Shown: positions 1-64,000 of the stretch, one piece after another | Layout: every line of letters starts with the position of its first letter | How positions within the stretch are numbered: the first letter of the stretch is position 1 | From: Ptychodera flava | Lineage: Eukaryota | Direction: 5' to 3' | DNA length: 64,000 nucleotides | Assembly (NCBI RefSeq): GCF_041260155.1 | Contig: NC_091939.1 | Location: 23,707,744 to 23,771,743 of the forward strand | Made by a program: the position numbers and the translations under genes | Notes under the pieces: model-generated | What the model was told of the DNA's origin: nothing | The model's input: only the letters and a program-made list of their open reading frames with translations | Databases searched by the model: none

Positions 1-370
1 TATAAGCGGGAAAAAGTCTGTTGGTAGTGAACACACTGGGCACTTAATGATTCGTACTCTTAATCCAAACAGCTGACGAAAGAAGCACAATTTAGCTCGA
101 CAAAGTATTCGAACAAGATTGCATACTCGAAAATAATTCTGTTCATTCAATCTAATAGCAGGACTTTCAAGGTGCACTTTGGATCCAAGATTGTGTAGCC
201 CTGATGTGACAAAAGGGCGACTGAATTAGCTCAGACAAAGATCTAAACTGGTTTTCACGGGGTATTAGAACGATAAATTTTGACCTTTCGTGAGCTGGAA
301 TGACATATTGTGGTTCGTGTACGTTAATGCAAAATCGATGATGCTATCATTCGCATTTATGAGAGTGGTT

Positions 371-602
371 TAAAGGGAAAGGGTCGTCGGAACCGCGCCT
401 GTGCGACTTTCTTGTTCACAAACAGTATTTCATGCACGATATCTAGAAGCATGGCGTCAACATAGCTGCAACATTTAAATTTCACGATGTACATTATGAC
501 CATCATGTTTTAGCTGTCATCAATTGCTAACGTGCCTTGGATACAGTGTTGACATTGGTCGCATGAGTCAAGTACGACCTTTGAGCGCAGTTTCAACGAC
601 CC
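371..602 (+). mobile_element. MITE-like short interspersed element, ~230 bp, with ~16-bp TIRs GGTCGTCGGAAC[C/T]GCG / CGCAGTT[T/C]C[A/G]ACGACC
   Basis: It is ~80% identical over ~230 bp to the reverse complement of 4398-4636. The internal terminal inverted repeat is read directly. Confidence 0.6.
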
Positions 603-2725
603 CTATAATGAGAATATTCTATAGCTTTCCGTGAATACGTCTTAGTTGCGTCATCGAATGAAACACACGTGAAGCACTGCCTTTCGTATTTGGCCTCAGC
701 TTGTGAGTATAGGTGAATATGTGGTGATGCACACATGTGCGTGAAATGCATGGAACAGAGAAAATGATACACACACGCCTTTAATAAAGCAACTAGTAAC
801 TTATTATCAGACAATTTTAGTGTTCCTGTTGCATATATCTACCACAGTTTGTTAGGCTACTACCTGCATGGTATACATGGAACACAGCCTGTATGTATCC
901 ACCGGATGCATTGGTTTTCTTAAACGATGGAATGTTTATGCATCTCTGCATGGAGTCGAAAACTATATAATTTGGTGTTCCAACAAAATAAAGGGAGGAC
1001 GCCAACAAATTTGCACTCGATACGGGAGAAATCCAGTTACAAAAATTGAAAAGGATATAGTTTTAATGAAAACTGAAAAACAGCCAGCTTCTCGTTCAGA
1101 TTGTGACACGACGCAAATTTATGACAACAGGAAGCCAATAGGAGCAAGCAAACAGTAAACCACACGGAATGAATGGTTCGCTGAGAAAAAGACAGAGAAA
1201 AATCATGATTTTTTTATGAAAGTACAATAATGAAACACGGATCTGTGAACGTACAAAAATTTGACAAAAACAAAAAATATAATTGTTCTGATAAAATACA
1301 TATCTTTTATTTCGAAGATTATTATGTCAGTACTGTTTGTTATAAAACATCTGATTTGTAGATTGATGAAAAATGAAATATATTTGGTGATAAATGTATT
1401 TCACCTGATACAAATGAGCCGTTAATATTGAGGTTTGAATAAATATTATCAAAAGCAACCACAGTTTAGTTATCCCTGAGCATGACGGTCTGTCAGTGAG
1501 TGTGATACAATGAATATAGTTATCATCCAATTGTTTTTTGTTAAAAATAAATCATCATTGACGAGTTAATGGTGAGTGCTGCGTAATAATCTCGATATTA
1601 CCACCAAAATATTGAAAACCCGCCGAATTTCATACGGTTCACTGTCGTCATTAGATAAAACTGTACAGTTTAATGTATTTCTTCGTGTTAAAAACTAGTC
1701 GAGATAGCACCAGTTAAAATCAAATGCTCGATTTCTAAGACAAATGCATTCATTTATGCAAAATATCATTAATGAGCATGCAAATGAGTATGCAAATTAA
1801 TTGAGGAGAATAATTGTCCAAACATATTGAACTATTCACTGAGAAAAGTTTGTAAGTCTTTTCTTGGTAAGGTTGTGAAAACGGAAAGAGTCAAGTGTAT
1901 CCATTACACGTTGAAGGTTGGCGGGTTTTCTTATTCTGATGGTTAAGTCAAGTCACTCTGCGAGCATCATGGGTAAATGAAGCGGGGATATAATGATGCA
2001 ATGGATGTTGAAAGTTACAATGGTTAAGACGACCCTTTAACTTTCCGTCATTTGTCAACAATAAAGAATATTTACATCTGATTGCAAGTTGCATTGATTA
2101 ATCAAACCATCACTTCAACTCAACTACGCTATCCTGTTCCTTCGTCGGCCATATGACATTTCTCCACAACCTCTTCCTTTCTGCAAGACATTGCAGTGAA
2201 CATACTTTCGTGTTGTAATGGTAATTTATGTGCGAGGTGATTATGAAAATATTGTTGGCAGTATTCGGGTAAGAATAAATGATTTGAGGGACCATCATGT
2301 CACGATCAAGCAAAAAACGGAAATGATGTCAACCCTCCAAAATTTATTTACCATGAAAGAATTTGGAAGATCCTTCGACTTTCAAATGTCCTCTTCTTCG
2401 AGATTGCTATCATGGAAAGTGTCGACACTTTGTGAACATGACGTCACGTCCACATTGTGACATACAAATTCGATTTGGCCTCATTCTCACCTGAGAAGTT
2501 GGGAGACAGCGCCCTCTGTCGGAGCTGATTTCTTACAGGGTCGAGCGGATGTACTTTGAAGAACAAAATATCTGCTTTAGCATTATTGACTACAAGCGTG
2601 CAAATGAGCACCACTAAAACTGAGAAAAAACACCAATCTCGGTCCAAATCCCCACTCGTGTTCTGTTTCGCTAATTCAGCTAGGTGCAAAAAGGTAAGGT
2701 TGATGCCACACGGTGCAATGGTTTC

Positions 2726-2894
2726 TCAAATGGATTTTTCGTGCAGCGTCTGCAAGCGCTCGACATGTGCTGTTAGTTCTGCAATTTTTTCATCCTGCTC
2801 CAGCACGATTCTCGCGAGATTCCTAATGTCCAGCTCCTGTTGCACTAATTTCTTCTCCTGCTGAGCGATAACTCGGCTTTGCTCGTTTAGATTT
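2726..2894 (-). CDS. Unidentified helical protein gene, terminal exon ((R)NLNEQSRVIAQQEKKLVQQELDIRNLARIVLEQDEKIAELTAHVERLQTLHEKSI*), coiled-coil tail
   Basis: Minus strand: stop TGA at 2728-2726. I chose the acceptor tcaaaag|AAATC because it is the only nearby AG in the phase required by exon 10. The better-looking acceptor ttactttcag|CTG at ~2934 is in the wrong phase. An intervening small exon cannot be excluded. The heptad-like pattern of L/I/V with charged residues suggests a coiled coil. Confidence 0.4.
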
Positions 2895-3592
2895 CTTTTG
2901 ACTTTGACGAAGGACAGCAGCAGCGCCCAAGTAGACAGCTGAAAGTAACACTCCCCGAATCCTCCTACCTTCTCGTCAAGTCTCGCGAGTTTATCTCGCC
3001 CGCTGTGTCCGCGTTCTTCGGCATTCTCCCTGACATCATCAGAAGTTGTGACTTTCGTCCGTTGGTTTGCGTTCGTGTCAAGGCGGTTGTCCAAGGTACT
3101 GCCGTTTGTTTGACTTCTTGCCTTGAGTCTAGGTATGTGATTAACATAATGGAAAAAAAGATGTGTAAATCATTCCTGGGACATTTCTATGACTGGGATG
3201 TCTCTTAATAAGTACTTGCGTACGATATTCTTTGTAAATCAACAGTAAAGTGATGCAGTGGTGTGTAAAATATGTTGTTTCATTTTGGATAATCATTTTA
3301 GTTATACAGTACATGATTTTGACTATGTCTTTTTGGTTTTCCTGAAATGATGACGTTGACCATAGTGTTTGACGATGTAACATGTTGTGCTGCAGTAGTT
3401 ATATCTTGGTGGCGTAGTTTGCATCTTGTGATCTATTTTGATCTGTATGTGTTGATGAAAGGGAGAGCGGTTAATGTTACAATTTCGGTCGTTAAATGCT
3501 GTTGATGATGGTTCTGATTGTTGCTGCGGGCATTAGTATGGGGCGATTGTAACGGTGTTAGTGAGACCGGTGGTTGCGGAGCTGACGACGGT

Positions 3593-3733
<141 letters not shown>

Positions 3734-3978
3734 TGGTTGCAGTGGTGCTAGTAGCAGTATTAATAACGGTCTATGTTGATGGTGCGAGCCGTTTGCTTTA
3801 GAAATAGCGTAGATATGTTATGGAGTAAGTACTATAATTGTCAGAAATCATGTAAATGGAAGTGGCCGTCGCCCCAATAAGTGCTGTCATAATTGGAGAG
3901 GCTGTTGCGATTGACAGATTGTGGTGAAAGTTTTCTGGCAAATCCTAAGACTACGGTCAGGAGTTTGCAATAACTCAC

Positions 3979-4190
3979 CTATCTATAATCTGTCGCAGGG
4001 CTTCTGTGAGCTGCTGAACTTCAGGAACAGATCTCTTCGTGGCGTGCTGGATTTCATCAGCGTGCACTGCCAGGCACTGCGGGTAGCGTTCCCCGACTGC
4101 CTTGATCAGCCGTAGAATCAATATGTAGTAATTGCTACCAGCAGACTTGAGTACTTTGAAGAGCCCGTTCATTACTTTTTTCGCTATTTC
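3979..4190 (-). CDS. Unidentified helical protein gene, exon 10 (EIAKKVMNGLFKVLKSAGSNYYILILRLIKAVGERYPQCLAVHADEIQHATKRSVPEVQQLTEALRQIID(R))
   Basis: Minus strand: acceptor cattcttgttccag| and donor GATAG|GTGAGT. 212 nt, phase 0 in and phase 2 out. Matches track ORF 3975..4232(-). Confidence 0.6.
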
Positions 4191-4397
4191 CTGGAACAAG
4201 AATGTATGGCAGATTGCTGAGTAACTGGTCAAACCACTATTGAAAACAGAGCTATTCGTGTATCGCAGTCACAACTTCATGCCACTGGCACTGCAGGCGT
4301 AACAGTTTTCTTTTAAAGGTAAGTTATTTTGACGTTAACATGAATAGGTTTCGATGTCTCAAAAGGGATACCAATAATTGTTATTAAAGGTGATACA

Positions 4398-4636
4398 GTC
4401 GTCGGAACTGCGCTCAAAGGTCGTATGGGACCAATACGACCAATGTAAACACTGTATCCAAGGTACGATGGTGATTAATGAAAGTTAAAACATGTCTGTC
4501 ATAATCTACATCGTATAATTAAAATGTTGCAGCTATGATGATGAGGTGCATCTAGATATCGTGTTCGAAATACATTGTTTGCAAACAAGAAACTCCGACA
4601 GTCGCAGTTCCGACGACCGTTTCCCTTTAAATAAAA
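4398..4636 (-). mobile_element. Second copy (inverted orientation) of the same MITE family, in the intron between exons 9 and 10 of the minus-strand gene
   Basis: Reverse-complement match to 371-602, including the TTTAAAGGGAAA[C/G]GGTCGTCGG end. Confidence 0.6.
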
Positions 4637-5035
4637 AGTAAGATTTGAACCTCGTTTCAGATCAACAAGCCAAAACTATATCAGTTTCCAGTAATCGCTC
4701 GTTGACGACGTCCAGAAACATAAAGACCAAGTCTGTTTCAGAAGCATACTGATACTCAAACCTAAATAGTCAACGACATCGCAGAATCAAATTTGGAAAG
4801 TCAATGTATTCAGCTTCCATATGATCACACACCTACTTACTGAACACGTCAAAGAACGTAAATTGCTGTACGGTTAGTAGTTTAGTCGACTACAAAAAAG
4901 TTACTTCCATTGCATAACTTTTGCCAAATGTCAGGGTCAAGAAACAAGTACAATTTTTCTTGTCCAAACTGATCACCAGAATTTCATTTCGAATTGTTTA
5001 GGAGGTGGGAGTGTTACACATAAAAGGTCGTTTAC

Positions 5036-5251
5036 CTCGTCCAGTGTCAAGGCAACAAGAACACGAGCTGCCTGGTAGGTCAGCATTCCCATTTCACCAC
5101 TGTGCATAAGTTCTTCCAGAGGGTTCACCAGATAGAGGTAGGAATCGGGCCGGCGTGACGTCAATGTCGCCAACACCTTCAAACTGTTGATCTGCACCTC
5201 GGAACTCTTGTCAAGATTTTCGATCACGAAATCTGAATATTTTTCCACTTT
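5036..5251 (-). CDS. Unidentified helical protein gene, exon 9 (KVEKYSDFVIENLDKSSEVQINSLKVLATLTSRRPDSYLYLVNPLEELMHSGEMGMLTYQAARVLVALTLDE)
   Basis: Minus strand: acceptor ctcctctcgcag| and donor GACGAG|GTAAAC. 216 nt, phase 0 in and out. Matches track ORF 4973..5248(-). Confidence 0.6.
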
Positions 5252-5983
5252 CTGCGAGAGGAGGAAAGTTGGTTAAAAGATGAAATTAAATTTCGATACG
5301 TGAACAATCGAAACCTGTAAAGAATGTAACGAATTGAACATAAGGTTGAGAGAGATGGGAGTGATACGGAGAGAGAAAAGAGTAAAACAAATAGAGATAG
5401 AGATAGAGATAAAGACAGAGACACGCAGAAAGACAGACAGAGGTAGAGAGACACAGAGAAATGCCAAAAGTTCAAGTGAAATTTACAATAACAATAAGAC
5501 CGCAACAATATCTATAATTACTGAAATGTGGCCAAAAACAATGTATCTGTAGTTCCTTACGTCAAGCTTCTTGATAGCCGCTGAAATTTTGAAGGTAAGT
5601 GGCAATCACAGCTAAGGCATAATGAATAGGAGATAATGTGACCTTAAGCATTTAGATCGTATTTCTTGATTACTACAATCGAAAGAATTCATGTATTATC
5701 TACATCAATGGCCACCCATAATCGACATTGAAAAGTCTAAATCATGAAAAGTGATGAATACGATGCACAAAGTTTAAGGAGGTCATGGTTTTTAAGAAAG
5801 GAATGTCGCGACGACCAATTGTGGTATCCAATACAAACATAAGCACAGATTCTGAAGTAGAAAGTGTAATTGTACAAAAAAGCTTTAGAAATAGGTATAT
5901 TTCTGAACCCATGTATAAAACTTTGACTCATTACGTCTATACTCGGGTCAGACACAGAGATGTTACACTGAACACAGTGTGCA

Positions 5984-5985
5984 TT

Positions 5986-6036
<51 letters not shown>

Positions 6037-6062
6037 TATATTTATTTATTTATTTATTTATT
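5984..6062. repeat. (TTTA)n ~19 units
   Basis: Read directly. Confidence 0.95.
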
Positions 6063-6531
6063 CACATTAAAGGATAACCCATTTACAGATACCAATTGAG
6101 TGAAAGTTTCTCAATCGGGCTGTAATCTTCCATTGGGTCCTACAATGACACGTTGTTCTGTACCAGGTATACACAAACAGATACAGAGTCAAATGCTGTA
6201 AGAATAGACGATGTTCCGCTGATTGCGAGATCTCGCGAGACTTTAATACATGCCCGTAGAAACAGGTTTCCAGCTTAGTAATACAAGTCAACCTTTGTAT
6301 GGAACTAGAAAAAGTGCAGAACTAAGCAAAGATTGCAACTTCATATATTTTATTTAGTGTTTAACTTAATTAGCGACTTTTCCTGTTTTACGCAGTTTGT
6401 CCTGTGTTGCGACAACACGTCCACTGCGAACCACATATTCTCGCGATATCTCGGAATGTCTCGCGCGGTTCGGAACATGGTCTATTAATAATGATGCTTG
6501 CCTCCCCCACCCCGGGACCCACAGACCTTAC

Positions 6532-6677
6532 CTCCGGATAGTCGGCGGCTACATCTCCCAGCAACCTCAACACACCAGCCAGGTAGACTTCGTCGTTTTC
6601 CGTCACTTTCTCCGTCAACGCGTCGAGCTTGTCCAGGACAGCTTCCTTGTTGTGTGGGTATGTAGACAACAGTAACT
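6532..6677 (-). CDS. Unidentified helical protein gene, exon 8 ((Q)LLLSTYPHNKEAVLDKLDALTEKVTENDEVYLAGVLRLLGDVAADYPE)
   Basis: Minus strand: acceptor ttgcttccag| and donor CCGGAG|GTAAGG. 146 nt, phase 1 in and phase 0 out. Matches track ORF 6388..6714(-). Confidence 0.6.
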
Positions 6678-7422
6678 CTGGAAGCAAGGAACCGTAGATG
6701 GTTAAAACACGCACATGGCAAACTTAATGCATTCAACCTCAACACCCCTCCCGAAGGGAAAGTTTGCAGGTCCAAAAATCAAAAGAGGAAATTATGAGTT
6801 TAACATTTCCCAAACTCGATAAATTGCCGAAACTGGTTTCTGAAAAGTTCAAACTAATCGGACAGCGTATTTGAATAACAGAAATTTCAAACATTAAACG
6901 GTGACTCGGATATATTACACACATACACGTATTCATAATGCTACCATGGCGTTAAGTCACTAGTAGTTTGAACTTGCTCACGGCAATCGAAATAGAGTGA
7001 AAGGCTCTTCCCCTAATAAGTTTTAATTATTCATCACCTCTAGTATATGCAGCGTTTTCCAGCTACCGTTTGAAATTTAAAATTATTACTTTTACTTTTA
7101 CAGTCACCTCCAACCTCAAAAGTTGTTCCATACTCGTGTCAATAAACTTGACTCAGTTGAATGACTTGCGAATGTGTTGTCTATCCGAATATGAACGGAA
7201 GTTGCTATTTTCATGACCCCTTAATGACCTCACATCCTGGTATTTTGTTTTTTTCATGTGTGATCTGTATTACAAACCATATTTACTGAATTTGATACTG
7301 TTTGGCCACTGTAACTTATTTTCAAACAAAAAAGAAAAAAGTTACCGTGTGGAAAAATGACGGTGAAATTAAGGGTTAAAGGTCATAACTTGACATTCAT
7401 ATAAAACTTCATGCATCCTTAC

Positions 7423-7611
7423 GAATGAAAAAGGGCAGTTCAATGTCATCCCTGTCCATGCACCACTCGATCAGCTCGGTAACTCTCGGGGCTACGACCG
7501 ACGGTTGTTTGACGGCGATCTTGACAATGGCTTCCATGACGTTCAAGGTCAGCAACTCCGACGTTGAGTTCTTCAGTATCTTCATCAGAGAAGGCACGAA
7601 CCTTGAGGATG
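7423..7611 (-). CDS. Unidentified helical protein gene, exon 7 ((A)SSRFVPSLMKILKNSTSELLTLNVMEAIVKIAVKQPSVVAPRVTELIEWCMDRDDIELPFFI)
   Basis: Minus strand: donor TTCATTC|GTAAGG is clear. I chose the acceptor gacgttgaag| for phase compatibility. The nearer ctgtag acceptor gives an immediate stop in the required phase. So the 5' boundary is tentative. Matches track ORF 7409..7597(-). Confidence 0.45.
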
Positions 7612-7680
7612 CTTCAACGTCAAGTTCAGTTTCAGTCTACAGAGGATGAAGACTATGGTTTAGATACATGTTGTAAGTTA

Positions 7681-9326
7681 GGCTGCGTTCACAAATAACG
7701 ATTAGGGGGGGGGGGCTGGAGGAATTTCGATTGAAATCTTATTTTTTTTAAGATCCCCCCCCCCTAAGTACCCCAAAAAAATTTCAAATGCCCCCCTCTA
7801 TATGGTCAAAATTTTTCAAGTCCCCCCCCCCCAACTATCACAGGCCCGCATATTTGTAAAGGATGTGAGCGCAGAAAAAATAAACATATTGCGCCGTTCC
7901 GCTCACAGGTGTTCAACACTACCTGTATTAGCACTTTCTATAGTCTTATTCTCAAGGCAAGTTCTTTAAATGCATCAGTGATTTTTTTAGATTTATTGGT
8001 CTAAAAGCCAACTTGAGTTAATCCAACTCTGGCCAGGTCAATTGCTCCTGCTGAGGAGCACACAAAATGACAATCATGAGAGAGTAGGCAAATTGTGAAT
8101 TCTGGCTAATTGCCATATTGCACTGTGACCTACCAAACATTTTTCCAAAACTACAAGACATCTATGAATTAGATGCTACTCTAAATTGACAATACTGGAA
8201 GGTTAAAATGTTCCACCAAATAAATGTTTTAATCTCTGAAATTTTGGGTGTAATAATTTCAAATTTGGTTAAAAAATAAATAATTCCATTTGGTCAAATA
8301 TTTTTACTTTTAGTCTTTACTGTTCAAAGTTTTACATCTGTATCATTTATAACAAGAATATGAAAATTTAGAAAACCAAGCATGGTGACCCTATCTTTTT
8401 TCTGTAATATTTGATTATTCTTATATGCTAGAATTCAAACATTACTATGTGTTCTTGCATGTGTTGCTCTCTGGCCTGATCTTGTGTACAATTATGTTTC
8501 ACTGTCATGAGCATCATTTGACCCAAATTCTTCTTCAACTACCATGTACATCAGAGTCAGAGCTATCTCTGTCACTGATCAGGTATGCAGTGACAGTGAA
8601 ACTGCAGGAGCAGAGCTTTAATGATAGTGACACTATCTGTAGGCAGTAGCTGTATTAACTTTGATAATTTTGGCAATATTTTTGTTCAGTTTTACAAATT
8701 TGTTCTAGTTCTACTCCCTACAGCCTGTTGAAATGTCTAGTATTCAGCTTGCTATCACAGCCTATTTATGTGTACCATGCATTTGTATCACTGACAACTG
8801 ACTGTCAGTCTGGACTCCAATTAAATTATCACTAAATACATATTTATATTTATATATACAGGCTTTGTCGACAAACTAAATATTGTATGTTTGAGCATGC
8901 TGTAGGGAGATAGCAAGAAACTGTAGTTGTTATATTGCATAGGAATATTGCAGAAACCATTAACAGTTGCAACTTCTTCCCTGTTACGAGGCTCAAGTTT
9001 GTTTTTTTAACACAAATCACACATTTAGATTTTTTCGAGATAAAAGTCATGAAATGTGACAAAATGGTTCTAAATTTTGTTAAATTATTTCTAACATTAA
9101 AACATTTTGATGACATTAAAAATGGTATTCATTTTTCATTGAATTATCTACAAAAGCTTGGAATTGGCAAATGTAAAACACAAAAGGGAACAAAAAATTT
9201 TCAAGTCCCCCCCCCTATAGGTAGAGCAAATTTCAAGTCCCCCCTCTACTACCCCAAAAATTTTCGAATCCCCCCCTGAATTCCTCCAGCCCCCCCCCCC
9301 CTAACCGTTTTTTGTGAACGCAGCCT
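7681..9326. mobile_element. Foldback-type non-autonomous DNA transposon, ~1.65 kb, with ~150-bp TIRs beginning GGCTGCGTTCACAAA...GGGGGGGGGGG and a 3-bp TTA target duplication (PIF/Harbinger/Tourist-like). Sits in an intron of the minus-strand gene.
   Basis: Left end 7681-~7850 and right end ~9170-9326 are reverse complements. They share GGCTGCGTTCACAAA[T/A]AACG[A/G]TTAG followed by G/C runs of 9-11. Both flanks read TTA. The internal sequence has no transposase-sized ORF. Confidence 0.7.
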
Positions 9327-9371
9327 TAGATGTACTTGTGTCTGTTCGAATATACCTTCAGTAATGTTTAC

Positions 9372-9560
9372 CTGATAAAGTTTGAGGGAAAAGTGTTCCA
9401 AATATTGGGAAACGAATGTACGAGAGTAGTAGTAGGTGTACTGTGATAATGATTTTGCCAATTTCGTTCCTTTTACTCCTTTTATTGTCGATGATGTCGA
9501 CTTCACTGACTGCCCGCATCTCCCATTGGCATATGCTGAGCCAGAAACGAAACGACAAGA
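9372..9560 (-). CDS. Unidentified helical protein gene, exon 6 (LSFRFWLSICQWEMRAVSEVDIIDNKRSKRNEIGKIIITVHLLLLSYIRFPIFGTLFPQTLS)
   Basis: Minus strand: acceptor caattttcag| and donor TATCAG|GTAAAC. 189 nt, phase 1 in and out. Matches track ORF 9358..9558(-). Confidence 0.55.
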
Positions 9561-10028
9561 CTGAAAATTGGTTGACTCAGTCAGCATTTTGCATTAATCT
9601 ATAGTAAATGTGGTGCATAGCTACAGTTTTCTCAGAGAAACCCTCTAGCTCTTATCTTAGCGTTTATATCCATTAATCTTCATTGGTGCTACCGACGGCA
9701 CAACTGTCTGTATACGTTTGCCCATAAAATAGCTGATGCCCTCTATGGTCGTCCTGGGCAGAACTAAATATATCTCACTTTTTCGCTCGAAACAAGCGCC
9801 ACCCTTTCATTTTGGATTAAATTTAGTGTCAAACAGAAGCAGTTCTTACTATCTTGGAATTTTCAACAATCTATATTAAACAGTTTCGTACCAAAAGTTT
9901 AGGCAATATTCGAAGAGGTCACCTTTTAAAAAGCGAGAGACTAGCTCGGGCGCCGGCCACCCGCTCTCTCCAGCTAAGCCTCTTGACACCCAACAACGCG
10001 CAAACTCCCTGAATATTGGCCTACTTAC

Positions 10029-10176
10029 GCGATGGAGGTAGCGTCTGATAACACTGGATGTAACGATACCATAACCGTTGTCCTGGTAACCATTCTCTTG
10101 TTGCAGTGGCTGTGATGACGTAAATGATAGGAGTCGACTCAAGTAGTTGGAGTATTTTGACCACGTTTTCGAAAAA
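10029..10176 (-). CDS. Unidentified helical protein gene, exon 5 (FFENVVKILQLLESTPIIYVITATATREWLPGQRLWYRYIQCYQTLPPS)
   Basis: Minus strand: acceptor ccatttttttcag| and donor CATCGC|GTAAGT. 148 nt, phase 0 in and phase 1 out. Matches track ORF 10021..10233(-). Confidence 0.55.
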
Positions 10177-10733
10177 CTGAAAAAAATGGATAGGTTTTAC
10201 CTTAATGCATATGACATATAGCGCCATTGGCAAATGATATTGAAATTGTTTCTCTTAATGGCAAGAGAAGAACTTTCATCAATTTTCGTAGAGATTGTCC
10301 GGCTTCATAGTCATAATATGTGGGTCCCTATTCACCGTTCTCTTCAAGGGTTTAAATATTCATGTCCCCCGCAGTGGATAATAATGAACCGGTCCTTTGT
10401 TCAGTTTTCGAAAGAAGCGTTCAACGATTATTCAGTGAGCGTGTGATTCCGACGTGCCTGTTCGAACGTCTGCGTGTAAATTTGTGTGACTTTTGAACCC
10501 CACGGGATCTTACCCTTAATCTGTTCAATTACGAAGGTGAGAAACCGTTTCAGCCCTCGAACTCACTTCACACACAATGTAAAGCGGTTAACCTCCTCCA
10601 AAATGGGAGCGATGACGTCACAAGAGCCTATTCACGCCACCATAAAATGGTAAAAGAAGCCTGAGAAAATGGCCGAGTAAGGGTAACCCGCCCTCTATTG
10701 TTCGCCATTTACTTACTGTATTTCTTTACAGAC

Positions 10734-10850
10734 GCCAACCAGAATCACCTCGATAATATCTGGTTTTGAAGTGCTCTTCAAGTGTTCAGCGTGTTCTCTC
10801 ATCATCTTGTCAAACGCCACCAGCACTTCGGATAATCTGGTTTCCAGACC
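10734..10850 (-). CDS. Unidentified helical protein gene, exon 4 (GLETRLSEVLVAFDKMMREHAEHLKSTSKPDIIEVILVG)
   Basis: Minus strand: acceptor gatccgacag| and donor GGC|GTCTGT. I chose this donor because it keeps the frame into exon 5. A stronger-looking donor 4 nt downstream (TCT|GTAAAG, exon end 10730) would break the frame. So the exact 3' boundary is uncertain. Confidence 0.45.
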
Positions 10851-12038
10851 CTGTCGGATCAAGGACACAGAGAGTCTCACAGTGTTTATTCAATTGATGA
10901 TCATTTTGCGCTATACACACTCCAAATCCAACTCGAATCGTCTTTAATGACTCGAAGCGTTTATAACTCGCGATTTGATGGCTGCCCCTGTAAAGACCCT
11001 GTCCTTTTGTTCAATCTGTCTAGCTTGTACCACTCCATGAACTATTCAGCTGAAGTTGACGCACTTTCGCCGCAAGAAACCTCACTTACACGTTCTTGCC
11101 GTAACTGCCATAGAGCATGCATACTGCTTTTCTTAAAAAAAACTATCATTTTATTCTCCTATCTAAACTATGTTGGAATACAAAAGTATAAGCCTTGCCA
11201 GCACAATCCATTGTTTATAATAGGCAATGTTATGTTATTAATAAATGAAGTATAGTCAGGGTGTATTGACCAGATACGATGTGGGAGTAGTAAAAGAAAC
11301 ACATCAGCCAATACTCATTCAAGGGAGACAATCAGTCTGTCGAGCAAACACATTTTACTAAATTTTTCGAAAAACACAATTTGAAGGCCGTCGTCCCCCC
11401 TCTAAGATTTCTAAATACATGCCCGCCATGGAAGCCAGGAATATGACAATATCTGAATATCCCTCTCACTGAGAACGGGGTCACTGACCCAGCCGTGATC
11501 CTGGTGTATGACGGTGACACCTGTGATCACGTGACCTTCACCAAGAGGGTGACCCCTGTTTCACAGATTGATTTACAGCTATTATTTCCACCGAAAGAAT
11601 GACTAAGAACTCTGTTGGAAATAAAATAACTGATGTGGTCTTTTTATCGAAGCTTTTATTGTAATGGATGCTCCGCTGAGTAAAACGTAAAAAAAAATTA
11701 CGTAACAAGAACAAATTGGATGAATTGACAGCTTACTTTCTCACGGTGACGTCAGTCTGGGACAAGTATTGTCGTGTTCAGTATTTTGATCTCGCGGCCG
11801 TCAAAACAACATTCCCCTTTCAAAATATGTAAATATCTTATGACAATCACGCTTATTTTTACGATGCGTTGAATGAATAACCAGGGAACAATAAGCGGCT
11901 ACTTTTTACTGTAGTAAAAAACACGACCTTCACTGATGTACAGGGAAGGAAGAAGAAGAAGAAGGGACTTTTGGTCAGCTCACTACACAGGGACTTTATC
12001 GCATGCTAATAACTGACAGTGAGGTACCAATGCTGAAC

Positions 12039-12041
<3 letters not shown>

Positions 12042-12092
<51 letters not shown>
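12042..12092. repeat. (GA)n ~25 units
   Basis: Read directly. Confidence 0.95.
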
Positions 12093-12099
<7 letters not shown>

Positions 12100-12865
12100 T
12101 ATGACTGATGGATGTATACTTAGCGCTGATTTGTATGGCCTCTATAAATTTGATCAAAATTTATAGTTTTGATCAAATTAAGGGATTGTTTACACACAGG
12201 TGCATAACACAAATTAAGAAATTTGATTTTTGAATTTGAATTGGTACCTAATCCATTTCTTGTATTAAGCGGCAGAAATGTAAAAAAAACGGCACCACTT
12301 TCCATCAGTTTATATGATTCATAATCAAAGAGTTGGTGGTTCAATTTACGGAAAAGAGATACTCGTCTCCAATTTTGCTTAATTGTCAATTTCGCCTGAA
12401 TAACAAAGGACTAATTAGAAAATACAAGTATGGTTCGTATCCTACAATCCTTCATTCAAATGATACCCGTTTGCAGAATGATACTTTAATGCAGGGATCA
12501 ATATGCCATCATGGCCAAATTTCAGGGAGAGTAATTCAGTTAATTTTAGCCCTCCCGGAATTTTAAAATGGCATCACCCTGAAATTTTAAGTCCATATAA
12601 TGCAGTACAGAGTGTTTGAAGCATTGAGAAACGGTGATACTGGAACTTGGCTCAGCTGATGGTCTGCTGTTGTGAAAGAAGGCGTATTGTCGATTGAACT
12701 ACATGGCCACGTGCGCTGCTTACGCTACGCTATACGCGTTAAGTCTGGTTTACACCTATTAAAATATTTTCATATAATAAGGGAGCCGCTAGCATTGTAT
12801 TAAAACTCTTTTTATACGCTGTGCTCGCATTAGAGCATTAGATCAAAGCGTGATTGCATCCCTAC

Positions 12866-12992
12866 CTGCCAGGTTATGGTTGATGCAAGCTGCTTCACTG
12901 CCTGGCCGAGCCGCCACTTTGGAGTCTTCAGAAAAGCAACCACAATGTCGGCCATTCTTCTGTTGACACGCCGCTGCACCGAAGGGAGGGGT
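12866..12992 (-). CDS. Unidentified helical protein gene, exon 3 ((A)PLPSVQRRVNRRMADIVVAFLKTPKWRLGQAVKQLASTITWQ)
   Basis: Minus strand: acceptor ctccttgtag| and donor TGGCAG|GTAGGG. 127 nt, phase 2 in and phase 0 out. Confidence 0.55.
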
Positions 12993-14483
12993 CTACAAGG
13001 AGGCAAGGAGAACAGGTTTTATTTGCCTTGTGCTGGGGCATCGGCAACGCTTCAAAGAGACCAGGTACCTCTCAAGAGCTCGGTGGTTCCGCTGTCTGAA
13101 CATGTATTTAATAGGGCGATGCGAAATGCAAAAGTTCAGTGCTGTGCAGCAGTGCAGGCATAAGTCCCTACGGTCAAATTCAGAAATCCTTATAGGTGAT
13201 CGGAAACTCTAGCCCAACATGCATTGCTTTCTTGTTGAGCAAAGGTCACACAATATCATCGTTCCTATAAATAAAGTGACTTTACAGCGTTGGTTTTTAT
13301 TTTCTTTCCTGTAACCTGTTTTCTAATTTTGGAGGTAGACGGACGAGAGGGGGCCTTAATGGGGTCAGTAAGCCGCAGGGAGGGTTGCGTAAACCCAAAC
13401 AAACCCTACAAGCTCCAGTTGAACAGGTGTTCATCATTTTGCGATTGGCTCGACAGCGGCTCCTTTCAAAATGTCTTAAATCAAGACTTTCTCCGAGGAT
13501 ACATCGTTTATGTGAGGACAGAAGAAATAAGTCATTTCATTTTTGGTCCTTCCAGTCTGTCCCCTTGTCTGACTCTCGTAAACACCGACAACTACTCGAC
13601 CATAGATACTGGTTAGATGTCATGATCTGATACAGTCACATGCTTATGAGCAAAACATTGTCTTTTTACGGCTGAGGAAATAGCCCCTGATAGATGTAAG
13701 TATTCAACATAAAAAGTGCAGAATTGTGTCTCATTTGGGGAATAAAATCTATGACGCGATGGATCGGCGTCTTTTCAAACACGCTACTATAGAAAGCTCC
13801 ATTAGCTGTAACAGTAGCAGCCGATGTTCTCCCAGTGTTTTTGATCTTTCCGTGCATGTCAGAATGTTTTGTCACAGTTCAACTTGACAGTACAGTGTCC
13901 ATTGCACACTATGCTGTGAGTTTGCGAGGCTAATAATTTGCATTTCAACGAACCCTAGGGAAAGATTGCGAAACTCTAAAATTACTTTTTTCATTACAAA
14001 AATCATCATCAAAAGTTACAGCTATCAGGACATTGATCAATCCGTCCCTCTGATTTGTAGACAAGCCTCCTACACGAATTTTTTCAAAGATTTTAGTTCA
14101 CCAGAGACAAAAACGTAGTCTCTCCGCAAAAGATGATAAACCGTGCCCCGGGAGATTCATTAACGTCCCTTCTTTGAAGTATAGACGTTCTGGGAGTTAC
14201 GCTCCTAGGTTTTTGTTTGAATTACCCCTCGGAGAGAAGTAAAGAGATCCCCGAGACAGCAAACTCAGGCATTGTCCAAGTGACAAGTAGTGACACACAT
14301 ACAATGGTAGAACACCAACACAAATAGTCATCTTGTGTCACTCTCGATTGTGTCATTTTTTATTGTCTTTGTTCATAGTATTAACAAATGGGGGCCGCAT
14401 CCTTTCACAACTGGCGGATTTCTTTGTGTCCCTCCTCTCTCACTCGCTTTTTATAGGTCCCCGTTAATACAAATAATACTCAC

Positions 14484-14620
14484 GCCAATTGTGTTGTAAA
14501 TAGGCCAATGCTGACTTCGAGGTTCCTAACTTGTCCGTCATTGTTCTTTTTGTCGTCTTTGAATGCGTCGTAGGAATTCTTCCACTTCCCGAGAAACGAG
14601 AGAGCGAGATCCGGATTTAT
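14484..14620 (-). CDS. Unidentified helical protein gene, exon 2 (INPDLALSFLGKWKNSYDAFKDDKKNNDGQVRNLEVSIGLFTTQLA)
   Basis: Minus strand: acceptor ctctgcag| and donor TTGGC|GTGAGT. 137 nt, phase 0 in and phase 2 out. Part of track ORF 14480..14755(-). Confidence 0.55.
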
Positions 14621-17600
14621 CTGCAGAGGTTTAGGGCAAAAAAAGTACGAGTTATTCAAAAACGACAGAGCGATGATTCTGATTATTAACAGTTCAACCG
14701 TGTTATTGTCTTCCAAAGAGGGACGCAGTGTTTGAAAACTGTACACAGTTCGCAAGAATCCAGTATGTGATCATTGACTCTGTGGATTAAGGCTGGGTTC
14801 CGTTCACAGTCTACAGTATCAACATTAAAGATACAGAAAAAGAACGTTTAGATATGATGCTCACTACTGAGTTTGAAACACAGAAAAAAATCATGGGAAA
14901 AGGGATACCTGACATCAGTTATCCAAAAGTTGCGGTTATCGTCTTTAAATGGATCTATTATCTGATAAGCGCGTACTTTTCGTCGCTATTTCGACACCTT
15001 GGCAATACGTTTGTAGAAAGAACTCTACATTGAATCTGTGGCGGAATGGCATTTCGAAATTAAAGAAGACAGCAGCAACACCGACACCGCCACCGACAAC
15101 GAGACGACAACGACAACAACAACAATAACAACAACAATATAAACAATTATAACAATAATGGTGACAACAACAACATTATTTGATGATGAAATTTGCAACA
15201 TCATTTTCAGAAATCGAAAGTTGCTTACTTACATATACTACATAGATATACAGCCTTCCTTCAAACAGTACGTTTTGGTAGCAAATTTTACATTTTACAG
15301 TTTTTCATGATGCTATTGTGGTGACAAAGATTGGACGAATGATTCCATTCAAACAGGATGTAGAAGAAAACGAACATCTTCTCTCATGGTTTTCGGACAT
15401 TTCAAATGACGTCTTTCGAAGCGACAATGTTAATGCAATTTAATTAAATGTTACATAATACCTCATTGTGGTCACCCTCTTGAATGGATACACATTGAAC
15501 CCATTGTCCACAGAGGAAAACCGACCCTGAGTTTACCAACTAACGCATACACACTAAAAGAATAACACCGAATTTTTCCCCTGAGAGCCGAGCTTTCAAA
15601 CCACTCACACACGAACTATACTTTCCACTTTTCGTGTCTATCGATCCCGCTAAGTTTTGCAATGCGACTGTTTGTCTTGGTATTGTCAACGTCGTTTTGT
15701 AAGTCTCTTTTAGCCTATTGTCAAACCCGAGAGCTGATTAAGGTAAGCTCGAACAGTTTCAAGAAAAGGTGGAAAAAGAAAAAAAATCGTCTAAAACCTG
15801 GATTGCACTTTCAGGTGGAACAAAGAACAACGCTTTCTGAGTCATCGTTCCGTAAACAAACAAACAAACACACCGAGAAAACAAGAAATTCAAAAACAAA
15901 GACAAGCATAATAAGTCTACTACTCTTCCTGTTTGTGATACAAAAGTGCTTACGTACATCAATGTCAAGTGAAAACGTGACTAGCTTCATCGATTCATCG
16001 AATGGAATAATTTCTTTCACTTCAATGTAAGGCCCACCGACATTATTTCCAAAGTCCTCCCTGCCCCTAAGGCTCAGATGATATGCCTAAGCCTGCCTTC
16101 GAAACTATTTCCAATCTATCACGATGCATTTTTACATTTCAGGTTGTTGTTTATTGATAATAACCATCAGCTATTATCCTGTTTGCTAGTCGAGGAGAAA
16201 CGAAAACTGACCGACATCAACTGGGTCATAGGTCATTGTCGTATTCGAAATTCAGTTTTTCTGTTGTCATGCTCACAACTGCTACTTTATTGCCATCACT
16301 CTGCTAGCTCCCTGCTTGTACGACGCTTTACTTATCAACAACAGCAACATGAGCTGTAAGCCGGCAAATTCTACCTCAGTCTCGCTTGGCGAATAATTGG
16401 GGCATGGATAGCGGAATTACGGCATTATTTTCCGAGCAACTTTCCGAATCGATGAAGAATCCTAAAAATGCATACATCGAATTCTCCAAGTTTGGACAAA
16501 GGGAATTGTTACCCCTCCCTACAATATCCTATTTGTGCGCGATCGTCATCAAAGGACAGATTTTCCTTTAAGTAGTGCAAAATATCGTCGGATATGAGGA
16601 AATAGTGGTACCGAATATTCTGTTCGAAGTTTGAATCACGTGATGGTATGCAACGGGCGCATGGTATCCCAGTGAACGCAGGTCTATTACATTCAACTTT
16701 TGTGAAGAAACGGCTTCGAATGTTTCAGTAATGGGGAGTAGAATTAGCAAAGTCGTGTATAACTCTAAATTACTTCAGCTATACGGTATACAGTCGTCAT
16801 GAGCGACACACCTATCGCACAGACAGCATCATTAACAACAGGCGCGACTTTCTGTTGCCACTCGATAGCTTTCTGACGTCGCAAAAGAAGGCCCACGTGA
16901 CCTTTCTCAAATGGGAAGACGTCTCCGCTTTGTGAACTCCACCGCCAAAGACTGTGTCCACGTTGGCACAATACATGCAACAGGTGGGTGCTGAGACGTT
17001 CATAGAGGCTGATAAAAATAGTTCCATGCGACTGTGAAGTGGTCGACCAAAGCGTTGATGCCAAGTATGTGCGATTCCAAGCATTAATGTGCCAGGTTAC
17101 CTCGCAACGACCCGAGAAATTCTTTTTTCAGGTGCATTTTATGGCTGTTACTTTGCGTTCCGATTGATTGACGAATTCACAGTAATTAAGCTTGCTAAAG
17201 ATAGTCTATTTTCATTCTGATGGATATCTAAATCGGTCACAGTATAAGTGGTGTTCGAGGACTGGTACAACAAGGCTTGTATTGTCGTCGGTCACACATC
17301 CCTGGGGTGGTGGATTGTAAGAAGAAGAGCTGCGCCCGGGGAAGTGAACCATTTTTCAACGTATTGGCTGTTCATCAAATCACACGCAGTTCTTCCGAAG
17401 CTCATATCCGCGTCAAAGAACGCGGTCAAATTTTGAACTCTTAAAGTCACAAATGTTCGGTTTTTAGTCCCTGATTTGTTACAACAGGGTGCTTTTAGTT
17501 GACTCAGTGAAAAATAAATGCCGTAAATTGATACGATTTTGCTTGAAGTCGTGCCAAAACCTGCAGTAAAAGTTTCCGGAACAATCTACTCAACCCTACG

Positions 17601-17992
17601 CAAAGCATAGTTGCTCCCTGCCGACTAACCTGTACATACGATACTTACATTGTTGAGCGAAATATAAGGCAATCAAATTAATAACGAAAACCTACTTTTG
17701 AGATTATATTTTAGGTAAAAATTATTGATGTGACACTGATACTGATTTATGTAAACTTTTGCCATCGTATAACCTCAAAAAAATCATATGCCCGGCCAGT
17801 AGCCATGTATGACCTTTGACCCGAATGACAGTAGTGCTAGCGCTCTAACTCGGACAGTAGAACCTGTTGGTTAACCATTCGACGGGAACCATGGTTTAAA
17901 CAGCGGGTCCTTTTATAGTTCCCAACTGAAAAAAAAAATATTAAAGCCCTGGATAACAAATTAAATTAACACGTAGTCATGTGTCAAGTTAC

Positions 17993-18085
17993 CTTCCATC
18001 TGACTTTCTTTTTGGCGATGACGTCATTGATCCGTTTCCAGTCGGCGTCTTCTTTTCCGAAGAGTGAGTGCAAGTCGTCTGTCAT
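17993..18085 (-). CDS. Unidentified helical-repeat/coiled-coil protein gene, coding exon 1 (MTDDLHSLFGKEDADWKRINDVIAKKKVRWK)
   Basis: Minus strand: acceptor tttcag|ACT ATG, which implies an upstream noncoding exon. ATG is at 18085-18083. 31 codons run to donor TGGAAG|GTAACT, phase 0. Confidence 0.5.
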
Positions 18086-18344
18086 AGTCTGAAAGTAGTA
18101 AAAAAGAAGTCACATCGAGTTGAAATGTGGTTTTACAGTACCTTGAATTTCGTCATAGATAAGTTTTCATATAACCAATTTAACATTAAAAAAACTTCCC
18201 GGAGACATGGAGAATTTCACAAGTATAGCATTTATGTATTTATGGCTAGCTGATTTAATCCACAAGTTCATGGCCGTACGTACATAAATTGTAATTCATA
18301 ACCTATTCTACATATACTATTATGAAATAGCATCTTCTTGGTAT

Positions 18345-18350
18345 ATATAT

Positions 18351-18396
<46 letters not shown>
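18345..18396. repeat. (AT)n ~25 units
   Basis: Read directly. Confidence 0.9.
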
Positions 18397-18397
<1 letters not shown>

Positions 18398-19299
18398 TTT
18401 ATATATTCCAAGTACAAAGAAATGATTTATGTCACTTAAGTGTCATGCATTTTGCAATCTGTAGAAAGTTCTGAAGATTGCAAAATGCATGAAACATGTG
18501 TGTACTGACTTTTTAAAAATGTGTTTGTTTGGAATAAAATATAATATGATCGATGTTCAACAAATACATTTAAAACCTGAAATTTGATCCTTGCTTACGA
18601 TCGTTTGTGTATTTTACGAGTAGCTCCAATTTCGTCCATTACGCTGAAAGTTTACCCTAAAACTACGGCCACGCTTAACTAAACCAAGTGTGCCCTTCAT
18701 GTCGAAAGACCAACGCTGCTGATTCCCGGTTCATTTATGTACCGTGACCAAAACCACCGCGGTTTTGAGAGGTAAAGTGGACTCGGTCGTTCTCACATAA
18801 TGCTGTGAATGAGGTCGAACTTTTTTCAAAAGAGAAATTAAGTACCCCCATGCTGATGGAACCGAGTTGAGGGAGGGAGATAGCTGCAGTGCAGCGGCTC
18901 CAAAGTGTCCACTCTGCCGCACCTAAAAAGACTCATTTTCCGATCGATTGTCTTTTTTTATTTCCTCGGACAAATTCCATAATTGGAATAAATGGGGGTT
19001 TCCTACATGTAAACTCGTGGTATGTACCTTCGATCGATTCAGGGTCCTCGATTGCGCGCTGTACTTTTCTACTTACCTGCCAAGTATTTAAGGTATAGAA
19101 TTTACGTTACAAGACAGTACAATACCCCGTGTGTATGTATTAGCCGAATACGATATGTTAAGATGTTAGACATTCGAACGTTTTTCTACGGTCCAAGGGA
19201 AACGCTAACAGCGGGAAGCGTTGCGTTAACACTAGTCTTACTTGTTCCTGCACCCTTAACGATTTAACGCCACTATGCTTTCCAATACAGACACTTTTT

Positions 19300-19700
19300 T
19301 TCAAAAAACGAGCGTAGCGCGCTACCGGCTATCAGTACCAATGCGCGGTGTGCTTTCCCGTGGGACCAGGGCGGCTCAATCCTAAACAAGAGGGGAATAG
19401 CCCATAGAGAATGTGCTTTGCGCCTGCGGTTCAGCGGTTTTAGATCGGTCATTCCACCGTTGGGAGAACACCTGGCCGTTTCTGGTAGAGCAAGCGTGAC
19501 TCGATCTAGCTCTTTAAGTGAATCCGAGTGCAAGGCCAGCGCGAAACGGACGCTTGGTCACCAATCGTTTTAATCCCGCTACAAAGTTATGCACAGAAAA
19601 GACGTGACATAAGACGACAACCGCGCGGACAAAGCGAGGCCCGCCAGAGAGCGGTCGCCTGAATAGGGAGGTAAAAAAGTGGACACGGTGTATAATCTCC
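19300..19700. promoter_or_regulatory. CpG-rich block (a second one at ~20300-20800), candidate promoter/TSS region
   Basis: Local CpG density is clearly above that of the surrounding AT-rich sequence (for example cgcgctaccggc, gcgcggtg, cgcgaaacggacgc, ccgcgcggacaaagcgaggcccgcc). It lies 1.2-1.6 kb upstream of the first coding exon of the minus-strand gene, whose acceptor implies an upstream noncoding exon. Assignment is inference. Confidence 0.25.
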
Positions 19701-22700
19701 GATCCATGACAGCCGACGATAGAAACGAGAAAAGATCGTGTTTTTTAGTGGATTATACGTTTAACATTTCCGATTGCTGGTATTAGAGGAGCTGCGCCAA
19801 GACTATTGGCGTCTAGCAACTTTGACCAGTTTCGAGGGCAGTTTTTTCGGAATCGCAAAATGAAGCTGTATAGCTCACTGTCAGCGCGCACGGTTTAGCT
19901 ACTTTTGGCCTGAACATCTCCAATTGAACTTGCCTGTTCCTCTCGGGCAAACATCAGCACCGTAGGCTCTGTACAAGGACAATTATCAAGTTCTATTCAA
20001 CCAGGCAAAAGCTGAGAAAATAACAACGCTCTTTTAATCAACTTTCAATTAGTCCAAACCGCTGCCTTTGTTAGCGAGGGATCGTTGTTCTTCTTGCATG
20101 TTAACCCGATACCAAAACAACCTCGGAGGTGTCAAGGTTTACAAAACAATACAGAAACTGCGGTTGAAAATTCAGAAAATGGTTACCCAGTTTTTACCGA
20201 TACAGTTAGACTTTCATTGAGATTTTGAAAGGAAAAACATGTGCGGCCAGTTCAATGGCAATTGTGAACGCTTTTGTATGGAATTTCTATGCCTAAATAG
20301 CGGGAGATTAAACACGCTTAAAGCCCGTAACTCGTCGATAATCGTGTGTCGTCAACCGCTTCCTCTCGGCACAGCTCGGCTAGGCTTCCGAGTCTCTGGT
20401 GCCATAGCACTCTTTCCGAATTGCGATCTCAACGCCGATATCTTCCTTCTGTAACTTTTTTGGACATTCTAGGCGTACCCATATTTCGCGTATACAGATG
20501 CTGACTTCGATCGTCGCCTGTGAAGCATTTCAGCTCTTGTCTCGCCACAAGGCTTTTCAAATCGATAGCGAGATCATTTCATTGCCGATCGCAACCTACC
20601 TTCTGCGGTAACGAGGGAAATCGCTCACGCCGTCTCCCAATCACATTGCGCAAGAGTTCTCCACTACACTCTCAGCCTTTTCTCTTTTCTCTTTTCTGGA
20701 TAGGTAGCACCGCCCTGGGGAAAAGGAGTGTAGTGATCAGTGTTCACCTGTTGTCCACTGAGTTGATACCGTCTGGGATCATCGGAAAATAAACAAAAGC
20801 GTCACCGCTCTGAGTTTGTGCGTCGGTGTGTTTTTGCGCATGCTTAGACAAGACAATGGAAAGCGATCTTAATAGCCCACAGTGTATGTCGAAAGTTGGC
20901 AAGGGCACATTTTAGCTTGTGTTACATCGCTGACATACCTCAATTTTTGCTTAATGGGCCACGTATCGAATTCGATGGTATAACGCCAAGTGGTGGCGTA
21001 CAGTTACTGGGGTAATGATGGGCAGCTAAAGCAGGCGATATTAAAATTCAGCTGACAAAAAGACGGTTGTTGCGGAAACGGGACATATACTCGCACGGGT
21101 AGCAAAATATGCCGGTTATTATTTTTGTCCTGTTTCATTGACTACTGTTGACAGTTAAACGCAAACGAATCTGAATATTACAGTACACTGATTATGCTGT
21201 GCAGCCAGGGGGAAAATATTAATCCCCTCGACCATTTGACACCCTGCCAAACTGGCCATTGTTGGCAGGCGCTGACCAAGTCGATTGAATATGCCTTTCG
21301 CGCTTTGTCATGTTTATGGGTAAGTTGTATTTGGCAAGGATTAGTCTTGGTTCAGAGAAGATGAGTGACGGAGAGTAAACTTACAGGACGGCGCGAAGAT
21401 TCCTCACATCAGCTTGTACCGTGTTTCCTTCTGTGCCGAGGCTCCAGTTTTTATCCGACATCGACAGAGGAGTGGAGCGGGGACATGCGTATGATTCCTT
21501 CAGGAGAGCCGGCAGAGGGCGCACTTACAGGTTCTCAATAAAAAAGGCTGGACCAGAGGGATCGTAGCTGGGGTGAAAATTATTACACAAAGGCGAAGAG
21601 AATACGCAAACGACGAACTTTAACCTATTCAGTGACCATTTAAACACTTGAAATATCTACTCAGTATAGGTGAAAAGGCAATGTACTCTTTGAAATATGT
21701 CAAATCCTGTGATAAGTGATCACATTTTGACTATAAAATTATTTTGTTTTTGCATTCTCGTTCAGCATTGAAAAGTAAATTGTTTCTTTTTTCTCGCAAA
21801 GGACGTTAAACAACAGTCACTCTACCCCAAGTAACCGTAGTTAAACTGAGTTTTCCTCCTTGATCACGTGATAAATGATATTGCCCAACTTTCTCGAGAC
21901 AAAGCGCGATCTCTCGATATTTGCAAATTTGGCCATCGTCCACCAAACTGTCCGACGCGTGCCAAAGTACTTGCAAGAGGGCCCGATCAGTGTACAATCC
22001 GATAGCACCTGACATTCGGCAAAGGTGATTTTGTCCCACAAGGGCTTGACTATTCACTGCAGAACGATGAAACGATCAGTCCACTCACAACGTTGACGTG
22101 TCAGCGTTCATTAACAAAAACAAAAGAAAGCCGCTGTAAGCCCTGGTTGTCGCGGCACTGAAAGTTAAAGGCAATTAGGACACAGTTAATCAAAATGGTT
22201 AGTTCAACACATTGTGAACGGCAAATAGAGCGTGAAAGTGTCACAAAGGCATCCCAGAGAACCTGTACGGCTGTAATTACGAAACGGCTCCGCAGCTAGA
22301 TCGGTAATTTTAGATAGATTTATTTCAAAGACAGTGTTGTTTTTATGTCGGCAATCATTGAATGAATTAGTGAGTGCGTTAATGGGTATTTGCAATCATC
22401 TATCTTTTTATTGGAACACGTGTTTTGCAATTTTAAACTGGTCATGCACATTTTTATCTCTCAGCATCTGTATGTGAAGACTCGATTCTGTGTCTTAAGA
22501 TGGTGATGTGTAACAGATTTTGTCTTGCAGGGACGCGAGAAGTATTTGAAGAAGCTGTTTTGTCGTGTATCTGTGCCTCTGTATAAATGTTCTAGTACGC
22601 CATGCCCCTAAGGACAGCGTACCTGGGAAAGGTTTATTGTGTGTAATGTCTTCCGCTGAACGAATCAATGAAATGCGGCTTAAAATCCAACCACTCTTGT

Positions 22701-23958
22701 GAAATGTGTTTAATCCGGAAGTTACAGACCATCCCGACGGCATTAGTTCAAAGGAGATGCGATTACAGAAAATCCCCTTCTTGAAGTGGTTATGACGTCC
22801 GATAATTGTGTCAGTGGTTGGACGTAACAAAGAAAGGGGGAAAAGCACATTAATGCAGACCCCAAAATCTCTTTCGCAAAATGTTACCTGGGGACTCACT
22901 CTGCCCTTTAAAGGTCACAAGCCAGCCATAATAGTACAACTCTCGGGTGTAGTTTAAATTGTCAAAGTAGTCAACAGAATGCGCCCTAATGTCCTACGGA
23001 ATAGAAAAGTCACTTTATACAGGAGAAAGAAATAGCGCATTTATGAGAAAACTATTTGATGTCATGCTGAAGTATTACCCTGGGAAAGATATTTCGGCCT
23101 TCAGAGGTCACAGGTCAAACTACCTCTATATTGCCTCACTTGGGTGCAGTTTAAGTTTTGCCCCGATTGTCAGTCTTTTGTCACAGTCGACTGTGACTAA
23201 ATGCAATAAACACGTACAGCAGATATGCAAAGATATAGGAATTACTTATACTTCCCAGCTTAGCCGTTTGCAGTGTTTGTCCACTTTACCTCTAAGTTGG
23301 GGAACATCGACTCGGAGAAATGTGCGAGCTATTATACAGTCTTACTTTGGCTAATTCGTAAAAGAATAAATGGTATGAGATGTAGTAAGACTGTAGATTT
23401 AAATAGAATAAGTCAAATCCTACCTATGGTATACATTGTTCTATAGCCGCCCTCATGGGCAGAGAATTTTGTTTTTGCGACAACCCAAAGTTGGAGGTCG
23501 AAAATTTAGGGGTCGAAAAACTGTACAGATCGGTTGCAATTGTTTAAACAAATCGAGCATCTACTGTGTGACTCATTACGAACAACGTACCTCGCAAAAG
23601 GCATTTAAAAACACTGCACCATGATATAAGAATTTGCGAAAATATTAAAATTCAAAAGGACACGGGATATGCGCAAATGGCAAGTGTTTCGTTACAGAGA
23701 CTGAGAGCTTGCGTACGCCTTAGACGGTACCAGGCTATCTGTTTTCGTGCTTGCACAAGCTTTTACTTTTAACTTTTCAAGTGTTTGTCGTGGTGTGCGG
23801 CAACCTTACACCGTCACCGATATTGTTTACTACTAGGTTAAGAATGTACTGCCGCCTGGGGTTACAGCGCCTGACGCTAGCGTCGGCTACATTATACGTG
23901 TAAGCATGTTTCGCAAACAAGCCGGCGTTGAGATCGTCGATTCATTCCTCGACGGTAA

Positions 23959-26270
23959 GGGACTGGACATAAATTACAGGGGGGGGGGTGGGGCCGGTGT
24001 TTTTCGAAAAACCGCTGCGTAAAAAATAGTGACCCTTCAAAAGTTCATGCACAAAAATTAGTGACCCTCCCCCTTATCCGTGCATGAAAATAAGTGACCC
24101 TCCCCTGTTACTCAATACCCCCCAAAAAACCCGCAATGTGTTAAAGACCCCCTTCTGACTTGCTACTTTTTAAGTCGCCCTCCCGAAAGGAAGGCAAAAT
24201 GTGGCCGATATAACGCGTTGTCCAAAAAATATCAATCATATGTGTGTTATTCACGTAAATGTACTTTGCATGAAGTGGCAGGTAAAAAGTGCATGCCTGT
24301 ACAAAAAATGTAATTTTTAGATTTTATCGATAATGTTGATTCACTATACATGTAGTCGACTATAAGAAAACTACGAACGTGTATTTTCCAGTATAAAACT
24401 AGCTATATCTGTTCATATACAGATGTTTAATAACTGATATAGATATACTTGATTAGCATGGGTTGTTTACAAGTGCACATGTGAACAAGATATCTGATTT
24501 TGGAATTTCTGTCAAATGTTGATCCACTATACATGGGAGTCTATGACAAAACTATACATGGGAGTCTATGACAAAACTGTCAAAAATTTTCAGAATTAAA
24601 AATTTGCACTATTTGTGCATATATGGACCCTGAATAATTGACATAATTGTGCTTGATTAGAAGAGGGTGGTAAAATGTGCATCTGTGTACAATAACTTTG
24701 TTTTTGGAATTTCGCATAAAATGTTGATCCACTATACATGGGAGTCTATGACAAAACTGTAAAAAAATTTTTCAGAATTAAAAATATGCACTATTTGTGT
24801 ATATATGACCCTGAATAATTGACATATTGTGTTTGATTAGAAGAGGGTGGTAACACGTGCATCTGTGCACGTGTACAATAACTTTGTTTTTGGAATTTCA
24901 CATGAAATGTGGATCCATTATACATTGTAGTCTATGAAGAAACTATGAATAATTTTTTTTTAAATACAAAACTTGGCAAATCTGTGTATTTATGTATGCT
25001 TGATTATTGATATTTATGTTCTTGATTAGACTAGAGTGGTTACAAGTCCATGTGTGTGCAAGAAATTTGATTTTGGAATTTCACCGAAATGTTGATTCAC
25101 TATACATGGCAGTCTATGGTGAAACCCTATGAATAATTTTTTTCCAATACAAAAATAGGTAAATCTGTGCATTTATGTACACTCAATTATTGGTACTAAT
25201 GTTCATGATTAGACTAGAGTGGTTTCAAGTCAATGGTTGTGCAAGAAATTTGATTTTGGCATATCACTTAAATGTCGATTTACTATACATGGCAGTCTAT
25301 GATGAAACTATGAATAATTTTTTTCCAATACAAAAATAGGAAAATCTGTGCATTTATGTACACTTGATTATTGGTATTAATGTTCATGATTAGACTAGAG
25401 TAGTTTCAAGTCAATGGGTGTGCAAGAAATTTGATTTTGGAATTTCACTGAAATGTCCATTCACTATACATGGCAGTCTATGATGAAACTATGAATAATT
25501 TTTTTCCAATACAAAACTTGGTAAACCTGTGCATTTATGTACACCTAATTATTAGTATTAATATTCATGATTAGACAAGAGTGGTTTCAAGTCCATGGTT
25601 GTGCAAGAAATTTGATTTTGGAATTTCACCAAAATGTTGATTCACTATACATTGTAGGCTATGAGGAAACTACAAATAACTCATAGGTTATCTGATCCTA
25701 AATTGTTATTCAAAAGTTGTTCGACCTGAAGCTTCCAGTTCTTATTGATGACACTATGCACTATTCTGAACAGTTTGTATTCTGCCAATGTCCTCAAAAA
25801 ATTAAAAAATGTATATACAGCGACATGAACGTTGGACACCGACCTATACCCAATGTATTGTCAATGGGAGAATGATGTCAAATAAGTAATCTCCCAAATT
25901 GTTATTGAAAGAGTCATTATAGGGGACAGTTATGCACAATAGTGTTGAATAAGTAGAAATCATGACAACTTAAATCAATGTGGCTGCTTGGATCATCAAT
26001 ACATTGCTTATTATACCTGAAATTTGCGCCCAAAGGGCGCGCCGAAAATGGTAATGGCAGAAAATGAAAGTGCCAGGAGGTATTTTTTCTTTTTTCAGTA
26101 TTCCATAACGTGCACATGCAATTTCAGCTTTGATGCATGAAAAAAGGTGACCCTCCCCCATAGGCTTGCACAAAATTTTATGACCCTTCAAAAATGCTTG
26201 CGCGAAAAATGGCGACCCACCCCCAAAAAACACCGCCCACCCCCCCCCCCTGTAATTTGTGTCCAGTCCC
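23959..26270. mobile_element. Foldback-type non-autonomous DNA transposon, ~2.3 kb. TIR GGGACTGGACA[T/C]AAATTACAGGGGGGGGG... (>=150 bp). TAA target duplication. The interior is an 8-copy ~180-bp tandem array.
   Basis: 23959-~24140 is the reverse complement of ~26100-26270. The shared motifs include GTGACCCTCCCCC and GTGACCCTTCAAAA. TAA lies immediately outside both termini (23956-58 and 26271-73). Confidence 0.75.
24350..25700. repeat. Tandem satellite-like array, ~8 units of ~180-210 bp, inside the 23959-26270 element
   Basis: The landmark ...tcactatacatgg[c/g]agtctatga[t/c][g/a]aaact... recurs at ~24350, 24528, 24737, 24920, 25107, 25288, 25469 and 25650. Units are about 85-95% similar to each other. 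Confidence 0.75.
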
Positions 26271-28343
26271 TAAACACTCTCATCATAGCCTCGGCGAGAT
26301 TCAGCCGTGAGTGTATTTGACCGCACAAGACGCTACAACAGCCTTCCACACGCGACTTCGAGTACGGCAAAAGGGCTTGCACAAAGTCTGATTTCATTCG
26401 ACAGACTTGAACTTTGTCACCAAGGCCTTGGAGCCCCGGGCCTGGCCTTCGAGGCTTATAACTGTTGAATCACGTGATTGCTTTGACCTAAGAAAGATTA
26501 CAGTTGTGTCATCAGGAATCCAAGTGGGAACGACTGTAGTACACCCTTCAACCAGCGCTTCAATCGCTGGGCTTTGCGTATATTTTTAATATTAAAATGA
26601 CGGGATGATACACGAATTTACGGATGTTTAATTTTTGTCTGTATATAGTCTCGTACATTATGAGCATTTCTTTGTCAACAGCAGGTTACAAACCCCTGGC
26701 GGTCGGATCGACAAGACAGATCGCACCTCGAGGTAGAGCGCTCCCTCGTGCTGACTGGCGAACTCTACTTTTCTTTTGTTTTAAGGTGATAACTATCCCA
26801 AAAAATAAGCACTTTCTTCACTTTTTCTCGTGATGGCAAATATTGTGCAATATTGTCTGTAATGGTGAGTATGAGAGATGAATGGTGAGAAAATTTGTAT
26901 TTTAACCTAATTTTAAAACATTTTCATGCGGCTCACCCTACGTTATGACAAAACTTTAGAGAGCGCCTTCTCAAAGGTAGGGAGCTGACCTACGATGAAA
27001 ATGTTGTCATTCCGCACAATGTCCCAACACATTCTTTTACGAAGTGACACTTCAGCAAACATGGGCGACTTTCCAAGCAATGGGGATAGAAAATTAAATG
27101 TTTATTGAACATCGTATGAAAATCGCATAGTCAGCAATGTCAGTTCGAGAAGTTTATCATCAAAGAAATATAAATTTTACTATAACCCAAAGGGGATTCG
27201 AACCCCCACACACTCACGGCAACATCGCCTAGCTGCTAGGCCTCACACAAAACCAGTCGGCCACTGCTTCCAACCCAAAAGAGTTGGTCACAGTAACCGA
27301 CTTAGATGTTTCAATTCTGTGCGCGATCGAGCAACACGGTATGCGTGGAGCAGACGACACACAGACAAGAGTACACACACACAGTACACACATATATAGT
27401 AATCGGAAAAGCACGAAGCTTATTACTGAGCTATCAGACAGACTCGGGGACAAGTAAATATCCACCAGCAGAACTGTCCACTCAGGTTTCTCTTATCGAG
27501 ACATGTTTTGAAAGTGCCAAGAAATTGACAATATTACTACAACATTTTCTTACGTTTATACATGTAAGTCGTCGGAAGGAACTTGCACTGCGTTATCTTA
27601 ATAATTATTTACGTGTATGTGATTGCCATGAACAAGTTTGTGTCCTCTACAATCGACATTGTTAGCCGAAATCATTTTATTCAATCGATGGATTCTTTGC
27701 ACATACAACAGAAAATATCTCAACCCCTCATTTAGACGACTTGAACCTTTTAATTTACATGATGTTGCTCAAAAGGTTCACTTGCAACAATCATGGGTGA
27801 CTTCCCGCTACGGCAAGACTTCCAGACAGCTACCATGAAAAGTTTGCTCAGGGACGGCGATAATGAGTGCGCCCTCTAGAAATCACCTTGTGCTATTCTT
27901 TTGGCTGTGGTCGGACAGAGGCGTTACCATGAAAAGAAATCGCGTGAAACTTACCATTTGTGTAATTTGAAAGTTACTTAATTCGTAGATTTTTCTAGAA
28001 ACTTTGCATATATACATACATCTGTAATGCAAATCGAAAAAGTCTAAAATGTTTCCTTCTCTCGAAGATTGTCATCTTTTAAGTTCTGTCCTCGACACGT
28101 GCCTGCATGCGCCTAAGCAGGACTGAGGCCACATACACACCTTGCGGTCCATCATGAACATCAAGGACGAAACAGAGCTATCTATATGAGGGTATTACAT
28201 TTGACATTTCACCATGTCCTGTTTTGCTCTTTCACATGAGAACAGAATAGATGAGAAAGAAACACTTTTTTCGTGTGTCTCGAAAGTAAGACAAAAAGCA
28301 CGATCGCAAAATTCAAATTGTATACTTTCATCTGCAGGTATAA

Positions 28344-29274
28344 GGGACCGTTCAGTTTTTACGGCCGGGGGGGCGGCAAAATCCAGGGGGGTCATCGTAA
28401 TTTTTGAATCCGCAAAGGGGGGGTCATCGCTTTTTCACTGGTAGGAAAGGGGGGGGTCACCACATTTTCAAAAACATAATACCAACAATAAAGTTCACTT
28501 TATGCCATGGCCATGATCGACCCTCTTTACTGGCGGGCCGCCTTTGGCGACCCACTACAATAAATATACATTATGTATTACCCATGACCCTCTTAACGGG
28601 CAGACGCCTTTGGCGGCCCACTCCAATTAGGTTTACTTCATGCGATGGCCATGATCAACCCTCTTTACCGGCGGGCCGCCTTCGGCGGCCCACTACAATA
28701 AATTGACTTTATGTAATACCCAACGGCAATCTTAATGACCGCACGCCTTCAGCAGCCCTGTCCAGTAAAGTTTACTTTATGCAATAGCCATGATCGACCC
28801 TCTTTACCGGCGGGCCACCTTTGGTGGCCCACTAGAATAAAGTTGACTTTACGTAATGGCCCATGACCCTCTTAACCGGAGGGCTGCCTTTGGCGAACCA
28901 CTCCAATAAAGTTTACTTTATACAATGTCCATGGACATAAGTTGTCCATGGAAATGAAGTTAAAAATTGCCTTACAGTCGTCCTAATTAACAGACGTTTC
29001 AATGGATGTGGCTGAGAAGTTTGTGCACTGGCATCTCTGCTACACGAATAAAGTGTGCCGCGTACCGGAGTTCAAATCCAAACCATGCGGGTAAATTTGA
29101 CATATGGGTTTTGGTTTTTTTTCAGTGGGGAGGGGGGGGGTCATCAAATTTTTTCATCTGACAAAGGGGGGTCATCTTTTTTTCACGAAAAATGCAGGGG
29201 GGTCTATATTTTTTCGAACACCGGCGACAAGATTTTGCCGCCCCCCCCCCAGGCCGTAAAAACTGAACGCTCCC
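28344..29274. mobile_element. Foldback-type non-autonomous DNA transposon, ~0.93 kb. TIR GGGA[C/G]CGTTCAGTTTTTACGGCC[G/T]GGGGGG..., TAA target duplication, internal ~70-bp tandem array.
   Basis: 28344-~28470 is the reverse complement of ~29100-29274. TAA is at 28341-43 and 29275-77. It shares the terminal CGTTCA plus G-run architecture with the 7681-9326 element. Confidence 0.7.
28480..28930. repeat. Internal tandem repeat, ~6 units of 64-72 bp (two alternating subtypes), inside the 28344-29274 element
   Basis: Units of the form CCATGA[T]C[G]ACCCTCTT[T]ACCGGCGGGCCGCCTTTGGCGGCCCACTACAATAAAGTT[G]ACTTTATG[C/T]AAT recur head to tail. Confidence 0.7.
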
Positions 29275-29499
29275 TAAGTAAACGAAACACGGGTTCTTTT
29301 CACCATTTCAGTTTATGCTACCCAGCTTTTAGCATTTAAAATTATAGTTTATTCCTATATACACAGTTGACTGTTTGGTTTCCTCGGATTCTTATGTCAT
29401 TTGAATACGTGCATCAAACTGTACTCTGGTTTGTTGTGGACCGTTTTCGACGTTGATGGCGCACTGCAATTTGCTGTGTGACTTAGATGAGCCTACAGG

Positions 29500-29505
<6 letters not shown>

Positions 29506-29566
<61 letters not shown>

Positions 29567-29577
29567 TCTCCTCTCTC

Positions 29578-29614
<37 letters not shown>

Positions 29615-29620
29615 CTCTTT
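29506..29620. repeat. (CT)n, interrupted, ~55 units
   Basis: Read directly. Confidence 0.95.
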
Positions 29621-32600
29621 GCAAAAGTTCAAATTTGACAAGGTGATTGCAGTGACCATTTATGTCAACGCTTTTTATTATTTGCCCTTCCAATTTCGAA
29701 TTTCTCAGAACAGAGATCACAAGCAAAGTACAGTTAAATTCACTTCCAGTAAAAGACTTCGTCGTCGCTACGGAAATCAGTCACCAAAACCAAAGCTTTA
29801 TGAAAAGAATATAATATCAAAAATCAATGTTATGTGTTCATTCTATGTTTACTTAAATTGACAATCCGTTGTCTTTCATTTTTGGTACCTAAAAAAATAA
29901 AGAGATCAGAAATCGATCATCAACAAAACTAAAATTGATCGCTGATTTCTCATTGCTGAGGAGAAGTCCACCGTCAAGTTTATTATTTTCTATACAAGTA
30001 AACATTCTGCAAGATGCAGCATTTTTTGGAGAATTTCAATGTTGCAATAGAAATCTTCTCCGCAGTGTTCCAATTAGCTCTATCACCCTTGGTCTGGACC
30101 AAGGAAGCTTACTACCAAACAGCGACTGTGACAGGGAGCTGTGCAATATGTTCACAAGATACAATACCTCACGATCATCAGTCTGTGCGTAAACCGTAAA
30201 TAACATAACATCTCCTCCGATTTGATTCTGTTTCACGCGTCGTATTGGTTAACCGTAGCACACAAATTACTTCACCTTGTTTTTTGTGTCAAAACACGAC
30301 TTTCTGTAGTTGACAGACCACCAAAAAGTTAAAAAGAGAACAGTACAGAGACATTTCAAACAGACATCTGTGAGTTCTACAAATGTTTCTTAAGAATCTT
30401 TCTGTAAAGGATTCAACCTTATACAGTTGCGTCATTGGATATTTGATGACGTCATCAACTAATCCACTCCAATATCAACGGAAGGCTAAGCTTTAAATAT
30501 TAAAAAAAATATCGCTGACTGAAGTAGGGGTTATCTGCAAAACAGTCCTCTATTTCAAAACATAGTCTATCAAATTCGCAGAAAATAATCCACTTCTCTA
30601 CTATCATTTTGTTTATTGTTGTGGTAACCAATAGTAACAGAACGATCTTTCTAGCTTTCTTTCTGTGAAGTTTAAAACTATCTCAGGACAGAGGAGAAGC
30701 ATTACATGATTTGTGGGTGACTGCACTGAAGGACTACTGCTGTATAGAGAAAAGACCACAAAAGACTTCTTAAATATCGACTCACACAGGTTGCACTGAA
30801 ATGCGAGAGGTGACCAGATACAGAGTGAGGGAGAACATACTACAGTGGACAGGAAAATTAGAATCGAGTGAATGTTGGACAAAAATGACGTTCAATTAAG
30901 AAATTATTATCTCATTCGATGGATCTGCATTATTTCAAAGTATCGGACAGCGGAACAAATTAAGATATTCTCATAAACCAGATTTTGAAAACAAACAGAT
31001 GATTTTGATTTCGGTATGACAAATAATAATCGCCTGTAACTTTTAACCTACGAATATTAGTTATATTTTATTTCCGACGTTTTGTTTTGGTAGATAGGGG
31101 ATCGTGACAACAGCGTCTGGGTCTCCAGAGGTCTAGACTTTGTAGAGGCGGCGCTGTCACTTTTTCCGTATTAACTATTAGTCTGTTTGCGTTTGGGGAA
31201 ACCTCATCAGTCTGGTTGAAAAATTCTCAAAATCTTCCCGTCCAGTTTTTTATGCAAGAAGTCGTGACGGCACGCACATTGGGCATCAAGGGATACCTCG
31301 GCGGTCGTCACAGACAAGTAAGCAAGTGGCATAAAGTGCAATTGAAACGGTCACGGTAGCTTCTCAAATATTACTTAATGGCATTCGAGGTCGGGCTCGG
31401 TACAAGCCATCATTCTTCGTAAAGTTTCCTCCGGCCGTTCTGTCAGCCCATCGGACGATGACCAACATGGGTGCTAACGGCGATGCCAGCTGACCCGTGC
31501 GTGTTGATTACTTTTGTCAGGACATGCAGTGACAGACGGGGCCAAAAAAAATATGGGACTATACAGAGTTTAAACGGACCCGCCGCGTCGGGAGGGATCG
31601 GGAATTGGTTTTATGCCCAGCACAGTGTGTGTGTCGTTTACAGACAAGCAACTCTTTCGAACAAGTTTTTCTTGAGTCAGGCTATCGGATTTCAAATGGG
31701 AGGAGTCGTTAAAGTCATTAACTCTCCATACGATAGCCCTGAGTGAATGGTGTCGGAGGAAAAATGATCTGTTTGGCTGCCAGTGTTTTCGCAATACACG
31801 GCCAGACACTCACCAAACTCTGGATCCCGTCTCGCTAAAATGACTTCATTCGAAGGGGGGATCTGGTTTTGATTTGATACGATAGGATCTGAAGGACGAA
31901 AGGGTTGGCGCCCTGCACAAAGAGCGTGGGGTTTTTCATCACTGACTTACGGACCAACAGATATTTTTCTTTCTTTTTTTTTAAATATAAAAGGCAACAT
32001 GTCAACGGCTATCACGGACCTCAAGACAAACTTTAAAAGTAACAAGGATGATGGAATCATAAGGTGGCATTTTCGAAATGGTTCTTCGTTCGATGAATGG
32101 AGACTTGAAACGGACTTAGAGTTCAATGCCTTTAGAAGCATTGACACGCTGCAGAACCGCGTACAATTACGCTTTTTACAATTTACAGCCCGTTACATAC
32201 ATATTCAGTTACACGGGGCGGTATTCAGTGAAAAATCCGGCCCATTGAATGCAAAAGTGAGAACAGTTACATGGCTCAGGTAGTCCTTCCCTGTGCACCG
32301 TTGATAATCTCTGGATGCACTTAGCTCACATGGAACCTTTGAAGGTCGTTTTTTCCCGATGACTTTGCGTCGGCACATTAAACATAAACATGTACCTTGA
32401 TTATCGTATATATCTACGTAGGCGACCCATCAAGCCCGTAAGCGGCGTTCACTCGCATAGAACCATAATAAGCATGATATTAGAAAAAATAAATAAAGCC
32501 GGCAAATTATCAAAGCGTCGAAAGTTGAAAGTAAACTAAGAGAACATGTTTAAAAAGACTCAACAAGCGCTCGCACGAAAAGTAGGCACACATAAACGAG

Positions 32601-33065
32601 TCTGGGTGCGGTCAGTTTTTATTTTTCTGGAAGGTGTCCTGTTCCTTCAGTTACATGGGATCCATCTTATGGAAACTAAACCACAACATTTTACTACCCG
32701 TAAAATATTTGCCATACGATAGATACGATAATTTTTCATTCATTTTTTCCGTTGTATCATATAAAATTTACTGGTTATTGAGACACTGATTGGAAGTCCC
32801 ATGTGCAGGATTGCAATAGATTTTCGGACCGGATCCCCTTTCATGCCACTTTCTGACTTCTTAACGAAGCCATATTTGTTACTTCCATTCCTGAATACAA
32901 ACATTTTTTCCAGCACTATTTAATCTTCTTATTACAATTTTCATTGAATGTCATAATTTTTCGACGATATTAGACAATAAGAGTCCTTTAAAACCATGTA
33001 TTTTCTACAATTTCTGTGATACAATATCAATATCACCAGATATTCGACGATCAGTCTAGCCAACC

Positions 33066-33436
<371 letters not shown>

Positions 33437-34501
33437 AACTCTTTTAGTTTTATACATTCAACTCAATAACAGTGAACTCACATTGCTGTATTTGTTCGCG
33501 TTTACAGTAATTAGAGTCTAACTACTTCACACGGACCTTCCAACGATGCAAACAGGAAAGGAGGAGAAGCGACTGATTTAATATTGTTTTACGATCCCCT
33601 TTCTACGTTTTGTCCGTTTTAGCTTAGATTACGATGATTAAACCATCGCGCCGTCTCGGGTTTCGTCGGGAGAAATTGCGAAACAACAGTTGCTCCGTTG
33701 TGCGTCCGCGGTGACGATGGACAATTGCCCACAGATGACGACGCCCTCTCAGAGCCGACAGATATTGAACAAATTTGCTCTCACGGGTTACCATGGATAC
33801 GGACCCGAAACAGCCTGTTTTGGTAGGGCTAATTTGACAAATCAAAGGCTCGGCGGTTTCGAATTTCGCCTCTTCGGCGATCGCTAAAATACACAGCCTT
33901 CCGGCGGAGGGGCGTCACTCTGAATATGCGTAACGCCGAAGGAAATGGATTATTTCACAACTTTCTCATTTGTCTTTGAAATTGCATGTATAGAACAGAA
34001 ACGTCATTTATCACCGCAGAACCATGATGTGTATGGACGCTTGCTTTTAGCTAATTGATTTCTCTTGAGCACGCGCAGGCTATCTTCCCTTAACTGCAAA
34101 ATTCCATTGTATCAAAACTTAAACGAGTGTAAAACTTCAGTGCTGCATAACTTAATATGATAGTAAATGATTCAAGAATAAAAGACGTTCTCGCTATGAG
34201 GCCACCTTGCCATCGGAAATGATGTGTCTGTGCATTGCGTTGGACGACGCAAACCTTGAACCGGAACATTGAATAAACGATGTTGCTCATGCAGGGTAGA
34301 TCAATTCGCTGTCGATCGTTGATGATATGTTGTACTCACAAAAATGACTGGGCACAAGTTCAGCGTTCTTGCCCTTAGATTAATCCTTCGACCGAGAAAA
34401 AAAAACACGAATCAGAAGGTATAATATATAGGGTTTCTTTTTTGTGTCACTTAGAAAGTGATAGTGATTCGCTTCTGTGTTGACTTGACAAAAAACTTCG
34501 A

Positions 34502-34504
<3 letters not shown>

Positions 34505-34574
<70 letters not shown>
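34505..34574. repeat. (TA)n ~34 units
   Basis: Read directly. Confidence 0.95.
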
Positions 34575-34576
<2 letters not shown>

Positions 34577-35861
34577 TGATAGTAGATTAATATTTTTGCT
34601 GACCCTATTCCAAATGTGACAACAGATCTTATAGAAAGTGTTCTGTTTTACCCAAGTAGTTCAGTTTAAAATTTCTGACGATATTCTCAACTTTGACAGC
34701 AGCATCAACAAAGGATATTCTCTTGCAAACACGGGATCAATTTGGAAAACAAGCTAGGCTGGGATTGACCCAACGTGACCGCATTGCTGAAGTTTGGAGC
34801 AAGACGATGGCCCGATTACAATGCGGGTCTGACAAATTTGATAAATGGGGACAATGCCCCCGTGTTTTTCTATGTCACTTTCTGACCGCATGTGACGTCG
34901 GCAGTTCTTCCAAGTCTTCCGCGCAAACAACGAGAAACGGTAAACCCGAAACATTCTTCGATTCCGGGGAGCATATTAAGCTTCAGACAGATACTCGGAC
35001 ATTTTATGTCTCTCGAAGTGGGTCGGCTATCTGCGGAGAAGCATGGAATCCACACGCTATCTGTGACGACGAACGCTCCGTTCTCTTGTCTGTTTGATCT
35101 GGGCGCCAAGTCACGGTTTTTGGCGCTCGCAGTCGATAGTGACGTTTGTTGTGGGTCATCGGAAAATACAGAAGGAATACATTAGAGATATCTTGGCTGA
35201 ATTGGTAGGTCCCACACACGTTGAAGAGAGTAGATTACTTTAAGAGCAAGTCCATTTCTTTAGCCTCCCCCCTTTTTGCTTTTCCTCGATTGTGTCTCTA
35301 TTTTGAGGAAACAAAATCTGGAATCTGTTGATAGTTGAACACGAGCTGTCAGGTCTCTATCATGGCTTCGTTTCAATCTCTTTTATAAACTTCCGACGGA
35401 ATGCCGTGCCGACCATCACATGGCCGCCGAGTGTTTACGTTATGTTTTCCTATGCATGCGACCACAGCAGACGAGCTGGGACCAGTGAGTGGTCAACTGA
35501 CTAGACATCGCTTTGTAAGCATCGTGTACGCGTAACATACTGTACGAAAAAAATAGTTGAATAAAGCTGTCAGGGTAACTTATTATAATGTTTTCACCAT
35601 TTTTGTTCCAGAAAACCGGTACATCTCTTCTTTCTAGCCCTTAAAATTTGGGTTTTTTTGAAATACAATTGTTTGCCTTGCCAACACAGCACAATGCGAG
35701 CAATTTGCAATGAGAATGTTGAAAAATGATTTCTTGTCCGGACAAATTCCAAACGTTCAGAATAAGATAGTGCATTACATAGGTGCTGATCGCTTAGGCT
35801 AGATGCACACTATGCACTTCTACATTACTTTGGAGTAGGTAAATATAAATATTCATTTTAA

Positions 35862-36076
35862 CCCTTTGAGTGCTGTAATTTTTCCCGCCAAAATTCCAGT
35901 GTAACATTTTACCATTTTTTATGATTTTGCTGTATTTTATATTGGAAGTTTTGGACCAGATGGACATAACTTTTCATTTGCTACACTTTCTGACCAAAAG
36001 TTTTGGAAAAATCTAAAAAAAAAGTCTACATCGGAAAAGAAGTTGTTGGCGATATATTCCATAAAAGCGACTAGGG
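35862..36076. mobile_element. piggyBac-like MITE, 215 bp, flanked by TTAA on both sides. Ends CCCTTTGAG... / ...CTAGGG.
   Basis: TTAA at 35858-61 and 36077-80. The 3' end CTAGGG|TTAA is identical to the canonical piggyBac terminus. The 5' end TTAA|CCCT resembles the piggyBac 5' terminus. A second copy at 63907 shares the first ~80 bp. Confidence 0.55.
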
Positions 36077-37627
36077 TTAACAAAGATGACAAAGTAACAG
36101 AAAATAATTATAGCTTAAGAAGCATCAAGTAAGAGTATCTTTTACAAAACTTCAATTTGCTGAATCTTAGTGAATGGATAAAAATCACGGGCAAAATGAT
36201 GAAGAGAATTATTAAATTTGCTCGAGAAAGTTAGGACGACGATATTTTAAATTTAGGAAAGCTTATGTTGTCTCATATTATATAATTTTCTGTGCCGTTC
36301 ACAAGCCCTTGAAACTTGTAAATTACATGTAAATATGTGTATTAACAAATTAAAACATGTATATTAACAAACAGAACAAATGTTACTTTACGATTGGAAC
36401 TAATTCGGGATAAGTGGATAATGTAGTAATATTGGTTTAATCTGCAATTGTAAGCTCATCTGTTTTTATGGTTTTGCAATGCACTTGCCTTTATGATTAA
36501 TTTGTAACATTGCAACTTTCAACTATATGGCACCTAACACTTTTTACAAAATTTGAACGAGATTCAATTCTCCCAAATTGGTTCCAATCGTGTTACAGCT
36601 GAAGAAGTTTCAAGTATGCTCACATTTTTTAAGACTTCAATTTGCTGATTCCAAGTGAATAGTTAAAAAAGTAATCATGGGCAAAATAAATGACGAAGAA
36701 AATAATGAGATTTGATCGAGAAAATCAAGCCAACGATATTTTTAAGTTTGGGAGAGCTTTCTGTTACTCTTATCATATCACTTACTGTGGCATTCCTACA
36801 TCCTTAAAAGTTGTAAAGCATATTCCGTACAGAAGTTATACTTTTAGTTCGGCTATGTTTGCTTCATGTGTGTGCCACAGGGTGCGGCCGTTCCAGTCTA
36901 ACAGAGAGTAAACTTGGTTTTAGAAGTTCATGACATATCTGGTGTGCATGTTATACCATCTCCAATTTGTTGGACATAAACACAAAACAAATGAGAAGGA
37001 AAAAAAGAAAACTCCATATAAACCATCTCACGAGATTTCAAATCTAAGATAGTCGAAAGAGCTTCTCACATTTTTCAACTCCGATACCCAGTAATAGAAA
37101 TGTAAATGTATTTCATGGATTTATCTAGACTGTAGCAGCACTTTGGAGAGGGACTAGTTAGTTCTGCAACATGCGCAAATTCATGTGTGCTATCGCGTAC
37201 CTGTGTATCTTTCACCTTTTTTTCCAATTCTAGAAATTGTTACGTTGGTATGGTCGAATTCGAAACCAGCTCAGCTCAGAACGATTTCAACGTTGAATTC
37301 TAAACAATACCGACATTACAATCTCTGTCAAATCAACGTAAACAGGGAAACATCGGTTCAAAACGTTATTTGCGAATATTGTGAGCGGTTAACTGCTCAA
37401 CGGATTGAAATATTTGTTGTTGATTTTTTACAAGAGCTGAACAGTTTTTAAAATGTTTGTCCATTGAAGAAGCAAGATATTATAATTCAGAGAAATAAGC
37501 TTTCGCCGATTTATTTCGTTTAAAGGATCAATATGTCATGACACACGTATAAAGTTGTTTGTTCAATTTCATGTTAAACGTATCAGTAGTTTTATGTTGT
37601 CATTAAATGATTAAGTTTGTTACAAGA

Positions 37628-37632
<5 letters not shown>

Positions 37633-37680
<48 letters not shown>
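37633..37680. repeat. (CT)n ~23 units
   Basis: Read directly. Confidence 0.95.
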
Positions 37681-37683
<3 letters not shown>

Positions 37684-40329
37684 TGACAAGAATCATACTA
37701 TGGAATCCTAGATCGGAACAATATAATTATGAAGTCCGAACCCGTCCTACAATTTCGTTCTCGGTAGTGAAAACTAGTTCTGTCTTTCATCGTGTGTGAT
37801 CGACCAAAAAGAGAAAAGAGAGCTCCTTGCGCTTTGTGTTTTCAACTTTAGACTCGACAAAATGTTGCTCTAACGTCCATATCGTATATGTTCACAATTT
37901 ACTATTTCCGACGATACTAGAACAGTCCCTCCTGTGAAGGGACCGTGATGCAAATGACGAACGGATGTGCCTGACGGAAATATTCAGTTTCTATACATGA
38001 ATGTATGGATGAAACAAATTGCAGCAAATTTGTGTTTTCGAATCGGATACTATGAATAACACCAACCATTGAAGCGCATTCCTTCTGACAACATTTGCAA
38101 CAGGATCGGAGTTAATGAATGGTGTACTCAACATGGGACACAATTTCAAGTGACAACGCTCAAGCTTTACGCCCCAATGCCAAATCACAAAAGCGCACTT
38201 TTTTATCCCGCCGAAGTTCCTACAGTTAGCCTATCTCCCCCCTTGTCAACTTTCCCGATCCATTACCCAGACGGGGCGGCGTTGACGCGGAGCTTTCAAC
38301 CCGGTCGGTTCTGTCGACATTGGTAACGATAGGTGTGAAAAGAAAAAAGAGAGAGGGGGAATGAGAGAAACCCTAGTGTTAAGTCACTTCAGAGAAAGAA
38401 AAAAAAGTGGACAGTCACTGCTTGCGAGATAAGGACGGCGAAATCTGTTGAAACGGGTAGTGAAAATATATCTTTAAGTGTAACCAACTTTTTCCGTAAA
38501 AAGAGGCATTCCGCTCTGGTTGGCTGCAAACGTATAAAAGCCCCGGAGAAAGTAATATGTGAAAAGGGGGGCCTATAGACACACAGCGTAGAACTTACTA
38601 CATCGACTCAGCTGCAGCATTCCTGCGGGTTCTCACAGGCCGATAGGGAAGGGCCAGGCACGCAACACACATCAATGTATCCGCAAGTGTTTGGTCGTTT
38701 GGACGGTAGAATCGTAAATCTGTCCTCTGAGTAACGGCTTTTCCTAATTGATTAGGTGTAAAAATAAAATAGATTCCTATTATCACCGCCGCGAAATGAC
38801 TCCCCCAGCGCGGGGGCATCCTTTTATATGCCTTCGGCGTAATCTTTACTACAGGAGTTGTTAGATTGTGCTGTGGTCGTATGTATTCGCCCCAACGTGT
38901 GAAATGACATTTAGATAGCCGCGTCGTTTAACACTTGCTCTTCACAGTACGCTGCGAAGCCACTTCCTACCCAGTCACGACCCGATAAGGTCGTTGGATA
39001 GGGGAACTTCCATGTTTAAGACATTTGCTCCGGGGAACTCTCACGTTGTTTTGCTGAGTTTTCTTTTTTTTTAATAACTAGCAAGTACCATCGGAAGATT
39101 TCAATGATTGGGTGTAGCTTATGGACACAGATTTCAAACACTTTTTCAGCTTTTTGTCAGTGATACTCGGACAGGAAATATTTCACCGCTTATGTGAGGT
39201 GGACGGTATTCCACAAAATGTTGTATCGCCTAAATCTCTGCGAATACATGTGAGTCTTCATTGTCTGGGCATGTTCCATGTAGTACACAGTACAAAAGGT
39301 TCTCCAAAGTCTTGGTGACATTTGGTCTCGAGCTGAAAATCATTTCGTCACAGTAACATTCAATTTCTGGTCCGATTATAGGAAAGGTTTCTTTCGTCCT
39401 TGCTGGTTGAATTTTATTTACGTAATCTGAGTTTGAAATTGAAGACCTTTCCAAAGAAATGACTATTTTCAGCCAATAAAGTGGTACCGACTCTATATCA
39501 GTGAGTTTTATTTCCGCTGATTTCTGAATAAAATATCGTTTGCTCATGGTTGGCTTATCTCACCGAATTGTTTTCCTTCGAATGGTACCCCCCTTTTCTC
39601 CCGTTCCCATCACGTAAATTCGCCAAAAACCTCGTAATTTACCAGCAGGACTCGATTATACCGACAAATGGGAGTCTTTGCCTCCCAGATGTTATCTGGC
39701 CAGCCGTGGTTTGCCTTATCGGGCGAACCCTCTGGTGAACCAAACCTACGTAATGTGCGCGCAAGTGTACTTGGTAGGAGAGGCGTTGAGATTCCAGCAA
39801 TGCATTTAATTTTCACGTTACTCACAACAGTTTTTCAGTGAATATTTTTTTCGATGTAATGGATTGTGAAAAAGGGGCACGGTGACTTATTTTGTACAGT
39901 CCCTTATAAATTCGACAAAGTGTATTTTGTGTCCATTTTCTGAGTGCGGACACCAAATTTGGTTTTGCAAAACCATATCTGTGTGCCCAATTCAAAGCGG
40001 GATTCTGCGTTTGTATGGTCAGCGGTGGTCTTATCTTGATCGTCTTTGAAAAGTCAATCCAGTTTGTAACAAGGAAAGAAAGGGTGCTTTTTATTTACTC
40101 GAAATTAAAATTGACGTCTAAAAACTGAAAGTAAGGATTTGTCTGGACGGGAGTCGCCTCTCTTGGTCGAAACTCAACACGCTGATGCCACATCCTTGCA
40201 ATGCCATCCCTGCCTTCTAAATGGCAGAATTTGAAAATTTGTAAACATCATAGATGGGATGAGTGTTTTGAGTGCGGATACCAAACGGCCATTGAGAGCG
40301 CTGACTTTTGACTTCTGAACTGGTATTAA

Positions 40330-40440
40330 GAGGGCACTGCTGATTGGTCGGGTTGACGTGTAACCTTAAGTGTGGGATTACTGTCAGACTGTGTCTCGAT
40401 TGTTCTCCAATCACACACTGATTGACACGCGCGTTTAATG
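40330..40440 (+). promoter_or_regulatory. Candidate Tbx1 proximal promoter elements (inverted CCAAT box ATTGG ~40343-40347, CRE-like TGACGTG 40354-40360, CCAAT ~40408)
   Basis: Motifs read directly about 400-480 bp upstream of the predicted ATG, with no TATA box. Assignment as a promoter is inference. A noncoding 5' exon further upstream cannot be excluded. Confidence 0.3.
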
Positions 40441-40825
40441 AACAGTGTCGGGCAAGCCCCCTCGCCAGCCAATCGTCGTCGACTTCAACCCTCCTCCATG
40501 TTTACCGAGCGGGGAAGACCAAGGGGTCCGAAAAATCGGCCCTCTTGTTTTCCCAACGTCCCTTTTCCCACACAATGAGATTGCGGAGATATTGCCCTGT
40601 GTGCACGCGAGGAACAATGCTCAGAGGTGTTTTTGTTTGTCCACGACTGTGTTTGCAGAGCCGATACTTCCAGCCGCTATATTAGCCCATCAGTGGTAGT
40701 TGTACTACACTCTATGGAAATCTACTTGACCGGGCTCATTACGCGGAGACTCAATCATTGAGAAGTTCCTCACTCAAGTGGCCGGGGATTTTTTTTCCTA
40801 AAATCTGTCTTAGTTGGTCAACGTA

Positions 40826-41051
40826 ATGGACGTGCATAGTATAGATTCAACTAATCCCTTGTCACCACGGGCAAACGCCTTCAGCATCGCCTCCCTCATC
40901 TCACCAATCTCGCAGCGCTCTCTCTCCGAGTCGTCCCTGTGCAACGCGGCCGCCGCCTCTGCCAACAGGAAAGTCAGCGGCTCCTTCAACGAGGACTCGG
41001 TCGATTCCTGGGGAAGCCCGACACCGATGCTAAGCGGCAAAGACATGGAAG
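40826..41051 (+). CDS. Tbx1: T-box transcription factor Tbx1/10-like, coding exon 1 (N-terminal region, begins MDVHSIDSTNPLSPRANAF...)
   Basis: ATG at 40826 is the first in-frame ATG after an in-frame TAG at 40811-40813. The frame stays open for 75 codons to a donor AAG|GTTGGT (GT at 41052-41053), ending in phase 1. That phase matches the acceptor of exon 2. The N-terminal region is Ser/Ala-rich as in Tbx1 proteins. Assignment as exon 1 rests on phase compatibility and proximity, not on homology. Confidence 0.6.
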
Positions 41052-41879
41052 GTTGGTAGTGAATGGGGCAGTGCTCTAAAGTTGTTGTTTCCCCTTAAGT
41101 GCAAAGCCTATTGTCGGCTCAAGAGACCCGTAGAAAGACATATAAAAACAACGAGCTACATGTGTTTGGATATCGGTAGGCACTCGTAGAAATATGAAAA
41201 AATATATTACGCCGAGTGTTTATTTCGAACTGATTTCGATATTTCCCCTGGACGTAACACGGAAATATTTATCAATCAACTGTCTTGGTTTACTCGGACA
41301 CGCCGGTATTAGCAACACTGGCAATGCATTTGAAATCCTTCATACAACACAACCATGCCTCAATAGCCACACAAAACAAACGTTTCGACACCGTCTATCG
41401 CAGCTATACCGGCCGCTCCTTCGCAAAAAAAACCATAAAATTTTAAACCTGCCGATTTTGGTTCTGTTAATCCATAGGTGGGCTCCATGTCCTAATTGTA
41501 TAATTCATATTTACCGATTATGTGTCTGAGATAGGCACGGCTGTAACCCATCGGAAAAGGTTAAAGTTTGCACTGATAATGGCGTGTCTGGGATGTCAGT
41601 TTTAAGTCATGTGGTTGGCTGAGCTGAATTTCGACCTACTTTTCAGCAATCCAAAATGTAATTCAAAATATCGATAATTTTAATCACGTCTCAAAATTTC
41701 CACGAACAAGTGTTCTAAATTTCGGACGGTGAAGTCCACGCTGTTTTGAAGCCCTAAGGCCGGATTGACATCGCGTTGTGATGTTTCAAAATCTGCTGTA
41801 AGTTCAGCAAAGTGCGTGTAACTAACACAGTCTGTTCCGGGGTTTGATTTTTTTTTGGTATCTGGTCTTGTCTTCTCAG

Positions 41880-42183
41880 TCACCAGTCATAACGGTAAGT
41901 GTGGTTCGGAGAGCGGAGAGAGCTTCTGCGACAATTCCTCGGATAAGTTTTTGAATAGCCCCGACAGCGGAGACATGGGCACCAAGGAGAGGGACGGGGA
42001 GGACGCCGAGATTAACACGGAGAACGCCGAGGAGACGGAAAAGGAGACTGTTCGCAAGCCAAAGGTGGACACCAGACCCCTGAGTGACAAAGTCAGATAT
42101 GTCGAAGTACAGTTAGAAATGAAACCGCTCTGGGATGAATTCCATTCATTGGGAACGGAGATGATCGTAACCAAGAGTGGAAG
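41880..42183 (+). CDS. Tbx1: Tbx1/10-like coding exon 2 (acidic linker plus start of T-box: ...[31 protein letters not shown])
   Basis: Acceptor tcttctcag| at 41878-41879 and donor AG|GTAAGA (GT at 42184-42185). The translation ends [25 protein letters not shown](R). This closely matches the vertebrate Tbx1 start of the T-box, [27 protein letters not shown]. The phase-2 end joins exon 3 to give the conserved SGRRMFPTF. Confidence 0.85.
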
Positions 42184-45100
42184 GTAAGATTGAACACTTA
42201 TTTATTCGGTGGAATTTAATAAAATATATGAAAATGCATTCGGTCATACTGATTTCAAATTTACTCCTTTAAAAAATACACACACTTGAAACTGTTGTTC
42301 TTCGTGGACAAGTGCTACATATTCATTGCAATCGGAAACGTGGCATTTTTCGAAATTGAGTACTTCACGATAGGAAAGGGGTTTTCGTTGTCGCTTTAAA
42401 GAAGCAATATAAGTCGACTTCTATCTCTGAACGTCCACCGTGCCATCCAGCTGAACGGTTACCACGAAGTGCGCGTATTTATTTAATATTTACACGGCAG
42501 ACCAGCGGATGTTCTCCGTATCCTTGAGTTTATGTTCGCCGGTAAGGGGTAAACTGCTGGGGCGGAGAACTCGGGCGGTAGCGATCAGGGGGTGATAATT
42601 TATCCATTTCATTAGTCCATACCAGTTAATTACCGCGATAATGAGACTGTTGAAATATGTGATGACAGTGTATGGCCAGTGGGGTGGATATTCCGCTGAG
42701 GAGTGTGGCTGGACAAGCGATTGTCCTGTCGTTCGCTCTGTTAACCATAAATTCAACACGTTTTGTTCGATGACACTGGTCTGTCCTCGTAGCATGACAA
42801 AAAGTATCAGCGGAGGTTTTAAAACCTGCTTTTCATCTTATTTTTTTCCAAACTTGACAACTACATATCAAGGAATACGACCACACAACCAGTGGCGTTT
42901 TTATCGCCTCATGGTCCAGCTATTCCGCACAAAGCCGACCCAATCACCACCAGCTGATGCCTGCATGGCTAACCAACTCGAAGGGTCTGTCAAAAAATCT
43001 GTCGCTCTTTTTCCCAATGTCAATTTCCCACAGCGTGAAATTGACACGAACATCTCCCATGGTTATGAAAGACAACACAGTGACATTTTACAACTCGGCG
43101 TGACTTATTGCCGTGAGTTCCATATAGATAATAGAGCGTCGTCGACTTGAGCCGAAGTCATAAACATGAATCTGGGTAAACATTCCAGTTGCACCCATAA
43201 CAGAAACTCTGAGACCCCAGTTTTCAACTCGATTCTGACGCCATGCCCCGTTTAATTTTTACCCTATTATAAAATAAAATTAGAAAGAAAATATCATGAA
43301 TACTGATACTGCTCTGAGACGAAATTCGCAGTTTTAAGTAATCTAAAATGCCTAACTTTTCACTAGAATTATTGGTCTTTCACGTATTTTTTCTATCGTG
43401 CAGCGGTCGACTTGTTGTCGCGGTACGTGTGCTTCAATTCTATACAGACTCATGAAAATTACTAGAATACTTAGGTGAGAGTGCGGGAAGGAATTTGTTC
43501 TCGGGGCTTATACCTTCACTTCCAGACTATAGCCTTCTCTGGAAGAATCTCAACAACGCCGTTCGGTAGAATGCAGTTTTTGTCTCGGAATATGCAACGC
43601 AATACCGGCCCGCGCGTATCCACTTTCGCAGTAATCACTCAAGTTTTTCACTTGCTTCGCACTTTTGTGAAAAAAGAGTGTTAGGTTTTCATATCATGGT
43701 CTGTGTTATGGAACCTCGCTTTAGTTGCCTTGCAGTACCAGTTTTGAATAGGTCTCATCGCCGGTTTGTTTTTTGTTGTTCACTCAACTGTTTAGGACAG
43801 CACAAACTTTCAGATATTAGTCAAATCTTCTTTTTTGCTGTTTTACATATTTATTCCTTCCTTGGACCGTGCAGGCAATGTTAAACTTTTTTGTAAATTG
43901 TTGAAAAAGTCTAAAAACAATTTCGAGTCTCTAGCATATGCGCTTAGACTGCCTGTGTCTGTATTCTGATCAATACTGTATGCTCGATCGGTCACACCGT
44001 GCAGCCTCTATGCATTCCTCGATGTCATAGTAGACATGCAGCGCGACCGGTACGCGGCCCCTCCGACATGCTAAAATACAGACAGTTCATGCCGTAACAG
44101 ACAGAGAGTATCTCAGAAATGATAACGGCGCTTCTTTGAAAGTTTTGAAAGTATCAGGCGCTCAGAAACACCATACGGAAGGCAGGGAAGGGACTAATGA
44201 TGGTGTGGACAGAATCTTAAGTACCCCTCGATCACAACAACGTCCTAAAGACGGGCCCGTACAAAGACAGGTAAACACGCTGGCGCTCTAATTGAAAATC
44301 ATTGAGGTCTGGAGTCAAGAATTCAAACCCTAACGCGAGACCGTGTAAAACCAGAAACCAACAGACGTCGACAGCAAACACACCGAGAGCCGAGTACCCA
44401 AACCACAGCCAGTTCCCAATTGGAAAATGTTTAGATACATTCTACCCAACAAAAGACGTTTAGGGCATGGCAAAGAAACGCGAACCAGTGAAGGAATTTT
44501 GAAATGTTTGTGGAAGTACATCGCAAATTTGTTTTAGGGAATTATTTTTAGTATGAAACTTACATGGTAAATGTTTGATGGTTTGATTGTTACTGTGTCA
44601 AAGGCAAAGATTGCATTCTTGCCAATTTCTATTTGTTCTGCCATAAAAAGGCCATAAAGGTGTCAGAATTATTAGAAATATATCTGATCTACACCGCTTG
44701 GTACAGGACACCAATTCTACACGTGCTCTATTTACTAAGCCGTGATGCCACAGCGCGTTATTGGATGGATTTTATTAGATATCCTTTATGAGATAGTGCG
44801 TCGAAAACTGTGTATGTTCTTCCCCGCCAAACTCGGGCGGGGGGTGGGGGTGTCAGTTTTACACGAACTGCAGTAATTTTGTGTTGTGTTTTTTCCACAA
44901 AAGAACGTAAGTTTAGAATGATATTCGAAAAAAAAATTCGGGAAAGATCCATGCGGTATATGGGATGGTGTGCACGATATCGTCCTCGGCGGCGGAGCAA
45001 TGTAGACTTGCAGGGGACCGCTGTTGTGTGTTTTCGTTTACATAGGCAATGCGGTGTCAAGTGGATAGCTAAATTACACCTCGGCAAAGTTAATACCTTC

Positions 45101-47476
45101 AGGGGATGGGTCTCAAAAGTACATCCGATGATGCAATTACAAATATCAGCACACAGGTCTGCGTGTTTTTGAACAAGGCATGTCTGAATGACTTCAAAAA
45201 ACGAGAACATAATATCGCTGAATTGGGGGACTATCACGCCGCACTAACTGTTATAAATCTACTCTGCTAGTTAAACTAAGTGGTCCTCCAATTTCAATGA
45301 ATCTTCAACACCATCGGCTGTCATCAGAACGCCGTGTGTTATGAGGTTTAGGTACGACCGCCGTCACAGGGCGTACTTATTAATTAATTTATTTGACGTA
45401 TTCATGGTTCTGACCGAGGCACATCGCCGAACGGTGCAAAGACGATCACTGAAACACAAGATACAACGGTCGGTAGGCGGTGGTAAATCAGGCAGACACC
45501 GGGGACCTCGCGCTTAATTAAAAGAGCTGTGTTTCAAAACCGACAGACGATAATTTTTAAAAAAGATATAAAAAGTGATAACAGTTGACATAATTCGCGC
45601 GCTACATAAAGCTGCACGGCGGAAACTGTCTCATCGTTGAAAAATCCGATGGTTTCATGTAGAGTCAAAGAACAGTAGAAAGACGTTAGATAGCTCGTAA
45701 AATGAATCACCCAGACGGTGTTGAATTGTGTTTGATCTAAATCATTCTCGCTTATCGACAGGGGATGGCATTGAACTGTCGTGTTAATGGCTCTATAAAT
45801 GAGACCACAGGTCGGCAGTATAGTGTGACGATTTAATGGCGGTTGCGCTGGTCGGGGGTTCTCTACTCAAGCCGGGTCTGCGTTTTCTCATTGCGCTCAA
45901 ACTTGACTCCTCTACCCTCTCCGCTCCGAGGGAGAGCTACTCGGCAATGTTCGGGTTATCTTCGATCAATCTGTCGTGTGACAGGTTGACATTTGAAGGT
46001 GATAATGACCGCGTCTTTGCTCTGAGCACACACACCATAGAGCTATATCAGGCACAGCGCCCAGACGATAGGGTAATGAACATTCCTGAAGCCCCGAACA
46101 GTTTGTTTTGTTCCCCATGGCAGGATGTGGAGTAAAAATCTAAAATTCGTAATTGCACTTCCGTAACTTGATGGGTACAAGCCGCATATAACTTTTACAG
46201 TATTTAAAATTATGCCGTTTACTGTTTATAATGTATCTTTCTAAAACCATAAATAGTGTCACAAATGACTCGCATCAATGCATTACGTATACGTCTATCA
46301 TTTTCGTACATGTACATCTGACACTCTCATCAAATATTATAAGTCTAGGCTCATAACATTCAATTTATTATTCAGTTTTTTAAAGTTTCACTTTTCCCCA
46401 CAGCCCGTCATGATATTTAAAGCAACATTCTTAAAAACTAGAAAAATTACTTCAGTAAATTTAATTGAGAAGACAACAAAGTTTTAAAAAAACATGAATG
46501 TCATTTCAAACTTGGATAAGAGTCTACGGTTTTGTTTTTGTTTTTGTTTTTAAATATATGTGACTAGTCGAGTGTTCCTTTAAGACATGATTAAATGAAA
46601 AATAAAGCATGCTCGAACAATTTCTTTGATATCATAACAAATTGAGCACCTAGCTATTGCTTGAAAGGGTTTTTTTCTCGAATTACAGCCGGTCATCAAG
46701 TGTTCACATTAACGGGGATTGACATAAGCTGACCGTTTTCGTCCAGAGATGGTGTTTCTTTTTCAGACTCGATAGCCCAGTAAAAGGGAGTCTGGTGATA
46801 TCGATGCCCTCGGTACTAGTTTAGTTCCAAGAAAAAGTGTTTTCTGTCCAAATTGAAGTAGGCCAATAAAAAACGATATATATCGAATCTAGTTCTAGTA
46901 AGATGCTACAACCAAACTTGAAAACTTAGATAAACTACTGTACGGTAGCATGGCGTTTGCACTGATATTCTTACTTAATCTGCGCACATATCAACAATGT
47001 GAACTTAGTTGTAATACCTGTTTCAAAAGTATGCTTTTTAGTACATAAATGTTTGTACTATTAATTTTTTCTGGTTTGTACTATTAATTTGTTCTTTGAC
47101 TGCTCCTGGAGAAAGTTAAAACACCATGAAAAGTCTGAAAATTCCTGTGGACCTGACTGCAAGATGTAACGCATGGGACACCATCAGATACAGATCTGAT
47201 GTAGGTTTCAGTGAAAAAAGTAGACCTCACTTTGCAACGGTCCCACCCTTGTCTGTCAGAAACACGAAATAATGCTTGGACATCGGTAGAAGGAAAGCAA
47301 AGAAGCGTTCCCAGGTTACCATGACATTATTCAATTTACAGAACCGCATCTGATTAGTCTTGGGTTTGACGTGTCGCCCTGGACTGAAGCAGCGCATCAA
47401 GGGGCTGAAAATGAAAGCCGCGTGCGAAGAATAAATCAAACAACATGTTGTTTAATTCTCATTGAAAAACTTTATG

Positions 47477-47480
<4 letters not shown>

Positions 47481-47537
<57 letters not shown>
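47481..47537. repeat. (AT)n ~28 units
   Basis: Read directly. Confidence 0.95.
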
Positions 47538-47540
<3 letters not shown>

Positions 47541-50021
47541 TAGATTTTTCGAGATATTCCAAAATTATTCGAGCAAGTTATGGTACTAATAGCGTCACAG
47601 ACTTAAAATATATCTGAGTAGTATATTTTCTTCTTCCCTACCAAAACCACTTTGTTGAAGTTGTGTAAATTTTTGACTTCCTCAAAGCACTATTACACCT
47701 GGCAACGTTTTTAACACTTTCAACCCCTCTGACATCACGACAAAACGGTAGTTTAAAATTTCCACTCTCCGCTTGGTCCCCCTTTCTATTCGTGAACTGA
47801 GCCTGAATGGGCGACAGGAATTTGTTGTTTTTGACGGTTGTGGAACGGAACGAAGTAATTCTGGACAGCGCACAAAGCAAATAGTTGAGCATTTCAAGTC
47901 TGATGAGTCGTGTGGCCAGCCTCTGTTCTGAGGAGTCCTTTTTGACGGGTGGTCGCACAAGCCATGTCATGCCGGCAATCCCGAATTGAATACTAACTCT
48001 ATGGAGACAACAAACACATTCGTCATGCTTGTGACGACTTCTAAAATTTCACTCCACGAGAAATTTTCTCTCTCTTTTTTGCTGTTAAAAATAACCACAA
48101 TTCAGTTTCTTTTTTCATATCTTTTGGTGCATGTTACATCAATCAGACTGGGTTAAAAGCGAATACTTTTGCAGGCATATGTATGTAAAGCGAAAATTAG
48201 AAAAAGAGGTGTGTTTACGAGGGTTTTGAAAAGAGAAAAATTGTCACTTTCATGTTTACAAAATCACACAAAATAGTCAACAGACTGAAAGTCTTGCCTT
48301 CTCCAGATGTATGGCACTGCCTCTTTCACGTTTTCTTCGCTCAAACGAAGAAAAACGAACTATATTTACTGGTCTTAAAAGCGAACAATAGAAAACGTGA
48401 TCTTTATTTAGAAACACTCCCGACTTTTTTTGGGCAACGCTTTCCAAAGAAAACAGTCTTAGTAGCGTGTTTTCAGCATATGAATATTTAAGAGGATTTT
48501 TTTCTGTCGAATCCATAAGCCGAAGAATATAAAACGTGCGTTTTGGTGGGGTTTTCCCCTTTATTCTAGTCTGTAAAACGCCTGCTATGGTTCTTCTTTG
48601 TCAAGATTTGACTGTGAAAGTAGCCTGTGTTTGGAATAACAGATCAATTGTCGATTGAATTTGGGACCCAATTAATAATTCTGTCGTCATGAGCTGTATT
48701 CGTCCTCTCTTATAAAAGTTGCTTTGCTTTCTAGACCTGATGGCGATGGCAAAAAAAGGTCTGCGTGATGATTGCTGAGTCAAGATACATATAGTTTCTG
48801 TTCCCTTGTCCATTGTAAATTGAAATATCAAACAACGAGCATACACGAGAACGCATTGTCTACTTTCGCTCACTCGTCACCGGTCCTTCAAACCCGGACA
48901 ATTAAACCACTCTGAGGGCCCGTTTCACTGAGTGCCGAGAACGACAGACTGATGGGAGCTCGGACCAACAAGTTTGTTTTAGATTGTGGGCCTAATTGCC
49001 GGAGTGCCATCTATCTTTCAGTAATTGCATGTTGAAGTGTCGTCTCCCTTCGGTTGTTAGAATTACCCAAGCTGTTTATCCCATTAGTGTCCACATTTGT
49101 CCTTTCTCTCCGTTTTCTCTCTCACCCCGTTTCATCTGGTCTGTCCAGATCTAGAATTCACAGCCTCGTTCCCCTGCAATATCAACTGTCGTCACATCTA
49201 TCACAATCCGATGAGTGACTGAATTTTGCTAAGAAAAATTGGACGCGTTCGATCCTGGGACCGCTGTCGGACTCTCCTTCATGTGATGTTGGGGGGAGGG
49301 CACAAAACACGCCCAAAATGGCTTACACCTACTCATTACAAGAGGAGGGGGCTAAGGTTTCAGGTATCACATATTGGATCACTCTCGATAGAGGAGGTCA
49401 ACCTCCCCTCAAGTGTTTTCATCTCACTCGTGACGTGAACGAGATGAAATTATTCAACTTCCAAACTGCCGGCGGGGACAACAGCAAAACCTTTATTCTT
49501 TGATGCACTTGGTTAAATTTTTCAAGTCTGCCCTTACGCGCAGTTTTTTTCAAGAAAAACAACACAGTATGAATTGGTCAGTCGATATACTAAAAATATC
49601 ACGATCAACTTTCTGTACACATATTTCTATTCGTCACCTGACTTGAAATCTCTCAAAATATGTATATTATACGTGATATATATTTCACGGTATTAAATTG
49701 TAGAAGTTTTGTCTTCTTGATGGAGTCTTTCATGATTATGTTTTGTTTCAGCCCATGTAAGTTTACCTCTAGGGCACAGCCATTGTGATGGATGTAAAAT
49801 ATTGCTAAGTTTATGGTCATGTTGCATTTCAAAAGTGAGTCAAATTATCGAATACTACTTTCAGCAAAAAAAACCGTGGCCAATCGACTTGAATGATTGT
49901 TATTCAATTCTATCTTTAAGTTACAAAAAGCTCATACGGCCACGGTAGATATCTAAAAAACTTGTTAAAGGGTAAAACGTTTCCTTCTTTATACTTTTCT
50001 GACTCTGATCACACATTACAG

Positions 50022-50103
50022 ACGAATGTTTCCGACTTTTCAAGTCAAGCTGCGTGGGATGGATCCCATGGCGGAGTACATCCTAATGATGGACTTTGTT
50101 CCG
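50022..50103 (+). CDS. Tbx1: Tbx1/10-like coding exon 3 (T-box: [28 protein letters not shown])
   Basis: Acceptor acacattacag| (AG at 50020-50021) and donor CCG|GTGAGT (GT at 50104-50105). The translation is nearly identical to vertebrate Tbx1 ([28 protein letters not shown]). It runs phase 2 in, phase 0 out. Confidence 0.9.
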
Positions 50104-50154
50104 GTGAGTGTTGGCTTGCTGTGCCTTAACTGACATAACCCACAGTACACATTT

Positions 50155-50292
50155 ATACATACATACATACATACATACATACATACATACATACATACAT
50201 ACATACATACATACATACATACATACATACATACATACATACATACATACATACATACATACATACATACATACATACATACATACATACAT
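50155..50292. repeat. (CATA)n ~34 units, beginning ~50 bp downstream of the Tbx1 exon 3 donor
   Basis: Read directly. This is the source of the poly-CMYV artefact ORFs on both strands. Confidence 0.95.
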
Positions 50293-50465
50293 GTACAATA
50301 TATACATATTCTCAACGAAGTAATATTATTGCCCGTACATGAACTAAATTCGAACAATTTTTATTCTCCAGCATTCCTATTAATTCATCCCACTCCTGTC
50401 ACCACTATTACTTCATTATGCTCTGTTGTCGCACTTCTACTTTCTTGCAATATATTTTTGAGCGC

Positions 50466-50572
<107 letters not shown>

Positions 50573-50871
50573 CGTTTTAAAACACAGATGCGCTGTGTTA
50601 GATGAATCGCATGTCCAATGTATGTCCATTCAGTGTAAATGCGCCATGTGTGGTGTGTCTGTGTGTGTATGAAGAATTTACCAGAGTTCCGTGGTAACGC
50701 TTTTCAGAAAGGTTTTCAACGAAGGTATGGCAACAATGCCGACTGCTCCATCAACATGCCTCACAGAAACCCAGCATAGTCGTTGCCGCGTGTCGACATC
50801 TGGTCTTTACGCTTTGCGTAGCGACTGAAAAACATAAAAAAAGTCCTCATCCCTTTTTTTATCCTTTGCAG

Positions 50872-51063
50872 GTGGACAACAAGCGATATCGATACGCTTT
50901 TCACAGTTCTAGTTGGCTGGTTGCTGGCCAGGGCGATCCGGAGATGCCCGGACGTATTCATGTACACCCCGACTCCCCAGCTCGCGGTTCAATATGGATG
51001 AAACAAATCGTATCCTTCGATAAACTCAAACTAACCAACAATCTATTGGACGATAACGGACAT
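50872..51063 (+). CDS. Tbx1: Tbx1/10-like coding exon 4 (T-box: [63 protein letters not shown])
   Basis: Acceptor cctttgcag| (AG at 50870-50871) and donor CAT|GTAAGT (GT at 51064-51065). The 64 codons match the Tbx1 T-box ([22 protein letters not shown]...[21 protein letters not shown]) almost residue for residue. Confidence 0.92.
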
Positions 51064-51935
51064 GTAAGTGTACATTTGTATTTCCCCAACGACCTCAAAC
51101 AATAAAGATTTATTGCGTTTCGGGGGTGCAACACAAGATCAAACAATCAGTGTTAGCCAACACTATTTATATTTACGCAACGCGTTTCCGTATATTTTCA
51201 AGTCATATTTTCTCATACAGGTTTGTTTATTTGGTCATTGTTGTAGCCACTGTGACAATTTTTCCATGTATTTACCTCCGAAATATCCGTACCATGACAA
51301 TATACATTTGTGTTCTGCCGGTTATGTACACCTACAACTTTGTCGCTTTGCGCTTGGTTGACAAACTACAAACAGTCCGTCAAAGAGGCTCTCGCAATTC
51401 CCACCAGTATCAACTTTTATGTACTGGTAGTACCCTATACCTTTTCCTTCTCAGACGTTGGGATCGACTTTTCCCCATCTACGACGACGTCGATGTGAAT
51501 TGCTTTCTCAAAAATAAAAGTTTGCGTATAATCACATTTAACTATTTTTGTTCGTAATTGCAATACGATGGAAGCTTGACTTGCTACGGTTTCGGATCAA
51601 TAAAGAAATAGGGGTTGACATTTTCTCTAGGAAACCAGAGTACGAGTTTGAACCGTTCGGCTGGCAAAGCTTTCAATCCGAAGTTAAAACTATTGACTGT
51701 CTCATGGCTCAAGGTGTCGCGGTTTGGGTGATGCATCGCGCCGCCCGCCCACGGCGGTGTGTTCAATTTGTGACAAACCGTCGAGAGTTCGCCATGGAAG
51801 GGTCATAACCCACTGCGAGTTAAACGTTTGCCCTTTCCGGGCTTCTGGCAACTGTAAAAAAGACAGTTTCTAGAATGTAAAACTGGGTACCGGATATCTT
51901 CAGTGTTCAGATGTATCACTGATTTCACACGCTTT

Positions 51936-52006
51936 CAAACTCTTCTTCCAAAATACAGTCCATCATCACCTCAAACTCTTCTTCCAAAATACAGTCCATC
52001 ATCACC
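51936..52006. repeat. Tandem duplication of a 36-nt unit (caaactcttcttccaaaatacagtccatcatcacc)
   Basis: Two adjacent near-identical copies, read directly. Confidence 0.8.
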
Positions 52007-52421
52007 ATCTTGTCTGACCGCACAGATATAGGAAAGTCATTTGCTCATAAAACTCTCATCAGCGCACAAAATTTTATCTTGTTAATATGTGTTAAACGGA
52101 AATATATGTAAATTTTAATAAAACTGTTTTCATTGTTTTTGGTTAAGAAAGCACGTACATTTTCTTATTATCAAATTGTCTTAAGAAATATAAAGTATTA
52201 GATATTGCCGACACAACGATATGTTGATAATTGAATTCTGGTTCCGACTCAAATTCATGAATCACATAAATACCATTGGACGTTGCACACATCCAGTCAG
52301 GCAGTGTAGTCAAGTTGGACATAAGGCACTGCGGCATGATTTTCAAATCATAACAAGCAACAATATTTCACACAAGGAACAGAACACCAAAGGTTACAAA
52401 AAAGAGCTTTGATTATTCGAC

Positions 52422-52585
<164 letters not shown>

Positions 52586-54301
52586 AACAGTTACGTCATA
52601 AGTATCCATAGATTGAGGGAACTATCGAATATCATGGAATTTCCTCAGTATTTAAGATAAGTAAGACGTTGACTAAACAGCCAGAATCGTCTACAATTAC
52701 ATGGTTACTGTATACAGAATGCTTATCAAACGTCAACTGTGAAGTTTCATCGACTAGACGCGGCAGACCATAGAAACATTGTATACCTTGAAATGTACAT
52801 GACATTGTATATTATCCATGTATATTTCGCGAGTACAATCAATTGACGTTTCTTCCTATGAAATTACACAATTTTGCTGTTTCACATTTTAATTAAAAGA
52901 AAGTTGTTCGTCGACACTAAATATCCCAAATTAACTATTCGCCGGGCATTCAGAAACTCATTTTCTACTCAAACGGGCAGATAACGATAATTTTATTTCA
53001 AAAAGCACTCTTGAGTCAGTGCATAAACAACCTAAAATTGGTTGACACATTAAAGTATTTTATAAAGAGAAGCCCGTCCCTATGAAAAGCAATTTCAACG
53101 ACGCCACTTCGTTCTCGCCAAGCTTATTTTTTCCCTACAATTTAAAATTTCTCCGTAAACCCCTTTTCTGGAATTTCAATTTCTCGTTCCTTAAACATTG
53201 GGGATCATTTCGCCATTAGCAGCCATTGTCGAGCCACTTTACAACCGCAATAATCGTCCTTCGCAAATTTGTCTAAATATTTTCACAAGAGCTTTGAAAT
53301 TCTTCAGTTGTCACACCATCAACCCTCCTCCCAGGGCGGATTAGATCCATGAGTTGTTTTAAACAGCGAAATTAGATCAAAAGTCGAGTTCAAAAGCATC
53401 AACTTGATACCTCGTTCCTCTTCGCATGGCTTGCGATGCATTGAGAACGCTGGCTCGGAGAAGGTATCTCTCTCTCTCGGCGCGTTCGACATTCAAGCCT
53501 CTTTAGCCACGGACAATGCTGAAGTGATACGTTGCAACATAGTCGTGTGGTATAACTGTTCGTTTAAGTGACGTTATAGTTTTGACAGAAGTAACGACAT
53601 GATGACATTATCAAGACATATAACTTCCCCTTCCGTCCCGGATCCGCTGTGATTGTGGTCTACTTGATGTTGATCACTGCCAACTTGAAGGCAAATACTG
53701 TAACACGTCATAGTACGACCATAAGTCAGCCCAAGCTTGCACTTGAATAACAACCCAACCAATACTTTATTTTCTTAGTCTAGCATATGGTTAGGGCATC
53801 CATCACAAGCTTCCTATTCTTTGAATTTGCTTTTTTCATACCTTTTCCGAATTTCGGTCACGAGCTCGAGAAAATGAAATGGTAGCCCAAAAATGTTTCA
53901 AGCAATACTATCTATTTACCCAGGAAATAATGTATCCCCATGTCTTGCCTATAACGGGAGTAACATCGTTATTTCGAAATTTCACAAACGTCATTCATTA
54001 TATCCGAAAGTAAAATATCAGAGAAAGAGATGAAAATATACTTACATTCGTTCTGAAAGGAAGGGGCTGTACCTCTAGAATTGTATGCCGTGCTATTGAC
54101 GTATTTCGATTCAACCATCTTTCACACGCCCGCTTCCAATTACCGCCGTATCACCCATTATTTGCGATCCTGCTTAACCTTTTTTGATATCATTTTCTTC
54201 CTCGTCCCCAGGGGCTTGGTCATGTGATCTTTACTCTTTTTTGTCAACTGCGAAAGAATAACATCAAACTTCTTCCCTTTTTTTATTATGTTGACCTGCA
54301 G

Positions 54302-54457
54302 ATAATACTGAACTCAATGCACCGATACCAGCCTCGCTTTCACGTCGTACACGTGAGCGGGAGAAAGGATCCCGAGAACGCGGCCGAGAAGGAATTCCAG
54401 ACGTTCATCTTCACAGAAACGCAGTTCACTGCCGTTACTGCCTATCAAAATCACAGG
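54302..54457 (+). CDS. Tbx1: Tbx1/10-like coding exon 5 (T-box: [52 protein letters not shown])
   Basis: Acceptor ttgacctgcag| (AG at 54300-54301) and donor AGG|GTAAGG (GT at 54458-54459). The 52 codons match Tbx1 ([52 protein letters not shown]). Confidence 0.92.
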
Positions 54458-57400
54458 GTAAGGACCAAGTTATGTTTTCTCCTCCGTAGTCACTTCCAAT
54501 ATTGATCCGTGCTATCCTTTTCACTTTTTCTGGATGCCTTTGTTATCGCCCCATACTGAAATAAACTGAAAGCGGCGCTATCGTCTTGTAACGACGCCGT
54601 ACTGTTAAAAAGATGTTTTTATCTGACTTTCATATATTAAGGAAGTTTTGCAAATTAAGACTTTTCGCTTTTCCTTTTATACAAATGGTAAAGTTATATG
54701 CTGCGAAAAAGTGAGCACGACGTTAGCAATCACCTCAAATAACTTAAATGGTCAAATTTGACAAAAGGTAATTGATGTAAATATTAAAGTCTTGAATGCC
54801 GGTTGCTTTGAGAATTTGTCGCTTCAGAAATACTTGTATCTCCCAAAATATGGTGAGAGCTCGAGGCATGACGCCATTCATGATATACGATAATGGGTCT
54901 GGTGAAGGGCATCAAATCTGTGAAAACAAGAAGCTGAGTTCCGACAAGTTCAAATTTTCGATATTTAAGGTAGATTGCTCCTCGGGGACAGATATTCAAA
55001 CTCTCAAAGTTACACTTCTCTGATCAGTCACTTGTGATGGCTCATTTTAAAACTTATGGAGTAACAATAACTTTTAGCGTTTAATTTTTTCGAAAATCGA
55101 AAATTCTATTTTTCTCCCATAGAGTTAACACAGGGATGGCGGCCATGTTGAATATCAAATATCGGTAATTGTTAGGCAATTTGTTTCTCTAGTACCAAAC
55201 TTTGCACCGTGCGTGATCCATGAATTTTATTCTTCATATGGTAAGAAAATGGTTGAAAGTTTCATTAAGGATTTTCAGCAAATTTGAAGTTTGAATCTTT
55301 CACTTTTGAGACTCGCATAACCTTAACATAGATAGGCGATTCGCTAAATCTGACAGATTACTATCCTAGGAGGCTTTCTCAAAGATAGAATTTTGTCAAA
55401 GGTAGGTCGATGTTACTTGTAAGACATAACAAGATTAATTTTTCCTTTAAACACTTTGTACAGTAAACACTGAAGGTGACACTAGCAGATCACTCAGATC
55501 AAAATAAGTGCCGTTTATTAACGTGACGGTTTCAATATATCCATCGCCATTTTGACTTCTCGAAATTTAATGATAAAGTTATATCTATAAAATGACGTGT
55601 AAATCTTCTCTTGTATGTATAAAAATACTGACGATGAAGCGAGGAAATAGCGTTTAAGGCAGTGAATCGTGAAAATAACCTTCGCTTTAAAATTTTCCGT
55701 ATGAAAGCGAGTTCTTTCAAAGAATTTGGCGATCAGTGACAGACGGATGAGAATCAGTATTAAGTTCCTTCCACTCTTACCTGGAGATGATCTTTGTTAG
55801 TGACTATTTTTGTATAATAATTGATCTTGTCAGATATAAATTTGGAAAAGTTTTTTATCCGGTAATGACACTTTATAGTATAACTGAATCGTCCAGAGTT
55901 TCAAGACATTTCAATATCGTCAAAATAACCATGTGTGGGCATTAGTGTGTGCTGCCGGACAGTGATGACTCCCCCCCGAGAAAATGTGGTGTATAGATTT
56001 GTGAAGATAATGTTTTGAGCGAGGCGCTCTTCGGTTCGTTTTCTCGATGCTGCCTGGAACAAATATTTCGCAAATTCAAAATCATATGAATTTGGGAGAA
56101 CGAAATCAGTAAGTTGAGAATTTGTGTTCGGTTGATAAATTAGCATTGATGAAGCTGACTCAATGGTGCAGGATCATCAATACCAATGTAATACCCAAAA
56201 TGGTTTCACTCGAGCGATATCGTTTCGTGCTAGAGGGTAAAACAAAATACATCTACCATTTACGTACGAGCCTTTCATAATACAAGCAATGTGACTCAGA
56301 CGCGTCCGTGCAAACGCGGACTCTCTCCTACCCGAGCAACCAAGAGAAAAATACTCTATAAGTGAGAAAATTCGGGTATAGATTCGATATAAAAGTACAA
56401 ACGTGAATTTGAAAGTTAATCTTTCTCGATAAACCTGACGTCTTTCCAGGATAGCTCTTAGCTTTTGATGAAACCTTCATGCTCATTTAAACCGTCGTAC
56501 ACCTGTGATGAAAGTGAGAACATGCAGACCATCACCATCATGTAGATTTGTAGTTTTAGAGGAATTTGTTGCTATTGTTTAATCTTACTAAAAGGGAATA
56601 CATCGCATCTGAGTTCGCGCCTTCATGTCTACTTATGTCTTCCCCTCATCGTTGTAGCCAATGCGACCGTATGCAAGCCCCCCTCGTGGTTTTGTTTCTT
56701 GACAGTCACAAAGAAGTTTTCTTGGACCCGATGACATTTTTTCGACTCATTCAGTTTCAGGTTAGGGTATATTGCTACCTCCTCGTGCATCGTGTTAGCA
56801 GTTTGGCTAAATGCCGTGATCAAACTTTACCCAAGTACTTCATATGGAAATATTGCTGTATGCCTGGTCCACCATATTGAAGCAGGTAGGGGAGGGGGCG
56901 GACTTCCGAAATACAACATTGGCACAGGGCGTTACGCGCGGTCCCGAAGCAAACTCGTTTTATGTTCAACCGTAAACACACAATGAGGAAAAGCTCTTCA
57001 AACATTTGTATAAGGGTCCAGCTCTACTGCTCCATTGAAAACCGAGTGAATGTGTGTTTTTCACTGAAAAGGAGAGTGCAAACGGAAAAGCGACGCCATT
57101 TTACTCTCCGTCCATACAGCCCACTTCAGCGTGTCACGAGTGGCCTTTGTAACAAGCGGCATTGATGCTCGGAAACAAGCATGGTTATTCATCATGCATT
57201 ATCTCCCAGATAAGGGTAGAAAATTTGGCGGTGGTTGTGGAGAATTCTCATCACTGTCTAGGTATATACTTGGTGGCCTAGCTTTGCGAACATTCCCCGT
57301 TCACACAAACTATCACTTGCAATTATACTCTGCATTCAATGGAATACCGTTATCATTAAAATATAGAAATAATTTGCATCCTAGTATAGCTTTTGTATGT

Positions 57401-60400
57401 GCGAGACCTTAAAAGCATCATTGACCTAACGGCCCCCGGGTAATCTTTATTAGAAGTGTCCACAGTTTTTAAAACTGTATTGGAATAGTGAAGTAACATC
57501 TGCGAGTCAAGGGGCGCTCTTCGAACTTTGTGGAATCCCATAGAAGAAAGAATTAGACCGGCTAAGTGGTTGGGGTAATGCGCGATGTTAATGGAAGCAC
57601 ATGATGAAGTCCTGTTTGGCGTGAGATTAGAGCGATGAGTGTTCTAATTATACTTTCGCCCATTCGGAATGACCTGTTCAAACACGACACTTGTTTCATA
57701 TGTGTAACCACTACTATCGCTGGTTGTGTTGTTGGTTTTGTTTTATAAAAGCCCGAAAACTTGGAGTACACTCACGTGTATCTGATGGAGATACCTTGAT
57801 CAGCAATGCGATGTACTTGTCATGGCAACCAAATTATTGCGGCTTGTAAGTCCTCCAGTCGATGGCGACGTACATGCCACTCACTGGCAGAATATCGCGC
57901 GATCGAGAGCTCATTGAAAAAGCGCGACACTTCGACCGATATTTTAGAAGTAAGGACTCTCATTTTCCGTCAATATTGGAGTCAGTTACACGTATTTTCT
58001 GCTAACCACTTACCGTATAAGTGGTTGCTCTCCACCGTGGGCACTGTTCTGATGAACATTTCCGTATGGAAACCTCATGTTGTGTGAATCACGCCCATCG
58101 AATGAAACTTTCAAGCACCTCTTTCATTTCTGCTCACAGCACGATTTGGCTACTTACATGAACAATAGCAAAGCTTACCATTTTGTTTTAAATTGTGATG
58201 CTTATTAAGTGTTCTTTCTTAGTGTTAGACCAATTTCCATCATATATGGTCTTCACAAAGTAGTTTTATATCAACACTGTGTAAGGACAGTCATATTTAT
58301 TGTCATCAACAGCACGAACACGAGACTGTTTTTATCTCTCTGTGTTTCACAACTTCAACGGTAAATCTGAATTCTTTTACTTTTCTAGTTCCCAAAAATT
58401 AACACGATCGCTCGTTTTGGAAGTTTTATTAAAAGCCTTCCCTCAACCGTAACAAAATTTAACATCACATAGGTTGGAAATAATCGATCGCGTACGGCTT
58501 GTTGTGTTCGAACCCACCGTCGTATGGTGGTGCATTACGACAATGGTACATCTTGGGGCAAAATACACTTTACCCGATTTCGAATGTGGACGATACTGCT
58601 TGTTCATACAAAAATAATACATTTAGACACATGTCGCCAATTTGTTTTTCAGAATATAATTTCGTTGTACCGCAAAGCAAAGTACTATTGTCCAGATCTC
58701 TTTAGACGCTAACCAAACAATGAGTGTCTGTTGCCGAATGGTTGCTGTCCTCCACCGCGGGCCTATTTTAGCTGGCCCGATGATAGATAGTGTGTCATTC
58801 CGTCCCATCGATTACAGTACATTAGTGCGTCTAAAGGATTTCAATTGAGCGGTGAAAATTGGTTTTCACATTGATGTCCAATTTTCCAATTCGATTCCGA
58901 AGCACAAAGCGCATTCCGATCCTCCGGATGGATCGCCGTGCCTCGAAAAGTCGAGCCGGGGGGATAGCATCTTGTCTCGTTGGTGTATGAAATATATGGA
59001 AGCGTCTGAGGTGTTTTTTTTATTTATTCTTTCGTTTCTGATGCAGTCGCATATGCTCATGACAGGATAATTAACGCGAATGTCAGCTTTTTATAGAGGG
59101 TACCATGACGCATGAAAAATGAAAGAGCAAATAGGAGCGACCAAAAGACCTTCTGTTAAATCTCACTATGCATGGCAGTTGAAAAGTAAAACAAGAGGTG
59201 GGATGCTCTCTCCGCTGTGTACAAAACAATTACCAAACGGTGGTACTAAAAAGCACCCATCCATTTAGATGGTTAAGATAGCATTCATGTGGCGGGACTT
59301 AACTCTCATTGCAAACACTCTCGGACAAACACTCTCTCTCTCTCCGTGTCACAATCGACGCGATGCTCCATCACAAAATGATCGAGCGAGAGAGAGACGA
59401 GGGAGAGAGCCAGAGCGAAAAGAAACGCGCTGTTTACCTTCGAGGCTTCTTTGGAGCCATTGCTACATTGAGAAAAAGCCGATACTCATTCATGGAGTCG
59501 AGCAACAATAACAGAACCTCAAGAAGTGCGAGGCCTTTTTTCCCAGTGACAGTCGGAGACCCCTCCGCGGCTACTTGAAGCCCGTGCAAAGTTCCGGGCC
59601 TTTGTACGCCGTTATGCGATTTGTTTACTAACTTTTTAATGTGTAAACATCGCTTAGAGTGAACGGGAGCTTTCTAACGCTGACAGCCGCCGCAGACTAG
59701 TGTCTGCCTTACCCCCAACACTCAGAAACATACAGTTATAATCCGCCATATTATGGTTGAAAGTAGTGGGTGGGCCGATTGTTTTAAGTGCATTGCTCGA
59801 CACAAAGGTATGCCAGCTTAGCAGGGTATGAGTGGATTGCTATGTCATGACTTTTTATTCTTAAGCCGGCGACACTTTCGCTGATTAACGATGGTCATTG
59901 TCCGAAACTTTCAGATCGCTGTGTGTACACTGCGTACAGGGACGTGTTTACTTAGTGTGGTCAAGCCAGCCATATAGTAAAATAAAAAAATTCAGGGCAA
60001 ATTCAGGGCAAATTAAGTTTATGATGTATGTTTTGACGAAAGAATGGGGAAGTTTTAAAAAAACAAGAGGTTATGTGAATCCGATTTTGCTATTCATAGA
60101 GTTTTGTTCCGTTGTTTCGATCGACTGACGCTAAATATTTAAGACATGTCATGTTTGAAAAACACGGATCCGGCCGTTGACACGCAATTCTTCTCGTAGG
60201 TTACTTCCTAACATCCCAGGATGACCGTGCCCGTCGCAAACAACCACGCTGTCTCCACAACAAATGGGAAGACAGCTTCGCTTAGTCGAAGGCTTACGGA
60301 GGACACGATCCTCCCCTCTCCCTCCCAACCGAAGGGACCGTGCTCTGAACTGAATGAATACACACGCCGCATATTTTAAATTCATGTGTACATATAAAGT

Positions 60401-61156
60401 TGGGTTTGTGCCAACCTATGTTATTTTCCCCGTTGCGCCATGTTCATTTCATGAAAGCATTTCCATGTTCTACATCAAACGATATTCACCATATAGTGGG
60501 CAGTTGATCACCCGAACCAGATCACATCCCCTGCACATAGCGCACAATGCTAGTATAGTATGTCTATCACATGAAGTAAAAAACAAATTATTTTCTTAAT
60601 GTACTTTAGGGCCATCATAGTAATTATGTTCAACGCTTATTCTTTGTGACATGCGCATTACTGACGGCGCAGTTACTCTAGAATTATTTTCCTTGGCATT
60701 TTATAGGAATGTGTCAATTACAGTCAGAGTACAACAATAGAATGTTAAGTAGATTTTAAATTACAAAATTTATAGTACACCCATATTCACCGCGTTCAAC
60801 TCGTATCAGGCAATAATACCTTCAAAACGAGAATAAAAACAAAAGTGTTATTCCGAAATATTTTGCAAAAGTACACGATGGCTATGTTGTTGCCAATTTT
60901 TCATTTGATTTATTTTTAACTTACTGTCACGAGTGTTGTCTACAATAATCCAACTTCTAGCCTATTTTCAGAAAAAATTTCGTTTTACATATACTGTGTA
61001 TTTGATAAAACTTTTCAACCATGTGCGGAGATAACTTCTCGTGGGTCAGTCACAGGCCACCATTTTAACAAGAACTGTGCATCACTATAACGTCAATTCT
61101 GGTCGGCCTATATACCTCCGACACTGACCCGTTCAGATATCTGTTCTTTCTTGCAG

Positions 61157-61224
61157 ATAACCCAGTTGAAAATCGCAAGTAATCCATTTGCGAAGGGTTT
61201 CCGAGACAGTGACCCCGACGACTG
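61157..61224 (+). CDS. Tbx1: Tbx1/10-like coding exon 6 (end of T-box: [22 protein letters not shown](W))
   Basis: Acceptor ctgttctttcttgcag| (AG at 61155-61156) and donor ACTG|GTAAGT (GT at 61225-61226). The translation [17 protein letters not shown] is identical to vertebrate Tbx1 over 17 residues. The exon ends in phase 2. Confidence 0.9.
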
Positions 61225-61761
61225 GTAAGTAAACCTGACACGGCCGCTTTCAACCGTCTAACCGTCTAAGGAAATAGATATGAATAACCCTGATGTGTTC
61301 TGGGAAATTGTCTGTAATTTCTGCTGATTGTAGACACGGGACCTCTGTCATCATACCAGTAACCTGTCCTATTCTTCAGGTGATTGTCGCCGTCAGGGTG
61401 ATGATTACTTTGTAATTTCTTTCAGTGTAATTTTCCAACTTACTGCAATTCGCACCTCAGGCTGGTAAATGTTTAAAGCGGCAACGGATTAGCCAGGCAC
61501 GGAAATAAGTTTTAACAGTATGCCGGTAAACTATAAAGCGTAAACTCTACATAATATTATTATTAGACTACGAATAAGCTATTTACCGAGAGATTAGAGA
61601 TACTACGCCATTTACCGCATGGGTAGATAAGGGTACATATTTCAAGCCCCAAATATAAACTGTTTTTACTGTTACAACATAATTTTGAACCATAATTAAC
61701 AAGACCAATCATATACAACTCGTTCAAATGAGCAACCAATCAGATCTTACTTGTCAAGAAA

Positions 61762-61866
<105 letters not shown>

Positions 61867-62002
61867 TGTACATTCCTATGAATCGAACTTGTAATACAGT
61901 AATTGTCTAGATTTTCTGCGGTCCTTCAACGATAACTAACGTATATTTTCCATACAATCACAGCTTGGTTGAAATATTGCCACACGGGCAGCCCGGCGCC
62001 AG

Positions 62003-62091
62003 GCCACGAAATCATCATCGTCCAAGTTCACTTCAAATCGTCGGCGTTGCTAGAGCAAGGACGCAGTCGCAGTGCAATCGTGAGGACCAAG
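62003..62091 (+). CDS. Tbx1: Tbx1/10-like coding exon 7 ((W)PRNHHRPSSLQIVGVARARTQSQCNREDQ); an alternative in-frame acceptor 39 nt upstream at 61964
   Basis: I chose the acceptor ggcgccag| at 62001-62002 because it restores the conserved Tbx1 motif D(W)PRNH(R)P. An upstream AG (caatcacag|, exon start 61964) has the better polypyrimidine tract. It is also in frame and would insert 13 aa. Donor CAAG|GTGAGA (GT at 62092-62093), phase 1 out. Read-through of this donor would hit a stop after 5 codons. Confidence 0.55.
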
Positions 62092-62810
62092 GTGAGAAAC
62101 AGTAAATAAAAGCGTTAATGATGCGCAGTCTCCATTTTATCACGTGACGGTAAATGCTGATGATCGTTGGAATATGTTTTCACGTTTTCCTAGTCTTCAA
62201 ACCATGTACAAGTTACATGTAAGGTGCTTGGTGCCCTCATTGGAAAATGGAAAGTGAAGATGACTTTTTAAATTGTTCCCGCCTCTCTGTATTAAATGTA
62301 TGCTGATTTTTAAAGAAGTTTTGTGTTTAGTTGTATTGTTTTTTTGTACAGAGTGGTCATTCACATGTAGCACTCGAAATTCGCTGACTTAGGCAGGATA
62401 GTTTAGAGCGTTTGCTTACTTTCCAAAGATCACGTTCTGCAGTGAGATAAGCCATTACACAAGTTTAAATGGACAATTGTATTTTATCTAATATTTTGTC
62501 ACAACGTTCTGTGAAAAAAAATGCATTTGTTATTCTCCTCCCTAAATGCATGTTGACGTGCATAGTACTAGCATTTCCAACTCAGTACAATGTTTTTTAA
62601 TTGAGAAATGATTGTAGTCCGGACTGAAATACACACACACAGAGGCTGTAATAACAGGGTGAAAGCCTGGCATTACAACAATAATAATTTTTTTGGGAGG
62701 GGGTAGATTGGAAAAAAATGAATTTGATAGAAGAACAAAACTATTGGACAATACAGATCAAACGTTACAATTATAAAGCTTTAAAGGAAATCATGTTTTT
62801 ATGATTGCAG

Positions 62811-63271
62811 AGAGACAAGAAGAAGAAAGGAGTCGGACTAATTCGAGTGTGTCGACGTCATCAACACTGTCACCAATGTCAAGTGCAATGCTCGCCAGCC
62901 ACAGCAACCACATGAATCAAAGCCCGCCATCTTTCTCGATGCACGCCCCACAGCCACCTCCCCCGCCGCCGCCGCCGCCTCCGCCCCCTCCCCCGATGCA
63001 ACTGAACACGGACTTTGCCGCCGGCCTGAACATGCAAATCACCCAGAACAGCTCGTGCGCCGAGCAGGGCTTCGCGCCCTACCGTCACGACAACCAATGC
63101 AATTTTGGACCCATATCCAGCTGTTACCTGAGGTCGCCCTCCACCAGCCACCGCACCACGCCCTACCCGCAAAATATATCGGAGTATCGCAATAACCCGT
63201 ACAGGAGTGCGGCATACAATGGACTAGGTTACTTCGGCCAGACTCAGTCCTTGGAGTACGGCACCCGATGA
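62811..63271 (+). CDS. Tbx1: Tbx1/10-like terminal coding exon 8 (Ser/Pro-rich C-terminal region with a run of 15 prolines; stop TGA at 63269-63271)
   Basis: Acceptor ttttatgattgcag| (AG at 62809-62810) is phase-compatible with exon 7 (g+ag gives Glu). A 153-codon open frame (track ORF 62801..63271) ends at TGA. The full 8-exon model sums to 1578 nt, which is 526 codons including the stop, with no frame conflict. Low-complexity Ser/Pro-rich C-terminal regions are usual in T-box factors. Confidence 0.6.
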
Positions 63272-63906
63272 TGACACTGAGCAAAAGGATGAACACTATA
63301 TATGAGCGTTCTTGGACGCCCTGCCGTACATGCAATGAAATCACACTGTAGACATGGAATGCAACAACGATGACTCGCTCGGATGGAATGGAAAAGTGAT
63401 GAATATGTATCGGACGTGATTTCCACGCTACATTTCTGCTTCGATTCTGTTTTATTTATTAGATTATACGAGAAATTTTACAGTGCAGGTACACTCTAAA
63501 TTAATTAAAATGAGTCATCTAATGAAATGATCACCAAAGATTGTCCTTTTTATCTTGTTAGCGAAACTTCCAAATAATTAAATTTAAGACTTACTTTTTT
63601 AATGTGCTAAGGTACCTACTTTTCGGGCGCTAATTTATGTAATGTTTAGCACGGGACAATTTTTAACTATTCACTACGCCTCGTCTTTCGTCAAGTAACT
63701 GTCAGTTTGGGAGGAATACCGGGCAGTTAATTTGTTTGCTTCCAAAAATTTCAGCGTTATAGACGTGGATGAAACGAGAGAACCAATCGTGGTGCAAAAT
63801 CGCATAATTGGATTCTGTGTTCGACTATGGACTTTGCTGCGAGAGGGTTTACTTTTTTCAAAATTCAAATTCACCATTCTTGGCCAGTGGTTCACGATTC
63901 TATTAA

Positions 63907-64000
63907 CCCTTTGAGTGCTGTAATTTTTCCCTCCAAAATTCTAGTGAAAGATTTTGCCATTTTCTAATTGTTTTTTTCGTAATTATTATGATAATTTTGG
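63907..64000. mobile_element. Second copy of the piggyBac-like MITE, truncated by the window end; TTAA at 63903-06
   Basis: CCCTTTGAGTGCTGTAATTTTTCCC[T]CCAAAATTC[T]AGTG... is ~85% identical to 35862 onward. Confidence 0.5.

What the first reader, a model, noticed from the sequence alone, without database searches (positions are those of the whole stretch)
40826..63271. Intact Tbx1/Tbx10-family T-box gene: 8-exon, 525-aa model spanning 22.4 kb
Exons 2-6 encode a T-box that aligns almost position by position with vertebrate Tbx1. Examples are [87 protein letters not shown] and [28 protein letters not shown]. All five junctions inside the T-box fall at canonical GT-AG sites with matching phases. 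The whole model is 1578 nt and reads through without a frame conflict. Exon 1 (N-terminal) and exon 8 (C-terminal) are placed by open reading frame and phase only. These lineage-specific parts of the protein could not be checked by homology.
Basis: partly seen in the sequence, partly recalled or inferred. Interest (0 to 1): 0.6.

Follow-up and report, generated by a model that had tools for sequence, protein, structure and literature searches.

The report
Hemichordate Tbx1/10 T-box gene, intact

Summary
All seven introns are GT..AG. Pfam T-box matches full length (E=2.8e-79).

It is Tbx1/10. The T-box is 81-82% identical to vertebrate TBX1, 64% to human TBX20 and 56-58% to TBX15/18. A tree places it inside the Tbx1/10 clade (bootstrap 90%). 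The two closest database proteins, Glandiceps (73%) and Saccoglossus (70%), are labelled "TBX20", but they fall in the same Tbx1/10 clade, so those labels are misnomers. The window comes from an enteropneust hemichordate absent from the protein database.

Two corrections:
- **Ends.** Exons 1 and 8 are not lineage-specific. The N-terminal PLSPRANAFSIASLIS (eh1-like) and the C-terminal ...LEYGTR are conserved, which supports the start and stop codons.
- **Exon 7.** Saccoglossus and amphioxus splice at the position equivalent to 61964, not 62003. The extra 13 codons (LVEILPHGQPGAR) evolve like coding sequence (pS 0.62, pN 0.03). The preferred model is therefore 538 aa. The 525-aa junction may still be a real alternative isoform, because sea-cucumber proteins carry it.

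This is a new member of a known kind and of low interest. Side notes: conserved non-coding elements, including an intron-5 element with paired forkhead-type motifs.

The parts
40407..40825 (+). Conserved 5' flank (5'UTR and/or core promoter) directly upstream of the start codon
   Evidence: It aligns with the region upstream of the Saccoglossus ATG (window 40407-41150 = L001 9586-10314, E=2e-51). Near-identical blocks are visible. Synonymous sites in the coding sequence are saturated, so this conservation implies constraint. Transcript ends were not determined.
40826..41051 (+). Exon 1 coding part (aa 1-75 plus 1 nt), with ATG at 40826. Codons 11-26 (40856-40903) encode the eh1-like motif PLSPRANAFSIASLIS
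   Evidence: There is an in-frame TAG 4 codons upstream. Residues P11-S26 are invariant or nearly so in hemichordate, echinoderm, amphioxus and Latimeria TBX1. The motif is present in 57 of the 120 top hits. The donor sequence GAAG|GTTGGTA is conserved in Saccoglossus. An alternative donor lies 4 nt downstream at 41055 and pairs in frame with an acceptor at 41887.
41880..42183 (+). Exon 2: acidic and serine-rich linker and the start of the T-box (the T-box begins at about 42107)
   Evidence: The acceptor is ttgtcttctcag| after a long pyrimidine tract and the donor is AAG|gtaaga. It matches Saccoglossus exon 2 by blastn and tblastn.
50022..50103 (+). Exon 3 (82 nt), T-box: [27 protein letters not shown]
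   Evidence: The length (82 nt) and phase are the same as in Saccoglossus. Nucleotide identity is 81%.
50872..51063 (+). Exon 4 (192 nt), T-box
   Evidence: The length is the same as in Saccoglossus. Nucleotide identity is 84%, E=9e-57.
54302..54457 (+). Exon 5 (156 nt), T-box
   Evidence: The length is the same as in Saccoglossus (blastn).
61157..61224 (+). Exon 6 (68 nt): end of the T-box ([17 protein letters not shown] ends at 61207), then SDPDD plus TG of a split codon
   Evidence: The acceptor and the phase-2 donor GACTG|gtaagt sit at the same positions in Saccoglossus and in amphioxus L003.
61964..62091 (+). Exon 7, preferred long form (128 nt; gives DDC-LVEILPHGQPGAR-PRNHHRPSSLQIVGV...).
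   Evidence: The long-form acceptor position is shared with Saccoglossus (35153) and amphioxus (21507). The annotated Glandiceps protein also has the long junction. The 13 extra codons show pS 0.62 and pN 0.034, like the T-box. Similarity stops at the acceptor. The short junction is seen in sea-cucumber proteins and in vertebrates.
62811..63271 (+). Exon 8: C-terminal region with a 14-proline run (about 62954-62995), the conserved tail NSSCAEQGFAPYRHDNQ...RTTPYPQNISEYRNNPYR...LEYGTR, and the stop TGA at 63269-63271
   Evidence: It aligns to the very last residue with Glandiceps and Saccoglossus (...LEYGTR). It resembles the vertebrate ...YEYGPR ending. Nucleotide identity to Saccoglossus is 71% over 316 nt. 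ATTAAA signals lie at 63504 and 63577.
59622..59696 (.). Conserved non-coding element in intron 5. Its core is TGTTTACTAACTTTTTAATGTGTAAACA, which is two inverted forkhead-type motifs
   Evidence: It is 82.7% identical over 75 nt to the syntenic intron of Saccoglossus (L001 33561-33635). The core is 27 of 28 identical. The paired motif occurs once in the window, against 0.05 expected, and once in L001 at the syntenic spot. It was not found in amphioxus L003. Function is inferred only.
47875..47912 (.). Weaker collinear conserved element in intron 2
   Evidence: It is 87% identical over 39 nt to L001 16824-16862, in the same intron (E=1e-4).

Best explanation
The region holds the single, intact Tbx1/10 orthologue of an enteropneust hemichordate. 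The species is closer to Glandiceps than to Saccoglossus and is not itself in the protein database searched.

The gene has eight coding exons over 22.4 kb. The preferred product is 538 aa, from exons 40826-41051, 41880-42183, 50022-50103, 50872-51063, 54302-54457, 61157-61224, 61964-62091 and 62811-63271.

How it works:
- **Shown by homology.** Residues 152-337 form a complete T-box DNA-binding domain, about 82% identical to human TBX1, whose T-box structure is solved. The protein is therefore a sequence-specific transcription factor of the T-box class.
- **Inferred.** The N-terminal FSIASLI motif is an engrailed-homology-1 (eh1)-type motif. In TBX15, TBX18 and C. elegans MLS-1 this kind of motif binds Groucho/TLE co-repressors, which would give the protein a direct repressor mode.
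- **Inferred.** The conserved C-terminal tail corresponds to the C-terminal regulatory region of TBX1.
- **Inferred.** Expression is probably driven in part by the conserved 5' flank and the intronic conserved elements. One of these carries paired forkhead-type sites, reminiscent of Fox regulation of vertebrate Tbx1.
For: - **Model.** The model was rebuilt with correct phases and GT..AG introns.
- **Domain.** Pfam T-box matches full length at E=2.8e-79.
- **Closest solved structure.** PDB TBX1 chain 4a04 scores 361 bits, against 248 bits for TBX3 and 247 for TBX5.
- **Database hits.** After two hemichordate proteins, the top 120 hits are echinoderm, amphioxus and vertebrate TBX1.
- **T-box identities.** Glandiceps 97.4%, Saccoglossus 94.8%, echinoderm 85-89%, vertebrate TBX1 81-82%, TBX20 64%, TBX15/18 56-58%.
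- **Tree.** Tbx1/10 clade support is 90% and the hemichordate trio has 100%.
- **Gene structure.** The Saccoglossus gene has the same eight exons, and exons 3-6 have identical lengths.
- **Selection.** Across the whole coding sequence pN is 0.14 against pS 0.79. In the T-box pN is 0.037 against pS 0.82.
- **Ends.** The N- and C-termini are conserved.
- **Exon 7 long form.**
- **Literature on eh1.** PMC1310626 and PMC3154951.
- **Literature on Fox regulation of Tbx1.** PMC3442180, citing Yamagishi 2003.
Against: - There is no transcript evidence for this species, so every junction rests on comparative and consensus arguments.
- The window keeps an in-frame AG|G at 62001-62002. It would give the vertebrate-like and holothurian-like DDW-PRNHH junction, so the relative use of the two exon-7 acceptors is unknown.
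- The exon 1-2 junction has a second frame-preserving solution (donor 41055 plus acceptor 41887, giving DMEG-C-HNGK). It resembles the Saccoglossus annotation.
- Groucho binding, DNA-binding specificity and enhancer activity were not tested.
- Published work reports that Saccoglossus Tbx1 expression is not associated with the pharyngeal endoderm or gill bars (PMC3564725; PMC4320481). The vertebrate pharyngeal role therefore cannot simply be transferred.
Confidence: 0.93

Rival explanations
1. The gene is the hemichordate orthologue of TBX20, as NCBI labels its two closest relatives, and not of Tbx1/10.
For: The two best database hits are named 'TBX20-like isoform X1' (Glandiceps) and 'TBX20' (Saccoglossus). 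The N-terminal LSPRANAFSIASLIS is 80% identical to human TBX20 LSSRANAFSIAALMS.
Against: The T-box is only 64% identical to human TBX20, against 81-82% to vertebrate TBX1. In the tree the window and both 'TBX20'-named proteins sit inside the Tbx1/10 clade (90%), while vertebrate, mollusc, arthropod and cnidarian TBX20 form a separate group. The N-terminal motif is not specific to TBX20: it occurs in 57 of 120 TBX1-type hits and in a related form in TBX15/18. The C-terminal tail matches TBX1.
Confidence: 0.02
2. The first reader's 525-aa model (exon 7 starting at 62003, junction DDW-PRNHH) is the main or only product, and 61964-62002 is intron.
For: The site is an in-frame AG|G that recreates the junction found in 103 of the 120 top hits (vertebrate TBX1). 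The same junction is in Apostichopus isoform X2 and in an uninterrupted 571-codon ORF on a 5.1-kb sequencing-run contig (L002).
Against: The 39 nt upstream are conserved as codons: 5 of the 6 codons that differ from Saccoglossus are synonymous, with pS 0.62 and pN 0.034. Similarity to Saccoglossus begins exactly at the 61964 acceptor. Saccoglossus and amphioxus genes splice at that position. Glandiceps, four of five echinoderm classes sampled and a marine transcript fragment (P0241) carry the long peptide. In Saccoglossus the downstream site would read TG+A, a stop codon. The upstream acceptor also has the better T-rich pyrimidine tract.
Confidence: 0.15
3. The locus is a decaying or non-functional duplicate (pseudogene) that merely retains T-box similarity.
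For: None beyond the absence of transcript data. The gene sits in a repeat-rich, AT-rich region with long microsatellites inside its introns.
Against: The 538- or 525-codon frame is uninterrupted, all splice sites are canonical, and the start and stop are conserved. There is strong purifying selection. It is the only T-box locus in the window. The exon structure is identical to the single Saccoglossus gene. Non-coding elements are also conserved.
Confidence: 0.02

Closest known systems
Saccoglossus kowalevskii and Glandiceps talaboti Tbx1/10 orthologues (database proteins P0002 and P0001, labelled 'TBX20' and 'TBX20-like')
   Same: Both align over the full length, at 70-73% identity by BLASTP and 75-78% in the alignment. 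T-box identity is 95-97%. Saccoglossus has the same eight exons with the same phases in the T-box. The start motif, the ...LEYGTR end and the long exon-7 peptide are shared.
   Different: It is a different species, and no protein more than 73% identical was found in the database searched. The window has a 14-proline run and small indels in the linker regions. It keeps an in-frame alternative exon-7 acceptor that is a stop in Saccoglossus. The exon 1-2 junction differs by a few codons among the three species.
Vertebrate TBX1 (the human TBX1 T-box has a solved structure, PDB 4a04)
   Same: The T-box is 81-82% identical. The PRNH(H)RP motif follows the T-box. The C-terminal RPTPYP...Y.YGPR-type tail is shared. 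Many non-mammalian TBX1 isoforms share the N-terminal PLSPKANAFSIASLIS.
   Different: Vertebrates use only the short DW-PRNHRP junction (103 of 120 hits). The regions outside the T-box are otherwise divergent. None of the placental TBX1 hits in the set matched the N-terminal motif pattern, and Copley 2005 reported no eh1 motif in human TBX1 or TBX10. Published Saccoglossus data indicate that Tbx1 is not deployed in the gill endoderm or gill bars as it is in chordates.
TBX20 / Drosophila H15-midline subfamily
   Same: It belongs to the same broader Tbx1 group. It shares a nearly identical N-terminal eh1-type motif.
   Different: The T-box is only 64% identical. Signature stretches differ, for example [10 protein letters not shown] here against RMFPTIRVSF in TBX20 (sequence used). 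It forms a separate clade.
TBX15/18/22 subfamily
   Same: It has an N-terminal eh1 motif that has been shown to bind Groucho/TLE (Farin 2007, as cited in PMC3154951). It belongs to the same broader group.
   Different: The T-box is 56-58% identical and it forms a separate clade.

Membership tests
T-box transcription factors (Pfam PF00907) | A complete T-box DNA-binding domain | tested here: met
   PF00907 scores E=2.8e-79 (265.6 bits against a cut-off of 26). It covers residues 152-337 and profile positions 1-182 of 182.
Tbx1/10 subfamily | The T-box is more similar to TBX1/10 than to any other subfamily | tested here: met
   Identity is 81-82% to vertebrate TBX1, 64% to TBX20 and 56-58% to TBX15/18. 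Among solved structures TBX1 scores 361 bits, TBX3 248 and TBX5 247. The top 120 database hits are TBX1-type. A formal reverse search from human TBX1 against this genome was not possible.
Tbx1/10 subfamily | Phylogenetic placement inside the Tbx1/10 clade, apart from TBX20 and TBX15/18/22 | tested here: met
   A neighbour-joining tree (BLOSUM62 distances, 193 columns, 200 bootstraps) gives the Tbx1/10 clade 90% support. The window is sister to Glandiceps, and the hemichordates are sister to echinoderm Tbx1. Mammalian TBX10 and TBX22 were not in the sample, and no maximum-likelihood tree was run.
Tbx1/10 subfamily | Shared motifs outside the T-box: PRNH(H)RP after the T-box, and the C-terminal RPTPYP...Y.YG.R end | tested here: met
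   R345, N346, H348, R349, P350, R487, P490, Y491 and Y513 are invariant across hemichordate, echinoderm, amphioxus and Latimeria sequences.
Tbx1/10 subfamily | Conserved intron positions and phases with other Tbx1/10 genes | tested here: met
   There are eight exons, and exons 3-6 are 82, 192, 156 and 68 nt in both the window and Saccoglossus. The exon 6 and exon 7 boundaries are identical in amphioxus. Vertebrate loci could not be fetched.
TBX20 subfamily | The T-box groups with TBX20/H15/midline | tested here: not met
   Identity to human TBX20 (P0121) is 64%, and the gene falls outside the TBX20 group in the tree.
eh1-motif, Groucho/TLE-dependent repressors | An F-x-I-x-x-I/L-L/I core in a conserved position outside the DNA-binding domain | tested here: met
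   FSIASLI lies at residues 19-25 and is invariant across deuterostome Tbx1/10 sequences. Equivalent motifs are present in TBX20 and TBX15/18. This is a pattern match only; it was not scored with Copley's eh1 HMM.
eh1-motif, Groucho/TLE-dependent repressors | Physical binding to Groucho/TLE and motif-dependent repression | not testable with these tools
   This needs pull-down or two-hybrid and reporter assays. It has been shown for TBX15/18 and MLS-1 only (PMC3154951).

The most novel reading that the evidence does not exclude
Exon 7 carries an ancient pair of alternative 3' splice sites, 39 nt apart. They switch the residue after the T-box between Cys and Trp and add or remove a conserved 13-residue peptide (hVEhLPH..G.R). 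The long form is retained in hemichordates, most echinoderms and amphioxus. The short form is used in sea cucumbers and fixed in vertebrates. This genome keeps both sites intact.

Together with the N-terminal eh1 motif, which the 2005 eh1 survey reported as absent from human TBX1 and TBX10, and with an intronic element bearing paired forkhead-type sites, this would mean three things. Ancestral Tbx1/10 was a direct Groucho-recruiting factor. It had isoform-level regulation. It had a Fox input older than chordates.
Probability: 0.25. Interest if true: 0.4.

Novelty: new member of a known kind. Interest (0 to 1): 0.15.

Why it matters
Mainly as correct annotation. It gives a well-supported gene model for Tbx1/10 in another enteropneust. 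Tbx1/10 is the gene behind much of the 22q11/DiGeorge phenotype in humans and features in debates on the origin of the pharyngeal apparatus.

It also flags that the public names of the two closest hemichordate proteins ('TBX20') are wrong, and such labels can spread to new genomes.

The conserved N-terminal eh1-type motif, the alternative exon-7 junction and the hemichordate-conserved intronic elements are modest, testable leads on how ancestral Tbx1/10 was regulated and how it repressed targets. None of this is surprising to a specialist.

Tried and rejected
- **TBX20 identity.** It was suggested by the names of the two best hits. I rejected it after fetching real TBX20, TBX18 and TBX15 proteins and building identities and a tree.
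- **Third protein search.** I used a 72-aa query spanning the short junction to look for hemichordate or echinoderm short-form isoforms. It returned only short fragments. The one useful hit was P0241, which has the long form.
- **Fetching other loci.** This failed for Glandiceps, Apostichopus, Patiria, Callorhinchus and Latimeria. Vertebrate intron positions and the Glandiceps exon-7 nucleotides were therefore not checked.
- **Amphioxus locus L003.** It never appeared in the Python sandbox, so I read it with pattern searches and get_sequence instead.
- **Gillis et al. 2012.** This is the primary Saccoglossus Tbx1 expression paper and it is not held. I cite two papers that report its result.
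- **Other features in the window.** There are no Rfam families and no tRNAs. No Pfam domain passed its curated cut-off in the eight large ORFs tested. There is no second T-box locus.
- **A literature search** for a hemichordate T-box inventory was unproductive.
- **Alternative exon-2 acceptors.** Acceptors other than 41880 and 41887 are out of frame, by reading.
- **Intron-5 conserved element in amphioxus.** The paired-motif pattern was not found in L003.
Full report
**What is there.** The window is eukaryotic: GC is about 0.40, with many microsatellites and no long ORFs. Using the splice sites visible, I rebuilt a model of eight exons that is exactly 1578 nt and 525 aa. Its exons are 40826-41051, 41880-42183, 50022-50103, 50872-51063, 54302-54457, 61157-61224, 62003-62091 and 62811-63271. 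Every intron is GT..AG, and intron sizes run from 719 to 7838 nt. Exon GC is 0.54 against 0.41 for the locus.

**Is it a T-box gene, and of which subfamily?** Pfam T-box matches end to end (E=2.8e-79, residues 152-337). Among solved structures the best match is human TBX1 (4a04, 361 bits), well ahead of TBX3 (248) and TBX5 (247).

In the 5.8-billion-protein database the best hits are Glandiceps talaboti (73% identity, 100% coverage) and Saccoglossus kowalevskii (70%, 100%). Echinoderm TBX1-like, amphioxus and more than 100 vertebrate TBX1 clusters follow.

To test this I retrieved genuine TBX20, TBX18 and TBX15 proteins. My remembered human TBX20 T-box turned out to be 100% identical to P0121. 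Over 193 T-box columns the window is:
- 97.4% identical to Glandiceps and 94.8% to Saccoglossus;
- 85-89% to echinoderm TBX1-like;
- 81-82% to vertebrate TBX1 and 79% to amphioxus;
- 72-75% to arthropod TBX1-like;
- 64% to human TBX20 and 56-58% to TBX15/18.

A neighbour-joining tree with 200 bootstraps places the window and both 'TBX20'-named hemichordate proteins (100%) inside the Tbx1/10 clade (90%), sister to echinoderm Tbx1. TBX20 and TBX15/18 form separate groups. The misnaming probably stems from the N-terminal motif. LSPRANAFSIASLIS here is 80% identical to LSSRANAFSIAALMS of human TBX20.

**The terminal exons.** They can be.
- PLSPRANAFSIASLIS (residues 11-26) is essentially invariant in hemichordates, echinoderms, amphioxus and a Latimeria TBX1 isoform. 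It is present in 57 of the 120 top hits, including fish, amphibian, reptile, bird and marsupial TBX1 isoforms.
- The ATG at 40826 aligns with the annotated starts of Glandiceps and Saccoglossus, and it is preceded by an in-frame TAG four codons upstream.
- The C-terminus aligns to the last residue with both hemichordates (...GYFGQTQSLEYGTR) and resembles the vertebrate ...YEYGPR end.

Both ends are therefore supported.

**Exon structure against Saccoglossus and amphioxus.** The Saccoglossus gene (locus L001, scaffold GL015955.1) has the same eight exons. Exons 3-6 have identical lengths of 82, 192, 156 and 68 nt.

Saccoglossus splices at ...tttttcacag|T TTA GTT GAA..., which is equivalent to window 61964, giving DDC-LVEILPHGQPGTR-PRNHH. 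Amphioxus exon 7 starts at the same position (...ctccctgcag|T GTT GTA GAG..., L003 21507), after an identical phase-2 exon-6 donor.

Several lines point the same way:
- Window-to-Saccoglossus similarity begins exactly at this acceptor.
- Within the 13 extra codons, five of the six differing codons are synonymous. pS is 0.62 and pN 0.034, matching the T-box at pS 0.82 and pN 0.037.
- The long peptide is also present in Glandiceps, crinoid, brittle-star, starfish and sea-urchin proteins, and in a marine transcript fragment, P0241.

I therefore prefer exon 7 = 61964-62091 and a 538-aa product (model A).

The short junction is not fanciful, however. It is the only form in vertebrate TBX1 (103 of 120 hits). 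It also occurs as DDW-ARNHH in Apostichopus isoform X2 and in P0003, an uninterrupted 571-codon ORF on a 5.1-kb sequencing-run contig that looks like an assembled transcript. The window keeps an in-frame AG|G at the homologous spot, so the 525-aa protein may exist as an alternative isoform.

**Exon 1-2 junction.** It is consistent with the phase implied by Glandiceps (ME-D-HNGK). A second frame-preserving pair exists: donor 41055 (GTTG|GTAG, the site annotated in Saccoglossus) with acceptor 41887, giving DMEG-C-HNGK.

**Functional state and mechanism.** The frame is open. Purifying selection is strong, with whole-CDS pN 0.14 against a saturated pS of 0.79. This is the only T-box locus in the window, so it is a working gene.
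- Shown by homology: it encodes a T-box DNA-binding transcription factor.
- Inferred: the N-terminal FSIASLI is an eh1-type motif. Such motifs bind Groucho/TLE in TBX15/18 and in C. elegans MLS-1 (PMC3154951). Copley's 2005 survey found them in TBX18, TBX20 and TBX22 but reported none in human TBX1 or TBX10 (PMC1310626).
- The data here indicate that the motif is ancestral for Tbx1/10 and is retained outside placental mammals.
- For biological role, secondary sources report that Saccoglossus Tbx1 is not associated with pharyngeal endoderm or gill bars, unlike in chordates (PMC3564725; PMC4320481). A vertebrate-style pharyngeal role should not be assumed.

**Surroundings.** Synonymous sites are saturated between the window and Saccoglossus, yet several non-coding stretches align.
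- About 420 nt upstream of the ATG and the first 100 nt or so of intron 1.
- A 75-nt element in intron 5 (59622-59696, 82.7% identity). Its core TGTTTACTAACTTTTTAATGTGTAAACA is 27 of 28 identical and consists of two inverted forkhead-type motifs. This arrangement occurs once in the window against 0.05 expected, and once in L001 at the syntenic place. It was not found in the amphioxus locus.
- A weaker element in intron 2.

Vertebrate Tbx1 is known to be Fox-regulated (Yamagishi 2003, as cited in PMC3442180). A link to the intron-5 element is speculation.

The 40 kb upstream contains no ORF of 110 aa or more with a Pfam match above its curated cut-off, no Rfam family and no tRNA.

**Verdict.** This is a genuine, intact Tbx1/10 orthologue from an enteropneust hemichordate, and an ordinary, expected gene. 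It is a new member of a known kind, and interest is low.

Noticed in passing
window 59622-59696 (intron 5); L001 33561-33635: A conserved non-coding element with two inverted forkhead-type motifs (TGTTTAC ... GTAAACA, core 27 of 28 identical to Saccoglossus). It is followed by conserved AGTGAACG.GAGCTTTC and GCTGACAGC blocks. It could be an enhancer. The motif meaning comes from memory and was not tested.
   Followed up: partly
window 40407-40825 and 41052-41150: The roughly 420 nt upstream of the start codon and the first 100 nt or so of intron 1 align with Saccoglossus, even though synonymous sites are saturated. This is probably 5'UTR, promoter and splice or regulatory sequence.
   Followed up: partly
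window 47875-47912 (intron 2); L001 16824-16862: A short collinear conserved block (87% over 39 nt, E=1e-4). A wider alignment suggests about 70 nt of similarity.
   Followed up: partly
database proteins P0001 (Glandiceps talaboti) and P0002 (Saccoglossus kowalevskii): Both are labelled TBX20(-like) by their source, but they fall in the Tbx1/10 clade with 95-97% T-box identity to this gene. The likely cause is automated naming driven by the shared N-terminal motif.
   Followed up: yes
window 40856-40903 (residues 11-26): An eh1-type motif, PLSPRANAFSIASLIS, sits in a Tbx1/10 protein. The same motif heads many non-mammalian vertebrate TBX1 isoforms and one marsupial isoform, but none of the placental hits. 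The 2005 eh1 survey reported none in human TBX1 or TBX10.
   Followed up: partly
window 41047-41060 and 41873-41890: Tandem donors 4 nt apart and tandem acceptors 7 nt apart give two frame-preserving exon 1-2 junctions: DME-VTS-HNGK or DMEG-C-HNGK. Glandiceps and Saccoglossus annotations each follow a different one.
   Followed up: partly
window about 62954-62995 (exon 8): A run of 14 proline codons. It is shorter and interrupted in Saccoglossus and largely absent in Glandiceps, so it is a variable low-complexity insert within an otherwise conserved C-terminal exon.
   Followed up: no
window 50155-50292, 52424-52583, 61765-61866: Long perfect microsatellites lie inside the gene's introns: (ATAC)34 starts about 50 nt after the exon-3 donor, (GA)80 is in intron 4, and (GA)51 ends about 100 nt before the exon-7 acceptor.
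   Followed up: no
window 24551-25679 and 28486-28933: Satellite-like tandem arrays with units of about 181-186 bp (3-4 copies, 81-87% matches) and 139 bp (3.2 copies), upstream of the gene. Their nature is unknown.
   Followed up: no
window 1-40400: There is no ORF of 110 aa or more with a Pfam match above its curated cut-off, no Rfam family, no tRNA and no similarity to the 10 kb upstream of the Saccoglossus gene. This looks like a gene-poor flank, although small-exon genes cannot be excluded. ORF 2726-3094 (-) looks coiled-coil-like but has only sub-threshold matches.
   Followed up: partly
L003 (Branchiostoma belcheri CM033046.1) 19020-21640: Amphioxus isoform X1 carries an extra 13-residue segment (RTLTFHGRNDSDS) between exons 6 and 7, giving DDW instead of DDC. 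Several echinoderm isoforms also differ in length exactly here, so the exon 6/7 boundary looks like a recurrent site of alternative splicing in Tbx1/10.
   Followed up: partly
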